NCBI GenBank assembly: GCA_902826215.1
Contig: CADEDY010000004.1
Location: 68,667-132,666, forward strand
Direction of reading: 5' to 3'
From: an uncultured Bacteroidota bacterium
Lineage (GTDB): Bacteria > Bacteroidota > Bacteroidia > Flavobacteriales_F > PHOS-HE28
Length of the DNA: 64,000 nucleotides
Positions 1 through 64,000 of this stretch are shown piece by piece. Every line of letters begins with the position of its first letter. Position 1 is the stretch's first letter. A program made the position numbers and the translations under genes. The notes under the pieces are model-generated. The model was not told where the DNA came from. It ran no database searches and saw nothing but the letters and a program-made list of their open reading frames with translations.

Positions 1-339
1 AACGGCTTTGCTGGAACCACCGGTGGACCCGCGATCGCGATCCAGACCATCGATGCCACGAGCATCGGCATCAACGAAAACGCGAACCGCGTAGAGATCA
101 CACCATACCCGAACCCGACAACCGACTACCTCCGTATTCCGATGAAGGGCTTCGCGGGCAAAGCAACGTTGCAGATCTTCGACCTGAATGGTTCAAAGGT
201 CGCTGAGCGCACGCTTGCGGTGGGTGGCAACAGCATCGCCACGGTGGACATGACCGGCATCGCAGCTGGTACCTACATGTTCCACATGGAGTTCGAGAAC
301 GGTCAGCGTTCCGATTTCCGTGCAGTGGTCGTGAAGTAA
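1..339 (+). CDS. C-terminal end of a T9SS-secreted protein (Por secretion C-terminal sorting domain); the 5' part lies upstream of the window
   Basis: The open frame runs from the window edge to a TAA at 337-339. The translated tail '...LQIFDLNGSKVAERTLAVGGNSIATVDMTGIAAGTYMFHMEFENGQRSDFRAVVVK' has the beta-sandwich pattern typical of T9SS type-A C-terminal domains (D.xG..V....., GxY, terminal K). Confidence 0.7.
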   Translation, partial: NGFAGTTGGPAIAIQTIDATSIGINENANRVEITPYPNPTTDYLRIPMKGFAGKATLQIFDLNGSKVAERTLAVGGNSIATVDMTGIAAGTYMFHMEFENGQRSDFRAVVVK

Positions 340-360
340 TTCAGTGCAGTCCGACCGAAT

Positions 361-395
361 GGCGGCCGCTCCGAAAGGGGCGGCCGCTTTTCATT
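361..395 (+). terminator. Rho-independent terminator hairpin
   Basis: GC-rich inverted repeat ggcggccgctcc-gaaa-ggggcggccgc followed by ttttcattc, immediately downstream of the stop at 339. Confidence 0.75.
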
Positions 396-491
396 CTGGG
401 AATGGTAGGTTGGTTCTGTGAGCAGGTTCGACCGGGATGCATACCGATCGCAGGATCCGAACGTTAGGCATCGAGATAAACCACCACGACC

Positions 492-2426
492 ATGTTCCGG
501 TATGCACTTCTGCTCGGCCTATTGTTCACCTCGCACCTGACCACCCACGCACAACAGGATGACCCCGACCACAGCCTTGCACCGCATTTCATCGTTCGCG
601 ATAGCACAGGCGCCCCGATAGAGGGCATCGACCTTCCCTTGATCTCGACACGCGCTGAAGTGCGGATCATCGGAACGATCGCGAATGTGACCATCCACCA
701 GTCCTATCGCAACGATCATCCCTCAAAACTTCAAGCCGAATACGTCTTTCCGGCGAGCACCCGTGCCGCTGTCCATGGCATGACGATGCGCGTCGGTGAG
801 CGCGTGATCGAAGCAAAGGTGAAGGAACGCGAAGAGGCCAAGAAGGAATTCGAGGAAGCACAGAAGGCGGGTAAGAAAGCGTCACTGCTCGAGCAGCACC
901 GGCCGAACGTATTCCAGATGAGTGTGGCCAACATAAGCTCGGGGATAGCGATCGACGTGGAGCTGCGGTACACCGAGAACATCATCCCGGAAGAGGGTGT
1001 GTACGAATTCATCTACCCCGTGGTGGTTGGCCAACGCTACGATGCCGGGCCACACGCATCCAACGAGAAATGGGCCCAGAATCCGCACACACAAACCTTG
1101 CAAAAGGACTTCGCTCAAGCTCGCCCGCGATTCGACTTCCACGCTACCATCGACGGTCCCTTGCCACTGAAGGACGTAGTGGTCCCGACCTACCCGTGCG
1201 ACATCACCTTTCCGAACGCGCAGCAAGCGGAGATCACCTTGAAGTCCAACGGCGCTAAGCATGACCATAACAATGACCTTGTGCTCCGATACCGGCTGAG
1301 CGATGAAGCCATCTCCACAGGTCTACTCACTGGCAGTAGCGGTGGCGAGAGTTTCTTCCTCCTGATGGCGGAGCCACCGAGGCGAGTACAAAGCACGCAA
1401 GTGGTGCCGCGCGAGTACGTGTTCATTCTTGATGTTTCGGGTTCCATGAACGGGTACCCGATCGACGTGGCGAAGAAAATGATGAAGCGGCTGTTCCGCG
1501 ACTTGCGTCCTCAGGACAAGTTCAATGTCATCCTCTTCGCAGGTGGATCAAGTCAATTGGCCGAGCGATCTCTGCATGCTACACCCGACGAACTGGCCGA
1601 AGCGTTCAGTTTTATTGCACAGCAGACCGGAAAAGGGGGAACAGAACTCCTGCCTGCCCTGGAGCGCGCCTTGAAGATCCCGCGTACCGAGGGCATTTCC
1701 CGCAGTTTCGTGATCGTGACGGATGGTTATGTCACCGTTGAGCGCGAGGCGTTCCAGCTGATCCGCGAGAACCTCGGGAATGCCAACGTATTTCCCTTCG
1801 GGATCGGGACGAGCGTGAACCGCTACTTGATCGAAGGATTGGCTCGTGCGGGACAGGGGCAGCCATTCATCGTGCTGGGTCAGAACGAAGTGGATGAAAC
1901 GGCCGAACAATTCGCGCAGTACGTGGAGGCGCCGGTGCTCACCGATATCTCCGTGAGCTATGAGGGTTTCGAGGTGGCCAAGGACGCCCCTGTGCACGTC
2001 GCCGACCTCTTCGCACAACGCCCGATCACACTGTATGGCAAGTACACGGGCAAGACCACAGGCATCATCGTCGTTCGCGGCACCACGGCTTCTGGAGCGT
2101 ACGAAAAGCGCATCGATGTGGCTTCCGCAACAGCACCCAAGGATGCCGATGCCCTGCGCTACCTGTGGGCACGGAACAGGATAGCGGAACTCGATGATGA
2201 CCAACAAACGACCAATGATGAGGACACCAAGGAGCGCATTGTCGAGCTCGGATTGAAGTACAACCTGCTCACCCGCTTCACGTCCTTCATTGCTGTGGAA
2301 GAGGACAAGGAGGTTGAAGAAACGACGATGCCTCCTGGTGCCGTTCCCGAGCCCCACGAATGGGCCATGATCGTGCTGGCCGGCCTCACGCTCCTATGGT
2401 TCGTACATCGTCAGCGCGCGGCTTGA
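492..2426 (+). CDS. XrtN-system VIT + von Willebrand A domain protein with a C-terminal PEP-CTERM sorting signal
   Basis: N-terminal signal peptide (MFRYALLLGLLFTSHLTTHAQ). A VIT-like region comes next, then a vWA MIDAS motif (VFILDVSGSMNGYPI...FNVILFAGGSS). The extreme C-terminus is VPEP-HEWAMIVLAGLTLLWFV-HRQRAA, i.e. PEP motif, TM helix and basic tail, the classic exosortase recognition signal. Confidence 0.85.
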   Translation: MFRYALLLGLLFTSHLTTHAQQDDPDHSLAPHFIVRDSTGAPIEGIDLPLISTRAEVRIIGTIANVTIHQSYRNDHPSKLQAEYVFPASTRAAVHGMTMRVGERVIEAKVKEREEAKKEFEEAQKAGKKASLLEQHRPNVFQMSVANISSGIAIDVELRYTENIIPEEGVYEFIYPVVVGQRYDAGPHASNEKWAQNPHTQTLQKDFAQARPRFDFHATIDGPLPLKDVVVPTYPCDITFPNAQQAEITLKSNGAKHDHNNDLVLRYRLSDEAISTGLLTGSSGGESFFLLMAEPPRRVQSTQVVPREYVFILDVSGSMNGYPIDVAKKMMKRLFRDLRPQDKFNVILFAGGSSQLAERSLHATPDELAEAFSFIAQQTGKGGTELLPALERALKIPRTEGISRSFVIVTDGYVTVEREAFQLIRENLGNANVFPFGIGTSVNRYLIEGLARAGQGQPFIVLGQNEVDETAEQFAQYVEAPVLTDISVSYEGFEVAKDAPVHVADLFAQRPITLYGKYTGKTTGIIVVRGTTASGAYEKRIDVASATAPKDADALRYLWARNRIAELDDDQQTTNDEDTKERIVELGLKYNLLTRFTSFIAVEEDKEVEETTMPPGAVPEPHEWAMIVLAGLTLLWFVHRQRAA

Positions 2427-3790
2427 TGGTCTTGCGCGGATCCATCCTTACTTCCGGAAAGTGGCGTGCAGGGCTCCTTTGTGTCGTGCTCTTCCTCTGT
2501 CTCTGGCCTGGACTGAGCGACCACGTGAGCGTGGAATGGGGCATGCGCTACTTCTGGCTCCTGCTACTACCGGTGATCATACGTGTCCGTGAGCCAGGGA
2601 ACTTTTCCTTGCGCTACCTCTTCGTCCTCGCTCCTTTGTTCGCGCTGGCTTTCTGGCTGCCACATCCGCTGTTCCGATTCGGTGTGCTGTTCGCTGCGAT
2701 CTTCCTGGTGATCGAAGCCTTCGTGGGCAAATTGGATCGCTTGGCTCCGGTCTTTGCTGTCCTCGTGGCACCCATCACCCATTACTTCATCAACACCTTC
2801 GGGTTCCACGTGCGATTGAGCATCAGCAAGGTCGTCGCTCGAACATTGAAGAGCATCGACCCGGAGGCGATGGACATCGGCAATGCGCTCATGTACCAGG
2901 GGCAGGAATTCCATGTGGACCCGGAATGCATGGGACTTCGGATGATCACCACTTCCTTGATCGTGACCATGGCGCTCATCGCCCTCCGCGAAAGACGCTT
3001 GAAGACCTCGCTTTCCGAGTTCGCGCTACCTGTTCTCCTGCTCGTGACCTTCGTGTTGGTCGCCGTTTCGAACTACGTGCGCATCCTACTGTTGGTGGTC
3101 AGTGCCGCGCCTGCGGGTGGTTTCTGGCATGAAGTCATCGGGTTGATCAGCTGGCTGCTCTTCGTGTTGCTACCCATGATCCACATTGTGGAGCGTTGGG
3201 ACCGGGTTCGATCCGTTGCCTCAATGACCAAGACCGTGTGGCCGATCTGGAAACAACGTCTTGTCACCACCGCGCTTCTCCCGACCATGCTGGTCGGGAT
3301 GATCCACCCGGTGGTACCAGTGGAGGATGAACGCGACCTCTTCGCTGAGCAATTGAACATACCCGGCTGTGAACGGACCATCCTTCCCAACAACGTGGTG
3401 AGCTTCACCAGTGATCATCTGCAGATCTTCATGAAACCCGGAAAGGCATTCTACAGCAACGACCACCACCCGATGAGCTGTTGGATCGGGAGTGGCTACC
3501 ACTTCACGCACGAAGTCCTCGAACCCTTCCGTGATGGCACGATCTGCTTCGGGCAATTGAGCAATGGCGCATCCACACGGTACTCCGCATGGTGGTATGA
3601 CAATGGTTCCACCCGCACCTGCGGTCAGTTGGAGTGGCGTTGGCTTGCCGCACTTGGCGAAGGTCCGTTCCGGTTGATCAATGTCACGGCCGACACGCCT
3701 CAAGAATTGATGCGGGAGGTATCGCGGCTTTACCGACCGTTGGAGGCTGAAGGGCACCTACTGAAAGGAACGCAGATGACGCTGATGTAG
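2426..3790 (+). CDS. Exosortase (XrtN-like) with a ~170-aa Cys/Trp/His-rich C-terminal extension
   Basis: Polytopic membrane protein (about 8 TM). It contains the exosortase catalytic motif ECMGLRMITTSL (Cys-x-Gly-Leu-Arg), and conserved Arg/His lie downstream. The ATG at 2426 overlaps the TGA of the upstream VIT gene (TGATG), indicating translational coupling. The six-frame track starts the ORF at 2360, but 2426 avoids the gene overlap. Confidence 0.8.
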   Translation: MVLRGSILTSGKWRAGLLCVVLFLCLWPGLSDHVSVEWGMRYFWLLLLPVIIRVREPGNFSLRYLFVLAPLFALAFWLPHPLFRFGVLFAAIFLVIEAFVGKLDRLAPVFAVLVAPITHYFINTFGFHVRLSISKVVARTLKSIDPEAMDIGNALMYQGQEFHVDPECMGLRMITTSLIVTMALIALRERRLKTSLSEFALPVLLLVTFVLVAVSNYVRILLLVVSAAPAGGFWHEVIGLISWLLFVLLPMIHIVERWDRVRSVASMTKTVWPIWKQRLVTTALLPTMLVGMIHPVVPVEDERDLFAEQLNIPGCERTILPNNVVSFTSDHLQIFMKPGKAFYSNDHHPMSCWIGSGYHFTHEVLEPFRDGTICFGQLSNGASTRYSAWWYDNGSTRTCGQLEWRWLAALGEGPFRLINVTADTPQELMREVSRLYRPLEAEGHLLKGTQMTLM

Positions 3791-3870
3791 CGGATCAACG
3801 CTGATCCGCTCAATCCCTCTCTATCTCAGATCTGCGCTCATCAAAACGATCCGCGTCATCCGTGTTCCAT
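3790..3870. repeat. Copy of the ~45-bp 'GAACGC-GATGACGCGGATC' intergenic repeat family, preceded by a near-palindrome GCGGATCAACGCTGATCCGC
   Basis: The sequence tcatcaaaacgatccgcgtcatccgtgttccat is the reverse complement of atggaacacggatgacgcggatcgttttgatga. This matches the copies at 7888, 7968, 8421, 9328, 9444 and 10279. Confidence 0.6.
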
Positions 3871-3871
3871 C

Positions 3872-4315
3872 CTACTCCCCGATATCCTCGTTCCACAGCT
3901 CCGGCTCGGCTGCGATGAACTCCTCCATCATCTGCACACACTCCGGCAGGTTCAGGTCGATCACCTCCACGCCGTGGCTCTCCATGAAGGCCTTGGCACC
4001 AGCGAATGTGCGGCTCTCGCCCACGATCACCTTCTTGATCTTGAACTGCACGATGGTGCCCGCGCACATGTAGCAGGGCATCAGCGTCGAATAGATCGTG
4101 GTGCCCTTGTAGCTGCCGATGCGGCCCGCGTTGTTCAGACAGTCCATCTCGCCATGCAGGATCGGGTTCTTCTCCTGCACGCGCTTGTTGTGCCCCCGTG
4201 CGATGATCTTGCCGTCGCGCACCAGCACCGAGCCGATCGGGATACCGCCCTGTGAACGGCCCAAGCGGGCTTCGTCGATGGCGGCTTGCATGTGGGGGTC
4301 CATGGTGTAGGTCAT
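3872..4315 (-). CDS. CDA-fold nucleoside deaminase, Fcy1-like; probably a cytosine deaminase feeding the pyrimidine catabolic pathway
   Basis: Zinc-ligand motifs HGE (…NPILHGEMDCLNNAG…) and PCYMCAG. About 147 aa, comparable to the ~158-aa yeast Fcy1 as recalled. Located inside the pyrimidine-catabolism operon. Confidence 0.7.
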   Translation of the reverse strand: MTYTMDPHMQAAIDEARLGRSQGGIPIGSVLVRDGKIIARGHNKRVQEKNPILHGEMDCLNNAGRIGSYKGTTIYSTLMPCYMCAGTIVQFKIKKVIVGESRTFAGAKAFMESHGVEVIDLNLPECVQMMEEFIAAEPELWNEDIGE

Positions 4316-4584
4316 TTATCCGTTACATCAGCCCGAAGCACTCCAGCGTCATTCTTTCCACACATGCCGCAATACTCGGACTCATTCTTCTTGTTGTCAC
4401 ACCACTTACATCCCTTCGGATTCTTCAATGGAAATAGATGAACTATGAAGTAGCCGAATATGGGCGTGGCCAAGACGCAAATGGCCAAGGCCCCTGCAAA
4501 ACCACATGTTCGCGGTCGTCCATCCTGCCACGCCATCCCAACAACTAAGACAAGGAAAATGACACCTATGATGTAGTCCATCAA
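4312..4584 (-). CDS. Small membrane protein with a C-terminal CxxC..CxxC zinc-ribbon (hypothetical)
   Basis: Two predicted TM helices are followed by CKWCDNKKNESEYCGMCGK. Its stop overlaps the start of the deaminase (ATGA), and it sits between preA and the deaminase gene. Confidence 0.45.
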   Translation of the reverse strand: MMDYIIGVIFLVLVVGMAWQDGRPRTCGFAGALAICVLATPIFGYFIVHLFPLKNPKGCKWCDNKKNESEYCGMCGKNDAGVLRADVTDK

Positions 4585-4597
4585 ACTTGTGATCTGG

Positions 4598-5947
4598 TTA
4601 CCCTTTGTAGTGCCTTGGCTTCTTCGTCACCAACGCCTCCGCTGGCTCCGGCACCCAATGATGCAGCCCACCAGCCAGCGGATCGTCAAACGTCTTCGGA
4701 ATGTTCCCTGCCGCCGTGCGCTCACCCCAAGTCAGTTGCTCCTTGCCGTCATCGCGGCGCTCCATGGTGATGCACTCTTCCACCGGACAAACGATGGAGC
4801 AGAGGTTGCAGCCCACGCAGTTCTCCTCGATGATGCTCGGAATGCGGATCAGCGGGTCGCTGGATAGACCGATGGCCTGGTGCGCACCGTCCTCGCAGGC
4901 GGTGTAGCACAGCTGGCAGCCGATGCACTTGTCGGCGTTGATCTCCGCGACGACCTTGTACTTCAGGTTGAGGTCCTCCCAATGCACGATGTTCGGCAGC
5001 GCCTTGCCCCGGAAATCATCCAAGGTCTTGAAGCCCTTCTCGTCCATGTAGCGCTCTAGGCCTGACTTGAGATCGCGGATGATGCCGAAGCCGTAGTGCA
5101 TGACCGCAGTGCAGACTTGCACCGAGGTGGCACCGAGCAGAATGAACTCCGCCGCATCGCGCCAGTTCTCGACACCACCTATACCGCTGATGGGTATTCC
5201 CACTTGCTTGTCCTGCGCACAGTTCTTCAGCATGTTCAAGGCGATCGGCTTCACGGCCGGACCGCAGTAGCCGCCGTTCGTGCTCTTGCCATCCACGTTG
5301 GGGTATGGCACGAAGGTGTCCAGGTCCACGCCCACCACACTTTGGATGGTGTTGATCAAGGAGATCGCATCGCTCCCACCAGCCCTGGCCGCGCGCGCCG
5401 GACGCGTGATATCCGAGATGTTCGGTGTGAGCTTCGTGATCACGGGGATCTTGGCCACTTCCTTCACCCACTCAACAATGGTCTGCAACACCTTCGGCTC
5501 CTGCCCCACCGCGCTGCCCATGCCGCGCTCGCACATGCCGTGGGGGCAACCGAAGTTCAGCTCGATGCCATCGGCGCCAGCGTTCTCCACGTCGCGGACG
5601 ATCTGGTGCCATTCCTCCTTCGTCTCCACCATCAGCGAGGCGATCACCGCATGGTCAGGGAAACGCTTCTTCACCTCGCTGATCTCGCGCAGGTTGTCCT
5701 TTAACGGCCGGTCGGTGATCAGCTCGATGTTGTTGAAACCCACCATGCGCTTGTCCCGGTAGTTCACAGCGCCGTAGCGGCTGCTGACATTCACCACTGG
5801 CACGCCGAGGGTCTTCCACACGGCACCGCCCCAGCCCGCGTCGAAGGCTTTCATGATCTGGTAGCCGCTGTTCGTGGGTGGCGCGGAGGCCAGCCAGAAA
5901 GGGTTCGGGGATTTGATACCGGCGAGATTGGTTCGGAGATCGGCCAT
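4598..5947 (-). CDS. preA: NAD-dependent dihydropyrimidine dehydrogenase subunit PreA (DHOD-like TIM barrel + 2x[4Fe-4S])
   Basis: N-terminus MADLRTNLAGIKSPNPFWLASAPPTN. FMN/DHODH-like core (GADGIELNFGCPHGM). Two C-terminal ferredoxin motifs, CIGCQLCYTACEDG and CVGCNLCSIVCPVEEC. Confidence 0.9.
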   Translation of the reverse strand: MADLRTNLAGIKSPNPFWLASAPPTNSGYQIMKAFDAGWGGAVWKTLGVPVVNVSSRYGAVNYRDKRMVGFNNIELITDRPLKDNLREISEVKKRFPDHAVIASLMVETKEEWHQIVRDVENAGADGIELNFGCPHGMCERGMGSAVGQEPKVLQTIVEWVKEVAKIPVITKLTPNISDITRPARAARAGGSDAISLINTIQSVVGVDLDTFVPYPNVDGKSTNGGYCGPAVKPIALNMLKNCAQDKQVGIPISGIGGVENWRDAAEFILLGATSVQVCTAVMHYGFGIIRDLKSGLERYMDEKGFKTLDDFRGKALPNIVHWEDLNLKYKVVAEINADKCIGCQLCYTACEDGAHQAIGLSSDPLIRIPSIIEENCVGCNLCSIVCPVEECITMERRDDGKEQLTWGERTAAGNIPKTFDDPLAGGLHHWVPEPAEALVTKKPRHYKG

Positions 5948-5949
5948 TT

Positions 5950-5986
5950 GATTAGCTGATTAGCTGATGTGACGATTAGCTGATGG
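5950..5986. repeat. Left terminal inverted repeat of the four-helix-bundle gene cassette (GATTAGCTGAT x3)
   Basis: gattagctgat-tagctgat-gtgac-gattagctgatgg. Its reverse complement, CCATCAGCTAATC, recurs at 6549-6561. Confidence 0.65.
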
Positions 5987-6000
5987 TTGGCGGGCGACAG

Positions 6001-6528
6001 CTACTTGGTGGACTTCGTTCGTTCGATCAAACGTTGCTTACTCGTTCCGATGATCTTATTGAGGATGCGCATGACACGTTGGATGCGGGCGATGAGGTCC
6101 TCATCAATGCCTTTGTCTTGGGTCGCGGCGATGAGGTAATACCAATATTCGGCTTCGTCGGCTTCCTTCAACGCGATCTTCAGCTTGTGAATGAAGTCCT
6201 TCAGGCTTTCGGCATTCTGGGCTTCCTTGGAATTCGCTCCTGGCGAACATGCCGACCGCTCGAACTGGTCGATCAACCATGCGCGCTCACAACCGAGTTG
6301 GTTCACGAATCGGATTGTGCGAACGGACAATTCAAAAGTCTCCTTGAGCAGCAGGTTCTCGCGATACAACGGGCTACCGGAATAGCTGGCCTGCGGCTCG
6401 TGAGCGACCATTGCGTCAAGCTGCTCCACACGATCTTCCTCGATCACAGCATCGCAGATCGCCAGCCAATCGGAGCGATCCCCAGTGATAAACTCATCAT
6501 GCTCTTCCATCATGCCAGGCATTTTCAT
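6001..6528 (-). CDS. Four-helix-bundle protein (TIGR02436-like; 23S rRNA intervening-sequence protein family) inserted between preT and preA
   Basis: The C-terminal half, SKEAQNAESLKDFIHKLKIALKEADEAEYWYYLIAATQ, matches the hallmark of this family. A possible shorter start lies at the ATG at 6411-6409 (MVAHEPQ...). Confidence 0.75.
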   Translation of the reverse strand: MKMPGMMEEHDEFITGDRSDWLAICDAVIEEDRVEQLDAMVAHEPQASYSGSPLYRENLLLKETFELSVRTIRFVNQLGCERAWLIDQFERSACSPGANSKEAQNAESLKDFIHKLKIALKEADEAEYWYYLIAATQDKGIDEDLIARIQRVMRILNKIIGTSKQRLIERTKSTK

Positions 6529-6561
6529 CAGCTGATCCGCTAATCATCCCATCAGCTAATC
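6527..6561. repeat. Right terminal inverted repeat of the four-helix-bundle cassette (ATCAGCTGATCC...CCATCAGCTAATC)
   Basis: It is the reverse complement of the left-hand GATTAGCTGATGG. It contains the cassette gene's start codon (6526-6528) and the preT stop codon (6560-6562). Confidence 0.65.
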
Positions 6562-7882
6562 ACTTCCCCAAGTAGGTATCGATCCCATGCGCCGCCTTCT
6601 TCGCTTCAGCCGCCGCGTTCACCACTTCCACACCACCGTTCATCGCATCCCCTGCAGTAAAGTATTTGGCGTTGGTCGTTTGGAAGCGCTCATTCACCAC
6701 GATGCGCCCTTTCTGATCCAACATGAGGCCTGAGACCTGCTTCAACAGTTCCACTTGTTTTCCTTGACCGGTCCCCAGCAACACCATATCACAAGGTTCC
6801 AGGAACTCGCTGCCCTTGATGGCTTCCAGCTTCCCATTGGCGGAACTGTTCCGGATGAACTTGACCCCGGTCACGGAGCCATTGCCCATCACTTCAACGG
6901 GCGTCACATTGAACAGTGCCTTCGCACCGCTCTTCTTCGCCAGATCGAACTCGAAGGTGTACGCACCCATCTCTTCCGGACCACGACGATAGGCTATCGT
7001 CACGCTCTCCGCGCCCATCCGGCAGCTTTCGCTCGCGGCATCCATCGCTGTGTTTCCGCCCCCGAGCACGATCACCTTGTTGCCGACCGGCGTTGCTTGG
7101 TGCTTGTTCCGCAGTACTTCCACGAACTCAAGCGCACCCATCACGCCTTTCTTGTCTTCGCCGGGAATGCCTAGCGCCGAAGTGCCGCCCAAGCCGATGC
7201 CGATGAAGATGGCGTCATAGTCCTTCTCCAAGCGCTCAAAGTCAACACGACCGGTCACTGGCTTGTTGTAGTGGGCGTTGAAACCGAACTGCTCCTGCAA
7301 GTAAGCGATCTCATCAACCGCTTCTTCGTTGGTGAGCTTGTACGGTGCGACGCCATAAACACACAAGCCACTTGGCTTTTCGCGCGCCTCGTAGATATCC
7401 ACCGCGTGGCCCAACATCCGCAATTCACACGCACAGGAAACACCCGCTGGCCCCGCACCGATCACAGCTACCTTCTTGCCTGTCGGCTTCCCGGTGATGA
7501 AGAGCTTCTTCTTCGCGTGGATCACCTTGTCCGTGGCATGTGCCTGCAAGCGCCCGATCTCGATCGGCTTCACATCGCTTTTGGTGTACACGCAGGCCCC
7601 TTCGCACAGTTCCTCCGTCGGACAGACGTTCCCGCAGGCATGTCCCATCCAGTTGCTGTCGTAGATCGTCTTCGCGGCCCCGTCCTTGTTGTCGTTGTTG
7701 ATCTGCCGGATGAAGGTCGGGATATCGATCCCCGTGGGGCACGCGTTGATGCACGGCGCATCGTAGCAATACAGGCAGCGCGAACTCTCGTAGTACGCCT
7801 CGGTATCGCTCATCAGCGGCTTCTTCGGGTGGAAGTTGGCTGTGAACTCGGCTTCGGTGGTGGGTCGTTTGTATTCTGCCAT
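6560..7882 (-). CDS. preT: Dihydropyrimidine dehydrogenase subunit PreT (glutamate synthase small-subunit-like, FAD/NAD(P) + [4Fe-4S])
   Basis: MAEYKRPTTEAEFTANF...YCYDAPCINACPTGIDIP...CGNVCPTEELCEGAC, followed by Rossmann motifs VAVIGAGPAG and VIVLGGGNTAMD. The six-frame track starts this ORF at 8110, but the 76 codons upstream of 7882 merely translate the tandem DNA repeat, so the start is placed at 7882. Confidence 0.88.
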   Translation of the reverse strand: MAEYKRPTTEAEFTANFHPKKPLMSDTEAYYESSRCLYCYDAPCINACPTGIDIPTFIRQINNDNKDGAAKTIYDSNWMGHACGNVCPTEELCEGACVYTKSDVKPIEIGRLQAHATDKVIHAKKKLFITGKPTGKKVAVIGAGPAGVSCACELRMLGHAVDIYEAREKPSGLCVYGVAPYKLTNEEAVDEIAYLQEQFGFNAHYNKPVTGRVDFERLEKDYDAIFIGIGLGGTSALGIPGEDKKGVMGALEFVEVLRNKHQATPVGNKVIVLGGGNTAMDAASESCRMGAESVTIAYRRGPEEMGAYTFEFDLAKKSGAKALFNVTPVEVMGNGSVTGVKFIRNSSANGKLEAIKGSEFLEPCDMVLLGTGQGKQVELLKQVSGLMLDQKGRIVVNERFQTTNAKYFTAGDAMNGGVEVVNAAAEAKKAAHGIDTYLGK

Positions 7883-7887
7883 GGGGA

Positions 7888-7934
7888 ATGGGACGCAGAT
7901 GGCGCGGATCTTTATGATTTCCGCTGATATGATT
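7888..7934. repeat. ~47-bp repeat element, copy 1 of a tandem pair with 80-bp period (gggacgcagatggcgcggatctttatgatttccgctgatatgatttg)
   Basis: Direct repeat of 7968-8015. Member of the GATGACGCGGATC family. Lies immediately upstream of the preT start. Confidence 0.7.
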
Positions 7935-7967
7935 TGTCGGTGTGGTGCGTGGGGTGCTTCATGCGAT

Positions 7968-8015
7968 GGGACGCAGATGACGCGGATCTTTATGATATCC
8001 GCTGATATGAGTTTG
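7968..8015. repeat. ~47-bp repeat element, copy 2; left inverted repeat of the GxxExxY cassette
   Basis: gggacgcagatgacgcggatctttatgatatccgctgatatgagtttg. The reverse complement of its core is found at 8421-8449. Confidence 0.7.
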
Positions 8016-8409
8016 TATGGACCTTCCTTTTGACTTGGGGCTTCTTGCCGAAGTTCAGGAGCAAGCCGACTTCCACATCGGTGGCTTTGAGGTAGTTGAT
8101 CAACTGGCACTCGTGCTCTTCGCAGATGCTCTCCGCAGCTTTGAGTTCCACGATGACCAGTCCCTCGACGATAAGGTCGGCATAGTAGCTACCGACCTCC
8201 ACGCCATCATAGAACACCGTGATCGGTTGTTGACGCTTTACCTCGAGCCCAGCGGAGATTAACTCATGGAACATGGCGTTCTCATAGACCTTTTCCAAAA
8301 ACCCGTAGCCCAAGGCGTTGTAGACCTTGTAGAACATCTGAATGACCTGCTCGGTCAGTTCAGAATGCATGTAGTTCTCTTTATTCAGATCAGGCATGGC
8401 AATTCGCAT
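7990..8409 (-). CDS. GxxExxY protein (TIGR04256-like, PD-(D/E)XK-related) inserted between the beta-ureidopropionase gene and preT
   Basis: YKVYNALGYGFLEKVYENAMFHEL ... VIVELKAAE ... GLLLNFG match the family signature. The 3' end of the ORF runs into repeat copy 2. Confidence 0.75.
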   Translation of the reverse strand: MRIAMPDLNKENYMHSELTEQVIQMFYKVYNALGYGFLEKVYENAMFHELISAGLEVKRQQPITVFYDGVEVGSYYADLIVEGLVIVELKAAESICEEHECQLINYLKATDVEVGLLLNFGKKPQVKRKVHTNSYQRIS

Positions 8410-8420
8410 TGATCCGCGCT

Positions 8421-8449
8421 CATCATAAAGATCCGCGTCATCAGCGTTC
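8421..8449. repeat. Right inverted repeat of the GxxExxY cassette (catcataaagatccgcgtcatcagcgttc)
   Basis: It is the reverse complement of gaacgctgatgacgcggatctttatgatg, which is copy 2 at 7968. Confidence 0.7.
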
Positions 8450-9315
8450 TACAACTCCGTCAGCCGTCCATACGTCTCCGGCCTCCGATCCCTGAAGAAC
8501 TGCCATGTGCTCCGCACCTCCTCGATCATGTCCAGGTCGAATTCTGCGACGAGCAGTTCATCGTCATCACGCGAGGCTTGCTTGAAGATCTGTCCGCGCG
8601 GATCCACGAAGTAGCTCTGCCCATAGAACTTGCCGAGGTTCCAAGGCTTCTCCTCCCCTACACGGTTGATGCAGCCCATGAAGTAGCCGTTCGCCGCAGC
8701 GTGCGCGGGTTGCTCCAGCTTCCAGAGGTATTCGCTGAGACCAGCCACGGTGGCGCTGGGGTTGTAGACGATCTCGGCACCGTTGAGGCCAAGGCAACGC
8801 GCGCCATCGGGGAAATGGCGGTCGTAGCAGATGTACACGCCCACCTTGGCGTACTTCGTCTGGAACACCGGATAGCCGAGGTTGCCGGGCTTGAAGAAGA
8901 ACTTCTCCCAGAAACCGCTCGTGTGCGGGATGTGGTTCTTGCGGTACTTGCCCAGGTAGGTGCCATCCGCATCGATCACCGCGGCGGTATTGTACAGCAC
9001 GCCGGCCTGCTCCTTCTCGTAGATCGGAACGATGATCACCATGTTGTACTTCTTCGCGTACTGCGCCATCAGCTCCGTGGTGGGACCGGGCACGCTCTCC
9101 GCGCTCTCGTACCATTTCCGGTCCTGGCCCGGGCAGAAGTAGGGCGTGTTGAAGATCTCCTGCAAACACAGGATCTGCACGCCTTGCTGGCCGGCCTTCT
9201 CGATGTACGGGATGTGCTTCTGCACCATCGCATCGATGATCTCCGGTATGGTGCCTTCGCCCTCCGTCTTAGGGAGGCTCATCTGGATAAGGCCGCTCTT
9301 GATGTTCCTCGGCAT
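8449..9315 (-). CDS. Beta-ureidopropionase (N-carbamoyl-beta-alanine amidohydrolase), nitrilase/CN-hydrolase superfamily
   Basis: CN-hydrolase fold with the catalytic Glu-Lys-Cys context (…ILCLQEIF…, …YRKNHIP…, …VGVYICYDRHFPD…). Sits in the pyrimidine-catabolism operon. Confidence 0.85.
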   Translation of the reverse strand: MPRNIKSGLIQMSLPKTEGEGTIPEIIDAMVQKHIPYIEKAGQQGVQILCLQEIFNTPYFCPGQDRKWYESAESVPGPTTELMAQYAKKYNMVIIVPIYEKEQAGVLYNTAAVIDADGTYLGKYRKNHIPHTSGFWEKFFFKPGNLGYPVFQTKYAKVGVYICYDRHFPDGARCLGLNGAEIVYNPSATVAGLSEYLWKLEQPAHAAANGYFMGCINRVGEEKPWNLGKFYGQSYFVDPRGQIFKQASRDDDELLVAEFDLDMIEEVRSTWQFFRDRRPETYGRLTEL

Positions 9316-9327
9316 GGGTTGAATGAT

Positions 9328-9370
9328 TGGAACGCTGATGACGCTGATTTAGGTGATCCGCGCTGATGGG
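9328..9370. repeat. ~45-bp repeat family copy (atggaacgctgatgacgctgatttaggtgatccgcgctgatggg)
   Basis: Direct repeat of 9444-9491. Located immediately upstream of the beta-ureidopropionase start. Confidence 0.6.
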
Positions 9371-9443
9371 TCTTGGGTTGCTGGAACCAATGTTAAGAGG
9401 AAGTACGCGCATTTCCTAGACTGGTCCAGGTGGGTGCGGAAGG

Positions 9444-9491
9444 ATGGAACGCTGATGACGCGGATTAGGCTGATCAACGCGGATCTAAGGG
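9444..9491. repeat. ~45-bp repeat family copy (atggaacgctgatgacgcggattaggctgatcaacgcggatctaaggg)
   Basis: Shares the GAACGCTGATGACGCGGAT core. Confidence 0.6.
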
Positions 9492-9519
9492 ACTGTTGGG
9501 TTGGACTAGGGTGATGTTT

Positions 9520-9610
9520 GGGCGTGCCCCTCGCAAAAGCCTCGGGTCGGGCTATCCGCTATACTCCTCGCTCGTTCCTCGCTGCGGGGTGCCGCTTCTA
9601 TCCCTCAGGC
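9520..9610. repeat. ~95-bp intergenic repeat family, copy 1 (GGGCGTGCCCCTCGCAAAGCCTCGGGTCGGGCTATCCGCTATACTCCTCGC...CTGCGGGGTGCCGCTTCTATCCCTCA)
   Basis: Near-identical to 11771-11897. Matches 14836-14933 and 10136-10262 in reverse complement. Confidence 0.7.
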
Positions 9611-9632
9611 AAGCGCTATAATATCAACCATA

Positions 9633-10121
9633 TCACCGGACTGGCCTATCCAATACTCGCAATGCCGCATCCGTAAGATTCGTCCGAGCAGGATGCCCCA
9701 TTCCTAAGAAGACCTTGAGCTTTTCGCCTAGAGTTTCTGGGGCAAGATCCTCCACGCTCCACATTGCTTGTCCCATCACTTCCGGAGGCCACAGCAACAT
9801 TGTGTCCCACCTTGCTGAACCCGTAAGTCTCGATGCAATTTCAGTCCCCAAGTACTCCGTGAGCAACTGCAACATGACCTCTCTTCCCTTTGCGTAAAAG
9901 GAGACCTGTTTGCAGTCCTTCTTCGACATGTAGAAGACGATAAACCAATCATCAATAACAGGTCCTTCCGCCGTCGTGTATTCTCCGATCAGGCGAACAT
10001 CGCTCAACACGATTTCCCCCACACGTTCGCCTTGGATCTCCCAAATCAGCTTACCACCCTCGCTGAAGACTCTACCCGAGAGTTCGGCTTCATCTCGCTC
10101 GGTCTTGCTCTTGACAGTCAT
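9633..10121 (-). CDS. Hypothetical cytoplasmic protein (no recognisable domain), start placed at MTVKSK
   Basis: 162-aa ORF between the beta-ureidopropionase and dihydropyrimidinase genes, flanked on both sides by copies of the ~95-bp repeat. The longer 198-aa ORF in the track would begin inside a repeat copy. Confidence 0.4.
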   Translation of the reverse strand: MTVKSKTERDEAELSGRVFSEGGKLIWEIQGERVGEIVLSDVRLIGEYTTAEGPVIDDWFIVFYMSKKDCKQVSFYAKGREVMLQLLTEYLGTEIASRLTGSARWDTMLLWPPEVMGQAMWSVEDLAPETLGEKLKVFLGMGHPARTNLTDAALRVLDRPVR

Positions 10122-10135
10122 CCTTGAGGAGTTAT

Positions 10136-10262
10136 GGATTTCGCGTGAGCGATTGCAGCGGAAAGCCCACAGCGCGGTAATCCGCGCGAGGACTTGCAGG
10201 CCCGGGTCGGAGCCCGGGCTGAACTCCAAGCGCGACGGCGAGTCTTCGAGCCGGCACGCCCA
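10136..10262. repeat. ~95-bp repeat family, diverged copy (reverse orientation)
   Basis: The reverse complement ggttttgggcgtgccggctcgaag...gtcctcgcgcg...cgctgtgggctttccgctgcaatcgctcacgcgaaatcc aligns with the copy at 14836-14933. Confidence 0.5.
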
Positions 10263-10278
10263 AAACCTTCCTCATCTG

Positions 10279-10328
10279 CATTTCATATCAGCGTTAATCT
10301 GCCCGATCCGCGTCATCTGCGTTCCATC
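10279..10328. repeat. ~45-bp repeat family copy (reverse complement: gatggaacgcagatgacgcggatcgggcagattaacgctgatatgaaatg)
   Basis: Same GGAACGCAGATGACGCGGATC ... GCTGATATGA organisation as 7888-7934. Confidence 0.6.
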
Positions 10329-10331
10329 TTT

Positions 10332-11711
10332 TCAAAGCATCCCGCTCACCTTGTTCCGCTTCACAAAGCTCCCATACCCCTTCTTGATCCGCACTTCGCC
10401 GTTGTGTACCGCCACCTGGCCGCGGAGGATGGTGGTCTTCACCTTGCCGGTGAGTTGCATGCCTTCGTAGCCGCTGTAGTCCACGTTCATGTGGTGCGTT
10501 TTGGCGCTGAGGGTGTGGCGCTCGTTGGGGTCGAGCAGGATGATGTCCGCGTCGCTGCCGATTCCGATGGTGCCTTTGCGCGGGAACATGCCGAAGATCT
10601 TCGCCGGGTTGGTGGCGGTGACTTCCACGAACTTGTTCACGGTGATGCGCTTCTTGTTCACGCCTTCGCTGAAGAGCAGTTCCATGCGGTGCTCGATGGC
10701 GGGGTGACCGTTCGGGATCTTCGAGAAATCGGCCGAGCCCATGGCCTTCTGCGCCATCATGAAGGGGCAATGGTCGGTGGCCACCACTTGCAAGCTGCCT
10801 TGTTCGATGCCGGCCCAGAGCTGCGTTTGATCCTTTTTCTCGCGTAGCGGCGGGCTCATCACCCACTTGGCGCCGTCGGCCCGTTCGTAGAGCGAGGCAT
10901 CGAGCAGCAGGTATTGGATGCAGGTCTCGGCGAGCACGCGCTGGCCCCGGCGCGCAGCATCGCGCACGGCGTTGAGCGCGCCTTCGCAGGTGAGGTGTAC
11001 GATGTACGCGGGCACGCCAGTGTAGCTGGCCATGTCGCAGAAGCGGTGACTGGCCTCGGCTTCGGTGATCTCCGGCTGGCTGAGGTAGTGGTACAGCGGC
11101 GAGAGCTTGCCTTCGCTGCGATGCTTCTGCACGAGGTAGTCGATCATGTCGCCGTTGGTGGCGTGTACGATCACCATGCCGCCGTGCTCCTTCACCTCCT
11201 GCATCAGGCCCACCATCTGGCGGTCGTCGATCATGAGCGCGCCCTTGTACGCCATGAAGGTCTTGAAGCTGGTGATGCCTTCCTGCTCGATCATCGTGCG
11301 CACTTCCTTCTTCGTGTCGTCGTTGAAATCGGTGACGGCCATGTGGAAGCTGAGGTCGCCGTAGAGGTTGCCGTTCATGCGGCCCTGCCAGCTTTCCAGC
11401 GCGTGGCGCAGGCTCTTGCCTTGTGTTTGCAGGATGAAGTCGATCACCGTCGTGGTGCCGCCATGCAGCGCGGCCAGCGTGCCGGTCTCGTAGTTGTCGC
11501 TGCTGAAGGTGCCCATGAAGGGCATGTCCAAATGCACGTGCGGATCGATGCCTCCAGGGAGCACGAACTGGCCTTTCGCGTCGATCACTTCGGCGTCGGG
11601 TGCATGCAGATCATGCCCGATGGCCTTGACGTGTTCGCCTTCGATGAGGACGTCGGCGCGGTGGAAGTCGGCGGCGGTGACGACGGTTCCGTTCTTGATG
11701 AGGAGGCTCAT
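10332..11711 (-). CDS. Dihydropyrimidinase / D-hydantoinase (cyclic amidohydrolase)
   Basis: MSLLIKNGTVVTA...VLPGGIDPHVHLDMPFMGT...: metal-binding HxH and the amidohydrolase-superfamily pattern. 459 aa. Confidence 0.9.
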   Translation of the reverse strand: MSLLIKNGTVVTAADFHRADVLIEGEHVKAIGHDLHAPDAEVIDAKGQFVLPGGIDPHVHLDMPFMGTFSSDNYETGTLAALHGGTTTVIDFILQTQGKSLRHALESWQGRMNGNLYGDLSFHMAVTDFNDDTKKEVRTMIEQEGITSFKTFMAYKGALMIDDRQMVGLMQEVKEHGGMVIVHATNGDMIDYLVQKHRSEGKLSPLYHYLSQPEITEAEASHRFCDMASYTGVPAYIVHLTCEGALNAVRDAARRGQRVLAETCIQYLLLDASLYERADGAKWVMSPPLREKKDQTQLWAGIEQGSLQVVATDHCPFMMAQKAMGSADFSKIPNGHPAIEHRMELLFSEGVNKKRITVNKFVEVTATNPAKIFGMFPRKGTIGIGSDADIILLDPNERHTLSAKTHHMNVDYSGYEGMQLTGKVKTTILRGQVAVHNGEVRIKKGYGSFVKRNKVSGML

Positions 11712-11770
11712 GGATCAGAAAATCAGATGATCAGACGATCAGTTGATCGAATGCGGTTCCAAGATAATGA

Positions 11771-11897
11771 GGGCGTGCCCCTCGCAAAGCCTCGGGTCGG
11801 GCTATCCGCTGTACTCCTCGCAGGGGCGATGCATGCTCTTCCTTCGGGCGAAGCATGCTTCGCCCCTACTGCGGGGTGCCGCTCCTATCCCTCACGC
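11771..11897. repeat. ~95-bp repeat family, copy 2, carrying an internal 16-bp perfect palindrome GCGAAGCATGCTTCGC
   Basis: gggcgtgcccctcgcaaagcctcgggtcgggctatccgctgtactcctcgc...ctgcggggtgccgctcctatccctcacgc. The 3' end of the element supplies the last codons and the TAG stop of the NCS1 permease. Confidence 0.7.
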
Positions 11898-13552
11898 AGC
11901 ACACGTTTACCCTTCAACGCCCAATACACGGCGAACGCCACACCCGTTCCGCTGAACCACGAGAGCGTGTAGAGGACCTCCAGCGGCTTCACCCAATATC
12001 CGATGATGGCAACGAACACACCAGCCACCAAAGCCACGATGGCTGCTCTGTTCACACCCGCGTGCGGTCCATCCTCCATGTACAGGTCAGCGATCACCAA
12101 CGTGCGCTTGCGGATGATAAAGTAGTCGCAGAGCAGGATGCCGAGCACGGGGCCGAGCAGTCCGCTGATGAAGATGAGGATCCCGCTGATCTCGTTCATC
12201 AACCACCACGGGCAGATGATGATGCCAACGAGTCCCGCCATAACACCACCAACACGGAAGCTGATCTTCTTCGGGAACAAATTGCTGAACGCATTCGCCG
12301 GTGCGATCACGTTCGCCGCGATGTTGGTGCTGAGCGTAGCGATGAGCATGGCGATCTGCGCGAAGATGACCACACCCGGGCTCTTGAACTTGTCCACCAG
12401 CGAGACCGGATCCCACGGCGCATCCTCGGCGATGAGCACATCATCGAAGGCCACCACGGCCGCGCTGGTGACGAAGATGCCCACGAACGAATAGAAGAGC
12501 ATGGTTCCCGGTAGCCCGATGAACTGTCCGGCTAACTGGTCCTTCTGGCTCTTCGCATGGCGTGTGATGTCGGAAATACTGATGGACATGGTGGCCCAGA
12601 AACCGACCATGGCGGTGAACCACATCAGGTATTGCCAATAGCCGACCTCGCTTGCACCGGCACTGTCGGCCTTGAACTCCAGCTTGGCCGACTCATGACC
12701 TTCCGCATCCTTGAACTGGATTTGCACCTGCGCATCCATGCCGATGTTGATTGCGGTCATCGGCGCGGTGATCGGCATCCATTCGCCCGGCCTGGTTTCG
12801 TTTTGCCTTGGATAGCTCAACCGATAGTGTGTGGCCTTCGGCGTGCCATCGGTGTTCAAGAGCGGTGACAATTGTAACGTGCGGCCGGGCGCATCGGCGT
12901 AAGGCAACTGCGTGATCGTGCTTTGCTGTAATTGCTTCCCTTGCTCCAATGCATTGGCAAAACCACCCGCACTATTCGCGCCCCACACGATCAGCACGAT
13001 GCCGATCAGGATCAATATCGGCGCACTCCAGTCCTCGAGCCAACGGATGCTCTCGGTGCCTTTCCAGATGAACCAGATGTTGATGAGCCAGAACACGCCG
13101 AAGCAGATGAACTTGCCGATGCTCAGCGCCACATCACCTTCCTGACCTGTTGCCGCGTTCCAGATGGAGTAGATCGCCAGCCCACCGATCCACGTCTGCA
13201 CACCGAACCAGCCGCAGGCGACGATGGCGCGGAGCAGACTCGCGATATGGATGCCTTGCGTCCCGAAAGCCGCTCGCCCTTGCACGGGGAACGGGATACC
13301 GTACTTCACGCCCGCATGACCGTTCAATACCATCGGTATGGTGATCACCAAGTTCGCCAGGCCGATGATCACCAAGGCCGCCCGCCAGCTGAGGCCCGCA
13401 CGCATCATGTACGAAGCGAGCAGGTAGGTGGGGATGCACACCGCCATGCCCACCCACAGCGCGGCGAGGTTCCACTTGGTCCAGGTGCGCTGCTCGGGCG
13501 GGATGGGCGCGAGGTCCGGGCTGTAGAGCGGGGAACGGGTGATATCTTCCAT
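11885..13552 (-). CDS. NCS1-family nucleobase:cation symporter (cytosine/uracil/hydantoin permease-like) with a ~95-aa hydrophilic insertion
   Basis: 12 predicted TM segments with the NCS1 pattern (…WNLAALWVGMAVCIPTYLLAS…, …GIPFPVQGRAAFG…). Start assigned to MEDITRSP at 13552. An alternative ATG 15 codons upstream at 13597 is not excluded. Confidence 0.8.
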   Translation of the reverse strand: MEDITRSPLYSPDLAPIPPEQRTWTKWNLAALWVGMAVCIPTYLLASYMMRAGLSWRAALVIIGLANLVITIPMVLNGHAGVKYGIPFPVQGRAAFGTQGIHIASLLRAIVACGWFGVQTWIGGLAIYSIWNAATGQEGDVALSIGKFICFGVFWLINIWFIWKGTESIRWLEDWSAPILILIGIVLIVWGANSAGGFANALEQGKQLQQSTITQLPYADAPGRTLQLSPLLNTDGTPKATHYRLSYPRQNETRPGEWMPITAPMTAINIGMDAQVQIQFKDAEGHESAKLEFKADSAGASEVGYWQYLMWFTAMVGFWATMSISISDITRHAKSQKDQLAGQFIGLPGTMLFYSFVGIFVTSAAVVAFDDVLIAEDAPWDPVSLVDKFKSPGVVIFAQIAMLIATLSTNIAANVIAPANAFSNLFPKKISFRVGGVMAGLVGIIICPWWLMNEISGILIFISGLLGPVLGILLCDYFIIRKRTLVIADLYMEDGPHAGVNRAAIVALVAGVFVAIIGYWVKPLEVLYTLSWFSGTGVAFAVYWALKGKRVLREG

Positions 13553-13621
13553 GCGACTTGTTCGGTACAGCAATGTAATCGGAATCGAACGTTCCATTCG
13601 GAAGCGTGTACTTCGTACTGC

Positions 13622-14338
13622 ATGGGCCGCCTCACCACCCTACTCCTTATTTGTACACTCCTGTGCGTTTCGACCGTTCGCGCACAAAAGACAGTCTACT
13701 TCCCCGTGCGTGGTGTGACCTGGCCGGTATGCGAAAGCGTACCCGATGCCTTTGTCCATCGCGTACGCCACGTCCTCGCCGATAGCGCGAAGATGTTCCC
13801 CGAATATCCGGACCCGGTGCCCTTCACCTGCGACCTCCTCAAAGGCCTTCAAGAAGCGATGACCGATGATTCCGTACGCTACCACTTCGAGCGTCTGTCG
13901 CAGCGCTATTGGTCGGTCGGTCCCCACTATAACAACGTAGAGCGCTACATCGATCGACACATTGACTTTCACTTGGCCATCGCATGCACAGGGCACTTCT
14001 TCTGCGACGTGCGCATCATGGGCCTGAAGAAGCTCTACGACTACCGACGCATGCGGCCGATGGTTTGCGCGACGCAAGAGCACTACGTCCAATTGGAAAA
14101 GCAGGATCGGCAAGCCGTGCGCTACCTGATCCATGTGCTGGAGAACACGCCGTGGAGCATCAGTGGCAGCGAGAACGCGACCATCCACGAGGTCTACATC
14201 CGGGAGATCGCCAAGACGCTCGATCTGTTCACCGGACAAGAACACGTCGACCCCAAGGATCTGCGGCAGTACCTGCCGCTCACCGATGAGAAGTTGCGCG
14301 TAGCGCTGATCGATTGGCGGAAATGGCTCGACCCATGA
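13622..14338 (+). CDS. Secreted hypothetical protein (signal peptide MGRLTTLLLICTLLCVSTVRAQ)
   Basis: The longer track ORF 12932-14338 overlaps the permease on the opposite strand. The first ATG followed by a signal peptide is at 13622. Confidence 0.5.
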   Translation: MGRLTTLLLICTLLCVSTVRAQKTVYFPVRGVTWPVCESVPDAFVHRVRHVLADSAKMFPEYPDPVPFTCDLLKGLQEAMTDDSVRYHFERLSQRYWSVGPHYNNVERYIDRHIDFHLAIACTGHFFCDVRIMGLKKLYDYRRMRPMVCATQEHYVQLEKQDRQAVRYLIHVLENTPWSISGSENATIHEVYIREIAKTLDLFTGQEHVDPKDLRQYLPLTDEKLRVALIDWRKWLDP

Positions 14339-14832
14339 GGTGTTTGTTGATCCTTGCATTCTGTACCGCGAACGCCTTGTGCGCGCAGGATGCTGATGCC
14401 CTGGCACGAGCACTTGAACGCAAGAGTCCACGCGCATTGGACCGCTGGATGAAGCGCGAACTGCATGAGCACCGCAAAGGCACGCGGATAACCTCACCGG
14501 GTAGTAGCTACACGAGCCACTCCGCTACCTACGACACCCTTGTCGCTTGGCTGCGGCTACAACCCGGCGTGGTGGATGCCGAATGGGACCGCTGCATCGG
14601 CAAGCTCGATCTCTGGCCAGGGCACTCCACCATCGGTGTGCAGGTGCGGCTTGGTGGTGTGGTGCGCGAGCGCTGCTACACGTTGCAGGAAGGACGGCCC
14701 GGCACCATCAAACTACCCGGCTGGCGGCCGAAAGTGCGGAAGACGCGGGAAGAGTTGAAGCTGGTGGGGATAAGGGAATGCGCGGGGTTCGTGACGGAGC
14801 AGCGAGGGTATTGCGCGGGGTTGTCGCGATGA
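14335..14832 (+). CDS. Secreted hypothetical protein (signal peptide MRCLLILAFCTANALCAQ)
   Basis: Its ATG overlaps the upstream stop (ATGA at 14335-14338), indicating translational coupling with the preceding gene. Confidence 0.45.
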   Translation: MRCLLILAFCTANALCAQDADALARALERKSPRALDRWMKRELHEHRKGTRITSPGSSYTSHSATYDTLVAWLRLQPGVVDAEWDRCIGKLDLWPGHSTIGVQVRLGGVVRERCYTLQEGRPGTIKLPGWRPKVRKTREELKLVGIRECAGFVTEQRGYCAGLSR

Positions 14833-14835
14833 AGG

Positions 14836-14933
14836 AATTCGCGTGAGCGATCGAAGTGGAAAGCCCACAGCGAGGCACGAGCGAGGACTTGCAACGAAGA
14901 GCGCGACCCGAGGCTTTGCGAGGGGCACGCCCC
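14836..14933. repeat. ~95-bp repeat family, copy 3 (reverse orientation)
   Basis: The reverse complement ggggcgtgcccctcgcaaagcctcgggtcgcgctcttcgttgcaagtcctcgctcgtgcctcgctgtgggctttccacttcgatcgctcacgcgaattcc matches the 9520 and 11771 copies. Confidence 0.65.
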
Positions 14934-14935
14934 AA

Positions 14936-15313
14936 TTAGAAAGATGGATCACCGCGACGCTGCAAATCCGCAACAGCTCCTGTGCATGAGAGAATCCAGG
15001 AGCCCATTTTGGCAAAGTCCAAGCTGAAGGCCACAGTATCCTTACCAGTTTCGATATCGAACATCTCAGGCCGCGAAATGGAGAGAAGCCATCCACCAAC
15101 AACCGAACCGGCTTCAGTTCCGTTTGATTCGACGATCTCGGCTTGAGAGAACGTGAGCTTCAGTCGACGATGTTCTGAAGTTAGGATAATCACGATCGTA
15201 GGACCCATGCGAAGGTCTTCGATCACGAAGTCCCGAATGTCCAGTTCCTCCTCGTTGATCACGAAGTCCACGACTGGAACGAAACCTACGACGTCGATGA
15301 GATCAAAGACCAT
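14936..15313 (-). CDS. Hypothetical acidic protein, last gene of the beta-alanine/pyrimidine operon
   Basis: Open frame abutting the aminotransferase stop. No recognisable motif. Confidence 0.35.
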   Translation of the reverse strand: MVFDLIDVVGFVPVVDFVINEEELDIRDFVIEDLRMGPTIVIILTSEHRRLKLTFSQAEIVESNGTEAGSVVGGWLLSISRPEMFDIETGKDTVAFSLDFAKMGSWILSCTGAVADLQRRGDPSF

Positions 15314-16665
15314 CACACACACGCTTCATCCGCGATCGCTATCGCCTTGCTCAAGATCTCCATCCCCTCATCCACCCCCGCCTTGTCGATGCACAGCGGC
15401 GGCGCGACGAAGATCCAGTTCCAACGCACGAAGGTGAACATGCCCAGCTCGTTGATCTTGGCGGCCACCTTGTTCATCACTGTCATTTCCTCGGGCTTCG
15501 CGTTCCACGGCGCCATCGGCTCCTTGGTGTCGCGGTTCTTCACCAGCTCGATGCAACCCAGCAGGCCGGTGTTGCGGAAGTCGCCGATGCTCGGGTGCTT
15601 CTCTGCCAGCTTCGCCACGCTCTCGTCCACGTAGCGACCCATGTTGGCGGCGTTGGTCACGAGGTGCTCTTCCTTGTAGATGTCGATGACGGCGTTCGCG
15701 GCGGCGCAGGCCACGGCGTGCGCGCTGTAGGTGAGGCCGATGGGCAGCGGCTTGTCGTCGAAGTGTTTGATGATCTCCTCGCGCACGATGAGGCCGCCAA
15801 GCGGGATGTAGCCGCTGGTGATCCCCTTCGCCATGCACAGGATGTCCGGCACCACGCCGTGGTGGTCGATGCCGAACCATTTGCCGGTGCGCCCGAAGCC
15901 GCTCATCACCTCGTCGCAGATGGTGAGGATGCCGTAGCGGTCCGCGATGGCCTTCACGCCTTTCCAGTAGCCCGGCGGGTATTTGATGCAACCGCTGCTG
16001 CCGCTCTCGCCTTCCAGCATGATCGCCGCGATGTACTGCGGGCCTTCATACTTCACGATGCGCTCCAGGTGCGACAGCGCGTTCTCCGTGCATTCCTCCG
16101 GCGTTTTGCTGTTCCACGGGCAGCGGTAGAAATACGGGTTCTCCACGTGGATGATGTTCGGCACGCCCTGGCTGTCGTGCGGCAAGCCGCGCGGATCGCC
16201 ACCGGCGCTAAGCGCTCCGTACGTGGCACCGTGGTAGCTCTGGTACAGCGTGATGATCTTGTGCCGGCCGGTGTACAAACGCGCGAGCTTCATCGCGTGC
16301 TCCACCGCCTCGGTGCCGCCGTTGGTGAAGAAGGTGCGGTTGAGGGACCCAGGCGTGATCTCCGCCAACGTCTTGCCCAGTTTACCGCGCGCCTCGGTGA
16401 TCATGCCCGGATGCACGTAGCTCACCTCGGCCATCTGCTTCGCCACCGCCTCCGCCACTTTCGGATGCCCATGCCCGATGTTCACGTTCATCAGCTGCGA
16501 ACTGAAGTCGATGTAGCGTTTGCCGCTTCGATCGTGCAGGTAAATGCCCTTGGCGCGCTCGATGTTCAGCGGGGCCAGACCGCTCTGCTTGCTCCAGGAG
16601 AAAATGGTGTGCTCGAGATTGTCCTTGAGGATCTCGGCGGGGTTCACCCGAAATGAAGTTTCCAT
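15313..16665 (-). CDS. Class-III (omega) aminotransferase, likely beta-alanine:pyruvate transaminase
   Basis: PLP fold-I class-III pattern (…TNGGTEAVEHAMKLAR…, …DEVMSGFGRTGKWFG…) with the lysine context CMAKGITSGYIPLGG. Co-operonic with the semialdehyde dehydrogenase. Confidence 0.85.
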   Translation of the reverse strand: METSFRVNPAEILKDNLEHTIFSWSKQSGLAPLNIERAKGIYLHDRSGKRYIDFSSQLMNVNIGHGHPKVAEAVAKQMAEVSYVHPGMITEARGKLGKTLAEITPGSLNRTFFTNGGTEAVEHAMKLARLYTGRHKIITLYQSYHGATYGALSAGGDPRGLPHDSQGVPNIIHVENPYFYRCPWNSKTPEECTENALSHLERIVKYEGPQYIAAIMLEGESGSSGCIKYPPGYWKGVKAIADRYGILTICDEVMSGFGRTGKWFGIDHHGVVPDILCMAKGITSGYIPLGGLIVREEIIKHFDDKPLPIGLTYSAHAVACAAANAVIDIYKEEHLVTNAANMGRYVDESVAKLAEKHPSIGDFRNTGLLGCIELVKNRDTKEPMAPWNAKPEEMTVMNKVAAKINELGMFTFVRWNWIFVAPPLCIDKAGVDEGMEILSKAIAIADEACV

Positions 16666-16668
16666 GCT

Positions 16669-17160
16669 CTAATTCTCAACTGGTCCGACATCCATGCCGT
16701 CGTATGACTCCAACCCCAATTCATCCGCAAGCTTGTACAGTTCGCCATTTCGGATGTGCAAGGACTGCGGTGTATGTGTCTCGATTCGCTCCACGTGGAG
16801 CCAATGTGTGCTCATATCATCCGCCTGATACACTTTAACGAAATGATAACCTCGCCCACTAAGTTCCTTAGCAGCACTCTCCAACTTCTCAGGGTTTGGA
16901 TCAGTGAAGAAATAGCCCCAAAGCATGTCTCCATCAACGTTCCATTTGGTTTCAGCGCGCATGTTCGCAAACATGTCCTTCATCTGCTCAAGGGTCATCT
17001 TCTCTTTCTGTTTCTGGGTCGTGCTATAGTCGCCTGCAACTTCGGTTGTACACGCACTGAAGACCGCAGCGCCAACCATCGCAGTGGCCAAGTGCAAGAT
17101 TTCGTTCGGGAATACTCGACTAGTCACGACATCCAATTGGTTTTGCCTTCCGGATTCCAC
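16669..17160 (-). CDS. Putative lipoprotein with an RraB-like (regulator of RNase activity B) domain; hypothetical
   Basis: Lipobox-like LATAMVGAAVFSAC. C-terminal segment WGYFFTDPNPEKLESAAKEL...GYHFVKVYQ resembles RraB/DUF695 proteins. The start is uncertain (17160 or the ATG at 17079). Confidence 0.4.
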   Translation of the reverse strand: MESGRQNQLDVVTSRVFPNEILHLATAMVGAAVFSACTTEVAGDYSTTQKQKEKMTLEQMKDMFANMRAETKWNVDGDMLWGYFFTDPNPEKLESAAKELSGRGYHFVKVYQADDMSTHWLHVERIETHTPQSLHIRNGELYKLADELGLESYDGMDVGPVEN

Positions 17161-18596
17161 TTCGTCGTGGTCTTCTTCAACTGCGTCCAGAACTCGATGC
17201 TGCTCTTTCCGGTGATGTCACAGGTACCGAACTTGCTGTCGTTCCAACCACCGAAGCTGAAGGGCTCGCGCGGCACGGGAACACCGATGTTCACGCCGAT
17301 CATGCCGGCGCTGGCGCGTTCCATCACTTGGCGGGCTTGTCCGCCACTTTGCGTGAAGACCGCGGCTGCGTTGCCATAGGGATTCTCGTTCTCGATGGCG
17401 ATGGCGGCGTCCAGGTCCTTCGCCCGCACGATGCTTATCACCGGTCCAAAGACCTCTTCCTGAGCGATGCGCATGTCGGTGGTCACGTGATCGATGATCG
17501 TGGGTCCGAGGTAGTAGCCGTCCTTCGCACCGCCTTCAACAGAAGGGTTGCGACCATCAAGGATGACCTTGGCCCCGGCCTTTTCCGCTTCAGCGATGAA
17601 ACCGGTGATGCGTTCGTACGCAGCCTTGCTGATCACCGGTCCCAGGTTCTTGCCGGGGATGAGCTTCTTCGCTTCGATGATCATCTGGTCGATGATGTGC
17701 TCCACGCCCCCTACACCGACCATCTGCGCAGCGGCCATGCAGCGTTGTCCCGCGCATCCGCTCATGCTGGCGACCACGTTGCTTGCGGTCATCTCCAAGT
17801 GCGCGTCTGGCAACACGATCAGGTGGTTCTTCGCGCCACCGAGGCAGAGTGCACGCTTCAAAGTGCTGGTCGCACGGACGTATACGATCTTGGCCACCTT
17901 GGTGCTTCCCACGAAGCTCACCGCCTTGATACCCGGATGATCGCAGATCGCTTCCACGATCTCGCGGTCACCGTTCACCACGTTGAAGACGCCATCGGGT
18001 AATCCTGCTTCCTTCAACAGTTCCGCAATGCGGATAGCGCTGATCGGCACCAATTCGCTTGGCTTCAGGATCATCGTATTCCCGAGCATCAGCGCGTTCG
18101 GGATGGTCCAATGCGGCACCATGTTCGGGAAGTTGAACGGCGCGATGCTTGCCACCACGCCCAACGGCTTCCGCTCAATGCGGCACTCCACCCCTTTGCT
18201 CACCTCCAGCACTTCACCCTGGATCAGCTGCGGCAGGCTGCAGGCGAATTCGGTCAGTTCCATGCTCTTATCCACCTCGGCGTACGACTCGTCCATCGTC
18301 TTGCCGTTCTCGGTGTGGACCAATGTGGCAAGCTCTTCACGATTCTTCCACAGCAGCTCGCGGTAGCGGAAGAAGATCTGCGAGCGTTCCTTGATCGGTG
18401 TGCCGCTCCAACCGGGGTAAGCAGCCTCTGCGGCTTTTACGGCTCTATCCAGATCATTGGCATTGCTGAGCGGGACCGTTGAGATGATGGAACCATCCAA
18501 AGGTGATCGCACATCCATCTTCTTCTGCCCGTTCACTTCGGGCTTACCCGCGATGTAGTTCTTGGTCTCGGGATAGGATAGGTCGGTGGTTGCCAT
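17124..18596 (-). CDS. mmsA: CoA-acylating methylmalonate/malonate-semialdehyde dehydrogenase (MmsA/IolA family)
   Basis: Aldehyde-dehydrogenase motifs (…KPSELVPISAIRIAELLKEAGLPDGVFNVVNG…, catalytic LGGAKNH...Cys region) and MmsA-type N-terminus MATTDLSYPETKNYIAGKPE. Start placed at the ATG at 18596 rather than the overlapping longer ORF in the track. Confidence 0.85.
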   Translation of the reverse strand: MATTDLSYPETKNYIAGKPEVNGQKKMDVRSPLDGSIISTVPLSNANDLDRAVKAAEAAYPGWSGTPIKERSQIFFRYRELLWKNREELATLVHTENGKTMDESYAEVDKSMELTEFACSLPQLIQGEVLEVSKGVECRIERKPLGVVASIAPFNFPNMVPHWTIPNALMLGNTMILKPSELVPISAIRIAELLKEAGLPDGVFNVVNGDREIVEAICDHPGIKAVSFVGSTKVAKIVYVRATSTLKRALCLGGAKNHLIVLPDAHLEMTASNVVASMSGCAGQRCMAAAQMVGVGGVEHIIDQMIIEAKKLIPGKNLGPVISKAAYERITGFIAEAEKAGAKVILDGRNPSVEGGAKDGYYLGPTIIDHVTTDMRIAQEEVFGPVISIVRAKDLDAAIAIENENPYGNAAAVFTQSGGQARQVMERASAGMIGVNIGVPVPREPFSFGGWNDSKFGTCDITGKSSIEFWTQLKKTTTKWNPEGKTNWMS

Positions 18597-18698
18597 TTGG
18601 ATGTCGCTCTTTTGCCCGTCGAAGATAGCGTGAGCGACCTCTGAAGGACCTATTCGCGCACGGATCCTACCTTCGCCGGAGACCGATCCACACCAACC

Positions 18699-19190
18699 AT
18701 GCCCTCCGTAGATATTCTCTCCAAGGTCGACCTGCAAATGCTCGACAATGCCATCAACGTTGTGAAACGCGAGATCGAGAGCCGGTACGACCTACGCGGG
18801 ACCAACAGCACGGTGGAAGTGGACAAGAAAGCACTGACCATCAAGATCAGCACCGAGGACCATATGAAACTGGACGCGGTGCTCGATATCCTGTTGGAAC
18901 GAAGCGGCAAACAGAAGGTGGACGTGCGCAGTTTCGACCTGAAGGAAGAGCCGGTGCCGAGCGGAAAGACCCTTTACCGCATCATCAAAGTGAAGCAAGG
19001 GATCGAACGCGAGACAGCTAAGAAGATCGTGAAGGCGATCAAGGATAGCGGGCTCAAGGTCCAACCACAGATCATGGACGACCTGATCCGTGTAACGGGC
19101 AAGAAGATCGATGACCTCCAAGCTGTGATGGCTGTTTGCAAGGAGAAGGATTTCGAATTGCCCCTGCAGTTCGACAACATGAAAAGCTGA
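18699..19190 (+). CDS. yajQ: YajQ-family (UPF0234) nucleotide-binding protein
   Basis: MPSVDILSKVDLQMLDNAINVVKREIESRYDLRGT... Full-length match to the YajQ family pattern (~163 aa). Confidence 0.85.
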   Translation: MPSVDILSKVDLQMLDNAINVVKREIESRYDLRGTNSTVEVDKKALTIKISTEDHMKLDAVLDILLERSGKQKVDVRSFDLKEEPVPSGKTLYRIIKVKQGIERETAKKIVKAIKDSGLKVQPQIMDDLIRVTGKKIDDLQAVMAVCKEKDFELPLQFDNMKS

Positions 19191-19193
19191 TCC

Positions 19194-20153
19194 GTGGCAC
19201 GCGAACGGGCAAAGCGCCTGGACTGCCCGAATTGCGGGCGTTCCATGACCGCAGAGGACTACTTCTGCGGCACCTGCGGACAGGAGAACCATACGCACAA
19301 GCTCCCTGTTCGACATTTTGTGGTCGAATTGCTTTCCGGGCTCTTCAACTTCGACACGAAACTTCTCCGCACGCTTCGTGATCTGTTCTGGCCACCCGGA
19401 CTGGTGATCCGAGAATTCAACGCGAACAAGCGTGCGCGCTACGTGCATCCTTTGCGCTTATACCTCTTCACCAGCGTCCTGTTCTTCCTGTTCCTTGCTT
19501 GGACCACGGCGAACCTCGAGAACGATGAAGGCCCAGTGCTGGTGGTCAGTGGGGATCTAACGGAAACCAACGATGATCCTGGCCTCACCGTGGAACTCGA
19601 GAACGGAAGTACGGTTACTGATAGCATGCTCACCGAACTATCCGCAAGACCACAGGTGACCGATGCCATGATCGACAGCATGCTCGTCGGGATCGGCAGC
19701 GAACCTTCCGTTATCACTCGCATCGTTGTTCGCATGGCCATGAACGCGAGCGGTAACAGTGTGCGCAAGGAAGCCTTCATAGCGCGGTTGTTCGCGGCAT
19801 TCAGCAAACTGCTTTTCCTACTGCTTCCGATCTTCGCACTTCTGCTCTATCTGTTGCATCGGCGCTCGGGCTACTACTACACGGAGCACCTTGTATTCGC
19901 CTTGTACTTCCATACAGTGGCCTTTCTTTTCATCGGTATTCGCATGCTCATCGGGCAGTTCATGGACATCGGAATACTGAGCCCGGCGGTGATCATTTTC
20001 GTGGCGTTCTATCTCGTTTGGGCGGTGCGAACGGTTTACGGCAAGCCTTGGTCCCGATCCATCCTCAACATTTTCGTTCTTCTCTTCCTTTACGGTATCC
20101 TCATCGTGTTGGGCTTCGGCGCGGCCGCAGTGATGGGGGCACTTCAGGATTGA
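19194..20153 (+). CDS. DUF3667-like membrane protein with an N-terminal zinc ribbon
   Basis: CPNCG...CGTCGQENHTH...VHPLRLYLFTSVLFF, followed by several TM helices. The gene begins 4 nt after the yajQ stop. Confidence 0.7.
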   Translation: MARERAKRLDCPNCGRSMTAEDYFCGTCGQENHTHKLPVRHFVVELLSGLFNFDTKLLRTLRDLFWPPGLVIREFNANKRARYVHPLRLYLFTSVLFFLFLAWTTANLENDEGPVLVVSGDLTETNDDPGLTVELENGSTVTDSMLTELSARPQVTDAMIDSMLVGIGSEPSVITRIVVRMAMNASGNSVRKEAFIARLFAAFSKLLFLLLPIFALLLYLLHRRSGYYYTEHLVFALYFHTVAFLFIGIRMLIGQFMDIGILSPAVIIFVAFYLVWAVRTVYGKPWSRSILNIFVLLFLYGILIVLGFGAAAVMGALQD

Positions 20154-20218
20154 CCCGAACGACAAGCAGCCTTTTTTGGCTTCAACGCGTCATCATCCTA
20201 TCATACAACCCAGTCACC

Positions 20219-21496
20219 ATGATCCGGACCCTACTCTCCGCCATTCTATTGGTCACTTCCTTGCACAGCGGTGCGCAGACGTATTTCTACATCGACGCGA
20301 TCACCGTATCGCCATCGGCACCAACAACGAGCGATGCGATCACCGTATCACTCACCGGGAACCTGAGCAGCAGCGGTGCGTACATCGTTTCCGCGAACTA
20401 CATGCTCATGGGGAACACGGTGCACCTGACCGTGGAGGCGGCCGATCCCGGTGGTTTGGCTGTTCTGGTTCCGCATACCGAAGTCATCCCCATCGGCAGT
20501 CTTGCAGCTGGCGACTATACCATTCTAGTTGATGGAACAGGTCTGCTCGACTCTGCATCGCCTTTACAGCACCAATTCACCGTCACTGGCGGAGGGTCGC
20601 CATGCGATGACCTGATCATCGACTTCGTACGTTGGGGTGCCTTCAGCGATACGGCCGTGCTCGTTCACGTATACAACAACAGCACGGAACTGTTCGACTA
20701 TCCAGGCTTCGTTCTGCTGGATGGAAGTGGGGACACCTTGGCGAACGAAACGGTGAACTTCTTCGGCATCGGACAAGAGAGCTACCACACGCTGGCCATT
20801 CACCCGGATGCAGTGTTACCCAACGGGTCTTTCACCGGGGGGCTTCACTTATGGACCGGTTTCTACGACGTACAAGCCTGCTCGTGGGAGTTCGAGATCG
20901 ACCTGTGCCCGCCTTCATCGTGCGACACTGTTATCGTCGGCCTGGAAAACTTCGGAAACGCCTTGACCTTGGGCGATTTCGACTGGACCCTGCTCGACGA
21001 GGCACTCGAAACCGTGGCTGCAGGACAGCTGACCTTGACGGCGAACATGCAATTCGACCGGGACACATTATGCCTTCCTCCCGCCCATTATACGTTCAAC
21101 TTGACCCCGGCCCAACCTTCCACTGGTGGCCAACCATACCTGACAGTGGATCGGACAGGCTGGCTTGGAGGCCCTTCCACTCCCTTGCTCTCCGACGAGC
21201 TGAATTCCTTGGAATTCGACTTCTATCCGAATTGCTTTGATGGAACGAACAACATTCCGGCATTCACGAAGGGCGAAGGACTTCGGATCCAGCAGCACGT
21301 GAATGGATTCGAGCTTACGAACCTGAACGGATCAACTATCGGTACGGTTGAAGTCTTCGACGCCGGAGGGCGACTCGTTCGATCGGAGCGCACCATGTCT
21401 AGCAACGTATACATCGATCTGCGTGGCACCCCGAATGGCCTAGTGATCGTTCGCGCAGCTGGTGAAGCCCGACGATTCCCTTGGCTGGCGCAATAG
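20219..21496 (+). CDS. T9SS-secreted hypothetical protein (signal peptide + Por C-terminal sorting domain)
   Basis: Signal peptide MIRTLLSAILLVTSLHSGAQ. C-terminus ...VEVFDAGGRLVRSERTMSSNVYIDLRGTPNGLVIVRAAGEARRF matches a T9SS C-terminal domain. Confidence 0.7.
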   Translation: MIRTLLSAILLVTSLHSGAQTYFYIDAITVSPSAPTTSDAITVSLTGNLSSSGAYIVSANYMLMGNTVHLTVEAADPGGLAVLVPHTEVIPIGSLAAGDYTILVDGTGLLDSASPLQHQFTVTGGGSPCDDLIIDFVRWGAFSDTAVLVHVYNNSTELFDYPGFVLLDGSGDTLANETVNFFGIGQESYHTLAIHPDAVLPNGSFTGGLHLWTGFYDVQACSWEFEIDLCPPSSCDTVIVGLENFGNALTLGDFDWTLLDEALETVAAGQLTLTANMQFDRDTLCLPPAHYTFNLTPAQPSTGGQPYLTVDRTGWLGGPSTPLLSDELNSLEFDFYPNCFDGTNNIPAFTKGEGLRIQQHVNGFELTNLNGSTIGTVEVFDAGGRLVRSERTMSSNVYIDLRGTPNGLVIVRAAGEARRFPWLAQ

Positions 21497-21755
21497 TCCA
21501 GAAAATGAAGTGGCTCTGGTGAGCGACCGGACCAAAGAACGGGTTCAGCTCCATCCGGTTCATCCTCGAACATCAAGTGCAATAACGGGCGAAGCCCGCC
21601 TTACGGGGCGGGCTTCTTAGTATCCCGATCTCCAGGCTTACGGGCTTGGACGAGGACTTTTAACGCCGCAAGGCTGATGTCCCCTGTGATCAGGTGTGCC
21701 TGTGGCTTGCTGAAAGCAAACCTCTGACTGTTGTAACGCACGGTTCTGGAGAATG

Positions 21756-21932
21756 TTACGTCTTCTTGATCTTTTCCTTCTCATACGCTTCCAGGAAGGA
21801 TTCGGCCTCGGCTCTTTTGAGATCACTGGCCTTTCGGTCGATCGTACTCAGCCTGTGCGATTCCGCCAGAAGTCCGCGATAATGATCCATGGCCTTTTGC
21901 TCTGGATCTTTCTTCTTGAAGAAATTGAACAT
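21756..21932 (-). CDS. Possible 58-aa small protein (MFNFFKKKDPEQKAMDHYRG...EKEKIKKT) in a lower-GC spacer
   Basis: ATG-to-TAA open frame not present in the >=60-aa ORF track. The region between 21500 and 22200 is otherwise non-coding. Confidence 0.25.
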   Translation of the reverse strand: MFNFFKKKDPEQKAMDHYRGLLAESHRLSTIDRKASDLKRAEAESFLEAYEKEKIKKT

Positions 21933-22208
21933 GCCTTTTGGGAACTAGAACACGCGCGGGAGATAAAGGTTCCATGATCGACCTATTCGCTAGTACACAA
22001 GGTGGGCACTTGTCAAGAAAAAGTACCAGTAGCTCGTGGAGACCTGTACCTGAAGATCAACTGGCCAAATGGGATGAGCAGTTCAATTTTCTTGCACTTG
22101 AACACCTCTGCGCGAGCGATCGGGCAACGAACAACAGGTACACTTCCAGACATTCACGACGCGGACAAGAAAAAGGAATAGGCCAGGTCAGAGCTGCCAA
22201 GCTGAACC

Positions 22209-22553
22209 TCAGAACATCGTCTCCCCTTTCAAGAAGAGCACGAAGATGAAGGTCATCAAAAAGTGATGGAACAACAGCAGTGCAGTGACAAGGGTCAGCA
22301 CCGTTTTCCCACTGGGCGTAAGCTCTGGGAAGAGTTTCTTATTGTTCACCGCGATGATCGGCAATGGGATCGTGGCCAGTAGAAAAGTGATCGCCAAAGC
22401 CTTGAACATGACCACATTGCTCATAAGTCCGAAGAACAAATGAGCGTAGTAGAAAACAAAGCCCACGAAGGACAATAGTCCCAGGCGGACGAAGAGCCGC
22501 GCTTCTGCTACCATTTTACCTCTGCTATCCATGACAAAAGACGCACGGTTCAA
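22209..22553 (-). CDS. Hypothetical integral membrane protein (3-4 TM)
   Basis: Hydrophobic ORF. Last gene of the 27238->22209 minus-strand cluster. Confidence 0.45.
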   Translation of the reverse strand: MNRASFVMDSRGKMVAEARLFVRLGLLSFVGFVFYYAHLFFGLMSNVVMFKALAITFLLATIPLPIIAVNNKKLFPELTPSGKTVLTLVTALLLFHHFLMTFIFVLFLKGETMF

Positions 22554-22612
22554 ACGGGGTTGCGTCCTCTGTGGTTACACATTATCCACAAGACCGGGTT
22601 CGGATCGGGATC

Positions 22613-23332
22613 CTATCCCACTGCACGGGCCCTCTGAAAGCAACGCAGCACGGCCAATATTCCGATGATGCATCCACTTACGAACCATTCCCAAGGAAAA
22701 TGCACTGGTATGTATGATCGGCCTCGCTGCAGGGCCATTGCTTGACTTTGCTGCACACCATCCGACAGCAGAAGGTCCTTTCCACTGAAGGAATTCAGGA
22801 GTGGATCCAAGGTGAAAGAAATGAAGATCAGCACAGCGGACAAGCCCAAAAGACTCCATGTCCACACATCTACGAGGCCAACAGGGCGTTTGGATCGTCC
22901 ATAGAGCAAGGTCAGGGCCAACACGATCAGTCCCAAGGACACGATGCACGGTGCCCATACAGGACCTACCCACGGCACTGGGATCAGGAACAAAAGGTCG
23001 CGACTGGAGAGGCTTTCTGGCCAACCCAGCAACACCTTAAGCCATACGTAGTAGAAGATGTCCCAAACGCCGAATCCGAAGCAGAACCAAGCGAACCGAG
23101 CCAATGCGCTCCGCGCCACAAGTGCACCAGGAACCAGCAGCATCAACAACGTGGCTGCCTCTCTTGCCACTTCCGTTGTGACCAGGTTCCGATCCATCGG
23201 CACCAACGGAAAATCGAAACCCGTCGGGTAATACAACGCCCGCAAATAGACCACCACCGCGCTTTCCAAGAATGCCATGGCCGCAAAAAAGATGGTCATC
23301 CAGATCACATGGCGGCGGAATTCACTGGGCAT
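22613..23332 (-). CDS. Hypothetical polytopic membrane protein
   Basis: About 7 hydrophobic segments. Overlaps the upstream EEP gene by 11 nt. Confidence 0.5.
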   Translation of the reverse strand: MPSEFRRHVIWMTIFFAAMAFLESAVVVYLRALYYPTGFDFPLVPMDRNLVTTEVAREAATLLMLLVPGALVARSALARFAWFCFGFGVWDIFYYVWLKVLLGWPESLSSRDLLFLIPVPWVGPVWAPCIVSLGLIVLALTLLYGRSKRPVGLVDVWTWSLLGLSAVLIFISFTLDPLLNSFSGKDLLLSDGVQQSQAMALQRGRSYIPVHFPWEWFVSGCIIGILAVLRCFQRARAVG

Positions 23333-24254
23333 GCTGCGGAAATTGTATCTCGGCGATAAGCCCTCGATGATCGCTTCCTGGAATATCGACCGTTCTCAAC
23401 GATCGAAGTGCTAGCCCATTGGAGACCAACACATGGTCCAGCGGGATGAATGCGAGCGGCCCCAAGGACGGCCAAGTGCGCTGTTGAAATGGCGTGGTCG
23501 AAGACAAGCCTGTTCGATAGCAAAATCGCTGATAGGTCCCATCCCAAGGCACCGTGTTCAGGTCGCCGACGACGATGGTTGCCGTATCACAGTTCATCAA
23601 GTGTCGGGCAAGGATCTCGAACTGCTCATTCCGTTGTTGGAAATGGCCGTAACTGACCGGTGAAGTGGTGTGTACAGTGACCAATCGAACGGTTCCACCC
23701 TCCAATTCGAACAAGGCTTCGATGACCGGAGTGCCTGCCAGATCAAACGTACAGATCTGCTTGAACGGCTGCTTGCTGAAGAAAGCGATCCCATGATAAC
23801 GCGCACCGGGGATCAAGTGGGCAAAAGGATAGGCTCCGCACAGACCGGTCTGCAAGGCATCGGCCCAATCCTCGCTTACTTCTTGCACAGAAACCACATC
23901 AGCACCACTTTCCAATGCCTCCGTGATCGCCTCATCGAATCGACGGTTCGGTTGGAGCACGTTCATGTGGAAGACACGCAGCGAAGGGCCGCGCTCCAAA
24001 TTGCTCATCGGCAGGACCGGGGTGATCATTTGGCCAGCAAGTAGCAATGCCCCGAACAGTGCCGTCCAGAAGGTCCATTGGTACTTCTTCCAAAGCGCAA
24101 GTCCTGAAATGAGCAACATGGTCAATGAAATGGGAAGCATGAATGCACGCGCCAGCATGGGCAGGTATGCATCAGGGGCGAAGGCCAGGGCGACAGAAAC
24201 GACCAACAGCACAGCGGTGTATCGAAAGTCGCGGTAGGGAATGGAGAGTATCAT
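23322..24254 (-). CDS. Membrane-anchored endonuclease/exonuclease/phosphatase (EEP)-family protein
   Basis: Three N-terminal TM helices, then EEP motifs (…RVFHMNVL…, …DVVSVQEV…, …GDLNTVPW…, …SDHRGLIAEI…). Start at the ATG at 24254 (MILSIPY...). Confidence 0.7.
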   Translation of the reverse strand: MILSIPYRDFRYTAVLLVVSVALAFAPDAYLPMLARAFMLPISLTMLLISGLALWKKYQWTFWTALFGALLLAGQMITPVLPMSNLERGPSLRVFHMNVLQPNRRFDEAITEALESGADVVSVQEVSEDWADALQTGLCGAYPFAHLIPGARYHGIAFFSKQPFKQICTFDLAGTPVIEALFELEGGTVRLVTVHTTSPVSYGHFQQRNEQFEILARHLMNCDTATIVVGDLNTVPWDGTYQRFCYRTGLSSTTPFQQRTWPSLGPLAFIPLDHVLVSNGLALRSLRTVDIPGSDHRGLIAEIQFPQHAQ

Positions 24255-24733
24255 GACCTGATCGTTGGAGTTGAAATAAGGCGATCGATACGGCGAAGCA
24301 CCATCCAAAGTGGAATGGCGCCGAGCACACCGAAAGAGGCATCCACGCAACGCCAGAAGAACGGGATACCGCGAACCGGAGCCCACAGGAAGGCCAAGGG
24401 TAGAACCAACAAGCAACACCAAAGTCCCCATTGGATCACCCAGCGGTTCTGCACCGGGTCACGGTAAGGCCCAACAAACGCCAAAGCGATCACCACATGC
24501 GCGAAAGCCAACCAATCTGTTCCATAGAACAGGAAGGGATACGTGGAACCAACATGGGCGACAGCCTCTGCCGCATGCGCGGACCAACCCGCCCAAGGAT
24601 CACCCCAAGAAACGGTGATCCCGGCCAACCATTCGGTGCCCCATTCCAGCGGTACAGCGGTCAGACCACTGATCACGAGGGCGACCATGAAGAACATGAT
24701 CCATCGCCGAATGAACCGAAGGTCCATACTCAT
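24251..24733 (-). CDS. Hypothetical membrane protein (4 TM)
   Basis: ATGA overlaps with both neighbouring genes. Start at MSMDLRF. Confidence 0.5.
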   Translation of the reverse strand: MSMDLRFIRRWIMFFMVALVISGLTAVPLEWGTEWLAGITVSWGDPWAGWSAHAAEAVAHVGSTYPFLFYGTDWLAFAHVVIALAFVGPYRDPVQNRWVIQWGLWCCLLVLPLAFLWAPVRGIPFFWRCVDASFGVLGAIPLWMVLRRIDRLISTPTIRS

Positions 24734-26292
24734 TGTGCTTCGGATAGTTCGTGAAGTGCGTTCGCCGTTCGCTGGTCGGCGAGGTTCCATTCTTGCCAAT
24801 GCTGTTCAGCGTAGCGCTGTTCGAACCGATCACGCTTCGCATCGAGTTCCATTCGAAAGGTCTGCGGATCGAGATGATCGACCCAGCGCACCGTTTTGGA
24901 TCTGTGTTGGGCCATTTGCGCTTCCACCTTGTCGATATCAGCATACAAAAGCGGCAGCACCTTGTCCGACATGGCCAGATAATTGTCCACGTCGATCTCG
25001 CCTTGGTTCCAGTGGTTCAAGTTGAACCGAACGATCACGCTGTCCCAATCAACAGTGGTCGAGGCGACCAGAATGGCGAATGCGGCCCAGCCATTGATGC
25101 GCGCGAGGTAGAATAGGCTCTTCTTGTCGCGCACTTTGAAATAGAGCGTCACCAAGCCCAACAAGACCAGACCCAAGAACACGATCACACCGATGCGCTT
25201 GTACGCCAATCCATGGAATGCGATGTAATGGTAGTTGCGCAAGAACACCGAGATCCCGAGCACCAGATTCTGACCGACCCACAGCAGAGCCAATGTTCTC
25301 AAGCCTTTGGATCGAGCATAGAAATTCAGGTTGTTGCGAAAGAGAACCATCAGGATCACCATGCTCAACAGAATGCTGATGATCAACATCCAGGTCCCTT
25401 CATGGACGAATTGCTTCAAACTGAAATCGACCGGGACCTCGAAGCCGAACCATATCCATTGAATGTCGATCACGTTCACGACGATCAATAAAAGGTTGAC
25501 CATCAATAGGAGGATGACACCCATTCGTCGTTCACGTTCGAGCCCGTCCATGTTCCGTGGTGATGCCCGATCAGGCAACCGTCGACGCGTTCGGACCAAT
25601 ACGTCCCTCCATTGCTCTTCCATGTCGACCACCGCTCGAGGCGCGAAGCGGTAGATCAAGCCTGCACAGACCAGAAGACCGAACGACAGAAAGAGCGTAT
25701 GCGCAGTAGGGATCCAGGAAAGTGCATCGCCGAGGAACTGCAATAGGCCATCCATGAATCCTGCTGTCAAATGATCGAACTTGGGGTTGCCCGCGCGGTA
25801 GAGTTGGGTGAAGAGAGAAAGCAGCAATAAGGGCATCGCACCCAACTTCACCCAGCGCCAACCTGTCCGTGGCACTCCATGGACCTTAGGCAACTGATCA
25901 AGGCTGCCTATGGCGATGAAAGGGGCAACCAGGAAGTTGGTGAAGGCGTGGAGCAAGGAATAGAACAAGGATCGCAAGCGTGCTTCCTGAGCGGTAGCCG
26001 AAGTCACCAGAAGAGCGACCATGGCTACCACAATGGCAAGAACACTATGGTGGACGTAAACCATGATCCCAGCCAACAACGAACCGCCCATGGTCATTCG
26101 GGCCGTGTCTGAAAGCCCGGTCCAACCTGCATTTCCCACAAGAACAAGCAATACAAGGATGATGAATACGAGGAGATCAAGGCCGAGCTCACGCTCCCAG
26201 AACAATTGGTCGAACGCCAATGTCAGGCACACCAACAACAGCGGTTGCCGCCACGCACGCAAAAAGGAGTCATTTACAGTTAACATATGCAC
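24730..26292 (-). CDS. DUF4173-like large polytopic membrane protein
   Basis: 520 aa and 12+ TM. The N-terminus (MHMLTVNDSFLRAWRQPLLLVCLTLAFDQLFWERELG) is typical of the DUF4173 family widespread in Bacteroidota. ATGA overlap with the downstream gene. Confidence 0.6.
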   Translation of the reverse strand: MHMLTVNDSFLRAWRQPLLLVCLTLAFDQLFWERELGLDLLVFIILVLLVLVGNAGWTGLSDTARMTMGGSLLAGIMVYVHHSVLAIVVAMVALLVTSATAQEARLRSLFYSLLHAFTNFLVAPFIAIGSLDQLPKVHGVPRTGWRWVKLGAMPLLLLSLFTQLYRAGNPKFDHLTAGFMDGLLQFLGDALSWIPTAHTLFLSFGLLVCAGLIYRFAPRAVVDMEEQWRDVLVRTRRRLPDRASPRNMDGLERERRMGVILLLMVNLLLIVVNVIDIQWIWFGFEVPVDFSLKQFVHEGTWMLIISILLSMVILMVLFRNNLNFYARSKGLRTLALLWVGQNLVLGISVFLRNYHYIAFHGLAYKRIGVIVFLGLVLLGLVTLYFKVRDKKSLFYLARINGWAAFAILVASTTVDWDSVIVRFNLNHWNQGEIDVDNYLAMSDKVLPLLYADIDKVEAQMAQHRSKTVRWVDHLDPQTFRMELDAKRDRFEQRYAEQHWQEWNLADQRTANALHELSEAQ

Positions 26293-26294
26293 GG

Positions 26295-26582
26295 TCAGGG
26301 TTTGGGGATCAAGCGTTCAATGGCATCCAAATGGGCACGAAAGGCTTTGGTTCCGGGAATGGTGGACCGGTAACTCGTGTTGGGTCGTTTACCGATGAAT
26401 CGCTTTCGGACCTGCACGTACTTCAACTCTTCCAATGCAGCTAAATGACTTGCCAGATTGCCATCGGTAACGCCCAAAAGCTCCTTGAATTGCGCGTGAT
26501 CCACCCACTCGTTCACCACGAGCACCGCCATGATGCCCAAACGCACACGACTCTCGAACGCTTTGTTCAGATCCTCGATCAT
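26295..26582 (-). CDS. Small winged-helix (PF13601-like) transcriptional regulator
   Basis: RLGIMAVLV...FKELLGVTDGNLASHLAALEELKYVQVRKRFIGKRPNTSYRSTIPGTKAF: the common Bacteroidota ~95-aa wHTH regulator. Its stop abuts the next gene's start. Confidence 0.7.
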   Translation of the reverse strand: MIEDLNKAFESRVRLGIMAVLVVNEWVDHAQFKELLGVTDGNLASHLAALEELKYVQVRKRFIGKRPNTSYRSTIPGTKAFRAHLDAIERLIPKP

Positions 26583-27238
26583 TCTGCAGATGAAGTGGCT
26601 TCCCGCTCGTAGCGCAGATACATGAGCGCCCCATAAATGATATGCAGCACGCCGAACCCAAGTGCCCAGAACAACAAGCCTGCTTCCAACCAGAAGATCG
26701 CAACAAGCCCAAGAGCGAGTTCACTGAAGCCCAACCAGCGTATCTCGTCTAGCGTGAACTTGCTGGCGTTGAACAAGGCCAAGCCATAGAAGATCAGGGT
26801 TGCTGGAGGCACAAGACCGGGGAGACCGTAGAAGAACAGTGCCAAGCAGAAAATGCCCCCAACGGCCAATGGTATGAGCATGTTCCACATCAACCGACGT
26901 GCGCTGGCATCCCAGAGGTATTGGCCTGCCTTGGTGCTACGACGCCAAGTGAACCAGCCTGCACCGAGCAGCGCCACGAGGAGCACCAATGCCGCATCGG
27001 TGATCAACGTGATGAGCAACGCATCCTCCGCGGTGAACGACCCACCGGTCCCGTACGTGAGCACATCGCGCGCTGGCCCGAGCGCTGCGTTGATATGGTA
27101 GCGCGCCAACACGGCTCCTGACAAAGCCACGCAGCCAGCGAACACGCCGCTAAGTCCACTTAGGCTCAAGAAACGGGTGCTGCGATCCATCAGCCCACGG
27201 ATGTGGGCGAGTTCCTTCAAGTGGTCGTTCTGATCCAT
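26579..27238 (-). CDS. Hypothetical membrane protein (first gene of the operon)
   Basis: 6 TM. Start at MDQNDHLKELAHIRGLM (27238). Confidence 0.5.
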   Translation of the reverse strand: MDQNDHLKELAHIRGLMDRSTRFLSLSGLSGVFAGCVALSGAVLARYHINAALGPARDVLTYGTGGSFTAEDALLITLITDAALVLLVALLGAGWFTWRRSTKAGQYLWDASARRLMWNMLIPLAVGGIFCLALFFYGLPGLVPPATLIFYGLALFNASKFTLDEIRWLGFSELALGLVAIFWLEAGLLFWALGFGVLHIIYGALMYLRYEREATSSAE

Positions 27239-27268
27239 TACAAAGTACTTTGCAGTACAAAGTAACGA
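27238..27268. promoter_or_regulatory. Candidate operator: ttACAAAGTACTTTGcagTACAAAGTAac (12-bp perfect palindrome CAAAGTACTTTG inside a TACAAAGTA direct repeat)
   Basis: Located in the 78-bp gap immediately upstream of the operon that encodes the wHTH regulator. Confidence 0.4.
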
Positions 27269-27316
27269 GATCAAGAAAGAAACATTGCATGCTGAAGTTA
27301 TTTCCCTTGGAAAGGC

Positions 27317-28015
27317 TCAGTGCATCGACACCATTGCAAGCGCCGCTCCCACCAGCACAGCCACGAACCGGGCGGCATTGAACCGATGCTCAGGGGCACT
27401 TTCAAAGATGATGGTGGTGCTGATGTGTAACAACATCCCAATGGCCAAGCCCAGCATATCATGCAGGAAGGCATGCCCTAGACCCTCTCCTACCAGCAAA
27501 CCTGTACCGATCCCCAAAGGCGCAGCAGAAGCGAACACCAGGATCATGATCCAACTGGAAGCGGTTCCAGTTCCTGATCGGAGCAGGACAGTAGCCAGTG
27601 CTATGGCCATGGGCATCTTGTGCAACAACACCCCGATGAGGAACGGGAGATCACCTGCGACCTTCGGATCGGCAAAAGGGATCCCTTCGGCGTAGGAATG
27701 CAGGCACAAGCTCACCAAGGTCACCAAGGGAAGAGCCTTTCCAGGTGTGGTATGTACGTGGCCATGCTCAATGCCATGGCTGAAGAACTCAAGCACTACT
27801 TGAAGGAGAAAGCCTCCAAGAACCCAGAAACCGATACGCATGCCTTCCTCGGCATACAGTTCCGGCAACATGTGCAGGAACACCACACCGAGCAGGAAAG
27901 CACCACTGAAGGAGAGCAGGATGCGCAACCAACGCGCTTCAGGGCGTAACACACGCACCAAAGCAGCAGCGATCAAAGGCAAGAGAAAGAAGGCAAGAAC
28001 GGTGATCCTGGTCAT
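27317..28015 (-). CDS. ZIP-family divalent-metal transporter (ZupT-like)
   Basis: 8 TM. Histidine-rich loop HGIEHGHVHTT. Conserved HSYAEG and HKMPMA motifs. Confidence 0.8.
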   Translation of the reverse strand: MTRITVLAFFLLPLIAAALVRVLRPEARWLRILLSFSGAFLLGVVFLHMLPELYAEEGMRIGFWVLGGFLLQVVLEFFSHGIEHGHVHTTPGKALPLVTLVSLCLHSYAEGIPFADPKVAGDLPFLIGVLLHKMPMAIALATVLLRSGTGTASSWIMILVFASAAPLGIGTGLLVGEGLGHAFLHDMLGLAIGMLLHISTTIIFESAPEHRFNAARFVAVLVGAALAMVSMH

Positions 28016-28740
28016 TGCACGGGTTTACGCATCCAAAGGACGAATCGGTCCGATCGCTCGGGATCGAACGGGGTCAGCACAGGTCCGTTCGTGCGATCCT
28101 CGATAAGGAAGCCTGCTTCCAGAGCCATGGACTCCAGTTCCAAAGGTGTCAACGTCTGAACGCGTTCCTCGAATTCGTGCACCTCGGCGCCATCCTTCAC
28201 ATGAATGCGTTTAACAAGGATCCCGTCTTCACAGGCTCGGTCGATGCGGAACCCAATTCCAGAACGTTCCAATGTCTCTGCTGCGACCAAGTCCCGGACA
28301 ACAAGGTCAGAATTCATGAAATCCAGCACAAAGCGCCCACCGGGACGCAGTGCATCGAATACGGCACGGAACACGGCCCGGTCATCATCCAAGGTTTCGA
28401 AGTACCCCAGGCTGGTGAACAAGCAGCATCCGAGATCAAAATCCTCATGAGCAAAAGGCTCGCGCATATCATGCACATGGAAGGTGGCGTCCGGAACAGA
28501 CACACGTGCCTCGCTGATACTGGTCTCAGAGATGTCCACCCCGGTGACTTTCAAGCCCTGTTCCGTGAAATAGCGGGCATGACGTCCCCTACCGCAGGCC
28601 AGATCCAGGATACGATCACCGGAGGAGGGGCTCCATTGGCTCATGATGGCGTCCACCCACAGCTCCGCATCTCCTTCGTCCCGATGGCCATACAGCAGGG
28701 CGTAGTACCGTGTTCCGAACCAGTGTTTGAACCAACCCAT
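28012..28740 (-). CDS. Class I SAM-dependent methyltransferase
   Basis: Motif I ILDLACGRGRHARYF. Start at MGWFKHWF (28740). The stop overlaps the ZIP start (ATGA). Confidence 0.75.
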   Translation of the reverse strand: MGWFKHWFGTRYYALLYGHRDEGDAELWVDAIMSQWSPSSGDRILDLACGRGRHARYFTEQGLKVTGVDISETSISEARVSVPDATFHVHDMREPFAHEDFDLGCCLFTSLGYFETLDDDRAVFRAVFDALRPGGRFVLDFMNSDLVVRDLVAAETLERSGIGFRIDRACEDGILVKRIHVKDGAEVHEFEERVQTLTPLELESMALEAGFLIEDRTNGPVLTPFDPERSDRFVLWMRKPVQ

Positions 28741-28881
28741 TTGCGACCGACGAACGGACGGCGAATGTACCGGCTGCCGGGCGGGTTGACAATTCCGTGG
28801 AAAACTCCTGCTGGGCCGACCCCTCTGGGCTGAACCGGTACTTGTTCTTTGTAGGACAAGTACCGAACAGGCCCAAGATCC

Positions 28882-29439
28882 ATGTTGAACCGCATCCACG
28901 ACCTCTACGACGAGTTGGAACGCGAGCGTGTGATGCTGTCCTTCAAAGGCGCTTTGACACCGGAACTGGTGACTGCGCTGCTCGGCGCGGTGGAGAGGAA
29001 GGTGGGATCCTTGGAACCCGATCCACGTACCCGGAAAAGGGTATTCAACGTCGTGATGGAGTGTCTCCAGAACCTGTATCACCACAATGCCGAGCCTAAG
29101 TTGGAGAACAGCGATCCCGGTGCGGCGATCGAGCCACACGGCGTGGTAATGATCGTCCATACGGAAAAGGGCTACTCTGTGCTTACCGGCAACTTCATGG
29201 ACGGAGCAGAAGTTGAACGTCTGAAGACCCACCTGGACAGGATCAATTCCTTGCAGGTGGAAGAACTCCGCGAATTCTACCGCGCCACCTTGGCCGATGG
29301 GAAATACGGTCGCAATGGCGGCGGGGGTTTAGGTATGATCGATATCGCCAGGAAGAGCGGCGGAAAGTTGGAATACGGCTTCGTGGCCTACGACAAGGAC
29401 AATGCATTCTTCAGTTTGAACGTGAACGTGACCTCATAG
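28882..29439 (+). CDS. SiaB-like GHKL-ATPase serine kinase / anti-sigma-type partner-switch protein
   Basis: GHKL ATP-lid NGGGGLGMIDIARKSGG. About 185 aa. Confidence 0.6.
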   Translation: MLNRIHDLYDELERERVMLSFKGALTPELVTALLGAVERKVGSLEPDPRTRKRVFNVVMECLQNLYHHNAEPKLENSDPGAAIEPHGVVMIVHTEKGYSVLTGNFMDGAEVERLKTHLDRINSLQVEELREFYRATLADGKYGRNGGGGLGMIDIARKSGGKLEYGFVAYDKDNAFFSLNVNVTS

Positions 29440-29449
29440 ACCGCAAAAC

Positions 29450-29842
29450 ATGGCACCGCTACAATTGGAAGGAAGTCCGAAGACACCCACCGTGAACTTC
29501 GATCCCGAGACCGGCTTGCTCGAACTCAAGGGCCGATCCATCCCTGAGAACTCCATCGACTTCTACAAACCATTGATCGATTGGTTGGACAAGTACGGGC
29601 GTGAGCCCAAGCCAAAGACCGCTCTGCACGTGCAGCTGGAGTACTTCAATACAAGCTCCTCGAAGTGCATTCTGGACGTATTCAAGAAACTCGAAGGGGT
29701 GCGAGCAACGGGTAACGAGGTGACCGTGCTTTGGCACTACGAGGCTGATGACGAGGATATGTTGGAAGCCGGCGAGGACTATGCGGGGATAATCAATATC
29801 CCTTTCAAGATGATCCAGATCGAAGAGGTGGACGGAAATTGA
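29450..29842 (+). CDS. DUF1987 (SiaC-like) protein, putative substrate/partner of the upstream kinase
   Basis: MAPLQLEGSPKTPTVNFDPETGLLELKGRSIPENSIDFYKPLIDWL matches the DUF1987 family. Begins 10 nt after the kinase gene. Confidence 0.6.
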   Translation: MAPLQLEGSPKTPTVNFDPETGLLELKGRSIPENSIDFYKPLIDWLDKYGREPKPKTALHVQLEYFNTSSSKCILDVFKKLEGVRATGNEVTVLWHYEADDEDMLEAGEDYAGIINIPFKMIQIEEVDGN

Positions 29843-29891
29843 AATCCACGCACTTTCTAGGAAAGCCCTGGCTTCGGTCGGGGCTTTGCCG

Positions 29892-32800
29892 TTAGTGGGT
29901 CCGACGGGTAGGAATGGCGCGCATCAGTCGAGGGAAGACCTCGGCATACAGTGTTGCAGCTAGCAACAGCGCCATACCCCAAAGCACGAGCACATTGGCC
30001 CAAAGCGTCGGTATGCGGATACCAACAAGCCATTTTGCCGGTGCGTAGAAGTGCGCGCCGAAGAAACCATTCTCCACGGGCTCGAGATAGATCGGATCGC
30101 TTTTCTGAACGAGTTCCCCTTTGTCCACCACGATCACATTCACATCGTTCTTATTGGTCACCACGTCGGCAAGGCTCTCGTTGCGGTAGGAGTCGAGAAG
30201 CATGAAGTAGTTCGTTCGAAGTTCAGGAGTAGCGGTCATTTCGGCGATGCGTTTCTCCTTATCCGCTTCTGCAACCTTGTAGGTATTCCGGAAATGCTGT
30301 GTGAGCAGTTCCAAACTGGACTCCACCTCAACGAGCAGATCCGGTGTCACTTTCTCAGGGTTCAGTTCTTGGAGCCTGTCGAAACGGAATCCACTGATCT
30401 GCTTTTGGGCTTTGGTCAATTCTCCACGGATCAATTGAAGCTCGAACGATACATCCACCCCCTCAGGATGCCCATTGATCGCCCTGCGCACGTTGCCTAC
30501 GCTGTTCTCCAATTCGCGTACCCAAAGATCCTTCTTCCAATTGGCCGATTTCATGCGCTGATCCATCCCATAGAACAGACGCTCGTAGTCATTGTCCATG
30601 AACTGCGTTACGGCGAGGCCTTCGTACGCCCATCGCGAGGCCATCACATTCCCAAGCAAGGGCACACTGCGCTCAGATGCGAACCACGGATGCAGTTTAT
30701 CGAATTTGACGATGATACCACTGAAGAGAAGCTGCGGAATGATGAGCACCGGGATCATGATGTAGATCACTTTGGCGCTGTTGAAACTGGCGCTGACATT
30801 CAGGCCGAGCACATTGGCGAAACAAGAAGTGCTGAACAACAACAGCCAATGCTGCATATGCAGCCCGTGTATGCCCAATACCCCATGTCCGACAAGCACG
30901 AAAAGGAATGTCTGCATCGCGGAGATAAGGAAGAGGATCCCGATCTTACTGAGCAGGTAGCTCATCCAGCTTAGGTCAAGGAATTTCTCGCGTTGCAGGA
31001 TCTTGCGGTCACGGATGATCTCCTCAGCGCTCACGGTCAGTCCTAGGAAAAGGGCCACGATCACTGCGATGAACAAATATTGCGGGATGTTGTCGTTCTG
31101 GCGAAAGATGTAAGTCCCCGCTGTACCGTGTCCTACCCGATAGAACTTCAGGAAGAACGCCATCAAGAAAGCAAGCGCTGGTGCTTCGAGCAAATTGATG
31201 AGGACGTACTGACGATTGGCCAATTTGCTGAGTAGGTCACGTTTGAAATAGACCTTGAGCTGCCGGAGCTTGTCGGGTACGGCGAAGGTGCTCTTGGGCA
31301 CGCTTCGTTCCTCTGCTACCAGTGCAACACGACCATCCATCTGCGCGCGGAACACTTCATTCCAAGCCTCTGGACTGATGCGCCGCTGATCGGTCTCGTT
31401 ACCGTACTCGTCCACCAACTTGGCTTCGAGGATATTGAAGATCTGTTCGGGATTCACGTTCCCGCACGCGCCGCATTGGCCCACCTCGCTGTTCACCTGG
31501 CCGGTGACACGCTTGAAGTAGACCACGGCATCCACTGGATCGCCGTAATAGACAGGATGCCCTTCCTGATCCATGAGCAACAACCGATCGAAGAGCTTGA
31601 AGATGTCCGATGAGGGTTGGTGGATCACCACGAACACCAGCCTGCCCTTGAGCGCGAGCTCCTTCAGCAGATCCATGATGTTCTCGGAATCACGGGAACT
31701 GAGGCCACTGGTGGGCTCATCCACGAACAATACACTCGGCTCCCGGATGAGTTCCAACGCGATGTTCAAACGTTTGCGCTGGCCGCCGCTGATGGTCTTC
31801 TCCAGTGGGCTGCCCACCTTCAGGTCCTTGGTCTCATACAGACCAAGCGTTTGAAGCATGCGCAATACGCGCTCTGCCACCTGCTCGTTGTTCTGATCGC
31901 CGAAGCATAACTTGGCATTGTAGAAGAGGTTCTGGAAGACCGTGAGTTCCTCGATAAGCAGATCGTCCTGGCTTACGTGCCCGATCACACCGCGAATGCG
32001 GGCACGCTCCGAATGAACATCAATACCGTTGATGGTGACGTGTCCACGGCTCGGTTTCAGATTACCGTTGAGTATGTTCAGCAGGGTGCTCTTACCGCTC
32101 CCGCTCCCGCCCATGATGCCGATCAGCTTTCCACCGGTCTCTGCCAGCTTCAATTCGTGAAGACCCAATCGTCCGTTCGGGAAAGCATACTCGATGGCAT
32201 CCGCCTTGAAAACGATCCGAGACCGGCCGCCCTTGTTCATGAAGGCGCCGAGGATGTCGCTGTAATAGATGGGGGCACCATTCGGTGGCCGTACGCTCGT
32301 ACCATTGCTGAGAACGTAGTGGCTGTCGTTGCCCATGCGCTGACCGTTCAGGAGCACTTCGTCCTGCCCGGTGTAACGCATCACGTACAAATTCACACTC
32401 GGCACATGGAGCACACGGAGTTCACCTTGCAACCCGTGTGCATGGATGTGACGAGCCTTGTCCATCCCGTTCTGAACGGCAGCGTCGATGTACAGCAAGT
32501 TCGCCGCGTCCACGCGCTCGGACTGTTGCGTTTCGACGAACCGACGACATTGCGCGAAATCCTCCTGACCGATGTTGAAGGTCTCTGCAACGGTGGAGAC
32601 GAACTCGGCCTCCTGCTCGGACACTTCATCGTTGGAGCGAATGAATTCCAAGAGATGGACAAGCACCACGAACTTCTGATGTTGGTTGAGCTCTTCGTTG
32701 ACCTGCGTGCAGATCTTGAGAACCTTCACCGAATTGAGCGAAGTTCGCTTCCGTCCGCTGCGGCTTTGACCACCGCTCGCATGGAACGCCTGCACGAAGG

Positions 32801-32966
32801 CCTGATAGCGTGCCATATGGGCCGCAGCCAGTTCAGAACTGAACTGCTTCCGCAGGAACCGCTCCAGGATCGCCGCATTGTCCGGACGCGCACCTTCGGC
32901 CACGGCATCGCCTTTGGCGATGATGGCGAACAGTTGCAGTAAAGCCTTGAGTATCTTCTCGCTCAT
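29892..32966 (-). CDS. FHA-domain-containing ABCG-type (ABC-2) transporter: N-terminal helical domain + FHA-like + ABC ATPase + 6-TM permease
   Basis: Walker A GGSGSGKST. ABC signature ISGGQRKRLNIA. Walker B LFVDEPTSGL. FHA-like GNDSHYVLSNGTSV. C-terminal ABC-2 membrane domain. Start at MSEKILKALL (32966). Confidence 0.8.
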   Translation of the reverse strand: MSEKILKALLQLFAIIAKGDAVAEGARPDNAAILERFLRKQFSSELAAAHMARYQAFVQAFHASGGQSRSGRKRTSLNSVKVLKICTQVNEELNQHQKFVVLVHLLEFIRSNDEVSEQEAEFVSTVAETFNIGQEDFAQCRRFVETQQSERVDAANLLYIDAAVQNGMDKARHIHAHGLQGELRVLHVPSVNLYVMRYTGQDEVLLNGQRMGNDSHYVLSNGTSVRPPNGAPIYYSDILGAFMNKGGRSRIVFKADAIEYAFPNGRLGLHELKLAETGGKLIGIMGGSGSGKSTLLNILNGNLKPSRGHVTINGIDVHSERARIRGVIGHVSQDDLLIEELTVFQNLFYNAKLCFGDQNNEQVAERVLRMLQTLGLYETKDLKVGSPLEKTISGGQRKRLNIALELIREPSVLFVDEPTSGLSSRDSENIMDLLKELALKGRLVFVVIHQPSSDIFKLFDRLLLMDQEGHPVYYGDPVDAVVYFKRVTGQVNSEVGQCGACGNVNPEQIFNILEAKLVDEYGNETDQRRISPEAWNEVFRAQMDGRVALVAEERSVPKSTFAVPDKLRQLKVYFKRDLLSKLANRQYVLINLLEAPALAFLMAFFLKFYRVGHGTAGTYIFRQNDNIPQYLFIAVIVALFLGLTVSAEEIIRDRKILQREKFLDLSWMSYLLSKIGILFLISAMQTFLFVLVGHGVLGIHGLHMQHWLLLFSTSCFANVLGLNVSASFNSAKVIYIMIPVLIIPQLLFSGIIVKFDKLHPWFASERSVPLLGNVMASRWAYEGLAVTQFMDNDYERLFYGMDQRMKSANWKKDLWVRELENSVGNVRRAINGHPEGVDVSFELQLIRGELTKAQKQISGFRFDRLQELNPEKVTPDLLVEVESSLELLTQHFRNTYKVAEADKEKRIAEMTATPELRTNYFMLLDSYRNESLADVVTNKNDVNVIVVDKGELVQKSDPIYLEPVENGFFGAHFYAPAKWLVGIRIPTLWANVLVLWGMALLLAATLYAEVFPRLMRAIPTRRTH

Positions 32967-33078
32967 GCGTCCTTCCTTCCACGCTCCCTTGGATCGTTCC
33001 AAAAAAGAGCGCCCCTCTTTACGGGAGGAGCGCTTGAAAGTTGCGTTCGGAAAGGAAAAGGGCCCAGCCCCGAGAGTC

Positions 33079-33498
33079 CTACTTCTTGAAGCCGATCAAC
33101 ATCACGGCGCAGCCACTACCAGCCTTGGAGGGATCCAATGAAGCCTCCACCTTCACATCAATGGTGTTGGTGACAGCAAGATCCCAATAGGGTGCGTTAC
33201 CTTGGTCCCTGTTGGTGAAGAGCACGTGGTCATCCTTGTCCACGACACTGAACACCAGGATGCCATCCGTGTCCCCGCTACACGCTGCAACGCGGTACGT
33301 GGTGCCTCCGAACAACGTAAGGTTGAACTCTGCTTGTTCATCGCCCTGCAACAGTGCCCGGTAGAACTGCCCATCGGGAATGTACTGGGTGGTGATGTGC
33401 TTTTCGCAGCGATCCGCGATGGTGCCGCACAATTCCTGAGCTGGGGCTCCGATGCCCGCTGCCAAAGTGAGTAGAAGGATGGTCGAGCGCATGTTCAA
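33079..33498 (-). CDS. Secreted hypothetical protein
   Basis: Signal peptide MNMRSTILLLTLAAGIGAPAQ. Confidence 0.4.
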   Translation of the reverse strand: MNMRSTILLLTLAAGIGAPAQELCGTIADRCEKHITTQYIPDGQFYRALLQGDEQAEFNLTLFGGTTYRVAACSGDTDGILVFSVVDKDDHVLFTNRDQGNAPYWDLAVTNTIDVKVEASLDPSKAGSGCAVMLIGFKK

Positions 33499-34397
33499 GC
33501 AAGCATCATGTTACGAATGGCAGTGACTTTGGCCACGATGGCGGTCAACTTCTCTGCTGGAATGTTGACGGAACTTGTGCTGTTGATGAAGGTGGTTTTC
33601 TTCGCCGCGTCGGTAACTGGCTCTTGGAACGTATAGGTGCTGCTCACACCGGAGAACAGACCCTGCAATTCCTTCAACGCTGCCAACAATGGTCCGGCGG
33701 CCTTTTCCTTGTCGCTGTTCTCCAATACTTCCACCAGTGCATTGAGACCGGCCTTCTGTTCGCCAACACGGTTCATCAACGCCTGATCCTTCACCGCTTC
33801 CGGGTCGGAAACAGTGAGGTACAGCGATTCGATCCAGCCTCCAGCAAGGACCAAGGCGCTTACGTCATCGCGGTCGTTGTTCTTGAGATATTGATCCGCA
33901 GCGCGGAACGCCGTACCGCTCAACTGTAACAGGCTGTCCTCGCTACCCAAGTTGGTTTTGAAACGATCCAGCATCGAACGATCGAACGAATTGGTGAGTT
34001 CCAACTTTCCCCCCAACTTCTCGATGGCTTGCATCGTGGCCATGGCACGCTGTCCGTCCTTGTGTACGGCTGCGTATGCGAGGTCTGCACCGAAAAGACC
34101 AAGTCGGGTGCTTTGCGAAACCTTGTCCACGGCAGCCTCCCCTTTCTCCAAAGGCGCGGTCATGTCCTTCTTATAGGCCAGCCCGGACTTCCGGATAGCC
34201 AGCGCGGCTTGTACCGGCGAGGGAATGCTGAAGACCTTCCCGCCCACGTTGAGCAGCTGGTTCTCCGATGGGGAGGTTTCCACGGCGAGTGTGTCCGTGT
34301 GGTCAGTGGTATCGGTGGTGCCCGAACCGCCACAGGCCACCAAAAGGGAACCTAGGCTGAGTAGGAGAACCGGTCTCCAAGTGGTTGACGATGACAT
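33495..34397 (-). CDS. Hypothetical lipoprotein
   Basis: Lipobox LLVACGGSG. Helical, Ala/Leu-rich. Confidence 0.45.
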   Translation of the reverse strand: MSSSTTWRPVLLLSLGSLLVACGGSGTTDTTDHTDTLAVETSPSENQLLNVGGKVFSIPSPVQAALAIRKSGLAYKKDMTAPLEKGEAAVDKVSQSTRLGLFGADLAYAAVHKDGQRAMATMQAIEKLGGKLELTNSFDRSMLDRFKTNLGSEDSLLQLSGTAFRAADQYLKNNDRDDVSALVLAGGWIESLYLTVSDPEAVKDQALMNRVGEQKAGLNALVEVLENSDKEKAAGPLLAALKELQGLFSGVSSTYTFQEPVTDAAKKTTFINSTSSVNIPAEKLTAIVAKVTAIRNMMLA

Positions 34398-34515
34398 GGT
34401 GTACGCAATGAACGTTCGTTATCCGGGTGTCGAAGGTAGGGTCCGAGGTATGCGAGCACCTCCCGGGCCCTTTTCAGTTTTCAACACCCAACCGGGGTAT
34501 TGACTCACCGGAACC

Positions 34516-35769
34516 TCACCAGCGCGCTATAAGTGCACCTTTCAGCGCATACCAGAGGATGAAGAGGTAGCATGGTATCATGACCCAATAGGCCTGTTGC
34601 GGGCCGATCGACGCATGTGCCGAGAGTGATCCATATACCAAGGGTAGAATGGCACCACCCGCGATGGCCATGATCAGGAATGCACTTCCCGTCTTCGTAT
34701 GCACGCCCAGTCCAGATATGGCCAAAGGCCAAATGGCTGGCCATACCAATGCATTTGCCAAACCAAGTATGGCGATGCAGTACACGCTGATCGGGCCGTT
34801 CAAGAAGATCGCAGCGATCGTGAATACCACGCCTAGTATCGCTGAAGCGGCCAGTGCTTGGGATTGGCTGAACAAACGAGGAATACCAATGATGCCGATC
34901 ACATATCCGACCACCATGCAGCCCAAGGTGTAACTGGTCAGCACTTTCGAGGCTTCCAAGGACATTCCTTGTGACTGGCCATACAGACCGATGGTGTCAC
35001 CTGCCATCACTTCGACCCCAACATAAAGGAACAAGGCCAACGCGCCGAGCAACAGGCCAGGGAACGAGAATACACTGCGGCCGTCCGAAGTTGGAAGATG
35101 CGTATCCACCTCCGGATCCAATTCCGGCAGCGGCGAATAAAGCACCATGAAACCCAAACCCACCAGCACCACGGCCATGATGCCATAGGGCAGGATGACA
35201 CGAGACGCCACCTCGTCCAGGCGTGTAGCGTACGCGTCCGGTGTCAGCGAAGCCAACTCCGATTGGAGCGTATCGGCATCGCCAAGGAGGACGAACCCCA
35301 AAATGATCGGAGCCAACACACCGGCCATCTTATTGCAGATGCCCATGATGCTGATGCGAACCGCGGCACTCTCGATAGGACCTACGACCGTGATGTATGG
35401 GTTGCTCGCCGTTTGCAGGAGCGAAAGACCGGTCCCGATGACGAACAGGCCCACGAGGAACAACGGATACGATCGCGCCTGCGCCGCGGGGACGAATAAC
35501 AAGGCACCTAGCGCCATGGTAAAGAGCCCATACATCATACCGCGCTTCATCCCTGTTCGGCCAAGAACAGCGGACATGGGCAAGGCCGTCACAAAGTAGG
35601 CGATGTAGAAGGCGAAGGTCACGTAGAACGGTTCTGCCCCATCCTTCAACTCGCAGATGATCTTCAAATACCCGATCAATGGCCCGTTGAGCCATGTGGT
35701 GAAGCCGAACAGGAAGAACAACGCACCGAGCACGGCGACCGCCGCAGCGGTATGGGAAGAACGGGACAT
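34516..35769 (-). CDS. MFS sugar transporter (FHS family; fucose/glucose/galactose:H+ symporter-like)
   Basis: 12 TM. N-terminus FGFTTWLNGPLIGYLK and GxLxxxxGRK(R) motifs. Confidence 0.75.
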   Translation of the reverse strand: MSRSSHTAAAVAVLGALFFLFGFTTWLNGPLIGYLKIICELKDGAEPFYVTFAFYIAYFVTALPMSAVLGRTGMKRGMMYGLFTMALGALLFVPAAQARSYPLFLVGLFVIGTGLSLLQTASNPYITVVGPIESAAVRISIMGICNKMAGVLAPIILGFVLLGDADTLQSELASLTPDAYATRLDEVASRVILPYGIMAVVLVGLGFMVLYSPLPELDPEVDTHLPTSDGRSVFSFPGLLLGALALFLYVGVEVMAGDTIGLYGQSQGMSLEASKVLTSYTLGCMVVGYVIGIIGIPRLFSQSQALAASAILGVVFTIAAIFLNGPISVYCIAILGLANALVWPAIWPLAISGLGVHTKTGSAFLIMAIAGGAILPLVYGSLSAHASIGPQQAYWVMIPCYLFILWYALKGALIARW

Positions 35770-35861
35770 GGGGTGAAAGTACCGGGCCGCCAACTATGTT
35801 GCACGGCAGCCAGCCCAAGGTCGCGAACAGCGGTCTGTGAATGTCGGACGGCAGGTCGAAC

Positions 35862-36047
35862 CTACCAGTTCAACGAACGCTTGTAGTAGCGCGGAAAGCG
35901 GATGCTCTTTCGAACTTCCTTGTAATATTTCGCCCACAACGGCGTCGACAGGTCGTAGGCATCCTTGGTGACTTCTTCACCCTCCTCTTCGCGCACCAAC
36001 CGGGCCTTGGCAGTGGCGTTGTTGAATTCTGCACGCTTACGTTTCAT
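35862..36047 (-). CDS. Possible small basic protein (MKRKRAEFNNATAKARLVREEEGE...)
   Basis: Open frame only. Low confidence. Confidence 0.2.
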   Translation of the reverse strand: MKRKRAEFNNATAKARLVREEEGEEVTKDAYDLSTPLWAKYYKEVRKSIRFPRYYKRSLNW

Positions 36048-36152
36048 GCCTATAGGACAAGCTGTTCGGTGGAATTGTTGCCCACCGTTCCTCGTTCTGC
36101 ACGCGCCTGACACTTCGGTGACAACGACCGGTGATCCCTACATGCCCCACCT

Positions 36153-38618
36153 TTGTGTCCGATCCTCCCCACCGTGTTCGTAGATGTGATCCTTCCTTTG
36201 GCCGTTCCCGGCGCCTTCACCTACGCCATTCCAAACGACTTGGCAACGGTGGAACCTGGCATGCGTGTGGTGGTGCCGTTCGGTAGGGGTCGGAAACTTT
36301 ACAGCGGAGTAGTGCACCGTGTTCATGAGGAAGCACCTCCTCACCGGAACGTGCGTTCCATTCTTTCCGTGTTGGATCTCGCCCCCATCATCAGGCCTGA
36401 GCAACGTGCACTCTGGGATAGGATCTCCACGCACTATCTGTGCATGCTCGGCGAGGTGATGATCGCAGCGCTGCCAGGTCCGCTCACCCTTTCGAGTGAA
36501 ACGCGATTGGTCGCAGGCCCACACATTGCCTTGGATGTCGACCACCATGCTCGTGCCTCGGTGCTTCTGCAAGTTCTGGAAGAGCAGCAGGTGATCACCT
36601 TGCAGCAAGCAGGCGAATTACTGGGGCTGAAGGACCCCTTACCCGCTGTGAAACGCTTGATGGAAAGCGGTGCTCTGCACTTGGAGGAGCAGCTGAAGGA
36701 TGACTGGAAGCCACGCATGGCGACGTACGTGCGTTTGGTGCCGGAAGCAGCGAACGAAGAAGCCTTGCACGGGTGGTTCGACCGGTTGGAACGAGCGCCG
36801 AGGCAATTGCAGGTATTGATGCGTTTCGTGGAGTTGAGCCGTTGCCTCAGCGATTCACCGAAAGAAGTGGAGCGTGCCAAGCTGGTGCACGCCAGTGGAT
36901 CCACGACTGCCGTGGTGAACCAGTTGATCGAAAAAGGATTGTTGCAGCGCTACGAGCGAGAGGTCGGCCAACCCGATCCGACCGCTCCGCTCCTTTCCAT
37001 GCCGGATCTCTCGAGCGCACAGTTCGACGCATTGCTCTCGATCCGAAAGCAGTGGGATGCGCACGACGTGGTGCTACTGCGCGGCGTCACCTCATCCGGG
37101 AAGACCGAATTGTACATCACCTTGATCGCAGAAGCACTGGAACGCGGCGAACAGGTCTTGTACCTCTTGCCGGAGATCGCCCTTACCACGCAGATCATCG
37201 CCAGGTTGCGGCAGCGCTTCGCGGATCGTATAGCTGTTTTCCATTCGCGCATGGCACAGCACGAGCGCACCGCCTTGTGGATGCGATGCACGAAGGACGA
37301 CGGGCCAAGTGTCATCATCGGTGCGCGATCAGCACTCTTCCTTCCTTTCGCGGAACTCGGCCTGGTGATCGTCGATGAAGAGCACGACCCGAGCTACAAG
37401 CAGCATGATCCGGCCCCGCGTTACCATGCTCGCGACATGGCAGTGGTGCTAGCGGATCTACACAAAGCCAAAGTGCTCCTCGGTTCCGCTACACCGAGCA
37501 TGGAAAGTCAACACAATGCCCGTACCGGCAAATACGGGCATGTGGAATTGCTGGTTCGTTTCGGTGAAGTGCAGATGCCGGTGATCACACGTGTGGACCT
37601 GCGCGATTCGGCGAAACGGAAATTGATGCGTGGGCACTTCACGAGCACCCTGATCGATGGGATCCAGCAAGCCCTGGATCGGCGGGAACAGGTGATCGTT
37701 TTCCAGAACCGCCGCGGCTACGTGCCCGTTTGGCAATGCGAAACATGCAGTTGGGTGCCCGAGTGCGACCAGTGCGACGTGAGCTTGACTTATCACAAGC
37801 AGCAGCACCAGTTACGCTGCCACTATTGCGGAAGGCATTACACACCGCCGACCCATTGTGGAAGCTGCGGCAGCCCTCGTTTGCGCATGTTGGGGTTCGG
37901 CACCGAGAAGATCGAAGAGGAGATCGGCGAACTCTTCCCGAATGCGAAGGTGGCCCGCATGGATCAGGATACAACGCGGGGCAAGCATGCACTCGAACGG
38001 ATCCTCACCGCTTTTGGGCAAGGTGCGGTGGATATCCTGGTCGGCACACAAATGGTGACCAAGGGCTTGGACTTCGACCATGTTAGCACCGTGGGGATCC
38101 TGAATGCCGACAATCTGATGCGCTTTCCTGACTTTCGAGCACACGAGCGGGCATTTCAATTGATGGCACAAGTGGCGGGTCGTTCAGGGCGCCGGAAGCA
38201 TGCAGGCTCCGTTATCATACAAGCCCAGGATGTGCAGCACCCGGTATTGGAATTGGTCGTCCACCATGACGTGGATGGCATGTACGAGCGCGAGATCCAG
38301 CATCGCATGGCGCACGGGTATCCACCCTTCACCCGGTTGGTGCAATTGACCTTGAAGCACCGGAATGAGGAACGCGTTGCGAACACCGCCAGTTACTTGG
38401 CTGCGGCGCTGCGTGAAGGTCTCGGCGACAACGTGCTCGGTCCTGAGATCCCCATCGTTTCCAGGATCCGTGACAAGCACCTTCGACGTTTGCTGGTCAA
38501 GCTCGGGCGTTCGCAACACCATACAGCGAAGGCATTCGTTCGCGAAACCATCGACCGTGTCTTCGGTGACCCAGCGCACTCACCGGTGCAGTTGGTGACG
38601 GACGTGGATCCGATGTGA
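36153..38618 (+). CDS. priA: Primosomal protein N' (PriA helicase)
   Basis: 3'-DNA-binding N-terminus FVDVILPLAVPGAFTYAIP. Walker A TSSGKTELY. DEEH box IVDEEHD. Cys-rich zinc-binding insertion CETCSW...CDQC...CHYCG...CGSCGS. Confidence 0.93.
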   Translation: MCPILPTVFVDVILPLAVPGAFTYAIPNDLATVEPGMRVVVPFGRGRKLYSGVVHRVHEEAPPHRNVRSILSVLDLAPIIRPEQRALWDRISTHYLCMLGEVMIAALPGPLTLSSETRLVAGPHIALDVDHHARASVLLQVLEEQQVITLQQAGELLGLKDPLPAVKRLMESGALHLEEQLKDDWKPRMATYVRLVPEAANEEALHGWFDRLERAPRQLQVLMRFVELSRCLSDSPKEVERAKLVHASGSTTAVVNQLIEKGLLQRYEREVGQPDPTAPLLSMPDLSSAQFDALLSIRKQWDAHDVVLLRGVTSSGKTELYITLIAEALERGEQVLYLLPEIALTTQIIARLRQRFADRIAVFHSRMAQHERTALWMRCTKDDGPSVIIGARSALFLPFAELGLVIVDEEHDPSYKQHDPAPRYHARDMAVVLADLHKAKVLLGSATPSMESQHNARTGKYGHVELLVRFGEVQMPVITRVDLRDSAKRKLMRGHFTSTLIDGIQQALDRREQVIVFQNRRGYVPVWQCETCSWVPECDQCDVSLTYHKQQHQLRCHYCGRHYTPPTHCGSCGSPRLRMLGFGTEKIEEEIGELFPNAKVARMDQDTTRGKHALERILTAFGQGAVDILVGTQMVTKGLDFDHVSTVGILNADNLMRFPDFRAHERAFQLMAQVAGRSGRRKHAGSVIIQAQDVQHPVLELVVHHDVDGMYEREIQHRMAHGYPPFTRLVQLTLKHRNEERVANTASYLAAALREGLGDNVLGPEIPIVSRIRDKHLRRLLVKLGRSQHHTAKAFVRETIDRVFGDPAHSPVQLVTDVDPM

Positions 38619-39218
38619 TCAGTTCACGACAAATCGGCCATTCAGCCTTCTACCATCTGCAATGGCTTGATAGATGTAAACGCCTGCCGGCCAGGTTGCG
38701 GCGGGCACATCCAAACGACCACCTCGACCCACCACATCATGGACCAAGCGGCCTTGCGCAGACCAGATCCGAAGGACCACGCGCGTCTCTGGATCCACCC
38801 GCAACAACAAGGTGCCATTGTCGAGCATAGGAGACGGGAAGACCCGATGCTCAGCCATGAACAACCGCTTCAAGTCGATGCGTTGAATGGAAGAGAAGCC
38901 ATTCGTGCCCAGTTGCAAGCGATAATAGACGGTGGTGAGTTCGGGTGGGTCACTATCCTCGTGATGGAAATAGGTGGGCGTTGAAATGGACCCACAAAGG
39001 CCGCTGAGCGATCCGATCTCCACGAAGTTCAGGCTGTCCAGAGAGCGAAGGATCCGCGTTCCGTCGCAGGTATTCCCACTCTCCATGGTCCAATCCAAAA
39101 AGACCTGCCCATCGCCTTCCGTGATATCGAACCGGGACAGGTACGGATGCTCCTGAGCATGAACGACCAAACTTGCCCAAAGAGCTAGGGACAGAGTCCC
39201 GGTGCGCAGGTCCATCAT
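38619..39218 (-). CDS. T9SS-secreted hypothetical protein
   Basis: Signal peptide plus C-terminus ...WPAGVYIYQAIADGRRLNGRFVVN (T9SS C-terminal domain). Confidence 0.6.
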   Translation of the reverse strand: MMDLRTGTLSLALWASLVVHAQEHPYLSRFDITEGDGQVFLDWTMESGNTCDGTRILRSLDSLNFVEIGSLSGLCGSISTPTYFHHEDSDPPELTTVYYRLQLGTNGFSSIQRIDLKRLFMAEHRVFPSPMLDNGTLLLRVDPETRVVLRIWSAQGRLVHDVVGRGGRLDVPAATWPAGVYIYQAIADGRRLNGRFVVN

Positions 39219-39895
39219 GATCCGAAAGTGCTATTGGTGCGCTGTGCCATGAATATCTGCCAGATGGTCGTCAGTGGTGGTTCAGCATGACAGGTATTTC
39301 GGGTCGTACTTCCAGGCAACCAGAACGTTATCGATCGGGCATGTAGCGCAATGCTCCGATCCTTTTCGCCACGTCGGGCACCGTATTTCACATCACCCTT
39401 GATCGGAAACCCGGCGGCAGCGAGTTGCGCACGGATCTGGTGAAAAGCGCCACCCTCGGGCTTCAGTTCCAAAAGACTGTATCGATCACCTTGTGCCAGA
39501 ACGCGCACCTTCAGGCTTGCCCCTTCCTCATCGGAAACGGCCACTTCCTTCGCACGCGCCTTGTGCGCCTTGGCGTCGTGGACGAGAACGTGCCTCAGGT
39601 TCCGATCCCCAGGAAACCGGCCTTCTACGATGGCCCAGTACACCTTCTGGATCGTCCGCTCCCGGAACTGCGCACTCAACGTCGCTGTGGCGGCTGCTGT
39701 CCGCCCGAAGAGCATCACCCCGCTCACCGGTCTATCCAAACGATGGATCAATCCGAGGAGAGGTTCATTGCGCTGTGATCGCAGAAGGGTGAGCACATCC
39801 GGATCACCGGTCGGGTCGGGCTGTGAAGGCATTCCGCCGGGTTTGTATGCTGCGATGACCGTGTCATCGAACCACAAGACCTCAACCGCCCCCAT
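39215..39895 (-). CDS. RluA-family pseudouridine synthase
   Basis: Catalytic motif HRLDRPVSGVMLF with conserved Asp. Confidence 0.8.
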   Translation of the reverse strand: MGAVEVLWFDDTVIAAYKPGGMPSQPDPTGDPDVLTLLRSQRNEPLLGLIHRLDRPVSGVMLFGRTAAATATLSAQFRERTIQKVYWAIVEGRFPGDRNLRHVLVHDAKAHKARAKEVAVSDEEGASLKVRVLAQGDRYSLLELKPEGGAFHQIRAQLAAAGFPIKGDVKYGARRGEKDRSIALHARSITFWLPGSTTRNTCHAEPPLTTIWQIFMAQRTNSTFGS

Positions 39896-39900
39896 CCTAT

Positions 39901-40719
39901 TCAGTACTGCTCCTCTGCGTTCGGGAAATCGGTGGACCGCACATCGCGAACGTAGCTCGAGACCGCATCGGTGATCACGCCATGCAGATCGGCGTAACGG
40001 CGCAGGAACCGTGGATTGAACTCATGATTGATACCAAGCATGTCGTGCACTACAAGCACCTGACCATCTACGCCGCCACCTGCACCTATACCGATTACGG
40101 GTATGCTGACACTGCTCGCCACCTCCTTCGCCAATGCCGCTGGGATCTTCTCCAGCACAAGGGCGAAGCAGCCCGCTTCTTCCAGCAACTTGGCATCGGA
40201 CCGCAGGCGATCAGCTTCTTCCTGCTCCTTGGCCCGCACCACGTAGGTACCGAACTTGTAGATGCTCTGCGGGGTCAAGCCCAAATGTCCCATAACGGGA
40301 ATTCCGGCGGTCAGGATCCGTTGGATCGATGTGATCACTTCACGACCGCCTTCCAATTTCACAGCATGGGCACCGCTCTCCTTCATGATGCGGATGGCGG
40401 AATTCAAGGCGCCCTTGGAGTTCCCTTGATAGGTGCCGAACGGCAGATCCACTACGATCAGTGCGCGTTCGCTGCCTCGCACCACACCACTGGCATGATA
40501 GATCATCTGGTCCAGCGTGATCGGCAAGGTGGTCTCGTGGCCGGCCATCACATTGCTGGCACTGTCGCCCACGAGGATCACATCGATACCTGCACCGTCA
40601 ACCAGCCGAGCCAATGAGTAATCATAGGCCGTGAGCATGGCGATCTTTTGGCCATTCGCCTTCATCTCCTGCAACACGTGGGTGGTCACGCGCTTCACAT
40701 TCTTCAAGCTGGTGCTCAT
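39901..40719 (-). CDS. panB: 3-methyl-2-oxobutanoate hydroxymethyltransferase
   Basis: [10 protein letters not shown]...[15 protein letters not shown]...HAVKLEGG...[11 protein letters not shown]. Start at MSTSLKN (40719). Confidence 0.92.
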
Positions 40720-40925
40720 AGGCTGGGCGCCGGTGTTGATGCACTGACGATGGGCCAAAACTAAGCGCTTGGTGACCGGAACAAGCGCTTCCAACGATTC
40801 TGAATTGCAATGTTGACGGTTGCTTTGGCATTCGAAGGAGCATCGGGCATGCTGAGCCTTCTATCTTTGGCCTCCTTCCCCCTATCAATGGTTCGGGAAG
40901 TGAACTGAAGTCGATCGAAACACGC

Positions 40926-42002
40926 ATGAAACGAGCCGCCATCATCATTGGTGCTGCCGCCACGCTTTGGGGCTGTAGCACGGATCTGGACATAAACGCA
41001 CCCTACAAGGACATTACCGTGGTGTATGGCCTGCTGAATACAAGGGACTCAGTTCAATACGTGAAGATCAATAAGGCCTATCTCGGCGAGGGCGATGCGT
41101 ATGTCTTCGCACAGATCCCGGACTCGAACGAATGGGGCAATTCGATCAACCTGGCCAAGGTTCATCGGGTAGTGAACGGGGTGCGTCAAGCTTCATTCGA
41201 CTTGCGCGACACGCTCATTACCAACCGCGAACCAGGGGACTTCTATTCACCGGAACAAACTGTGTTCAAGTTCGAGGATACGTTCCGGGAAACGGTCCTT
41301 CAGAATGGTCAGCCGGTTACTCTCTACTTGGATGAGGATGCGGACTATGAACTCGAGTTGGAGGTCAAAGGACAACCTGTTTCTTCCACGACCAGTATTG
41401 TGAACGACTTCAGTTTTCAAGCTGCGGATCAGAGCCTTACGATCCCAGTGAACCTGATGAACGGAAGCAATTACAGCAGCTTCGAACTGAACTGGAACAG
41501 CAACCGCGACGGTAAGCGCTATGTAGCCGAATACCGCTTCAACTACAAGGAGGTGCGAGGATCCGACACCACGGAACTACTGACCATCACTCAACGGCTT
41601 GGAACCCAAGTTAGCACGAGTTCGACCACGAACCAACCCATGGCCGCTACGGTGGAGGGCTTGCAGTTCTTCAATACCCTCATCAACGTTATCCCTGATG
41701 ATCCAACAGTCAGCAAAAGGATCTTCCTCGGATTGGATTTCGTCGTCAGCGTTGCCAATGACGAGTTCCATACCTACCTCACCTTGACGGAGCCCGTATC
41801 CGGGATCATCGAGGACCGCCCGACCTACTCGAACGTGACGAACGGATATGGGATCTTCGGTAGTCGATACAACAAGTACATCATCGGAAAGAACCTAGGG
41901 CCGACCACGATGGCTGAACTCGTTGACGGTAACATCACTGCCAATCTCCGGTTCTGCACAGCAATACCGATCGATGTGAACAGTCCGTACTACTGTCCCT
42001 GA
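40926..42002 (+). CDS. DUF4249-like lipoprotein
   Basis: Lipobox AATLWGCSTD. Length and composition are typical of DUF4249 proteins in Bacteroidota. Confidence 0.45.
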   Translation: MKRAAIIIGAAATLWGCSTDLDINAPYKDITVVYGLLNTRDSVQYVKINKAYLGEGDAYVFAQIPDSNEWGNSINLAKVHRVVNGVRQASFDLRDTLITNREPGDFYSPEQTVFKFEDTFRETVLQNGQPVTLYLDEDADYELELEVKGQPVSSTTSIVNDFSFQAADQSLTIPVNLMNGSNYSSFELNWNSNRDGKRYVAEYRFNYKEVRGSDTTELLTITQRLGTQVSTSSTTNQPMAATVEGLQFFNTLINVIPDDPTVSKRIFLGLDFVVSVANDEFHTYLTLTEPVSGIIEDRPTYSNVTNGYGIFGSRYNKYIIGKNLGPTTMAELVDGNITANLRFCTAIPIDVNSPYYCP

Positions 42003-42153
42003 CGATCTGTCCTTTTGGCAGTCATGAAGCCCGCTAGATCAGCGGGCTTCATACGTATTGGCAGTCCCCATGCCTCTGGAAGCCAATGGCATGGACCTTG
42101 ACAACTGCGGGCGTCGCCCGTAACAGTACGGGTTGATGAACGCAACAAAGAGC

Positions 42154-44067
42154 ATGAGCAAGATCATTGGCATCGACCTGGGAACCACCAACAGCTGTGT
42201 AGCTGTCATGGAGGGCAATGAGCCGGTCGTAATCGCGAACAGCGAAGGCAAGCGGACCACACCAAGCATTGTGGCCTTCGTGGAAGGTGGCGAGCGCAAA
42301 GTGGGAGATCCCGCCAAGCGTCAAGCCATCACCAACCCGACCAACACCATCTTCTCCATCAAGCGCTTCATGGGCAATACCTACGAAGAGGATGCGAAGG
42401 AGATCGCTCGCGTGCCGTACAAGGTGGTGCGCGGAGGGAATGGCATGCCTCGGGTGGCCATCGGAGACCGCGAGTTCACTCCGCAGGAGATCAGTGCGAT
42501 GATCCTGCAAAAGATGAAGAAGACAGCTGAGGATTACCTCGGCACCACGGTGACTGAAGCGGTGATCACCGTACCAGCCTACTTCAACGATGCGCAGCGC
42601 CAAGCCACCAAAGAGGCTGGTGAGATCGCGGGCCTGAAAGTGCGCCGTATCATCAACGAACCGACCGCTGCTGCCTTGGCCTATGGCTTGGACAAGAAGC
42701 ACATCGACCAGAAAGTGGTGGTGTTCGACTGCGGCGGCGGAACACACGACGTCAGCGTACTCGAATTGGGCGACGGTGTCTTCGAAGTGAAGAGCACCGA
42801 TGGCGATACACACCTTGGTGGCGACGACTTCGATCAGGTCATCATCGACTGGTTGGCCGATGAGTTCAAGAATGACGAAGGCCTCGACCTCCGCAAGGAC
42901 CCGATGGCCTTGCAGCGTTTGAAGGACGCGGCTGAGAAGGCCAAGATCGAGTTGAGCTCCACGACCAGCAGCGAGATCAACCTGCCCTACATCATGCCGG
43001 TGAACGGAATGCCCAAGCACTTGGTGCGCTCCCTCACCCGTGCCAAGTTCGAGCAATTGGCCGATAGCCTGATCAAGCGGACCATCGCCCCTTGCGAAAG
43101 CGCATTGAAGAACGCAGGACTGAAGGTTTCCGACATCGACGAGGTCATTCTTGTTGGTGGAAGCACCCGTATCCCTGCCATTCAGGAGGCCGTGAAGAAA
43201 TTCTTCGGTAAAGAACCAAGCAAAGGTGTGAACCCGGATGAAGTCGTTGCCATTGGCGCGAGCATCCAAGGTGGCGTGCTCACCGGCGAAGTGAAGGACG
43301 TGTTGCTTCTGGACGTTACCCCGCTGAGCCTCGGTATCGAGACCATGGGCGGCGTGATGACCAAATTGATCGAAGCCAACACGACGATCCCTACCAAAAA
43401 GAGCGAGACCTTCAGCACGGCGAGCGACAGCCAGCCGAGCGTGGAGATCCATGTACTGCAAGGCGAGCGCCCCATGGCGAACGGCAACCGCACCATTGGT
43501 CGTTTCCACTTGGACGGCATCCCACCTGCACCACGTGGTACGCCACAGATCGAAGTCACTTTCGACATCGATGCGAACGGCATTCTGCACGTTGGTGCTA
43601 AGGACAAAGCCACCGGCAAAGAGCAGAGCATCCGTATCGAAGCGAGCAGCGGCTTGAGCAAGGAGGACATCGAAAAGATGAAGAAAGAGGCCGAGTTGAA
43701 CGCTGATTCCGACAAGGCCGCACGTGAGCTGGTGGACAAGCTGAACCAAGCGGACAGCCTCATCTTCCAGACCGAGAAGCAACTGAAGGAGTTCGGCGAC
43801 AAGATCCCTGCAGATAAGAAACAACCGATCGAGGACGCCTTGGCCAAATTGAAGACTGCCCACGCTGCACAAGACATCGCAGGTGTGGACAGTTCCATAG
43901 CTGAACTGAACAGCGTGTTCTCAGCAGCAAGCGAAGAGATGTACAAGGCTGCCCAAGAAGCGCAAGCAAGTGGCGCTTCTGGAGGAAGTCAGGACAACAC
44001 CTCTTCCACCGCTGACGCCGAAGTGACCGACGTCGACTTCGAGGAAGTGAAGGACGACAAGAAATAA
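42154..44067 (+). CDS. dnaK: Molecular chaperone DnaK (Hsp70)
   Basis: [25 protein letters not shown] and the rest match Hsp70 throughout. Start at the ATG at 42154. Confidence 0.98.
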
Positions 44068-44082
44068 GAGGCAGAACCAAGA

Positions 44083-44118
44083 AGGAAGCCCCGCTGCGGA
44101 GAACCGCAGCGGGGCTTT
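44083..44118 (+). terminator. Rho-independent terminator downstream of dnaK
   Basis: ccccgctgcgg-agaa-ccgcagcgggg followed by ctttttcatt. Confidence 0.85.
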
Positions 44119-44141
44119 TTCATTCTCGAATGATGGCGGGC

Positions 44142-44879
44142 TTAGTGGACCATGGCCACCTTTCCTTCTTCATAGTCCTCATGCCTCACAACACCGCCGA
44201 CAAGGTCATAGTAGGTCCAAGTTCCGATGCGTTGGGAATCCATCCGTCGCGGGTCGTATCGGGCACGGCCTTCGCACTTGAGCGCACCACCAGGGTGGAA
44301 TTCCTTCTGAACGAATTCGACGCGCTTCTTGTCGACCAATTGCAATTGGCTGACCGGCTTACCATCGGCGGCGAAGAGATCCATTCGGATGTAGTACGGT
44401 TCACTCTTGTGTCGCTCCTCGGCATAGCGCAATCCCCCATTCACATAGTGATCCTCATAGGAAACGGAAACGCCATTGACATAGCGCGTCGCGGAACGTA
44501 ACTGGCCATTGTCGTGGTAGGTGCGCTGCATGCTCTTCACGGCATCGATCGCCTTGTACTCACGTTCAATCGTCCCGTTCTTGTGATAGTTGCGGTAAAC
44601 GGTCAATTGGCCATTGTCATAGTAGCCTCGGTGCTTCAATGTTCCGTCCAAGTAATGATCTTCCACCCAGCCGATGCAGGGGTGACCTCCGCACGTTCGG
44701 ACAGAATCACCTCCCAGCGTTCGGTTCAGCGCCTCGTAGGCGAACAGTTCCGGCGATGGATCCTCACCCACATCGCCCATGGCGAAATGCTCGTCCTCGT
44801 TGATCAATTCAGGTTGGGCGATGGCGGGTTGAGCCAAGACCAGAAAGACCAGCAATGCGGTCCGGAAACAGGGTAACAT
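44142..44879 (-). CDS. MORN-repeat (YwqK-like) secreted protein
   Basis: Signal peptide. Repeated G.W..Y..NG.L...G.Y.NG...G-type MORN-variant motifs. Confidence 0.6.
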   Translation of the reverse strand: MLPCFRTALLVFLVLAQPAIAQPELINEDEHFAMGDVGEDPSPELFAYEALNRTLGGDSVRTCGGHPCIGWVEDHYLDGTLKHRGYYDNGQLTVYRNYHKNGTIEREYKAIDAVKSMQRTYHDNGQLRSATRYVNGVSVSYEDHYVNGGLRYAEERHKSEPYYIRMDLFAADGKPVSQLQLVDKKRVEFVQKEFHPGGALKCEGRARYDPRRMDSQRIGTWTYYDLVGGVVRHEDYEEGKVAMVH

Positions 44880-44911
44880 GGTCCGGTTGAACGGAACCAT
44901 GGCCTCAGGGG

Positions 44912-46357
44912 TTACTCTGGACCTTTGTTACGAAGCTTGGCTATCCGGAACCCGATGGCCCCTTGGAATACTGTCATCAGCGGACTCAATAGGTTGAAGA
45001 AGCAGAACGGCACGTAGGCAAGGGTTGCTACACCAAGAACGGACCCCATGTACGCTCCACAGGTATTCCACGGAACCAGAGCGGAGGTAACCGTCCCACT
45101 ATCCTCCAAGGTCCGGCTCAGGACCCGTGGATCCAGGCCCCTGTCCTGGAACACGGGTGCGAACATGCGCCCGGGAAGCACTATGCTCAAGTACTGATCA
45201 GAAGCGGTCGCGTTCACGAAAATGCAGCTACCCGCCGTTGTCGCGATCAAAGCCCCATCGCTGTGGACCCTCGATATCAATGCGGAGGTGATCCGTTGCA
45301 ACAGCCCTGCTCCCTCCATGGCCCCACCGAAGACCATGGCGCAGAGGATCAACCAGATCGTCTTAAGCATACCGTACATACCGCCAGCAGAAAGCAATTC
45401 ATCCATGGCCGCATTGCCCGTGACGACAGAAATGCCTGAACCCATTGCGGTGAGCACCACTTTGTACGCTTTGTAGCCATAGTTACCCTGCGAGCCGGCC
45501 AGTTCAGAGATCAGTTGCGATTGAAAGACCAAGGCGAAAACGCCACCAAGAACTGCTCCTATGAACAAAGCGGGAATGGCCGGCACCTTGCGCCAGATCA
45601 TGACGATCACTGATAGCGGGACCAGATAGAGCCACCAACCCAGTTCGAACTTGGTAGCCACAGCAAGTCGGAAAACAACCACATCCGTCGCCTGCGAGCC
45701 GCTTCCCGAGAACAGACCTATTCCAATGAATATCAGCAAGGTGATCGCCATCGTGGGAACCGTTGTCAACAGCATATAGCGGATGTGGGTGAAGAGATCG
45801 GTACCCGCTACGGCCGGGGCCAGGTTCGTGGTGTCACTCAATGGGCTGAGTTTATCGCCGAAATAGGCACCACTGATCACAGCGCCGGCCACGAGGCCTT
45901 CGGAGAAGCCCAGCGCGCGTCCGATTCCCATAAGGGCGATACCGACCGTGGCCGCTGTACTCCACGAACTTCCAGTAGCCAAGGAGATCACCGCACAAAC
46001 AGCGCAGCTAGCGACCAGGAAAACCTTGGGCGAAAGCAGTCGCAGCCCATCGGTGATCATCATGGGCACCACGCCACTGAGCAACCACGTGCCAGCCAGC
46101 GCCCCGATCAAGAGAAGAATCAGCAAGGCACCCAACGCTGTATGGATGCTACGGAGGATGTGATCAAGCAGATCGCTGAAGGAATGACCATTGATCAAGC
46201 CGATCAACAGCGCACTGGCCGCTGCAAAGAGCAAAGCCAATTGGTTCGGGCCATCCAAGCCCCCATCCCCGAAGACAAAGAGGTTCGCCGTCAATAGCCC
46301 CATCAGGAGACCGATCGGCAAGAAGGCTTGAAGAAGGGATGGAGTGCGACCCGGCAT
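44912..46357 (-). CDS. nhaC: Na+/H+ antiporter NhaC family
   Basis: 481 aa and 12 TM. NhaC-type sequence throughout (…GSSWSTAATVGIALMGIG…). Confidence 0.8.
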   Translation of the reverse strand: MPGRTPSLLQAFLPIGLLMGLLTANLFVFGDGGLDGPNQLALLFAAASALLIGLINGHSFSDLLDHILRSIHTALGALLILLLIGALAGTWLLSGVVPMMITDGLRLLSPKVFLVASCAVCAVISLATGSSWSTAATVGIALMGIGRALGFSEGLVAGAVISGAYFGDKLSPLSDTTNLAPAVAGTDLFTHIRYMLLTTVPTMAITLLIFIGIGLFSGSGSQATDVVVFRLAVATKFELGWWLYLVPLSVIVMIWRKVPAIPALFIGAVLGGVFALVFQSQLISELAGSQGNYGYKAYKVVLTAMGSGISVVTGNAAMDELLSAGGMYGMLKTIWLILCAMVFGGAMEGAGLLQRITSALISRVHSDGALIATTAGSCIFVNATASDQYLSIVLPGRMFAPVFQDRGLDPRVLSRTLEDSGTVTSALVPWNTCGAYMGSVLGVATLAYVPFCFFNLLSPLMTVFQGAIGFRIAKLRNKGPE

Positions 46358-46772
46358 GCGCTGGAGCCGAAGATAGATGGCTTAATGTTCAACCTCGAAG
46401 CCTCCTCTATTCGTCAAGGAGGATGACAGAAGCCGAATTGCTCCGGCAGATCATCGCTTCATGGGGTCCATAGCCACTATCCTAAACACAGCTATCGACG
46501 ATAAAACAACGTTCATCGACAATCAGGACTCATCCATGCATACCGGACAAACTCCGACAAGTTGACCGGATTCAGGTATATCTACTTGATATTCAGAACA
46601 TTAGCCCTACAATACCCCACTTCTTTCGCCCAATGGTCAATTCGCACTTGAACGATATTGGTCGACGATATTTAGACATTCATGGGATGTATTTTGAACT
46701 TGGACGACATAAAGGGCTTGACAAATGAATGTCACTTCTCTCAAATTGCATTCAGAAACACGAAAAACAAGT

Positions 46773-49700
46773 TACATGAAGCACTCTCCTCATCAATCGT
46801 TACTAAGCAGTATCTGTTCGCGGATCCTGTTAGTGGCTGGTCTGTTCTTGGCGCAGATCGCCGAAGCTCAAGTTGTGAGCACATTTACAAGCTCTGGCAC
46901 GTTCACGGTACCTGCGGGTGTAAGCCAGGTGACCGTTGAATGCTGGGGTGCAGGTGGCCGCGGTGGGATGCGCACGAACAATGGAAGAGGCGGTGGAGGT
47001 GGAGGAGGTGCCTATTCACGCTCGGTGATCTCGGTCATTGAAGGAAATTCGTATACGGTTACGGTGGGTAGTGGTAGCTCTGATACCGACCCAGGTGAAG
47101 ACTCTTGGTTCGGCACCGCCACCACGGTCATGGCCAAAGGTGGTGCATCGGCTGGCAACAATAGTTCCAGCGGAGCCAATGGCGGTAGCGCCGGAGCTTC
47201 TATCGGAACGGTGAAATTCAGTGGTGGAAATGGCGCGAATGCACCTGGCAGTACGGGTGGCGGAGGAGGATCCTCAGCCGGTACCGCAACGAACGGCGCC
47301 AATGGCAGTAACCAATCCGGTGGTAATGCACCAGCTGGGGGTGGGGATGGTGGAGATGGCGGAAATGGAACATTTGACGCTGGCGATGCGGGTAGTGTTC
47401 CTGGTGGTGGTGGTGGTGGCGCAGAGCGCGGCTGCTGTATCACTGTGAATGGTGGTGCCGGTGCCAATGGCCGCGTTATCCTGACCTATACACCCTGCAG
47501 CGGACCCATTGTGTCCGTTCTGCCAAGCGCCCCATCGATCTGTAGTGGTTCAAGCATAGTGCTAACAGCCTCTGGTGCAAGTGCTGGATACACTTGGTCT
47601 CCAGCTATTGGTCTTAGTGGAACTAGCGGTGCAGTAGTTACGGCCAACCCGACCACGACCACGACCTATACTCTTACCGGTACGAATACGGGATGCTCGA
47701 TCACGGGGTCTGCCACAGTGACCGTGACTGTTGATGAGGCGCCTACGGCCCCGGTGATGAGCCCGACGAGTGTCACCACTTGTTCTGGTTCGTCCACTGT
47801 GCTGGGTGCAGCCTCTAGCACGAACGCAACGCTGTCCTCCTCACCGTTCAACAGTACAGGCGGACCAGCTACGACAACCACTGGAGCGGCCCAAAATGCC
47901 TCTATCTATCCTTGGAACATCAGCGTGAGCGGCTTACCGACCACTGGAGTCACCGTTGAATCCGTAACGATCAACGGCATTACGCACACCTTTCCGGATG
48001 ACCTGGACATTCTACTTCAGTCTCCAACTGGCACGAACGTGATCTTGATGTCTGATGCTGGAGCAGGAGATAACATCACGGGCCTTACATACACCTTCAA
48101 GGACGGAGAAGTGTCACTTCAGGACGCTGTCACCAACCCGAGCGGAACTTACAGCCCATCGAACTACACCGGCACAGGCGATGAAACATGGTCAGCACCG
48201 GGTCCAGGGGGATTAACTCAACCTAGCCCTGCTTTGTCCATGTTCACTGGGAACGTGAATGGCGTATGGAAACTCTTGATCCGTGATGATGAAACTGGAG
48301 ATGCTGGTTCCATCGGAAGTTGGAGCATCACCTTCACGATACCCGCGACCGTATCCTACACCTGGAGCCCCAATGTCGCGTTGAGCAGTACAACAGGTCC
48401 TAGTGTAACAGCTTCACCAACAAGTGACCAATCCTATACGGTAACTGTGTCGCACAACGCGAACGGGTGCACAAGTCAAGGTACGGTGGTTGTCACAGCA
48501 GTAGCGCTTCCTGATGCCGGAAGCAATGGCACCATGGCCATCTGCAGCAACGGTGCTGCGATCGGTCTTCTCTCCCAATTGGGCGGCTCACCTGACGTTG
48601 GTGGCACGTGGTCCGGTCCGAGTGCGGTGATCAGCGGGCTGTACGACCCTTTGACAATGGATCCTGGTACTTATACCTACACGGTTACAGCAGCACCTTG
48701 CACGAACGCCACCGCCGATGTGGTCGTCTCCGAGAACATGGCTACCGCATGGTATGCAGATGATGATGGCGATGGTTTCGGCGACGTCGGCGATGTGCTT
48801 ATGGCTTGCTCGCCTCCTGTAGGGTATGTGGCCAACAACACCGATTGCAACGACAGCCAGATCACTTACGCCGACGCAGATGGCGACGGATTCGGAGCAG
48901 GCGCCCCTACCCCATGTGGTGTGGCGAACAACAGTGATTGCAATGATTCCGCGATCCTTCACGCCGACGTGGACGGTGATGGATTCGGGGCTGCAGCCAA
49001 CGCGCCATGCGGCATAGCGGACAACAGTGATTGTGACGATATGCAATTCCTGTATGTGGATGGCGATGGTGATGGCTACGGAACAGGAGTACCGGTCGCA
49101 TGCGGTGTTCCGAATAACACCGATTGCAACGACACCCAGATCCTCTATGCTGACACCGATGGTGATGGCTACGGGGCCGGAGCACCTGCCGCGTGCGGTG
49201 TGACGAACAACGGTGACAACTGCCCGAATATCGTTGGACTCCAAGGCGATTACTGCGACGTGAACAACGGCTCTGGTCCGTTCCTCTTCGGTCAGATCAA
49301 TGGCAGTTGCCAGTGTGTTGCCGTTCCATGCACCGAAACAGTGACCATGGAGCTACGCACCGATGCGTTGAGCAGTCAAGCTTCTTGGCAGATCCTGTTG
49401 CAAGGCACCAACCAGGTTGTTTGCCAGTTCAGCATTCCGATCAATGGCATCACGAGCCCGATAACCGATAACTGCTGCTTGCCCGTTGGTTGCTACCGAC
49501 TGCGTGTGAACGATAGCGGTGGAGATGGTTTCGTAAGCGGTGGCATCACCGGTGGCTATCAACTGCGTGAAAGCGGACCGACCGGAAGTCGTATCATCGA
49601 CAACCTCGGCAACTTCACCAGCGGATCGACCAGTGCTTTATCATCGACCTATGGCGATGGCGCATTCTGTGTACCCGTTGGAAGCGACCGTCCGATCTTC

Positions 49701-50783
49701 AGCAGTTGCGATAAGATGGATTGGGTGAATGACAAATTCATCGTTGCCACAGAGAACACGGCCGTGAGCGCTCAATATGGCATCACCAACACCACGAGTG
49801 GCTACCAGTTCTGGTTCTTCGATCCGAATGGAACCTATAGCTATCGTCGCTTCCGCAACCACGCAACGAGCGACGGCTTCGGATCGGGTGCATTGCGGGC
49901 CAACCACTTCCGTGTGAACGGTTGGTCGAATACCATGACGACTCCGCACATTCCAAGCGACATTCTGCTGAACGTGCGTATCCGCGGCCGTGTAGCCGGC
50001 GTGGATCAACCATTCGGTCCTGCATGTCTCTTCAAGATCGACGCGGTCCGTGCCGCTGCTCCATTAGTGAAATTGCAGGACAACCCGCTGAGCAACGACT
50101 TCAGCTGTGGCGTAACGAAAGTGTTCGGCGGCAGCAACAGCGCTGCCAACCGGATCACGGTGAACCCGCCGCAACCTGTTCCTGCTGTGAGCAGCGGCAA
50201 CGTGCGCTACCAGTTCCGCTTCCGCCTGCCTGGCGAGGTACCGAACCCCGGTTCTTGCATCGTACGCCCAATGCAGACCAGCCCAACTCTTTACTTGAAC
50301 TGGGCGACCGGTGACAAGCTCAAGTGCAATACCCAATACGAGGTGGATGTACGTGCCAGCCTCGATGGTGGCTTGACCTGGAACATCGCGAATGCGGAAG
50401 CTGAGTGCGATCCGAACCCGACACCATGGGGTAAGGTGTGCATGGTGAACATCAGTTCCAGCACCTACTGCCCTGGTTCGTTGCAAGGATCGAGCAGCAG
50501 CATGGCGCAGCAAACGAACGGCGACCTCACCATGTACCCGAACCCGAACCGTGGCGAGCAACTGTTCATCAACCTGAGCTCCGTGGAGAGCAACGTGAAT
50601 ACCGTTAGCGTGGACATCTATGACCTCACCGGAAAGCGCGTTGTGGCTCGCACCATCGCCGTGAACGAAGGCTTCGTAAAGACCACACTCGATCTGAACG
50701 GTGACCTGAACAGCGGTATGTACCTAGTGAATGTCACCTCCGGTAGCAAGACCTACACCGAACGACTGGTGATCCAGAAGTAA
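46773..50783 (+). CDS. Very large T9SS-secreted protein: Gly-rich N-domain, Ig-like region, proprotein-convertase P-domain, 5 tandem MopE-like metal-binding repeats, T9SS C-terminal sorting domain
   Basis: Signal peptide MKHSPHQSLLSSICSRILLVAGLFLAQIAEAQ. TVECWGAGGRGG...GGGGGGGAYS. P-domain segment PDDLDILLQSPTGTNVILMSDAGAGDN...GVWKLLIRDDETGDAGSIGSWSITF. Five copies of D.DGDG(F/Y)G...CG..NN.DCND. C-terminal YPNPNRGEQLFINL...GMYLVNVTSGSKTYTERLVIQK. Confidence 0.85.
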   Translation, partial: YMKHSPHQSLLSSICSRILLVAGLFLAQIAEAQVVSTFTSSGTFTVPAGVSQVTVECWGAGGRGGMRTNNGRGGGGGGGAYSRSVISVIEGNSYTVTVGSGSSDTDPGEDSWFGTATTVMAKGGASAGNNSSSGANGGSAGASIGTVKFSGGNGANAPGSTGGGGGSSAGTATNGANGSNQSGGNAPAGGGDGGDGGNGTFDAGDAGSVPGGGGGGAERGCCITVNGGAGANGRVILTYTPCSGPIVSVLPSAPSICSGSSIVLTASGASAGYTWSPAIGLSGTSGAVVTANPTTTTTYTLTGTNTGCSITGSATVTVTVDEAPTAPVMSPTSVTTCSGSSTVLGAASSTNATLSSSPFNSTGGPATTTTGAAQNASIYPWNISVSGLPTTGVTVESVTINGITHTFPDDLDILLQSPTGTNVILMSDAGAGDNITGLTYTFKDGEVSLQDAVTNPSGTYSPSNYTGTGDETWSAPGPGGLTQPSPALSMFTGNVNGVWKLLIRDDETGDAGSIGSWSITFTIPATVSYTWSPNVALSSTTGPSVTASPTSDQSYTVTVSHNANGCTSQGTVVVTAVALPDAGSNGTMAICSNGAAIGLLSQLGGSPDVGGTWSGPSAVISGLYDPLTMDPGTYTYTVTAAPCTNATADVVVSENMATAWYADDDGDGFGDVGDVLMACSPPVGYVANNTDCNDSQITYADADGDGFGAGAPTPCGVANNSDCNDSAILHADVDGDGFGAAANAPCGIADNSDCDDMQFLYVDGDGDGYGTGVPVACGVPNNTDCNDTQILYADTDGDGYGAGAPAACGVTNNGDNCPNIVGLQGDYCDVNNGSGPFLFGQINGSCQCVAVPCTETVTMELRTDALSSQASWQILLQGTNQVVCQFSIPINGITSPITDNCCLPVGCYRLRVNDSGGDGFVSGGITGGYQLRESGPTGSRIIDNLGNFTSGSTSALSSTYGDGAFCVPVGSDRPIFSSCDKMDWVNDKFIVATENTAVSAQYGITNTTSGYQFWFFDPNGTYSYRRFRNHATSDGFGSGALRANHFRVNGWSNTMTTPHIPSDILLNVRIRGRVAGVDQPFGPACLFKIDAVRAAAPLVKLQDNPLSNDFSCGVTKVFGGSNSAANRITVNPPQPVPAVSSGNVRYQFRFRLPGEVPNPGSCIVRPMQTSPTLYLNWATGDKLKCNTQYEVDVRASLDGGLTWNIANAEAECDPNPTPWGKVCMVNISSSTYCPGSLQGSSSSMAQQTNGDLTMYPNPNRGEQLFINLSSVESNVNTVSVDIYDLTGKRVVARTIAVNEGFVKTTLDLNGDLNSGMYLVNVTSGSKTYTERLVIQK
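48750..49215 (+). repeat. Five in-frame tandem ~93-bp coding repeats (MopE-like units) inside the large T9SS gene
   Basis: Periodic tggcgacgga/tggtgatggc...gattgcaacga(c/t) units. Confidence 0.8.
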
Positions 50784-50851
50784 CTACCACGACCGACCAA
50801 GAGAAGCCCCGTTCATCGAAAGGTGAGCGGGGTTTCTCGTTCGATGCACGT

Positions 50852-52096
50852 TCAATGATCGAAGTCCGGATACAACAGATACTTCGCTCGGATCGGAAGG
50901 AAAGCCTTCAAGCCATTCTCCCAAGAAGTACGGATCGCTAACTCATCCGCCCCGGCGATGATCTGCTTCTTCAACTCCGCGGTGCCCGCCAACTTGTCGA
51001 AATAGGGCGTGAAGAAAAAGGCCTTATCAGGTGCTTTGACAAACATCTCGATCAGCCAATCCAGTTCGATCCTCCGATCCAACCGGGCTTGAATCCGACC
51101 GTATTCGCGCAAGTCGAAACCGGTGAACAACAGATCCTTGTGTGGTGGTGTCTTGGAGGCCGACGTGGAATGCGGGGTGAATTCGAACTCACCGATCGGA
51201 CAACCCGGATAACCAATGCATTGGAAGGGAAACTCCGTGCCTCTCCCTACACTGACGATCGTTCCCTCGAAGAGGCCCAGAGAAGGATACAGAAGTACGG
51301 CGGCATCGTTCGGCAGGTTCGGCGAAGGGCGAACCGGAAGTGAATACAGCGTAGCGTGATCATATCCCTGGCACGGGACCACGGTCAAGTTGCACTGCAC
51401 CCCACCCTTCAACCACCCCTCTCCATTGATCATTCCGGCCAGTTCACCGATCGTCAAACCGTGCACGAGCGGAATGGAATGCATGCCGACGAAGGAAGCG
51501 TACGCCAGATCCAAGACCGGCCCATCCACATAGAATCCATTCGGGTTGGGGCGGTCCAGCACGATCACCTCCTTCCCATTCTCAGCCGCCGCCTCCATCA
51601 CGAGATGCAGGGTGCTGATGAAGGTGTAGAATCGAACACCCACATCCTGGATATCGAAGAGCAGCACATCCACATCCTTCACCTGTTCCGATTCGGGCTT
51701 CTTGTTCGATCCATAGAGCGAGATCAACGGCAGACCCGAGCGCTCATCCACCTCGTTCTTAACATGCTCACCATCCGGCGCTTCTCCCCGAAAGCCATGC
51801 TCCGGCCCGAAGACCTTCACGATGTTCACCTTCAAAGTGAGCAGCGAATCCACGAGATGTGCATTCCCGATGCGGCCGGTCTGGTTGGTGACCACAGCGA
51901 CGCGCTTCCCATTCAAGAGGGGCAGGTATTCACCAGTTCGATCAGCGCCCACTTGGATCACGGATGCCCCGATCGTTCGCACCTTCGGGGACTGGGTGTG
52001 ACCGCATGCGGAAAGCAGTAAGGCCGCCCAGAGGGTCGCTCCTATCTTCGCCGCAGCCTGTCCAATCGGCAACTGTTTGAACCTATCGCATTTCAT
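50852..52096 (-). CDS. DUF1343 / NamZ-like exo-beta-N-acetylmuramidase family protein
   Basis: …GKRVAVVTNQTG...VKVFGPEHGFRGEA...LLFDIQDVGVRFYT... Lipoprotein-like signal ...AALLLSACGH. The start is uncertain (52096, 52108 or an in-frame TTG at 52073). Confidence 0.7.
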   Translation of the reverse strand: MKCDRFKQLPIGQAAAKIGATLWAALLLSACGHTQSPKVRTIGASVIQVGADRTGEYLPLLNGKRVAVVTNQTGRIGNAHLVDSLLTLKVNIVKVFGPEHGFRGEAPDGEHVKNEVDERSGLPLISLYGSNKKPESEQVKDVDVLLFDIQDVGVRFYTFISTLHLVMEAAAENGKEVIVLDRPNPNGFYVDGPVLDLAYASFVGMHSIPLVHGLTIGELAGMINGEGWLKGGVQCNLTVVPCQGYDHATLYSLPVRPSPNLPNDAAVLLYPSLGLFEGTIVSVGRGTEFPFQCIGYPGCPIGEFEFTPHSTSASKTPPHKDLLFTGFDLREYGRIQARLDRRIELDWLIEMFVKAPDKAFFFTPYFDKLAGTAELKKQIIAGADELAIRTSWENGLKAFLPIRAKYLLYPDFDH

Positions 52097-53597
52097 CGCA
52101 CGTCGCATCCTTGTCGACAAGGACCGGGCTGAACGCTTTTCGCGGCCGATCGTGAGCATTGCGGTATTGGGCATCGTCATCGGTATGGCGGTCATGATCG
52201 TCACCGTGGGCATCACCACGGGCTTCCAACGTGAAGTGCGGACGAAGGTAACCGGCGCGGGCGGGCACCTCCAGATCACGGCCATCCGACAAGTGGACCC
52301 GAAGGAGACGCCACGCATCGTGATCGGTCAACCGTTCTATCCGTCGCTGGATACGGTGCCTGGGATCGCGCATATCCAGGTCTACGCCACGCGACCGGGC
52401 ATCATCGAAACGGAACAGGACATCGAGGGTGTGGTGCTGAAAGGCGTTGGTGCTGATCACGACTGGAGCTTCTTGGCGCAACATCTGGTTGCTGGATCAG
52501 TCCCTGCGATCGGAGACACGACACGCCCGATCGACCTGCTGCTCTCCAAATACCTCGGCGAGCGCTTACTGATCGGCGTGGACGATACGATCACGGTCTA
52601 CCTCGTGAAAGGTCGTGATGACATCAGGCCACGTAAATTCAGGGTGAGCGGCTTGTATGAGACCGGCTTGGAGCAGTTGGACCATCAGTTGGTCTACGTC
52701 GATATCGACCATCTGCAGCGGTTCGCGCAGTGGGGCTTGAAAGCCGAGATCCTTGTGGGTGATCCGGACGAAAATGGCTTCGCGAGCGTGGAGGCGATGG
52801 CGTATGGCGGCGATCGTATCTACACCTACACGTGGCCGGGATCCGATGTGCGCGGCAAAGGACCACACCTTTTTCGCCCGAATGGCGACACAACGATCAC
52901 CGTGATCGTCAGCGATGCAGACCACACCATTCCGGATACCGCATGGGTGCACCTGACCTTCACCGGAGCGTCTGAAAAGGGGGAAGCCATGGCTGTATTA
53001 CGAGGTGGTAGTGGTGGCAGCCACACCAAGTATTGCGGTGGTTTTGAAGTAGAGTTGGATCACTTCGAAGATCTTATGGCCATGGACGACCTTGTCTATC
53101 GCCGTTACTTGGACATCGGCTTGCGGTCGTTGAGCGTGCGTGATCGCTTCCCGGAGATCTTCGCTTGGCTGGAACTGCTGGACACGAACGTCATGGTCAT
53201 CATCCTGCTCATGATCATCGTGGCCATCATCAACATGACCTCGGCGCTGCTCATCATCATCCTGGAACGTACACCCATGATCGGCGTATTGAAAGCACTC
53301 GGCAGCAGCAGCGGTGCCATCCGCAGGATCTTCTTGATCGATGCGGCCTACATCCTTGGCATCGGCATCATCCTCGGGGACCTGCTGGGCATCGGCCTCT
53401 GCTTGCTCCAACAGCAATTCGGGATCGTGCGACTTCCGGTACAGAGCTACTATGTGGATGCCGTGCCGGTCCAGTTGGAATGGATGCCGATCCTGCTGCT
53501 GAACGTCGGCACCATGCTCATTTGCGTGCTCGCACTGCTGATCCCGAGCATGTTGGTCACGCGCATTGCGCCGGCCAAGGCCATTCGGTTCGATTGA
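52077..53597 (+). CDS. FtsX-like ABC permease (LolC/E family) with an enlarged periplasmic domain
   Basis: N-terminus MNLSHFIARRILVDKDRAERFSRPIVSIAVLGIVIGMAVMIV and C-terminal FtsX 3-TM block. About 100 extra residues relative to the ~410-aa LolE recalled. Confidence 0.75.
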   Translation: MNLSHFIARRILVDKDRAERFSRPIVSIAVLGIVIGMAVMIVTVGITTGFQREVRTKVTGAGGHLQITAIRQVDPKETPRIVIGQPFYPSLDTVPGIAHIQVYATRPGIIETEQDIEGVVLKGVGADHDWSFLAQHLVAGSVPAIGDTTRPIDLLLSKYLGERLLIGVDDTITVYLVKGRDDIRPRKFRVSGLYETGLEQLDHQLVYVDIDHLQRFAQWGLKAEILVGDPDENGFASVEAMAYGGDRIYTYTWPGSDVRGKGPHLFRPNGDTTITVIVSDADHTIPDTAWVHLTFTGASEKGEAMAVLRGGSGGSHTKYCGGFEVELDHFEDLMAMDDLVYRRYLDIGLRSLSVRDRFPEIFAWLELLDTNVMVIILLMIIVAIINMTSALLIIILERTPMIGVLKALGSSSGAIRRIFLIDAAYILGIGIILGDLLGIGLCLLQQQFGIVRLPVQSYYVDAVPVQLEWMPILLLNVGTMLICVLALLIPSMLVTRIAPAKAIRFD

Positions 53598-53662
53598 CGA
53601 CCGGCCGCCGGTCCGAAAGCACCGAGGTACATTTGCGCACCGGGCAAGGCCTGCAACCTGAC

Positions 53663-55018
53663 ATGAAGATCCACGACAACATCCTCACCACCATCGGCAA
53701 CACGCCCATGGTGCGCCTCAACAAGATCACCAAGGACGTAGCTGCCACCGTACTCGCCAAGGTCGAAACCTTCAACCCTGGCAACTCGATCAAGGACCGC
53801 ATGGCCATCAAGATGGTGGAGGATGCGGAGAAAGCGGGCCTACTGAAGCCCGGCTATACCATCATCGAAGGCACGAGCGGCAACACGGGCATGGGCCTCG
53901 CGATCGCGGCCATCATCAAAGGGTATAAGTGCATCTTCACCACTACGGACAAGCAAAGCCGGGAGAAGGTGGACATCCTGCGCGCCTTCGGTGCCGAGGT
54001 GATCGTGTGCCCCACCAATGTGGATCCGGAAGATCCCCGCTCCTACTATTCCGTATCGTCGCGTTTGGTGAATGAGACACCGAATAGCTGGAAGGCCAAC
54101 CAGTACGACAATCCAAGTAACGCACAGGCCCACTACGAAAGCACCGGACCTGAGATCTGGGACCAGACCGACGGCAAAGTGGACCACCTCGTCGTAGGCG
54201 TTGGCACGGGCGGCACCATCAGCGGCACCGCGAAATACCTGAAGGAGAAGAACCCCAACTTGAAGGTCTGGGGCATCGACACCTACGGCTCGGTATTCAA
54301 AAAGCTGAAGGAGACCGGCATCTTCGATAAGAACGAGATCTACCCCTACATCACCGAAGGCATCGGCGAGGATTTCGTACCCGCCAACGTGGACATGGAC
54401 CTGATCGACCACTTCGAAAAGGTGACCGATCGCGACGCCGCCATCTTCACCCGGAAGATCGTGAAGGACGAAGGGATCTTCGTAGGCAACAGCGCGGGGA
54501 GCGCCATGGCGGGCTTGCTGCAACTGAAGGACAACTTCAAGAAAGGCGAAACGGTGGTGGTGATCTTCCACGACCACGGCACGCGCTACGTGGGCAAGAT
54601 GTTCAACGACGATTGGATGCGCGAACGTGGTTTCCTCGTGGAAGAAAAGCCGACAGCTGGTGATCTCCTCAAAGGCAAGGACCTTCAGTTGCTGAGCGTA
54701 GAAGCCGACGAACCAGTGCTCAATGCCATCGACAAAATGCGGGCGCACAACATCGATCAATTGCCCGTATTCGAAGGTGGCAAACCGGTTGGAACCATCA
54801 CCGATGCTCGCCTGTTCGATGCGATCCTCGAAGATGCCGAAGTGCGCCACCAAAAGGCGCGTGTGGTCATGGGTCCTGCCCTGCCCGTTGTCGGATTGGA
54901 CGCAACCTTGGAAGAAGTGGCGAAGCGTCTAGGCAACGGAAGTCCTGCGGTTCTTGTGGAACAGGTGAATGGTTATGGGATCCTGACAAAGCAGGATATC
55001 ATTGGGAAGCTGAAATAG
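53663..55018 (+). CDS. Cystathionine beta-synthase-like PLP enzyme (cysteine-synthase fold + tandem CBS domains)
   Basis: PLP lysine motif NPGNSIKDRMA. Glycine loop GVGTGGTISG. C-terminal CBS pair. Start at MKIHDNIL (53663). Confidence 0.85.
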   Translation: MKIHDNILTTIGNTPMVRLNKITKDVAATVLAKVETFNPGNSIKDRMAIKMVEDAEKAGLLKPGYTIIEGTSGNTGMGLAIAAIIKGYKCIFTTTDKQSREKVDILRAFGAEVIVCPTNVDPEDPRSYYSVSSRLVNETPNSWKANQYDNPSNAQAHYESTGPEIWDQTDGKVDHLVVGVGTGGTISGTAKYLKEKNPNLKVWGIDTYGSVFKKLKETGIFDKNEIYPYITEGIGEDFVPANVDMDLIDHFEKVTDRDAAIFTRKIVKDEGIFVGNSAGSAMAGLLQLKDNFKKGETVVVIFHDHGTRYVGKMFNDDWMRERGFLVEEKPTAGDLLKGKDLQLLSVEADEPVLNAIDKMRAHNIDQLPVFEGGKPVGTITDARLFDAILEDAEVRHQKARVVMGPALPVVGLDATLEEVAKRLGNGSPAVLVEQVNGYGILTKQDIIGKLK

Positions 55019-55024
55019 GAGGTC

Positions 55025-55201
55025 ATGGAAGACCTCCTGAACCTTTTCTATTGGGTCGGAGACTTCGCACGCAGGGCATTTAGCCGTGCGCGGAATGGAC
55101 CAAAGGACGACTACTTCTATTGGAGCAATCTACTGATCGGGCCCGCTGTCCTTCTAGCAGCGTTCTTCCTTATTTACGTCATCTTCGAGATCGCCCATTG
55201 A
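55025..55201 (+). CDS. Possible 58-aa small membrane protein (MEDLLNLFYWVGDF...LLAAFFLIYVIFEIAH)
   Basis: ATG 7 nt after the CBS stop. One TM helix. Below the ORF-track size cut-off. Confidence 0.3.
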   Translation: MEDLLNLFYWVGDFARRAFSRARNGPKDDYFYWSNLLIGPAVLLAAFFLIYVIFEIAH

Positions 55202-55211
55202 CCAGAGCAAC

Positions 55212-55991
55212 ATGGAAAGCGTTGACCAGATGGGCCGCCAGGTCCCAGTGCCTTCCGCCCCGCAGCGCATCGTCTCCCTGGTCCCCTCCAAAACCGAACT
55301 CCTCTATGACCTCGGCCTTGGCGAGCGCGTCGTAGGCATCACCAAATTCTGCATCCATCCGGAAACGTGGTTCAAGACCAAGCACCGAGTAGGCGGAACC
55401 AAGAAGGTGGACATGGAGAAAGTGCGTGCTTTGAAGCCCGACCTGATCATCGGCAACAAGGAGGAGAACGATCGCAGCGACATCGAAGCACTGTCCGCAG
55501 AATTCCCGGTCTGGATGAGCGATGTGCGCGACCTGCCGGGTGCACTGGAGATGATCGAAGGCATCGGCGCATTGACCGGGACGCAAGAGAAGGCAGCAAG
55601 CTTGACGAAGGGCATCGATGCTGCGTTCGAAGGTCTCGGCAAGCGTGAAGAGCCAAGGACCGTGGCCTATCTGATCTGGCGGGAACCCTTCATGGCCGCA
55701 GGTCATGGCACCTTCGTGGATGATATGCTGCAACGATGCGGTCTGGTGAACGTATTCGACGAGGGAGACGCGCGCTATCCGGAGTTCAGTGCGCAAGGTT
55801 TGGCCGAAGCCGATCCGGAGGTTGTACTGCTCTCCTCCGAGCCCTACCCGTTCCAGGAAAAGCACATCGCCGAGATCAACATGATCCTGCCGGGGACACC
55901 GGTTCGGCTGGTGGATGGCGAACTCTTCAGCTGGTATGGCAGTCGCTTGTTGAAGGCCCCGGGATACTTCAACGGTCTGTCCATCGTTTGA
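55212..55991 (+). CDS. BtuF/TroA-like (class III) periplasmic-binding-fold protein without a signal peptide (cobalamin-binding-protein-like)
   Basis: IVSLVPSKTELLYDLGLGERVVGIT...LKPDLIIG: the BtuF-like pattern. Confidence 0.6.
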   Translation: MESVDQMGRQVPVPSAPQRIVSLVPSKTELLYDLGLGERVVGITKFCIHPETWFKTKHRVGGTKKVDMEKVRALKPDLIIGNKEENDRSDIEALSAEFPVWMSDVRDLPGALEMIEGIGALTGTQEKAASLTKGIDAAFEGLGKREEPRTVAYLIWREPFMAAGHGTFVDDMLQRCGLVNVFDEGDARYPEFSAQGLAEADPEVVLLSSEPYPFQEKHIAEINMILPGTPVRLVDGELFSWYGSRLLKAPGYFNGLSIV

Positions 55992-56041
55992 GCGGGGGCG
56001 CTGGGTGGCCGATGCGGCTACTTTTGCCTTGCCTACTGCCC

Positions 56042-58324
56042 ATGTCCCGATCCATCCTCTCCATGCTACTTTGCCTCAGCCTCTCGGCAGGCCTGGCACA
56101 GCGCGTGGGTCTGGTGCTCAGCGGTGGCGGTGCCGTAGGCCTCACGCATATCGGCGTCATGAAGGCGTTGGAGGAGAACGAGATCCCCATCGACTACATC
56201 ACGGGCAGCAGTATGGGTGCCTTGATCGGTGCTCTGTACTCCTCTGGATGGTCACCGTGGGAGATCGATTCCTTGTTCCGCACAGAACAATTCCGGGTCA
56301 TGGCCGAAGGCGGCATCGAACCGCGCTATCAATACTTCTTCAAGCAGGATCAGATCGATGCTTCGCTGATCAGCCTGAAGCTGGACCTGGATACCGCCCT
56401 GACCACTTCGTTGCCCACCAACCTCCGCAGTCCTGCCCTCATCGACTTCGAGCAGATGCGCAGTTACGGGCCGGTCACGGCGTTGTGCAATGGGAACATG
56501 GATAGCCTTTTCGTGCCGTACCGCTGCGTGGCTTCGGACATCACCGATCAGCGCTCGGTGGTCTTCAGCAAAGGCGATCTAGCCCAGGCCGTGCGAGCGA
56601 GCATGAGCTATCCGTTCTACTTCAAGCCCATTCGAGTAGATGGTCATTTGATGATGGATGGCGGCCTGTATAACAACTTCCCGAGTGACGTGATGTACAA
56701 CGATTTCCTGCCGGATTTCATCGTCGGCAGCAACGTCTCGTACAACTCTCCACCGCCCAGTGAAGATGACCTGGTCAGCCAGTTGCGCGCCATGATGCAA
56801 GAGCGCACGGACTATTCGATCGAGTGCGAGCACGGCGTGATCATCGAGCCGAGAACGGCTACCTCGCTCTTCGATTTCAGCGACCCCGCACTGCCCATTG
56901 CCGATGGCTATGCAGCAGCCATGGCACGCATGCCGGAGATCCTTGCTCAAGTGAAGCGAAGGGTACCACGTGAAGAGCTCGCCGCCAAACGCAAGGCATT
57001 CCGTTCGCAGCGGCCTCCGATGATCTTCGATGAACTGCGGATCCATGGATTGACCCGATCCCAAACGCGTTACGTGGAGCAGAGCTTGGACCGCGGAGTT
57101 GGCTTGCTCACTCCCGAACTCTTGAAGCCGAAGTACTTCCGATTGATCGCGGATCGCAACATCGCCATGCTCTATCCGAAAGCGACCTGGAAGCCGGAAA
57201 TGCAGCGCTTCGATCTGGACCTGTATGCCAAAACGGAGAAGGACCTGATGGTCCGCTTCGGTGGCATGTTCTCTTCTCGTCCGATCAATACAGGTATGAT
57301 CGGCCTGCGCTACAACTTGTTCGGTCGATCCTCGGCGCACGTGGAAGCGCTTTCCTATTTCGGGAAGTTCTACGCAGCAGGTCAGCTCAGCCTGCGGGCT
57401 TACCTGTCCACTAAGGCTCCTATCTATTTGGAACCGCAGTTCACCCTGCACCGTTGGGATTACTTCCGCAGCTTCAGCACCTTCTTCGATGAAGTGAAAC
57501 CATCCTTCATCGTGACCCGTGAAGCGTTCGGAGGCGTGAACGTGGGAATGGGTTTGGGCAACAAAGGACTGCTGCGACTGGACGTCAAATTGGCGGAAAC
57601 CTTGGACAAGTACTACCAGAGTCCGGATTTCACCGGTCAGGATACGGCGGATGCGACGACGTTCCGGCACTTCACCACCGGCTTGATGACCGAGCGGAAC
57701 TCGCTCAACCGCAAGCAGCATCCGAATACCGGCGGCTCGTTGAAGGCTTCGTTGCGTTACGTGACAGGCGATGAACTAACGGATCCGGGCTCTACGCGGA
57801 TCAACAAGGACATCGATTACCGGGAACACCATGACTGGGCTAACGCGAAAGTCACCTTGGATCAGTACTTCCTTCCGCGTGGGGTATTGCGCTTCGGGGT
57901 CTTGGCGGAAGGGGTCTTCAGCACCATGCCAACCTTCCAGAATTACACGGCCAGCATCATCCGATCCCCGGCGTTCCAACCGACACCGGAAAGCCGTACG
58001 TATTACATGGAGCAGTTCCGATCACCGAAGTACGTTGCTGGTGGCGTTCGGGCGATCATCGCAGTAGCACGCGAGAAGTTCGATCTGCGGCTGGAAGCTT
58101 TCGTGTTCCAGCCCTACGAACCCTTTGTTCGAGGTGAGGACAATGAACCGTTGCGCGCTGCAGCCTTCACGCAACGCTATTACCTCGGTTCGGGATCGTT
58201 GATCTACCAAAGCCCGCTCGGTCCGGTCTGGTTCAACCTCAGCTATTTCGACGGGCTGAAGGAGCCGTGGGCCTGGAGCCTGAACTTCGGGTACATTCTC
58301 TTCAACCAGAAAGCGCAGGATTGA
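56042..58324 (+). CDS. Patatin-like phospholipase fused to a C-terminal Omp85/surface-antigen beta-barrel (PlpD-like, type Vd secretion architecture)
   Basis: Signal peptide MSRSILSMLLCLSLSAGLAQ. GGGAVG oxyanion loop. GSSMG serine lipase motif. DGG catalytic Asp. C-terminal beta-barrel ending ...LNFGYILF. Confidence 0.8.
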   Translation: MSRSILSMLLCLSLSAGLAQRVGLVLSGGGAVGLTHIGVMKALEENEIPIDYITGSSMGALIGALYSSGWSPWEIDSLFRTEQFRVMAEGGIEPRYQYFFKQDQIDASLISLKLDLDTALTTSLPTNLRSPALIDFEQMRSYGPVTALCNGNMDSLFVPYRCVASDITDQRSVVFSKGDLAQAVRASMSYPFYFKPIRVDGHLMMDGGLYNNFPSDVMYNDFLPDFIVGSNVSYNSPPPSEDDLVSQLRAMMQERTDYSIECEHGVIIEPRTATSLFDFSDPALPIADGYAAAMARMPEILAQVKRRVPREELAAKRKAFRSQRPPMIFDELRIHGLTRSQTRYVEQSLDRGVGLLTPELLKPKYFRLIADRNIAMLYPKATWKPEMQRFDLDLYAKTEKDLMVRFGGMFSSRPINTGMIGLRYNLFGRSSAHVEALSYFGKFYAAGQLSLRAYLSTKAPIYLEPQFTLHRWDYFRSFSTFFDEVKPSFIVTREAFGGVNVGMGLGNKGLLRLDVKLAETLDKYYQSPDFTGQDTADATTFRHFTTGLMTERNSLNRKQHPNTGGSLKASLRYVTGDELTDPGSTRINKDIDYREHHDWANAKVTLDQYFLPRGVLRFGVLAEGVFSTMPTFQNYTASIIRSPAFQPTPESRTYYMEQFRSPKYVAGGVRAIIAVAREKFDLRLEAFVFQPYEPFVRGEDNEPLRAAAFTQRYYLGSGSLIYQSPLGPVWFNLSYFDGLKEPWAWSLNFGYILFNQKAQD

Positions 58325-58328
58325 AACG

Positions 58329-58571
58329 ATGATCCACCACGCCTTCCTTGATGTGTACGAAGCTGCCGCCGGTGATCCGGACAGGTTATCGGCTGCCGAT
58401 CGCCGGTTGATCGGTGCAGATTGGACCACCGTGGATGAATTGCTCTTGGACCTGCACATGATCAAGCACGGCTATACCTCGGAAGGATACGAACGCCACG
58501 TCGATCGCCGGTTGAAAGAGGTTTGTGCCGATGAGAGTGTTGTCGAGCGGATGAAAGGGCTACGATTGTGA
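58329..58571 (+). CDS. Hypothetical small protein
   Basis: Open frame 5 nt after the patatin stop. Confidence 0.3.
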   Translation: MIHHAFLDVYEAAAGDPDRLSAADRRLIGADWTTVDELLLDLHMIKHGYTSEGYERHVDRRLKEVCADESVVERMKGLRL

Positions 58572-58683
58572 TCCGGACCGGATCGCATTCCGGTCAGTCC
58601 CGGGACGTTCGTTATGAATGACTTCATGGAATGCGAAAAGCCCTCCGATCCGGAGGGCTTTCCCTTTTGTGGTATGAAAACGT

Positions 58684-59004
58684 TCAAGCCTGCGCGGTAG
58701 GTCCACCGAAATTCATCGGGATCTCGGGCATCTCCGATTCGTGGATGCTTCCGTGCACGCTCTCGAACTTCTGGATATTGTCGGCCAAAGCGCGCATGAG
58801 GCGCTTGGCGTGTTGCGGTGTCAAGAGCACACGGGCGCGCACCTTGGCTTTGGGTACACCGGGCATCACGCGTACGAAGTCCAGCACGAACTCCGAATTG
58901 CTGTGGGTGATGATCGCGAGGTTGCTGTAGATACCGTCCGCTACCTCTTCGCTGATCTCGATGTTCAACTGGTTCGGGCGGGGTTGATCCTTCTGGTCTG
59001 CCAT
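58684..59004 (-). CDS. DUF3467-like protein (conserved downstream partner of rpoC in Bacteroidota)
   Basis: MADQKDQPRPNQLNIEISEEVADGIYSNLAIITHSNSEFVLDF... Confidence 0.75.
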   Translation of the reverse strand: MADQKDQPRPNQLNIEISEEVADGIYSNLAIITHSNSEFVLDFVRVMPGVPKAKVRARVLLTPQHAKRLMRALADNIQKFESVHGSIHESEMPEIPMNFGGPTAQA

Positions 59005-59094
59005 TTTGTAGGGGTTCTATGAGCTTGGAACCGAAACGGCGAGTAGCACCCGAAGATGTACTCGCCGCTTCTATTCACGTTCCAACACCCGGTT

Positions 59095-62000
59095 TCAATC
59101 GTTCACCTCTTCGGTCTCAACGTTCTCCGCGAGCATACGCTGGTATTCGTCCTTGTTCGCTACAATGATGTTCTGGTACGAACGCGCTCCGGTACCTGCA
59201 GGGATCAAGTGACCAACGATCACGTTCTCCTTCAGGCCGTTCAAGTGATCCTCTTTCGCGCTCACGGCAGCCTCGTTCAACACCTTGGTGGTCTCCTGGA
59301 AGGAAGCCGCTGAGATGAAGCTCTCGGTCTGCAACGATGCACGGGTGATCCCTTGCAGCATGGTGCGAGCAGTCGCCGGATTCGCCGTGCGCGCCTCCGC
59401 GAGCTTGGCATCCTTGCGCTTCAGGCCGCTGTTCTCATCACGAAGTTTGCGCATGGTCACGATCTGGCCCACTTTCAAGGTGGCGCTGTCACCGGACTCG
59501 GTGATCACCATCTTGTCGTAAACCTGATCATTCTCCTCCATGAACTCCGTCTTGTTCACGCTCTGGCGCTCGAGGAACTTGGTATCACCTGGGTCCTCGA
59601 TCTCCACTTTGCGCATCATCTGACGCACGATCACTTCGAAGTGCTTGTCGTTGATCTTCACACCCTGCATACGGTACACCTCTTGGACTTCGTCCACGAG
59701 GTATTCCTGCACACGTGTCGGACCTTGGATATCGAGGATGTCACCTGGGGCGATGCTACCATCGCTCAGCGGCTGACCGGCCTTGATGAAGTCGTTCTCC
59801 TGCACGAGGATGTGCTTGCTCAAAGGCACCAAGTAGAACTTCTTCTCCCCAGTGCGGCTTTCCACGATGATCTCGCGGTTACCACGCTTGATCTTGCCGT
59901 AGGAGATGATACCGTCGATCTCACTGACCACAGCGGGATTGCTCGGGTTACGTGCTTCGAACAATTCGGTAACGCGGGGCAGACCACCGGTGATGTCACC
60001 ACCCTTGCCGGAGCTACGGGGGATCTTCACCATGACATCGCCCGCTTCGATCTTCTTACCGTCCTCCACGATGATGTGCGCTCCAACAGGCAGGCTGTAG
60101 CTCTTCAGCTCTTCCTTGCCTTTCGGATCCATGATCTTGATGGTCGGATTCTTCCGCTTGTCGCGGCTCTCCACGATCACCTTCTCGGCGAAACCGGTCT
60201 GTTCGTCGATCTCTTCACGGTAGGTCGCATTCTCTTCGATGCTCTCGAATTCGACCTTACCGGCCATTTCGGAGATGATCACCGCGTTGTAAGGATCCCA
60301 AGTGCAGATGAGATCGTTCTTCTTGATCTTCTTACCCGCCTTGTTGTACATCATGGCGCCGTACGGGATGTTGCTCGTGGTGAGCACGATACCCGTGTTG
60401 CCGTCAACGATGCGCATCTCCGTGCTACGACTGATCACCACTTCGGCATCCTCGCCTTTGCGATCCTTCTTCTTCACGGTACGCAGTTCATCGATCTCGA
60501 GAACTCCATCGTACTTCGCGCGGATCTCGTTCTCTTCGGTGATCTTACCGGCCACACCACCCACGTGGAAGGTCCGGAGGGTAAGCTGTGTACCTGGCTC
60601 ACCGATGGATTGCGCTGCGATCACACCGACTGCTTCGCCCATCTGCACCAGACGGCCTGTGGCGAGGTTACGTCCGTAGCACTTCACGCACACGCCCTGC
60701 TTCTGCTCGCAGGTGAGTACGCTGCGGATCTCCACTTCTTCGATCGGGCTGTTCGCGATCGCCTTGGCGGTATCCTCGTTGATGTTGTCTCCGCTCGCAA
60801 CCAGCAGATCGCCGGTCTGTGGATGGTACACATCGTGCACAGCCGTACGGCCGAGCACACGGTCGTAGAGGCTCTCCACGATCTCTTCGTTCTTCTTCAG
60901 CGCGGTCGCGATCAATCCACGCAGGGTACCACAGTCCTCGGTGGTGATCACCACGTCCTGGGCAACGTCCACGAGTCGACGTGTGAGGTAACCCGCATCC
61001 GCTGTCTTCAACGCCGTATCCGCAAGACCCTTACGGGCACCGTGGGTGGAGATGAAGTACTCAAGAATGGACAATCCTTCTTTGAAGTTGGAGAGGATCG
61101 GGTTCTCGATGATGTCCTGACCGCCGCCGCCGCCGCTCTTCTGGGGCTTGGCCATCAGACCACGCATACCGCTCAACTGACGGATCTGCTCCTTGGAACC
61201 ACGAGCACCCGAATCCATCATCATGTAGATGGAGTTGAAGCCTTGGCGGTCGTTCTTGATCTGCTCCATCAAGGTGAAGGTCACCTTGCTGTTGGTGTGT
61301 GTCCAGATGTCGATGGTCTGGTTGTAACGCTCGTTGTTGGTGATCAGGCCCATGTTGTAGTTGCCCGTCACTTCGTCCACTTCGGTCTGCGCGGCCTTCA
61401 CCAGCTTGTCCTTTGCTGGCGGAATGACCACGTCGTCCAAGTTGAAGCTCAAACCACCACGGAACGCACTCATGAATCCGAGGTCCTTGATGTCGTCCAA
61501 GAACTGGGCGGCGCGTGCCGTACCTGTTTCCTTGGTCACCAGTCCGATGATGTCACGCAGCGCTTTCTTGGTCAACACCTCATTGATGAAGCCCACTTCC
61601 TTCGGCACCACCTCGTTGAAGAGGGTACGGCCACAGGTTGTTTCGATGATGCTGGTCTTGCCATTGATATCGGCCCAACGCAATTTGACATGCGTGTGCA
61701 GATCCAACTGACCCTCATTGAATGCGATGATCACTTCCTCCGGGCTGTAGAACGTGCGGCCCTCACCTTTCATGGTGCGCTCTGCATCGGTCTTGCGGCC
61801 TTTGGTGATGTAGTAAAGGCCCAACACCATGTCCTGGCTCGGTACCGCAATAGGTGCACCGTTCGCAGGGTTCAAGATGTTGTGGCTGGCGAGCATCAAC
61901 AGCTGCGCCTCCAGGATCGCGGCGTTGCCCAAGGGCACGTGCACAGCCATCTGGTCACCATCGAAGTCAGCGTTGAACGCCGTACAAACCAGAGGGTGCA

Positions 62001-63390
62001 ACTGGATCGCCTTGCCCTCGATCAGCTTTGGTTGGAAAGCTTGGATACCGAGGCGGTGAAGGGTCGGTGCACGGTTGAGTAGCACAGGGTGGCCACGCAA
62101 TACGTTCTCGAGGATATCCCACACCACAGGTTCCTTCTTGTCCACGATCTTCTTGGCGCTCTTCACCGTCTTCACGATGCCGCGCTCGATAAGTTTGCGG
62201 ATGATGAACGGCTTGAAGAGCTCAGCGGCCATGTCCTTCGGCAGACCGCACTCGTGCAATTTCAGCTCAGGTCCGACAACGATCACGGAACGTGCGCTGT
62301 AGTCCACACGCTTACCGAGCAGGTTCTGACGGAAGCGGCCTTGCTTGCCCTTCAGTGAATCGCTCAAGGACTTCAGCGGGCGGTTGCTCTCGCTCTTCAC
62401 AGCGCTGCTCTTCCGGCTGTTGTCGAAGAGGCTATCAACGGCCTCTTGCAACATGCGCTTCTCGTTACGCAGGATCACTTCCGGCGCTTTGATCTCCATC
62501 AATCGCTTCAAGCGGTTGTTGCGGATGATCACACGACGGTAAAGATCATTCAGATCGGAGGTTGCGAAACGGCCACCATCCAAGGGGACCAATGGGCGCA
62601 GTTCGGGTGGGATAACAGGAACCACCTTCACGATCATCCACTCCGGGTTGTTGCTCCGGCGGCTGATCGCATCGCGGAAAGCTTCCACGACATTCAGTCG
62701 TTTCAATGCTTCGTTCTTCCGCTGCTGGCTGGTCTCGGTGTTCGCTTTGTGGCGCAGGTCGTAGCTCAAGGTGTCGAGGTCCAAACGCTTCAGCAGATCA
62801 TGCAGGGCATCGGCCCCCATTTTCGCGATGAACTTGTTCGGATCACTTTCATCCAAGTGCTGGTTCTCCTTGCCCAAGGTCTCGAGGATGTCCAAATACT
62901 CTTCTTCCGTGAGGAAGTCGAGGTGTTGAACAGCGACGCCTTCCTTGTTCATGGCAGTACCGGCCTGGATCACCACGTAACGCTCGTAATAGATGATCTG
63001 ATCGAGCTTCTTGGTGGGGAGGCCCAACAGGTAACCGATCTTGTTCGGGAGGCTGCGGAAATACCAGATGTGGGCCACAGGCACCACCAACTGGATGTGA
63101 CCCATGCGCTCGCGACGCACCTTCTTCTCGGTCACTTCCACTCCGCAACGATCGCAAACGATCCCTTTGTATCGGATGCGCTTGTACTTTCCGCAGTGGC
63201 ATTCGAAATCCTTCACAGGACCGAAAATGCGCTCGCAGAAGAGGCCATCACGCTCCGGCTTGTACGTCCGGTAGTTGATCGTCTCCGGCTTGATCACCTC
63301 GCCATGGCTGCGCTCGAGGATCTGCTCGGGGCTGGCCAGGCTGATGACGATCTTATTGAAGTTGCTGTTCAGCTTTACTTCCTTCTTCAT
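59095..63390 (-). CDS. rpoC: DNA-directed RNA polymerase subunit beta'
   Basis: 1431 aa. Zinc finger [23 protein letters not shown]. Active site [12 protein letters not shown]. Trigger loop and C-terminal Bacteroidota-type extension. Confidence 0.98.
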
Positions 63391-63441
63391 GTTCTCGCGT
63401 TGCTTGCTTCCGTTCGACGTTCAAATTCTACTACCCGCGGA

Positions 63442-64000
63442 TCACTCGAGTGAAACGTTCAGTGCCAAGCCACGGAGTTCGTGGAGCAACACGTTGAACG
63501 ATTCCGGAATGCCTGGCTGTGGGAGTGGCTCGCCCTTCACGATGGCCTCGTAGGCCTTGGCGCGGCCGATCACGTCATCGCTCTTCACGGTGAGGATCTC
63601 CTGCAGGATGTTGGCGGCACCGAAAGCCTCCAACGCCCACACTTCCATTTCACCGAAGCGCTGACCACCGAACTGCGCCTTACCTCCCAACGGCTGCTGG
63701 GTGATCAAGCTGTACGGTCCGATAGAACGAGCGTGCATCTTATCGTCCACCATGTGCGCGAGCTTGATCATGTAGATCACGCCCACCGTAGCAGGTTGGT
63801 CGAAGCGAACACCCGTGCCACCATCGGTGAGGTAGGTCTTACCGTTGCGCGGTACACCGGCCTCATCGGTCTCGGCATTGATCTGATCGTGCGTTGCACC
63901 GTCGAAGATCGGCGTTGCGTACTTGCGACCCAGGTTCTTACCAGCCCATCCAAGAACGGTTTCGTAGATCTGACCCAGGTTCATCCGGCTTGGTACACCC
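63442..64000 (-). CDS. rpoB: DNA-directed RNA polymerase subunit beta, C-terminal part (gene continues beyond the window)
   Basis: ...[47 protein letters not shown]... is the conserved RpoB C-terminus. Confidence 0.95.

Follow-up and report, generated by a model that had tools for sequence, protein, structure and literature searches.

A probable two-gene exosortase N operon encoding a secreted VIT-vWA protein with a VPEPHEW sorting tail

Gene Layout of the Locus

Within the window analyzed (the whole stretch of DNA, 64 kb in length), two open reading frames (ORFs) were found at the locus, as earlier described: a cargo gene (positions 492–2426, plus strand, stop codon included), assigned by Pfam and NCBIfam searches and by its homologues to a secreted VIT-vWA protein of 644 aa, and an exosortase N (XrtN) gene (2426–3790, plus strand) encoding 454 aa, identified by TIGR04476, PF09721, and an AF2 model. 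The stop codon of the cargo gene (TGA, 2424–2426) shares one base with the start codon of xrtN (ATG, 2426–2428), giving the overlap TGATG named in the original prediction. The mechanical ORF list put the start of the second gene at 2360. Counted from the 2423/2426 start, however, the XrtN HMM aligns from about residue 16 onward, and the same 454-aa XrtN product is listed among public gene calls (P0001/P0156); the ATG at 2426, and not 2360, was taken as the start of xrtN.

A terminator-like hairpin (361–388, plus strand), featuring a 12-bp stem with 10 G-C pairs followed by TTTTCATT, was identified upstream of the pair and downstream of a T9SS-tail gene ending at 339. This hairpin sets the two-gene unit apart from upstream transcription and, together with a convergent gene on the downstream side, bounds the operon. 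No sigma-70-like promoter was found at the locus, as is expected in Bacteroidota, and this result is uninformative; no Rfam family match was obtained for positions 1–4600. Antisense ORFs inside the locus (e.g., 1548–2357, minus strand, 269 aa) were considered and rejected, their best Pfam E-value being 0.036 and thus far short of the family cutoff; because of the GC content of 57%, they were regarded as by-products. XrtN is a trait occurring in Bacteroidota, and the source organism most probably falls into this phylum, as judged from the T9SS Por_Secre_tail domains present within the window and from its closest named relatives, which, among the matches listed, were metagenome-assembled genomes (MAGs) of Flavobacteriales and Chitinophagaceae.

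The Secreted VIT-vWA Cargo Protein

The description of the cargo as a secreted protein of 644 aa with VIT and vWA domains was borne out. A Sec signal peptide (aa 1–20, MFRYALLLGLLFTSHLTTHA; 492–551, plus strand) was predicted by reading the sequence, with the cut placed after this segment and before QQ and with no lipobox Cys, and a similar N-terminus is kept in the cargo homologues. It is followed by a VIT domain (aa 52–160; 645–971, plus strand; Pfam PF08487, 118.5 bits, 2e-34), which can be aligned with the VIT domain of the canonical XrtN cargo by means of hhalign, and by a vWA domain (aa 310–457; 1419–1862, plus strand; VWA_3/VWA, 1.6e-20) matching PF13768, PF00092, and PF13519 and possessing an intact MIDAS site (D314-x-S316-x-S318, T383, and D411). 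Hydropathy analysis revealed only the signal peptide and a C-terminal helix as hydrophobic segments.

A protein encoded on a 207-kb NCBI contig (P0032) is 100% identical to the cargo. The cargo body shares about 48% identity with VIT-vWA proteins ending in TonB-C, OmpA, classical PEP-CTERM, or LPXTG regions (46–50% for the first three), and its sequence relatives in the PDB are PARP4 (7.7e-34), ITIH4 (6.8e-22), and ITIH1. The cargo body belongs to the ‘bacterial vault-like’ proteins, a widespread family, and has gained an XrtN-class tail.

Exosortase N and Its Conserved Residues

The second protein, originally proposed as an XrtN-like exosortase, reached 269.7 bits against the NCBIfam model for exosortase N (TIGR04476; cutoff 200) over model positions 3–406 of 406, i.e., over the full length, and its AF2 model achieved a pLDDT of 83.3. 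Eight residues (R130, D165, C168, G170, L171, N216, R219, and H235) are invariant in an alignment of 19 XrtN sequences reaching down to 24% identity. The Cys, Arg, and His residues expected of an exosortase are kept among these invariant columns and define the catalytic region (2927–3130, plus strand), with Cys168 at 2927–2929, Arg219 at 3080–3082, and His235 at 3128–3130. The motif C-x-G-L-R put forward initially is present as ECMGLR and contains Cys168; its Arg is not conserved, the position being R, K, N, L, H, or G in the family alignment, and had been wrongly regarded as the catalytic Arg, for which the invariant R219 is the candidate. Helix positions were taken from the AF2 model and from hydropathy, and a topology derived from the positive-inside rule places Cys168, Arg219, and His235 putatively near the periplasmic ends of transmembrane (TM) helices.

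Furthermore, XrtN comprises a C-terminal alpha/beta domain assigned to the periplasm (aa ~305–425; 3338–3700, plus strand) with the invariant motifs H347-x-P-x-x-C352-W-x-G-x-G, W389-W-x-D, and W404-R. The C-terminal 176 aa alone obtained 94.4 bits on TIGR04476 positions 282–406. An EpsI-like nature of this domain (PF11984/TIGR02914) was considered as a possibility; Pfam and NCBIfam searches gave no support for such a relationship, neither with the domain in the window nor with that of other XrtN/XrtO-like proteins or the stand-alone protein of locus L055 described below. A Foldseek comparison of XrtN with the PDB yielded no match at E ≤ 0.001 and no solved exosortase or archaeosortase core, and in the literature library searched, no paper mentioning XrtN was found.

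The Sorting Tail

The cargo ends in a sorting signal (aa 616–644; 2337–2423, plus strand) in which GAVPEPHEW is followed by the TM helix AMIVLAGLTLLWFV and a basic terminus, HRQRAA. The original prediction had called this a textbook PEP-CTERM signal: the tripartite PEP/TM/basic layout is indeed present, but the generic PEP-CTERM models TIGR02595 and PF07589 failed to detect it in the last 141 aa of the cargo even at E ≤ 10, and the tail is instead the XrtN-class variant G[AS]VPEPHEW. GAVPEPHEW-AMI is the signature of the canonical XrtN cargo, as exemplified by SGAVPEPHEWALI in the canonical cargos of loci L004 and L001, which scored 770–879 bits on TIGR04477. Of the two HMM comparisons originally suggested, the one for XrtN was passed, whereas the cargo failed on TIGR04477 (20 bits versus a cutoff of 250), matching only with aa 615–641 on model positions 794–820. 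The miss by the generic models and the failure on the curated TIGR04477 were both counted against the mechanism proposed below. Within the tail, G-3 and PEPHEW are invariant in 15 out of 15 vWA-type cargos, which had been found by body homology. G-3 is also invariant in 56 out of 56 canonical cargos, making 71 tails altogether; in these 56 cargos, PEPHEW was fixed by the search pattern.

It could be argued that the C-terminal helix is a permanent, uncleaved anchor, and that the exosortase homologue plays a scaffolding or partner role or has another, non-protein substrate. XrtN is not known to cleave its cargo, and the canonical cargo is a polytopic membrane protein, for which release is not needed. 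Against this, the Cys/Arg/His triad of XrtN is invariant, the motif adjacent to the helix is conserved at the frequencies given above, and the same tail occurs on otherwise dissimilar bodies. Because of this conservation and this distribution, the tail fits an enzyme recognition site and not a passive anchor, and a permanent anchor appears very unlikely.

The best full-length NCBIfam match of the cargo was TIGR03788 (417.5 bits over aa 52–611), which would be in accordance with a marine proteobacterial sortase target processed by a sortase encoded elsewhere. This score is below the cutoff of 551.65, the match ends before the tail, the neighboring gene encodes an exosortase, and the T9SS domains point to Bacteroidota. 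In addition, no LPXTG-like motif (LPx[TSA]G) was found in the cargo. The absence of this motif and the sub-threshold score refute the identity as a sortase target, leaving this explanation with practically no probability.

Conservation of the Gene Pair and Dedication of the Enzyme

The VIT-vWA/XrtN pair is repeated in ten further independent loci originating from metagenome contigs and MAGs, and because of this recurrence the locus is not a chance feature. In six of them (L127, L128, L129, L130, L134, and L135), xrtN immediately follows the VIT-vWA gene, the junctions varying between an overlap of 4 nt and a gap of 6 nt; in L131, the called gap between the two genes is 95 nt, and the pair also occurs in L132, L056, and L058. 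Since the flanking genes vary among distant relatives, the pair moves as a unit. A genome scan for PEPHEW-tail loci gave at least 120 matches, and among the matches listed, 105 out of 120 were canonical and 3 out of 120 were of the VIT-vWA type.

In a first neighbor-joining (NJ) tree, all XrtNs linked to vWA cargos formed a single clade, which was lost when more sequences and bootstrapping were introduced: none of the 200 replicates contained a clade uniting all vWA-type XrtNs and nothing else. The only clade of this kind to be supported was the close clade of the XrtN in the window (200 of 200), and in the bootstrapped NJ tree a canonical-cargo XrtN (P0161) nests among distant vWA-type XrtNs.

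The adjacency of enzyme and target also bears on the question of whether XrtN is a general exosortase for several PEP-CTERM proteins across the genome, the VIT-vWA protein being one client among them. Many exosortases, such as XrtA and CrtB, act on many targets (Haft 2023 preprint; CrtB model), and the tail count of this study, with one PEP-CTERM-like tail in the window (on the cargo), covers 64 kb of the genome. Conversely, enzyme and target are encoded side by side without exception, in many cases by overlapping genes, in relatives of ~30% to 100% identity, and exactly one PEPHEW tail was matched per GTDB contig among the matches listed (at least 120 contigs, one of them a complete chromosome of 3.4 Mb and another 5.2 Mb long). 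According to Haft, it is chiefly in one-to-one systems that target genes sit beside the gene of the sorting enzyme, and in the rhombosortase survey by the same author, adjacency of target and enzyme was seen in no multi-target genome. A general exosortase is, hence, quite improbable. With respect to Haft's notion of a ‘dedicated’ enzyme, the two genes are co-operonic and the tail counts amount to one for the window and one for each listed GTDB contig; dedication of XrtN to a single target in the source genome is supported but not proven.

Comparison with Known Systems

The locus was compared with the canonical XrtN pair of Bacteroidota (TIGR04476 and TIGR04477). Both feature the same enzyme family above the cutoff and with the periplasmic domain at its C-terminus, the same G[AS]VPEPHEW motif followed by a TM helix and a basic end, and the same gene order, in which xrtN comes directly after the cargo gene. 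Moreover, both cargos possess a VIT domain and, ahead of the tail, a stalk that is homologous between them (hhalign probability of 98.4%). In contrast, the cargo described here is 644 aa long, whereas the canonical cargo comprises ~840 aa (about 800–840), and it starts with a predicted signal peptide instead of the polytopic N-terminal region of ~300 aa ahead of the canonical VIT domain (about six N-terminal TM segments by hydropathy in the case of L004). Its vWA domain and MIDAS site are intact (DVSGS...T...D), while the vWA domain of the canonical cargo is degenerate (YLDINKSW). The VIT-vWA cargo and XrtN are thus an uncommon variant of a known XrtN system and not a new system.

The marine proteobacterial sortase system (TIGR03784/TIGR03788) features the same architecture of the VIT-vWA body and the same logic of one sorting enzyme with one adjacent target in a Gram-negative background, but its signal (LPXTG versus PEP-type) and its enzyme (sortase versus polytopic exosortase) are unrelated, and it belongs to another phylum. 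Homologous VIT-vWA proteins were reported to end in GlyGly-CTERM, classical PEP-CTERM, or LPXTG (Haft & Varghese 2011, PMC3237569, Fig. 3C); a VPEPHEW tail on a VIT-vWA body in pairing with XrtN is not among the combinations in that work. The TIGR02921 PEP-CTERM integral membrane proteins with XrtO-like enzymes and the alphaproteobacterial polytopic VIT proteins with XrtQ-like enzymes have the VPEPHEW tail, the VIT domain, and the adjacent exosortase in common with the locus (L070, L027, L055, L057, and L072), but differ in their polytopic cargos of 800–950 aa and their exosortase subfamilies. L055 encodes the C-terminal domain of its exosortase as a protein of its own, 178 aa in length.

Among eukaryotic proteins, the ITIH heavy chains and PARP4 are VIT-vWA homologues detectable by sequence and have solved structures. 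In ITIH heavy chains, a cut near the C-terminus falls just behind the conserved stalk, and the C-terminus thus generated becomes esterified to a glycan. This processing relies on machinery entirely unlike that of the locus, and the parallel in C-terminal cleavage is an analogy.

Proposed Mechanism and Significance

Taken together, the locus probably represents a two-gene operon encoding an intramembrane cysteine protease/transpeptidase of the exosortase N family and its one-to-one substrate with a soluble body. At the sequence level, XrtN family membership, the cargo domains, the common tail, and the conserved gene pairing are directly supported. In earlier work (Haft 2023 preprint; CrtB model), exosortases and archaeosortases are viewed as proteases of the Cys/Arg/His type that possibly act as transpeptidases. 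For XrtN, we infer a pathway in all its mechanistic steps as follows. The VIT-vWA cargo would be exported by Sec via its N-terminal signal peptide; its C-terminal helix would keep it tethered to the inner membrane, leaving HRQRAA on the cytoplasmic side. XrtN would then read the G-A-V-P-E-P-H-E-W motif abutting the helix on the periplasmic face, and Cys168, helped by Arg219 and His235, would cut at the motif, whereby the anchor would be removed. By analogy to archaeosortase A and the sortases, the acyl-enzyme may be resolved by water, leading to periplasmic release, or by a lipid or glycan nucleophile, leading to covalent re-anchoring. In the cell envelope, the mature cargo may finally mediate metal-dependent binding or adhesion through its MIDAS site. 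No evident route for the cargo across the outer membrane was recognized, which was likewise counted against the mechanism.

A more far-reaching proposal, which we consider rather unlikely, is that the tail of ~30 residues (G[AS]VPEPHEW plus TM helix) is a portable, self-sufficient address tag. Its reader would be a super-group of dedicated exosortases (XrtN, XrtO-like, and XrtQ-like), all carrying or adjoining a Mog1/PsbP-like H-x-P-x-x-C-W-x-G-x-G domain, and the new C-terminus of VIT-family proteins would be passed covalently to an envelope glycan or lipid. If true, this transfer would parallel in bacteria what happens to eukaryotic ITIH heavy chains, whose C-terminus is cleaved and esterified, and the variant cargo, owing to its solubility, would for the first time provide a tractable substrate with which exosortase chemistry could be reconstituted.

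To our knowledge, exosortase chemistry (cut site, attachment, and product destination) has been solved for no bacterial member, and the canonical XrtN substrates, being polytopic and ~840 aa in length, are hard to handle experimentally. The variant offers what is probably a pair of one enzyme and one substrate, the latter being a secreted soluble-domain protein with solved eukaryotic homologues, and because of these secreted, soluble domains it is more practical for C-terminal proteomics or in vitro reconstitution. The curated model TIGR04477 misses this whole class of XrtN cargos, which are now named only ‘VWA domain-containing protein’. The VPEPHEW tail, and not the protein body, tracks with XrtN-type exosortases. 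Beyond tractability and annotation, the locus is an unsurprising instance of a database-defined system.

Organization of the Gene Pair and Identity of the Exosortase

The cargo gene (492–2426) and the exosortase gene (2426–3790) are co-directional on the plus strand, and the A of the cargo stop codon TGA (2424–2426) is also the first base of the exosortase ATG (2426–2428); the predicted TGATG overlap was thus confirmed and is one base long. A mechanical ORF listing places the exosortase start at 2360. However, the start at 2426 is better, because the exosortase N (XrtN) model aligns from model position 3 at approximately residue 16 of the product starting there, and because an identical 454-aa exosortase is present in the public gene calls of this sequence in three independent assemblies. 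Between the cargo start and the upstream gene, which carries a T9SS C-terminal sorting domain and ends at 339, lies a strong hairpin with a T-run behind it (361–388); the downstream cytidine deaminase gene (3872–4315) is convergent. Therefore, the pair looks like an autonomous two-gene operon. No EPS genes were found beside it, Pfam gave nothing significant for antisense ORFs in the region (best E 0.036, falling far short of the cutoff for the family concerned), and an Rfam search of the region detected no family.

The 454-aa exosortase, proposed in the original prediction to be XrtN-like, indeed scored 269.7 bits against the NCBIfam model TIGR04476 (exosortase N; curated cutoff 200) over model positions 3–406 of 406, with the next-best subfamilies, XrtO and XrtT, reaching only about 30 bits. 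The Pfam exosortase core PF09721 was located at aa 19–249. In an alignment of 19 XrtN sequences, with identities down to 24%, the residues R130, D165, C168, G170, L171, N216, R219, and H235 were invariant, as were H347, P349, C352, W353, G355, G357, W389, W390, D392, T398, W404, R405, and N419 in the C-terminal domain. From the motif C-x-G-L-R noted previously, C168, G170, and L171 are therefore invariant, whereas R172 is replaced by K, N, L, H, or G elsewhere. C168, R219, and H235 match the Cys, Arg, and His residues that, according to Haft, presumably form the catalytic triad in exosortases and archaeosortases.

The AlphaFold2 model computed from this alignment was confident (mean pLDDT 83.3, pTM 0.77). 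Taken together with hydropathy and the positive-inside rule, it suggests a cytoplasmic N-terminus, with Cys168 where a TM helix begins on the periplasmic side, directly after a beta-hairpin loop, and R219 and H235 near the periplasmic ends of the two following TM helices. A ninth helix (aa 274–292) probably connects to an alpha/beta domain in the periplasm (aa ~305–425). This domain is possibly EpsI-like, which we take to be a lead only; no supporting Pfam or NCBIfam match was obtained. It is a separable module: locus L055 from a Hyphomicrobium MAG encodes the H...C.xG.G motif of this domain in a separate protein. The 454-aa protein genuinely belongs to a family that is curated, though unpublished; no mention of XrtN was found in the searchable literature.

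A Soluble VIT-vWA Cargo with an XrtN-Class Tail

The predicted 644-aa secreted VIT and vWA protein with a PEP tail, TM helix, and HRQRAA end was borne out by Pfam and by reading of the sequence. It features a predicted Sec-type signal peptide, a VIT domain (aa 52–160), a vWA domain (aa 310–457) with an intact MIDAS site (D314-x-S-x-S, T383, D411), a conserved stalk (...LGLKYNLLTRFTSFIAVEE), and the tail G616-AVPEPHEW-AMIVLAGLTLLWFV-HRQRAA. Relatives of solved structure are the PARP4 VIT-vWA region (7.7e-34), ITIH4, and ITIH1. The best NCBIfam match, TIGR03788 (marine proteobacterial sortase target; 417.5 bits, below the cutoff of 551.65), stops short of the tail, and no LPXTG motif is present. 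The XrtN-target model TIGR04477 matched only aa 615–641 (20 bits vs. a cutoff of 250), and generic PEP-CTERM models did not match the tail. VIT-vWA proteins ending in TonB-C, OmpA, or classical PEP-CTERM share 46–50% identity with the cargo body; an exchange of C-terminal ends (GlyGly-CTERM, PEP-CTERM, LPXTG) on bacterial vault-like VIT-vWA proteins was described by Haft and Varghese 2011 (PMC3237569).

In the canonical loci L001 (marine Flavobacteriales) and L004 (Vicingaceae), an 841–843-aa protein scoring 770–879 bits on TIGR04477 is encoded upstream of xrtN, with VIT as the sole Pfam domain found, approximately six N-terminal hydrophobic segments, and the C-terminus SG[SA]VPEPHEW[VA]LI. 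A profile-profile comparison of 15 vWA-type with 56 canonical cargos (probability 98.4%, E 6.6e-15) aligned them with high confidence in VIT and in stalk plus tail, and with low confidence between them; where vWA-type cargos have DxSxS, canonical ones carry a degenerate YLDINKSW. The two cargo types are therefore distant relatives with VIT, stalk, and tail in common; what sets them apart is the N-terminal membrane region and a functional versus degenerate vWA.

Distribution of the Variant and of the VPEPHEW Tail

Scanning GTDB representative genomes for DNA encoding [VIM]PEPHEW[AVTIM]xI yielded at least 120 loci. Among the matches listed, 105 represented canonical cargos, with XrtN directly downstream in 98 and the rest mostly cut by the chunk end, and three were VIT-vWA cargos with XrtN (L032 from a Chitinophagaceae MAG, L056, and L058 from a Flavobacteriales MAG). 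Another three showed other or cut-off cargos beside an exosortase (L070, TIGR02921 type; L072, polytopic VIT; L020, cargo cut by the chunk end), and in nine, mostly non-Bacteroidota, no XrtN was detected in the stored chunk. The VIT-vWA/XrtN pair was also found in eight loci containing the nearest XrtN relatives (L127, L128, L129, L130, L131, L132, L134, and L135), with junctions in most of them ranging from a 4-nt overlap to a 6-nt gap and with varying flanking genes. These soluble cargos carry no annotation beyond 'VWA domain-containing protein'.

An exhaustive HMMER search returned 395 XrtN-like clusters at 50% identity (E ≤ 1e-30). Trees gave limited evidence: the close clade of the studied XrtN (≥58% identity) was supported in 200/200 NJ bootstrap replicates, and monophyly of all vWA-linked XrtNs in 0/200, superseding an earlier tree with a single such clade. 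One near neighbour, P0161, is accompanied by a canonical cargo.

Among the matches listed with another cargo type or with no XrtN detected were TIGR02921 proteins beside an enzyme of XrtO-like type, as well as polytopic VIT proteins of Alphaproteobacteria beside an XrtQ-like core. The VPEPHEW tail is therefore not exclusive to XrtN, and is common to a super-group of VIT-protein-dedicated exosortases. The alphaproteobacterial proteins occur in L055, L044, L057, and L010. In L055 (5036–6453), the VIT gene is adjoined by an XrtQ-like exosortase core of only 294 aa (117.8 bits vs. a cutoff of 270), followed by a 178-aa protein with the H...C.xG.G motif, which Bacteroidota carry fused to XrtN; this subfamily apparently lacks its own family model and is split into two genes. 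The TIGR02921 'PEP_integral' proteins of L070 (3126–7462, Chitinispirillaceae MAG) and L027 scored 607 and 378 bits and have VPEPHEW ends; in L070, the XrtO-like exosortase gene (208.9 bits, below the cutoff of 250) precedes the cargo gene, an order opposite to that of XrtN loci.

Other Features of the Window

Two small minus-strand ORFs, each between 36–37-nt inverted repeats (5949–6562 and 7971–8447; extra repeat copy at 7888–7935), encode a 23S_rRNA_IVP four-helix bundle (PF05635; 6001–6528) and a PDDEXK_3 protein (PF13366; 7990–8409). They are inserted among the genes of a reductive pyrimidine-catabolism cluster (preA-like, 4598–5947; preT-like, 6560–7882; CN_hydrolase, 8449–9315). Because the same intergenic slots in L127 contain other small cassettes (HEPN/NTP_transf_2, HicA, and 23S_rRNA_IVP), these slots seem to house small mobile or insertion-prone cassettes. 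Between the deaminase and preA-like genes, a 90-aa minus-strand ORF (4312–4584) has one hydrophobic N-terminal segment, a CxxC...CxxC motif (CKWCDN...CGMCGK), and no Pfam match; public assemblies L005 and L006 call an 89-aa gene at this position. Furthermore, a 1024-aa protein (29892–32966, minus strand) combines an N-terminal TerB domain, an ABC ATPase, and an ABC-2 permease. T9SS type A C-terminal sorting domains (Por_Secre_tail) were identified at 142–339 and 46725–50783, one of them on a Gly-rich/P-domain protein of 1352 aa, so the organism possesses both a type IX secretion system and the exosortase system. No T9SS domain is present on the XrtN cargo.

Proposed Mechanism and Implications

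Given established knowledge of the superfamily, Sec would export the cargo, and its C-terminal helix would keep it tethered. XrtN would recognise the PEPHEW motif abutting this helix, Cys168 would attack, and the helix would be removed, the product then being released or passed to a lipid or glycan acceptor, as patterned on the known or proposed chemistry of ArtA and other exosortases. The intact MIDAS implies that the mature cargo may bind its ligand in a metal-dependent manner. A likely one-to-one pairing of XrtN and cargo is supported by the conserved gene coupling, by the single PEP-like tail within the 64-kb window, and by the occurrence of one match per contig and no genome twice among the matches listed, including a complete 3.4-Mb chromosome and a 5.2-Mb contig.

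The original observation and interpretation were essentially correct, the enzyme being a true exosortase N family member. The locus is distinctive for its soluble VIT-vWA cargo, which has an XrtN-class tail and is missed by the curated target model. Such a variant is not surprising to a specialist; the locus is useful for HMM curation, and as a substrate, the VIT-vWA cargo is more tractable for biochemical work on exosortases.

Follow-up and report, generated by a model that had tools for sequence, protein, structure and literature searches.

The pyrimidine-degradation operon described here lies on the minus strand of a 64-kb stretch of DNA from an uncultured Bacteroidota bacterium (the window, i.e., the whole 64,000 nucleotides analyzed) and runs from a dihydropyrimidinase gene through those for beta-ureidopropionase, preT, preA and a 90-aa product to a deaminase gene, beyond which follows a convergent gene for the exosortase XrtN. 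Its junctions carry eight copies of a repeat unit of ~45-50 nt, all inside 3765-10328, with none in the remaining 57 kb of the window. A first-pass annotation of this DNA had listed seven copies as a repeat family; all seven exist, on both strands and with slightly wider extents, and we add an eighth. In operon order, the repeats (arms in the following; > for operon sense, < for the opposite orientation) and the small genes among them are:

10275-10328, minus strand: arm >, left end of the 162-aa-ORF cassette; its head begins 7 nt past the dihydropyrimidinase stop codon (10332-10334)
9633-10121, minus strand: cargo ORF of 162 aa, without family match
9444-9491, plus strand: arm <, right end of the 162-aa-ORF cassette; 84% complementary to 10287-10331
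9327-9374, plus strand: extra solo arm <; head end 14 nt ahead of the beta-ureidopropionase ATG (9313-9315)
8400-8453, minus strand: arm >, left end of the GxxExxY cassette; includes the GxxExxY ATG (8407-8409), and the first G of its head (8449) doubles as the final base of the beta-ureidopropionase TAG stop
7990-8409, minus strand: GxxExxY gene, 139 aa (PF13366 PDDEXK_3, TIGR04256); final codons and stop inside the right arm
7966-8013, plus strand: arm <, right end of the GxxExxY cassette; pairs with 8412-8447 (86% over 36 nt)
7888-7935, plus strand: extra solo arm <, 94% identical to 7966-8013; head end 8 nt ahead of the preT ATG (7880-7882)
5949-6562, minus strand: four-helix-bundle (4HB; 23S rRNA IVS protein, PF05635) cassette of the same design with other ends; gene at 6001-6528
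3818-3871, minus strand: arm > of an empty doublet, immediately 3' of the deaminase stop codon (3872-3874)
3765-3812, plus strand: arm < of the same doublet, the eighth copy; covers the last 8 codons and stop of the exosortase gene

With up to three mismatches, the 20-mer GAACGCWGATGACGCGGATC matches eight times in the window against 0.00 expected from 100 shuffles, and an nhmmer profile built from the copies retrieves just these eight in 64 kb (E 1e-13 to 1e-15), the next-best match (E 0.02) being a self-overlap. In each copy, GAT motifs spaced 9-10 nt come after a conserved outer head, AT[AG]GAACGCWGATGACGCKGAT, and the conserved portion of the arms comprises the outer ~20 nt of the head and the GATs at +7, +16, +25 and +35. 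The full head consensus, AT[AG]GAAC[GA]CWGAT[GA]AC[GA]CKGAT, is strongly conserved and precedes two or three looser GAT-ending units per ~45-nt arm. The tail previously described for the repeat, GCTGATATGA, is found in just three of the eight copies, and a near-palindrome at 3790-3809 that had been described as fitting protein binding turns out to be the inner portion of the eighth arm. Repeats had also been placed around almost every unit of the locus, which holds for most units and fails at the preT-preA junction, where another inverted-repeat family is found, and at the junctions between preA, the 90-aa product and the deaminase. The copies are oriented heads-out in facing pairs around nothing (3765-3871), around the GxxExxY gene for a predicted PD-(D/E)XK nuclease (7966-8453) and around the 162-aa ORF (9444-10328), and the two additional solo arms lie directly 5' of the start codons of beta-ureidopropionase and preT. 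Scanning 3000-12500 by E-value against Rfam gave no family covering the arms, with sub-threshold Flavo-1 matches only, elsewhere in the locus, and a pattern scan for terminators and promoters gave none coinciding with them.

The cargo genes have a lower GC3 (0.54-0.70; 0.59 in the 162-aa ORF) than the enzyme genes (0.75-0.90). For the GxxExxY protein a PD-(D/E)XK nuclease fold is predicted, with invariant D78, E88 and K90; comparison with defence and phage libraries returned a marginal Cas4-like match only, and comparison with PDB sequences returned none. The ends of the 4HB cassette are 37-nt inverted arms of GATTAGCT units (5949-5985 and 6526-6562), gene and arms together forming a segment of 612 nt (5948-6559) located after the stop of preT and ahead of the start of preA. 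No transposase-like ORF was recognised among the window's arms or next to them, and none of the ten ORFs scanned in 2360-11711 matches an integrase family.

Comparison with relatives that share the operon (preT 81-92% identical) reveals presence/absence and replacement polymorphism between conserved neighbors. The preT-preA junction consists of only 3 nt (L127, L130, L223) or holds a 4HB or a Peptidase_S41 gene; that between beta-ureidopropionase and preT holds GxxExxY, 4HB or an empty palindrome; and that between dihydropyrimidinase and beta-ureidopropionase holds the 162-aa ORF, DUF5063, GxxExxY, or a 331-aa ORF together with DUF1016. Arms persist at several of these places: the solo arm 9327-9374 is kept in L127, L130, L132 and L222, the arm 10275-10328 has an orthologous counterpart in L130, L132 and L222, and an orthologous doublet lies 3' of the deaminase gene in L127-L130 and L132. 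The 162-aa ORF is 76% identical to the same-slot cargo of L132. For the GxxExxY protein, identity to the positional orthologue of L222 reaches 92.6%, compared with 85% for preT, which indicates vertical inheritance and purifying selection; movement is therefore rare, and the host may make use of the protein as well.

The retention of arms at orthologous places could also be expected if they were operators for a trans-encoded transcription factor governing the pyrimidine-degradation genes, one of two readings offered by the first-pass annotation. The confinement of all eight window copies to this locus and the resemblance of phased 9-10 nt units to protein-binding sites speak for it as well, as do two of ~110 cross-genome matches, which are likewise located within pyrimidine operons, in L030 and L044 from other Flavobacteriales. 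Against it, the sites directly adjoin stop codons or occupy intercistronic gaps, one of them inside the 3' end of the exosortase gene, and do not sit at promoters, and junctions of the relatives do without heads, having 3-nt gaps or different repeat types.

We sampled 80 metagenome loci with GxxExxY genes 59-93% identical to that of the window. The 10-nt head core precedes the gene in 55 of 75 loci and follows it in 51 of 75, and 42 of 70 loci show it at both ends, with a background of one per 3.8 kb. Heads flank most members of this GxxExxY subfamily, and in ~66 of 70 loci the inverted repeats on the flanks outscore every shuffle, nearly all beginning AAT[AG]GAAC. The gene shares its orientation with the left neighbor at a ratio of 64:1 and with the right neighbor at 57:7, and in 43 of 48 cases the start of the head lies -12 to +14 nt from the stop codon upstream of it. 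The cassettes of L145/L147, L161, L164 and L027 share 86-90% DNA identity over ~460 nt. Similarity starts and stops exactly at the heads in L161 and L164; in L145, L147 and L027 the shared sequence reaches up to ~13 nt past the left and ~30 nt past the right head. Outside the shared sequence, these near-identical cassettes border on genes with no relation to each other (cheD/cheB; Hdr-like CCG and FAD proteins; NamZ with TPR or Wzy), and neighbors of the motif also include cell-wall and many other gene types. The GxxExxY family as a whole is very large (at least ~8,000 clusters matched), and PF13366 is listed in the literature as "unknown, multiple transfers".

A scan of 596 Gb of genome collections gave a raw count of at least 120 head matches, which by itself says little because ~70 chance matches are estimated by arithmetic for this volume; ~10 matches, within GC-rich coding regions, are clearly due to chance. 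The remaining matches were validated via conserved flanking positions, pairing and taxonomy. Positions outside the search pattern are conserved (A-3 0.74, T-2 0.88, GAT at +25 and +35 0.6-0.8), and the 202 copies in 114 sources include 42 adjacent pairs with heads out, for the most part 70-160 nt apart, vs. 6 with tails out. The head is present in at least nine phyla, its hosts including Bacteroidota, Chloroflexota, Methylobacter, Parabeggiatoa, Ignavibacteria, Planctomycetota, Nitrospirota, Nitrospinota and Kiritimatiellae, chiefly as empty doublets of 70-160 nt inside short intergenic gaps, many of them in loci without a GxxExxY gene within 8 kb. Of 107 classified sites, 100 are intergenic. 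The head occurs on several contigs per MAG in Methylobacter, Parabeggiatoa, Anaerolineales and Bacteroidota, and in the 64-kb window that represents the source organism all eight copies lie in one locus. The cargo of other two-headed elements is heterogeneous (an LRR protein, unknowns), so that no second recurrent cargo family emerges from that sample. Viral contigs contained just seven motif matches and one GxxExxY locus, and phages are therefore no obvious vehicle; rRNA signatures were absent from ~220 fetched loci. With heads next to chemotaxis, Hdr-like and cell-wall genes, and in phyla that share no pyrimidine regulon, we regard the operator reading as largely refuted and its remaining probability as very slight. 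On the reading favored below, the pyrimidine operon is simply a long-standing hotspot in this Flavobacteriales group, the repeats serving no function peculiar to pyrimidine catabolism.

The other reading of the first-pass annotation, a REP/MITE-like family that mobilises cassettes, proved essentially right in that the head is dispersed across genomes and phyla, forms heads-out doublets and bounds discrete cassettes in unrelated operons; the copies are, however, no classical REPs, lacking the short GTAG/CGTC-tagged hairpin, and no proven MITEs, since target-site duplications were not detected: in 134 two-headed elements, boundary direct repeats equal the shuffled-flank control. Classical cut-and-paste or replicative transposition is thus unsupported. 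A stricter version supposes a classical REP/REPIN family under the control of a RAYT (an IS200/IS605-type tyrosine transposase), or else a MITE that depends for its mobility on a DDE transposase from another part of the genome. Its appeal lies in the extragenic heads-out doublets, in the multiple copies per genome and in the layout of a gene between repeats, which is formally REPtron-like (PMC3733652). The arms, however, are 45-nt phased arrays, unlike the tagged REP hairpins of 20-40 nt, whose stems measure 8-9 bp, GxxExxY is the sole gene consistently found between the ends, and neither the duplications nor a transposase-like neighbor in the window could be identified; we therefore consider this version improbable.

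Folding predictions raise a further possibility. The empty doublet is predicted to form a stem of -49 kcal/mol (z -3.8), and in both MFE and centroid folds of the mRNA the arms pair around both cargo genes, GxxExxY and 4HB. The arms might thus be RNA elements of the host operon, i.e., stem-loops for stabilising or processing mRNA, comparable to the REP/BIME of E. coli, that spread by ordinary recombination with GxxExxY as a frequent passenger and not as mobiliser. The strength of these stems, the sense orientation within operons, the placement directly 3' of stop codons, the long persistence at the same junctions and the lack of a target-site duplication are all in line with such a role. But a structural role requires complementarity and not a fixed 20-nt sequence common to Bacteroidota, Chloroflexota and Gammaproteobacteria, and the variable inner parts show little co-variation: similarity within a doublet is weakly above that between unrelated doublets (0.49 vs. 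0.37), and in L222 one arm has decayed with no compensating changes, so that selection for a long RNA stem is not evident. In addition, 13 of 100 classified sites lie between divergent genes, and near-identical cassettes bounded exactly by heads in unrelated loci argue for movement of a defined unit. We consider this explanation unlikely, even if less so than the two preceding ones.

The reading we favor, and consider likely, is that the eight repeats form the inverted termini of small insertable cassettes belonging to a widespread family. The full element is a GxxExxY gene between two heads facing outwards; identical ends are also used around other small ORFs, and back-to-back arms form empty doublets of 70-160 nt that behave as MITE/REPIN-type derivatives. 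Cassettes lie in sense orientation between consecutive operon genes, with the left head on the upstream stop or a few nt away from it and the right head a few to a few tens of nt ahead of the next start, and given this orientation and placement they ride on the host transcript. As for the mode of movement, we infer that the heads are recognised by a sequence-specific protein, for which the element's own PD-(D/E)XK nuclease is the best candidate; it may cut at or near the ends, whereupon recombination would copy or move the unit, much as a homing nuclease or a transposase does. Arms already resident at a junction could provide portable homology or landing sites, which would account for the turnover of cargo between lasting arms. 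In the polycistronic mRNA, the arms would pair into a stem of 25-36 bp that loops out the cargo ORF, similar to 23S rRNA intervening sequences (IVS), and by analogy with these RNase III probably cuts the stem, which would render the insertion nearly harmless to the operon.

Several known systems share parts of this design. 23S rRNA IVS such as those of Coxiella burnetii and Leptospira carry an S23p/four-helix-bundle ORF and form a stem of ~28 bp from terminal complementary sequences; their distribution is sporadic, horizontally acquired and "selfish", and the stem-loop is excised by RNase III (PMC4990558). The cassettes resemble them in that a small ORF is enclosed by complementary ends, which in predicted folds pair around both the GxxExxY and the 4HB gene, and a member of the IVS protein family (PF05635) even occupies a cassette of the same design in the window. 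Unlike IVS, the window cassettes lie between protein genes and not in rRNA helices, in keeping with the lack of rRNA in all ~220 loci, their cargo is mostly the PD-(D/E)XK nuclease, and their ends carry a sequence conserved across phyla beyond mere complementarity.

REPs are defined as hairpins of 20-40 nt with a GTAG or CGTC tag (PMC3733652). With REPtrons and REPINs the cassettes share a gene between inverted repeat copies and dispersed gene-less doublets in intergenic regions, and as in REPtrons the gene probably relies on read-through transcription (PMC3733652). In the loci examined, however, the repeats enclose GxxExxY or a different small ORF and not a RAYT, and the predicted PD-(D/E)XK enzyme differs from the HUH tyrosine transposase of REPtrons. 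The arms are GAT-phased arrays that form no hairpins themselves, and their motif is common to many phyla, whereas REPs are lineage-specific. The terminal inverted repeats, with heads-out arms of ~45 nt, recall MITEs. The doublets have the same heads as the GxxExxY cassettes, in which GxxExxY would be a candidate mobiliser. Correia/NEMIS elements of Neisseria and other co-transcribed MITEs are likewise short elements with terminal inverted repeats in intergenic regions of operons, and the inverted repeats of Correia/NEMIS fold in the mRNA and are cut by RNase III. In contrast to these, the cassettes show no target-site duplication, are not restricted to a species and exist in a protein-coding "full" version.

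Free-standing homing endonuclease genes, as in T4-like phages, resemble the cassettes, with their predicted nuclease gene, in placing a small nuclease gene between conserved neighbors and in showing presence/absence and replacement polymorphism among relatives, but they need no conserved terminal inverted repeats and leave no empty palindromic derivatives. Integron cassettes, too, are promoter-less, sense-oriented small ORFs bounded by imperfect palindromes, with variable cargo in a fixed place. They have one attC per cassette, however, and not inverted ends on both sides of the cargo; by inspection, the head (GAACGC/GCGTTC[CT]AT) does not match the RYYYAAC/GTTRRRY core, neither an integrase nor an attI is evident among the annotated genes of the locus, and the cassettes are scattered in operons and not arrayed.

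A literature search on GxxExxY, PF13366/TIGR04256, the IVS protein, the head motif and MITE/REP in Bacteroidetes yielded no description of these ends, and the class of head-bounded cassettes appears to be undescribed. We tentatively propose, as an idea that may well be right but with the odds somewhat against it, that GxxExxY proteins are the nucleases of an undescribed class of mobile intercistronic cassettes with phased-GAT ends of ~45 bp, whose head is near-identical from Bacteroidota to Gammaproteobacteria and Chloroflexota, and that one design unites GxxExxY cassettes, four-helix-bundle cassettes and 23S rRNA IVS. An abundant family of unknown function (PF13366/TIGR04256) would thereby gain a concrete and testable role, the recognition or cutting of a defined head of ~20 bp, and the puzzling annotation of small GxxExxY, four-helix-bundle and DUF1016 genes wedged into operons of Bacteroidota, Chloroflexota, methanotrophs and others would be accounted for. 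It also cautions against taking conserved intergenic repeats of this kind for pathway-specific regulatory sites, and the heads provide a simple sequence tag for locating such elements in genomes and metagenomes. Finally, it links operon-embedded cassettes to rRNA intervening sequences, the origin and mobility of which have been unclear since about 1990; if true, the shared design of an ORF looped in a long inverted repeat and removed or tolerated as RNA would give the IVS puzzle a testable mechanism of mobility.

The window carries a reductive pyrimidine degradation operon on the minus strand (window 3872-11711). Its genes, and the gene convergent with it, are the following:

10332-11711, minus strand, dihydropyrimidinase (DHP)
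9633-10121, minus strand, small ORF of 162 aa
8449-9315, minus strand, beta-ureidopropionase-like CN-hydrolase (bUP)
7990-8409, minus strand, GxxExxY/PDDEXK_3 gene
6560-7882, minus strand, preT
6001-6528, minus strand, four-helix-bundle (4HB) "23S rRNA IVS protein" gene
4598-5947, minus strand, preA
4312-4584, minus strand, 90-aa ORF
3872-4315, minus strand, deaminase
2360-3790, plus strand, exosortase N, convergent with the operon

Repeat finding, a 20-mer search (8 matches against 0 expected) and an nhmmer profile (E 1e-13 to 1e-15) agree on eight copies of a ~45-50 nt repeat, here called an arm, and none of the three methods found an arm outside the pyrimidine locus in the rest of the 64 kb. 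The repeat family of the first-pass annotation, which had listed seven copies, is therefore real; the near-palindrome reported with it exists as well, although not as a separate element, since the eighth copy (3765-3812) contains it. Each arm is built of a conserved outer head of ~20 nt, (G)ATGGAACGCWGATGACGCGGATC; behind it come looser units, each with a terminal GAT, at a spacing of 9-10 nt. With > and < giving arm direction, the order in operon sense is DHP, > [162-aa ORF] < ... <, bUP, > [GxxExxY] < <, preT, [4HB, other arms], preA, 90-aa ORF, deaminase, > <. Arm pairs in the window have their heads outward without exception and hold between them either a cargo ORF (a cassette) or nothing (a doublet), and long inverted repeats bracketing ORFs occur, across the whole window, only in the pyrimidine locus. 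The GC3 of cargo genes is 0.54-0.70, against 0.75-0.90 for the enzyme genes. An extra < arm lies ahead of the ATG of both bUP and preT (14 and 8 nt from head end to ATG, respectively), and the exosortase ORF has its 3' end inside an arm (3765-3790), reading 8 codons into it.

The layout > [cargo] < <, in which the second < arm directly precedes the start codon of the next gene, recurs in the window (7888-8013, 9327-9491) and in loci from other genomes and metagenomes (L132 6416-6582, L222 6462-6575, L030 2482-2663); the second arm could reflect tandem duplication, insertion beside a resident arm, or alternative pairing partners. Upstream of bUP the two < arms are separated by a spacer of ~70 nt (9375-9443, …GGACCAGTCTAGGAAATGCGCGTACTTCCTCTTAACATTGGTTCCAGCAACCCAAGACC), which shows good conservation in L127, L130 and L132 and may contain an internal promoter or translation signal. 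Around the 162-aa ORF a second, inner inverted pair (GGGCGTGCC...GGCACGCCC) is nested within the GAT arms (including the region 10140-10262), and this inner scaffold encloses different cargo in L127, L130 and L132. Sub-threshold matches to Flavo-1 (RF01705) were seen at 9541-9615 and 11791-11905, both on the minus strand (34.7 and 24.7 bits; gathering score 42). The 90-aa ORF in the gap between preA and the deaminase gene matches no family, has a low GC3 (0.54) and reads as a hydrophobic N-terminal half followed by a Cys-rich C-terminal half; L222 lacks it, with 4 nt from preA to the deaminase gene, and it probably represents a further inserted cargo, one that has no recognisable arms.

Cassettes with 86-90% identity to one another over ~460 nt occur in L145/L147, L161, L164 and L027. 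The aligned stretch of L161 and L164 runs from AAT[AG]GAACGC to GCGTTC[CT]AT, and in L145, L147 and L027 the shared DNA extends up to ~13 nt past the left head and ~30 nt past the right; farther out the DNA of these loci is unalignable. The genes beside the cassettes are unrelated: cheD/cheB, an Hdr-like CCG protein with an FAD/Fe-S protein, NamZ with a TPR protein or Wzy ligase, and an alcohol dehydrogenase. Since near-identical cassettes bounded at or near the heads thus lie amid unrelated genes, the alignments show a discrete unit, [head> GxxExxY <head], that moves as a single piece with the heads as its termini, as far as sequence comparison can tell.

Scanning one genome per species (596 Gb) with the head pattern GRACGCWGATGRCGCKGAT gave at least 120 loci; about 70 chance matches are expected by our own arithmetic, so that matches were validated and the raw count was not relied on. 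Some 10 of the 120 matches listed are plainly random, within GC-rich genes, and the remainder agree at positions outside the search pattern (A-3, T-2, and GAT at +25 and +35). Among the matches listed the main hosts are Bacteroidota, Chloroflexota, Methylobacter, Parabeggiatoa, Ignavibacteria, Planctomycetota, Nitrospirota/Nitrospinota and Kiritimatiellae, a single MAG often carries the head on several contigs, and the sites lie between genes, for the most part in short gaps (65 co-directional, 22 convergent and 13 divergent gene pairs). Searching with a profile made from these matches gave 202 copies from 114 sources, in which neighbouring copies form 42 heads-out against 6 tails-out pairs, the former mostly 70-160 nt apart, i.e., empty doublets. 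The first-pass annotation had weighed a cis-regulatory operator against a REP/MITE-like family mobilising small cassettes. The operator reading is refuted by the presence of the same head in many phyla and of cassettes beside genes as unrelated as cheD/cheB, Hdr-like genes and NamZ; the REP/MITE reading is right in essence, given the dispersed heads-out doublets and the discrete head-bounded cassettes. Rfam holds no family matching the arms, and no description of them, motif strings included, was found in the literature searched, i.e., that outside subscription. Tandem direct arm arrays, satellite-like in look, occur in L097 (2988-4701, 13 copies, spacing mostly 112 nt), L177/L178 (about 3900-4280, five copies ~94 nt apart) and L168 (1600-1900).

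A GxxExxY gene lies directly within or beside heads in 3 of the 120 listed loci, and head-adjoining proteins are 55-63% identical to the window GxxExxY, against 36% for one without an adjacent head. A metagenome search with an alignment of the head-associated proteins yielded 80 loci (genes 59-93% identical). There the 10-nt head core, whose background rate is 1 per 3.8 kb, stands in outward orientation upstream in 55/75, downstream in 51/75 and on both sides in 42/70 loci. When upstream flanks were compared with reverse-complemented downstream flanks, inverted repeats scored above every shuffle in ~66/70 loci, with an arm start that is almost always AAT[AG]GAAC[GA]C[AT]GAT. GxxExxY is co-oriented with its left neighbour in a ratio of 64:1 and with its right neighbour in one of 57:7. 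In 43 of 48 cases the distance from the stop codon of the upstream gene to the start of the head lies between -12 and +14 nt. That stop codon is often supplied by the head (TAG in ATAGAAC, TGA in CGCTGATGA; metagenome loci L142-L221), and in the window the G of the bUP stop codon TAG is also a head base (8449-8451); apparently an insertion can replace the native stop codon along with a few residues at the C terminus.

The same operon was compared in uncultured Flavobacteriales contigs whose preT is 81-92% identical to that of the window.

Content of operon junctions in the window and its relatives
preT-preA: window and L222, 612 nt with 4HB; L127, L130 and L223, 3 nt; L132, Peptidase_S41
bUP-preT: window, L222 and L225, GxxExxY; L127, L130 and L132, 4HB between inverted GGGTAnT heptamer arrays (L127/L130 7460-8000); L223 (7886-8000), empty palindrome of a third flavour, GTTGCGGGTTA-type units
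DHP-bUP: window, 162-aa ORF; L132, its 76% homologue; L130, DUF5063; L223 and L225, GxxExxY; L127, 331-aa ORF and DUF1016

GAT-type arms are kept at orthologous places while the cargo between them changes, and the doublet behind the deaminase gene is kept despite a different neighbouring gene. Two of the cross-genome matches listed come from other Flavobacteriales families and again lie in pyrimidine operons; one of them, in a Parvicellaceae MAG, is an empty doublet exactly at the bUP-preT junction. This marks the operon as an old hotspot. DUF1016/YhcG genes, of another PD-(D/E)XK family, also occur in junctions of the same operon (L127 5173-6420, L132 3121-4158, L222 1773-2843), as do DUF5063 and Peptidase_S41 genes in relatives, which suggests that the same niches between cistrons are shared by several unrelated families of small genes. 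The window 4HB gene is bounded by a second arm family, 37-nt inverted arrays of GATTAGCT units (5949-5985 and 6526-6562), and the design of a small ORF between inverted arrays of short tandem units seems to be a general theme.

The GxxExxY protein (139 aa) matches PF13366 (E 7e-42) and TIGR04256 and has a predicted nuclease fold, with D78, E88 and K90 invariant. Its family is very large (at least 7,999 members at E <= 1e-10, from the best 8,000 candidates scored); no sequence relative was found in the PDB, and defence and phage libraries gave no match except a marginal Cas4. Its 92.6% identity to the positional orthologue in L222 indicates purifying selection.

Beyond the nature of the ends, the discreteness of the unit, its site and orientation and the turnover of cargo, which the comparisons establish, we infer that the heads would be recognised by a protein rather than through RNA pairing alone, because a fixed 20-nt sequence is found on both arms across phyla while the inner parts co-vary little (similarity 0.49 within doublets against 0.37 between). 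The GxxExxY nuclease, as the only common component, is the candidate recogniser. A search for target-site duplications found none, which speaks against ordinary transposition; either recombination-dependent copying initiated by a nuclease or exchange at resident arms would fit. Fold predictions for the operon transcript have the arms paired and the ORF looped out, a likeness to 23S rRNA intervening sequences, whose stem-loop architecture is excised by RNase III (PMC4990558); by analogy, RNase III might cleave the arm stem on the operon transcript and so make insertion tolerable. Neither a classical REP, a proven MITE, an integron cassette nor an rRNA IVS fits the element, which is best regarded as a new form, REPtron-like and IVS-like, of the theme of a nuclease gene flanked by its own repeats.

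Follow-up and report, generated by a model that had tools for sequence, protein, structure and literature searches.

Bacillus megaterium is said to convert uracil to acetyl-CoA with the products of one gene cluster, PydA1/A2, PydB, PydC, a beta-alanine aminotransferase and a malonic semialdehyde dehydrogenase. Pyd clusters containing the last two enzymes have been described (PMC7332683; Zhu et al. 2020 AEM, cited there and, by title, in PMC12074574). In an extended Pyd pathway attributed in PMC7332683 to Yin et al. 2019 JBC, PydD is a beta-alanine:2-oxoglutarate aminotransferase and PydE a malonic semialdehyde reductase. The same secondary account (PMC7332683) presents Escherichia coli as having PreT/PreA without the remainder of the pathway, and credits Hidese et al. 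2012 with a TetR-type repressor, PydR, for the pyd genes of Pseudomonas putida.

The locus described here lies in a Flavobacteriales MAG, at positions 3872-18596 of the window, the 64-kb stretch of DNA that was analysed. The original prediction had placed seven enzyme genes and a permease there, and ORF and domain searches located all eight on the minus strand, together with a pair of plus-strand genes:

17124-18596, minus strand: MmsA, CoA-acylating (methyl)malonate-semialdehyde dehydrogenase (TIGR01722, PF00171)
15313-16665, minus strand: class-III (omega) aminotransferase (AT), presumed beta-alanine aminotransferase, PydD-like (PF00202)
13622-14338 and 14335-14832, plus strand: opposite-strand gene pair encoding proteins of 238 aa and about 165 aa, each with a signal peptide (ORF calls)
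11885-13552 (or 13597), minus strand: NCS1 nucleobase:cation symporter (PF02133)
10332-11711, minus strand: dihydropyrimidinase (Dht), D-hydantoinase family (TIGR02033 equivalog)
8449-9315, minus strand: predicted nitrilase-superfamily beta-ureidopropionase (bUP), 288 aa (CN_hydrolase)
6560-7882, minus strand: PreT/PydA1, FAD/NAD(P)H + 2x[4Fe-4S] subunit of dihydropyrimidine dehydrogenase (DPD) (Fer4_20 + Pyr_redox_2)
4598-5947, minus strand: PreA/PydA2, FMN + 2x[4Fe-4S] subunit of DPD (NF006183 equivalog)
3872-4315, minus strand: Fcy1-type cytosine deaminase, 147 aa (Pfam dCMP_cyt_deam_1; yeast cytosine deaminase structures)

This locus is the Bacteroidota counterpart of the published B. megaterium uracil-to-acetyl-CoA Pyd cluster. 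The predicted chemistry is the same, and a split DPD, dihydropyrimidinase, ureidopropionase, aminotransferase and CoA-acylating semialdehyde dehydrogenase are likewise clustered. The phylum differs, the Bacteroidota set also includes a permease (NCS1) and a cytosine deaminase (Fcy1), and cargo genes and hairpin repeats break up the locus. Subfamily-level tests upheld the predicted pathway and its completeness, from cytosine or uracil to acetyl-CoA with a permease, and we put at roughly 0.85 the probability that the locus encodes the extended reductive route of pyrimidine catabolism (Pyd) in its Bacteroidota form. The gene identities stand at the family or subfamily level and are accompanied by conserved order; from these we infer substrates, cofactors and physiology.

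Conservation was assessed in 81 related Bacteroidota loci, whose sources include Flavobacteriales, Flavobacterium, Chitinophagaceae and Saprospiraceae. Throughout this set the core genes recur in the order MmsA-AT-NCS1-Dht-bUP-PreT-PreA, with 49-76 loci preserving the adjacent gene pair at each junction, so that the clustering exceeds chance. The cluster is an ordinary, widely conserved Bacteroidota set whose products would import uracil or cytosine and degrade it to acetyl-CoA, and a compact version is found in Flavobacterium terrisoli (L032, 5486-15038). AT and NCS1 are separated by a median of 66 nt in most related loci, without plus-strand genes. The plus-strand pair that lies between the AT block and the permease in the window was also called independently in a public copy (L081) and is 85-88% identical at the amino acid level in another locus (L004). 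The prediction of a one-strand supra-operon holds in that all pathway genes are on the minus strand, but the genes at 13622-14832 interrupt it, so that at least two transcription units take the place of a single unbroken one.

PreA reaches 678 bits against a cut-off of 335 in the NF006183 PreA equivalog model, matches the C-terminal half of pig DPD at 280 bits versus 107 bits for dihydroorotate dehydrogenase (DHODH), and ends in the 2x[4Fe-4S] domain typical of DPD. PreT combines Fer4_20 ("DPD domain II") with Pyr_redox_2 and passes none of the NCBIfam equivalog models. Both subunit types of the Pyd-cluster DPD, the FMN subunit and the FAD/NAD(P)H subunit, are thus present, and in 60 related loci PreA comes directly after PreT. 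As in the two-subunit E. coli PreT/PreA enzyme, an NADH-dependent DPD whose genes compared here are annotated as NAD+-dependent DPD subunits, and unlike eukaryotic DPYD, the protein is split into two genes; PreA is 45% identical to its E. coli counterpart and PreT 33% over its full length. The two PreT proteins differ at the second dinucleotide site, where the second Rossmann beta-2 strand ends: the window protein reads "...IAYRRGPEEM", a type shared with NfnB and GltD chains, and E. coli PreT reads "CVAREELDE" (VARE). The YRR-type site presumably points to NADPH. This suggests that PreT/PreA of the window may use NADPH, and the predicted NADH dependence, given the low identity to E. coli PreT and the NfnB/GltD-type site, is unsupported.

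The predicted final hydrolysis to beta-alanine resembles the eukaryotic DPYD-DPYS-UPB1 route in using a nitrilase-fold beta-ureidopropionase. Dht scores 586 bits in the TIGR02033 equivalog model (cut-off 393), as expected for the dihydropyrimidinase of a Pyd cluster. Among solved proteins, the CN-hydrolase matches beta-ureidopropionases of Drosophila (212 bits) and human (206) best and N-carbamoylputrescine amidase next (193), a margin of only about 20 bits; its score in the AguB equivalog model, 246 bits, is below the cut-off of 410. It is found downstream of Dht in 76 loci, among which it is 83-99% identical, and is predicted to be the beta-ureidopropionase of the Pyd set, with the small margin over N-carbamoylputrescine amidase just given. 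It differs from the eukaryotic enzymes in having no N-terminal extension of ~70 aa, alignments beginning at residue 69-90 of the eukaryotic chains.

Fcy1 resembles the yeast enzyme rather than the CodA amidohydrolase type. It matches yeast cytosine deaminase structures over its full length (118 bits, versus 74 for TadA and 45 for guanine deaminase), and the alignment of residues 9-147 retains the zinc and catalytic motifs HGE (H-x-E) and PCxMCxG (PC-x-x-C), GHN, and the C-terminal W-x-EDIGE lid. The features of the CDA fold are accordingly complete: zinc ligands H, C and C, the catalytic E, the substrate-binding N and the C-terminal W/D lid. Among the 81 loci, Fcy1 joins the cluster in 16, at three different positions, which points to a functional link with the pathway. 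The permease matches PF02133 in two stretches (294 bits) and scores 321 bits in TIGR00800 against a cut-off of 353. Its start is likely M16 of the 570-aa ORF, and one loop carries an insertion of ~90 aa, on both sides of which the protein is 45-47% identical to the equivalently placed permease (485 aa) of Flavobacterium terrisoli.

For the steps beyond beta-alanine, MmsA scores 516 bits in TIGR01722 (cut-off 448.5), the semialdehyde dehydrogenase of a Pyd cluster, and AT, downstream of MmsA in 49 loci, belongs to the NF004718 subfamily (533 bits, cut-off 472). In contrast to the B. megaterium cluster, the nearest solved relative of the window AT is the taurine:2-oxoglutarate aminotransferase 6jix (341 bits), a match that leaves the predicted beta-alanine:pyruvate specificity unsupported; AT is presumed to act on beta-alanine. 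As in the PydD/PydE pathway, a class-III aminotransferase would extend the reductive route past beta-alanine, but here the semialdehyde would pass to a CoA-acylating dehydrogenase, for carbon assimilation, rather than being reduced to 3-hydroxypropionate.

Three other readings of these genes were weighed against the Pyd assignment. PreT and PreA might be an Nfn- or glutamate-synthase-like NADPH oxidoreductase and a biosynthetic dihydroorotate dehydrogenase, with no pyrimidine reductase among them, and the best NCBIfam and PDB matches of PreT are indeed NfnB/GltA/GltD-type proteins (260 bits for the best solved relatives, NfnB-type, versus 149 for the N-terminal half of pig DPD), all under their cut-offs. 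We consider this scarcely credible. PreA exceeds its equivalog cut-off two-fold and obtains only 194 bits, against a cut-off of 270, in the best-scoring dihydroorotate dehydrogenase model, and it carries the DPD-typical iron-sulfur domain, which settles in favour of PreA a check that the original prediction had proposed; in at least 60 loci, moreover, the PreT/PreA pair lies downstream of Dht-bUP. The locus could instead be a hydantoin-utilisation (hyu-type) cluster, in which 5-substituted hydantoins and not pyrimidines would be the substrates of a hydantoin permease (NCS1), a D-hydantoinase and an N-carbamoyl-D-amino-acid amidohydrolase. TIGR02033 spans D-hydantoinases as well as dihydropyrimidinases, allantoin permeases are the next-best models for the NCS1 protein, and D-carbamoylases are detectable as relatives of the CN-hydrolase; these, however, score 92-96 bits where beta-ureidopropionases score 206-212. 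PreT/PreA are always in the cluster, and the aminotransferase and MmsA usually, none with a role in hydantoin use, and the co-occurrence of Fcy1 also argues against a hydantoin cluster, which we regard as very improbable. Somewhat less remote, though still improbable, is a mainly anabolic role, in which uracil would supply beta-alanine for pantothenate and CoA synthesis and would not be catabolised to acetyl-CoA. PMC7142369 reports that the beta-alanine synthase of uracil degradation feeds pantothenate synthesis in some bacteria. Against this, two beta-alanine-consuming enzymes (AT and MmsA) in conserved order and an uptake permease fit catabolism; the anabolic and catabolic roles are not mutually exclusive.

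Under the Pyd reading, the NCS1 permease would import uracil, cytosine or thymine, and the Fcy1-type deaminase would convert cytosine to uracil. The split flavo-iron-sulfur enzyme PreT/PreA would reduce uracil to dihydrouracil, probably with NADPH, after which dihydropyrimidinase would open the ring and the eukaryote-type (nitrilase-fold) beta-ureidopropionase would release NH3, CO2 and beta-alanine. The class-III aminotransferase would then yield malonate semialdehyde, and MmsA would convert this to acetyl-CoA; thymine taking the same route would give propionyl-CoA.

Pathway coding sequence makes up only 67% of the 14.7-kb span. The unusual feature of the locus is that a third of it consists of unrelated small "passenger" genes and hairpin repeats:

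16669-17079, minus strand: RraB-domain protein, 136 aa (PF06877, E=3e-11)
14936-15313, minus strand: acidic 125-aa orphan ORF (a125), its start overlapping the AT stop by 1 nt
14836-14912, plus strand: Flavo-1-like copy between convergent genes (RF01705, 33.6 bits, E=7e-4)
11765-11905, minus strand: Flavo-1-like copy at the NCS1/Dht junction (repeats D8, D18, I2; weak RF01705 match, 24.7 bits)
9327-10328, minus strand: cargo cassette at the Dht/bUP junction with an orphan 162-aa ORF (9633-10121)
7888-8453, minus strand: cargo cassette with a GxxExxY PD-(D/E)XK gene, 7990-8370 (PF13366, TIGR04256)
5949-6562, minus strand: cargo cassette with a four-helix-bundle/23S-rRNA-IVS gene, 6001-6528 (PF05635, TIGR02436)
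4312-4584, minus strand: CxxC...CxxC protein (90 aa, two TM helices), overlapping the Fcy1 start by 4 nt
3765-3871: "empty" family-A hairpin, two inverted copies of GGAACGCAGATGACGCGGAT..., closing the gene string directly 3' of the Fcy1 stop codon

The interspersed small genes of the original prediction (a CxxC membrane protein, a 162-aa ORF, an RraB-domain protein and an acidic ORF, here of 125 aa) are all present, but its list omitted the four-helix-bundle and GxxExxY genes. Ancestrally the genes probably formed one compact operon of some 9.5 kb, which in this genome has grown to 14.7 kb through insertions at almost every gene junction; because of the 1.2-kb opposite-strand insert there are now two units or more, one running from MmsA through RraB and AT to a125 and another from NCS1 to Fcy1.

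Two repeat families occur among these inserts. Family-A arms share a 20-nt core, GGAACGCWGATGACGCGGAT. The empty hairpin folds as RNA at -49.2 kcal/mol (z=-4.7), and the same family-A arrangement lies downstream of Fcy1 in a related locus (L001). The second family is best described as Flavo-1-like: its copies match the full-length Rfam Flavo-1 model (RF01705) in sequence, with helices mostly kept, but at 34.7, 33.6 and 24.7 bits (E=3.5e-4, 7e-4 and 0.2 in a 17-kb search) none reaches the gathering threshold of 42 bits.

The locus had been predicted to encode no pathway regulator, and Pfam and NCBIfam searches found a DNA-binding domain in none of its ORFs. In this it differs from the P. putida pyd genes, which also serve reductive pyrimidine catabolism: neither the window cluster with its immediate neighbours nor any related cluster inspected has a detectable DNA-binding domain, TetR/RutR-like or otherwise. 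It had further been proposed that control might run through the repeated intergenic motif. Acting in cis, as an operator or riboregulator, the motif would explain the missing regulator gene. Within the 64-kb window the family-A copies, eight in number, and the Flavo-1-like copies do all fall inside the pathway locus, but the two presumed promoter regions (18597-18698 and 13553-13621) contain none; copies lie instead at internal junctions and past the final gene, in inverted pairs that enclose cargo genes, and the motif is absent from 70 of the 81 related clusters. The exact family-A 20-mer also occurs in >120 metagenome contigs, the majority with no link to pyrimidine genes (about 70 of the 80 examined have no pyrimidine gene nearby), and Flavo-1 matches in F. 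psychrophilum are sense or antisense and in many cases untranscribed (PMC9723704). A control function of the motif is thus hardly tenable: the repeats show neither the promoter or leader location nor the co-distribution with the pathway expected of a pathway operator, and they belong to inserted elements. Because several ORFs have no domain detectable with Pfam or NCBIfam, an unrecognised regulator may exist in the locus. Since neither this locus nor the related clusters encode a recognised regulator, the pathway is presumably controlled in trans.

Cargo genes that share the orientation of the operon and are flanked by inverted repeats recur at its junctions. The four-helix-bundle cassette is bounded by repeats at 5949-5985 and 6526-6562 (I12, I15), and the GxxExxY cassette by family-A arms at 7966-8013 and 8400-8453, a further copy of the arm lying at 7888-7935 (I9, I10); the arms of the latter pair over long range in the MFE fold. 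I9, I10, I12 and I15 thus place a PF05635 or GxxExxY ORF within a long inverted repeat, as in 23S rRNA intervening sequences (IVS; PF05635), except that the window cassettes lie between protein-coding operon genes and not in rRNA. In related loci, flanking inverted repeats were significant for 27 of 35 testable PF05635/GxxExxY cargo genes. We tentatively suggest, as a possibility that falls well short of an even chance, that operon junctions are landing sites for promoter-less, hairpin-bounded cassettes carrying GxxExxY PD-(D/E)XK, four-helix-bundle (IVS/Avd-like) or orphan ORFs, which would insert strictly co-directionally, ride on operon transcription and possibly be excised from the polycistronic RNA at their long stems like 23S rRNA IVS. 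The arm core is unchanged across the 80 contigs, whose GC content ranges from 29% to 64%; if this reading is true, such constancy would imply that a conserved protein recognises the core, as part of a dedicated mobilisation or processing system.

The 90-aa CxxC protein has no family match and no homologue in related loci, and the RraB-domain protein was not found in related loci either. The Dht/bUP cassette has family-A arms at 10275-10328 and 9444-9491, an extra copy at 9327-9374, and Flavo-1-like copies at 9541-9615 and, in part, at 10136-10177. Its 162-aa ORF belongs to a family of only 6 members in 5.8 billion proteins, one homologue, 76% identical, occupying the same slot of another locus (L203); in three further loci (L009, L010 and L012) the arms are present and the cargo is absent. 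The family of the acidic 125-aa ORF has 5 members, with homologues in unrelated contexts.

The genes of the pyrimidine pathway claimed in the original prediction for 3872-18596 are confirmed to be present; pathway coding sequence makes up only 67% of this 14.7-kb span. The source is a Flavobacteriales metagenome-assembled genome. Its dihydropyrimidinase (Dht) shares 99% identity with that of Flavobacteriales bacterium UBA7690, and a public Logan contig carries an identical copy. The genes of the locus are as follows.

17124-18596, minus: MmsA, CoA-acylating (methyl)malonate-semialdehyde dehydrogenase
16669-17079, minus: RraB-domain protein
15313-16665, minus: class-III aminotransferase (AT)
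14936-15313, minus: 125-aa acidic ORF
13622-14338 and 14335-14832, plus: two ORFs between the 125-aa ORF and NCS1
11885-13552, minus: NCS1 permease
10332-11711, minus: Dht
9633-10121, minus: 162-aa ORF
8449-9315, minus: CN-hydrolase, beta-ureidopropionase (bUP)
7990-8370, minus: GxxExxY protein
6560-7882, minus: PreT
6001-6528, minus: four-helix-bundle protein
4598-5947, minus: PreA
4312-4584, minus: 90-aa membrane/CxxC protein
3872-4315, minus: Fcy1-like deaminase

A 285-aa minus-strand ORF at 13640-14497 was rejected as a gene, being arginine/histidine-rich and devoid of domain matches, and the called and conserved ORFs of that region lie on the opposite strand. Directly beside the cluster, at 492-3790, stand a plus-strand VIT/VWA protein and then the exosortase XrtN (TIGR04476, 269 bits against a cut-off of 200), while the opposite flank holds YajQ, a DUF3667 protein and a large ORF without a family match. 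All of these flanking genes appear unconnected to the pathway.

The assignment to pyrimidine degradation holds, with PreA, Dht, MmsA and the aminotransferase each passing a family model. PreA reaches 678 bits in the NCBIfam PreA equivalog (cut-off 335), shares 45% identity with E. coli PreA, and scores 280 bits against the C-terminal half of pig dihydropyrimidine dehydrogenase (DPD) versus 107 against dihydroorotate dehydrogenase B. Dht scores 586 against 393 in TIGR02033, MmsA 516 against 448.5 in TIGR01722, and the aminotransferase 533 against 472 in subfamily NF004718. The alignment of the deaminase with yeast Fcy1 is full-length (118 bits, versus 74 for TadA) and keeps the zinc ligands, catalytic Glu, substrate Asn and C-terminal W-x-EDIGE lid. 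The nearest relatives of the CN-hydrolase are the Drosophila and human beta-ureidopropionases (212 and 206 bits), with N-carbamoylputrescine amidase close behind at 193 bits; the protein falls below the AguB equivalog cut-off (246 against 410). Judged by its sequence, PreT is the weakest of the enzyme assignments: it has the DPD-type Fer4_20 and Pyr_redox_2 domains and 33% full-length identity to E. coli PreT, passed no NCBIfam equivalog model, and finds its best solved relatives in NfnB-type subunits (260 bits; pig DPD scores 149). The scenario named beforehand as a refutation, in which the pair would be a glutamate synthase small subunit (GltD) and a biosynthetic PyrD, fails for PreA because that protein passes its equivalog but no dihydroorotate dehydrogenase model (best 194 bits, cut-off 270). 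For PreT, the GltD reading is ruled out mainly by gene context.

Two details of the predicted biochemistry, an NADH-dependent DPD and a beta-alanine:pyruvate aminotransferase, are unsupported. The second dinucleotide-binding site of PreT reads '...VTIAYRRGPEEM' and is of the same type as that of NfnB and glutamate-synthase small-subunit chains, unlike E. coli PreT, which has a VARE-type site ('VTCVAREELDE') at the corresponding position. Basic residues at this position of such sites favour NADPH, and the YRR motif of PreT accordingly predicts, from sequence, a preference for NADPH. One published account reports that the DPDs of Pyd pathways studied so far use NADPH and that E. coli PreTA, which uses NADH, lies outside any Pyd pathway (PMC7332683). 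The NfnB-type site and this use of NADPH therefore leave NADH dependence without support. As for the amino acceptor, the best solved relative of the aminotransferase is a taurine:2-oxoglutarate enzyme (6jix, 341 bits), other class-III/omega transaminase chains scoring at most 270 bits, which leaves pyruvate unsupported as the acceptor.

A Dht-based genome scan yielded 80 loci, or 81 with the Logan copy, spanning Flavobacteriales, Flavobacterium isolates, Chitinophagaceae, Saprospiraceae and others. Among them the order MmsA, AT, NCS1, Dht, bUP, PreT, PreA is kept, with 49, 57, 66, 76, 66 and 60 adjacent pairs at the successive junctions; Flavobacterium terrisoli packs all seven genes into 9.5 kb, leaving small gaps between them. 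Fcy1 lies within the cluster in 16 loci and takes three positions (ahead of MmsA, ahead of Dht or following PreA), which suggests that the cytosine entry step was recruited repeatedly. In the Flavobacterium isolates a 411-aa protein is encoded directly downstream of PreA (15358-16593 in L032, 15245-16480 in L056). Its N-terminus looks, by eye, like that of an M20-type hydantoinase/carbamoylase-family amidase, so that it could be a second carbamoyl-amino-acid hydrolase beside the nitrilase-type bUP.

Pyd clusters with a beta-alanine aminotransferase and a malonic semialdehyde reductase or dehydrogenase, among them the uracil-to-acetyl-CoA pathway of Bacillus megaterium, are described in two earlier papers (PMC7332683, PMC12074574). 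Because such extended clusters are already in the literature, the window locus belongs to a known type. The value of the pathway itself is modest: the import of pyrimidines and their breakdown to acetyl-CoA are annotated with good support for many soil, freshwater and activated-sludge Bacteroidota, a conserved seven-gene order is documented, and three biochemical points become testable, namely the DPD cofactor, the amino acceptor and an insertion of ~90 aa in one loop of the permease. This insertion (residues ~212-312, counted from M16) is shared by the window's close relatives and by the related locus L046 (555-574 aa); the permease of ~485 aa that occupies this position in clusters of Flavobacterium and Chitinophagaceae lacks it.

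The locus was originally described as a single-strand unit, a description that does not survive the finding that the plus-strand ORFs at 13622-14832 interrupt it. Both ORFs encode signal peptides; the public copy has independent gene calls for them, and one relative conserves them at 85-88%. The presence of these genes here, coupled with a median spacing of 66 nt between the aminotransferase and permease genes in most related loci, indicates that an ancestral single operon has been split in the window into at least two units. Scans for sigma-70-type promoters and intrinsic terminators returned fewer sites than shuffled controls and none at the junctions. No exact match to the Bacteroidetes −7 consensus TAnnTTTG exists in the locus, and the one-mismatch candidates that visual inspection turned up ahead of MmsA and NCS1 are too weak for use. 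Rfam models, run over both the locus and the whole window, detected no riboswitch or leader, only Flavo-1-like copies.

The view that no pathway regulator is encoded is supported: the eight non-pathway proteins of the locus have no DNA-binding, defence or phage family match (Pfam, NCBIfam, PADLOC, PHROGs), PADLOC and PHROGs giving nothing meaningful, and no conserved flanking regulator gene was found in eight loci inspected. Control had instead been tentatively ascribed to a repeated intergenic motif. Two repeat families are present, A and the Flavo-1-like B, the latter with three full copies and one partial copy.

3765-3871, 7888-8013, 8400-8453, 9327-9491 and 10275-10328: family-A elements
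9541-9615 (minus), 11791-11905 (minus), 14836-14912 (plus) and 10136-10177 (partial): the window's only Flavo-1-like copies

Neither family acts like a pathway operator, and the idea of regulation by these repeats is corrected. The 20-nt family-A core, GGAACGCWGATGACGCGGAT, occurs eight times in the 64-kb window, always within the locus, but has no copy in either presumed promoter region and, with up to 3 mismatches allowed, is found in only 11 of the 81 related clusters. The exact 20-mer turns up in over 120 metagenome contigs. GC ranges from 29 to 64% in the 80 that were examined; ~70 of these have no pyrimidine gene nearby, 6 adjoin GxxExxY genes, and many carry perfect ~100-nt hairpins of 9-nt NNCGCNGAT units. 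The full family-B copies score 34.7, 33.6 and 24.7 bits against Rfam Flavo-1, below the threshold of 42. In F. psychrophilum, the Flavo-1 motif matches in sense or antisense and many copies are untranscribed (PMC9723704).

Family A takes the form of empty ~100-nt hairpins or of arms around small genes. In the window, inverted arms surround the GxxExxY gene and the 162-aa ORF, with extra tandem arms, and downstream of the last gene lies an 'empty' hairpin (−49 kcal/mol, z=−4.7). A separate inverted repeat flanks the four-helix-bundle gene. At the Dht-bUP junction of three related loci (L009, L010, L012), the same two arms abut the Dht stop and the bUP start and enclose a loop of ~120 nt, while those of the window enclose the 162-aa ORF and Flavo-1-like copies. 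Inverted Flavo-1-like copies also bracket the 162-aa ORF, and an inverted pair at 11765-11811 and 14892-14938 (87% complementary) brackets the NCS1 gene and the two plus-strand genes.

These junctions constitute a separate lead, more interesting than the pathway. Insertions longer than 300 nt occupy 118 of 374 junctions (~32%) in the related loci. Among them are 31 four-helix-bundle and 12 GxxExxY genes, all 43 co-oriented with the operon, and significant inverted repeats flank 27 of the 35 that were testable. Others resemble, from their N-termini by eye, ORF6N-, IS200/RAYT-, DUF1016/YhcG- and HEPN/MNT-type proteins; precomputed Pfam matches confirmed a YhcG/DUF1016 protein in one such slot of L203, a locus with an orphan-ORF homologue. 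This pattern resembles the ORF-bearing intervening sequences (IVSs) of 23S rRNA, which gave Pfam PF05635 its name. By this analogy, the data suggest that hairpin-bounded, promoter-less cassettes may colonise operon junctions; we infer that they may be mobile as units and their stems processed. In the window, 5949-6562 and 7888-8453 display an IVS-like cassette pattern within an mRNA-coding operon. In a literature search on GxxExxY and four-helix-bundle IVS proteins, none of the titles found was obviously on operon-junction cassettes. In close relatives the junctions of one and the same operon are 'empty', 'hairpin-only' or 'hairpin plus cargo', a clean comparative system in which the colonisation of operons by small selfish genes, and its effect on polycistronic mRNA, could be studied.

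Three cargo genes, those for the RraB-domain protein and the 125-aa and 90-aa ORFs, lie tight against pathway genes (spacings −4 to 44 nt); others are flanked by inverted repeats. Cargo turnover is very fast: L001, whose Dht and bUP are 99% identical to those of the window, has different inserted genes at nearly every junction, including a membrane protein in place of the RraB-domain gene, a four-helix-bundle gene in place of GxxExxY, and three opposite-strand genes of ABC-type efflux appearance (by eye) between PreA and Fcy1. The ORFs of 162 and 125 aa are genuine genes, though orphans outside the pathway, their families numbering 6 and 5 proteins in 5.8 billion, with remoter members in unrelated contexts. 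Distant homologues in L205 (134-4262) and L207 belong to tandem series of small genes that share a strand and lack domains. The arrangement recalls arrays of variable small proteins and suggests that these cargo ORFs are drawn from a pool of shuffled small genes.
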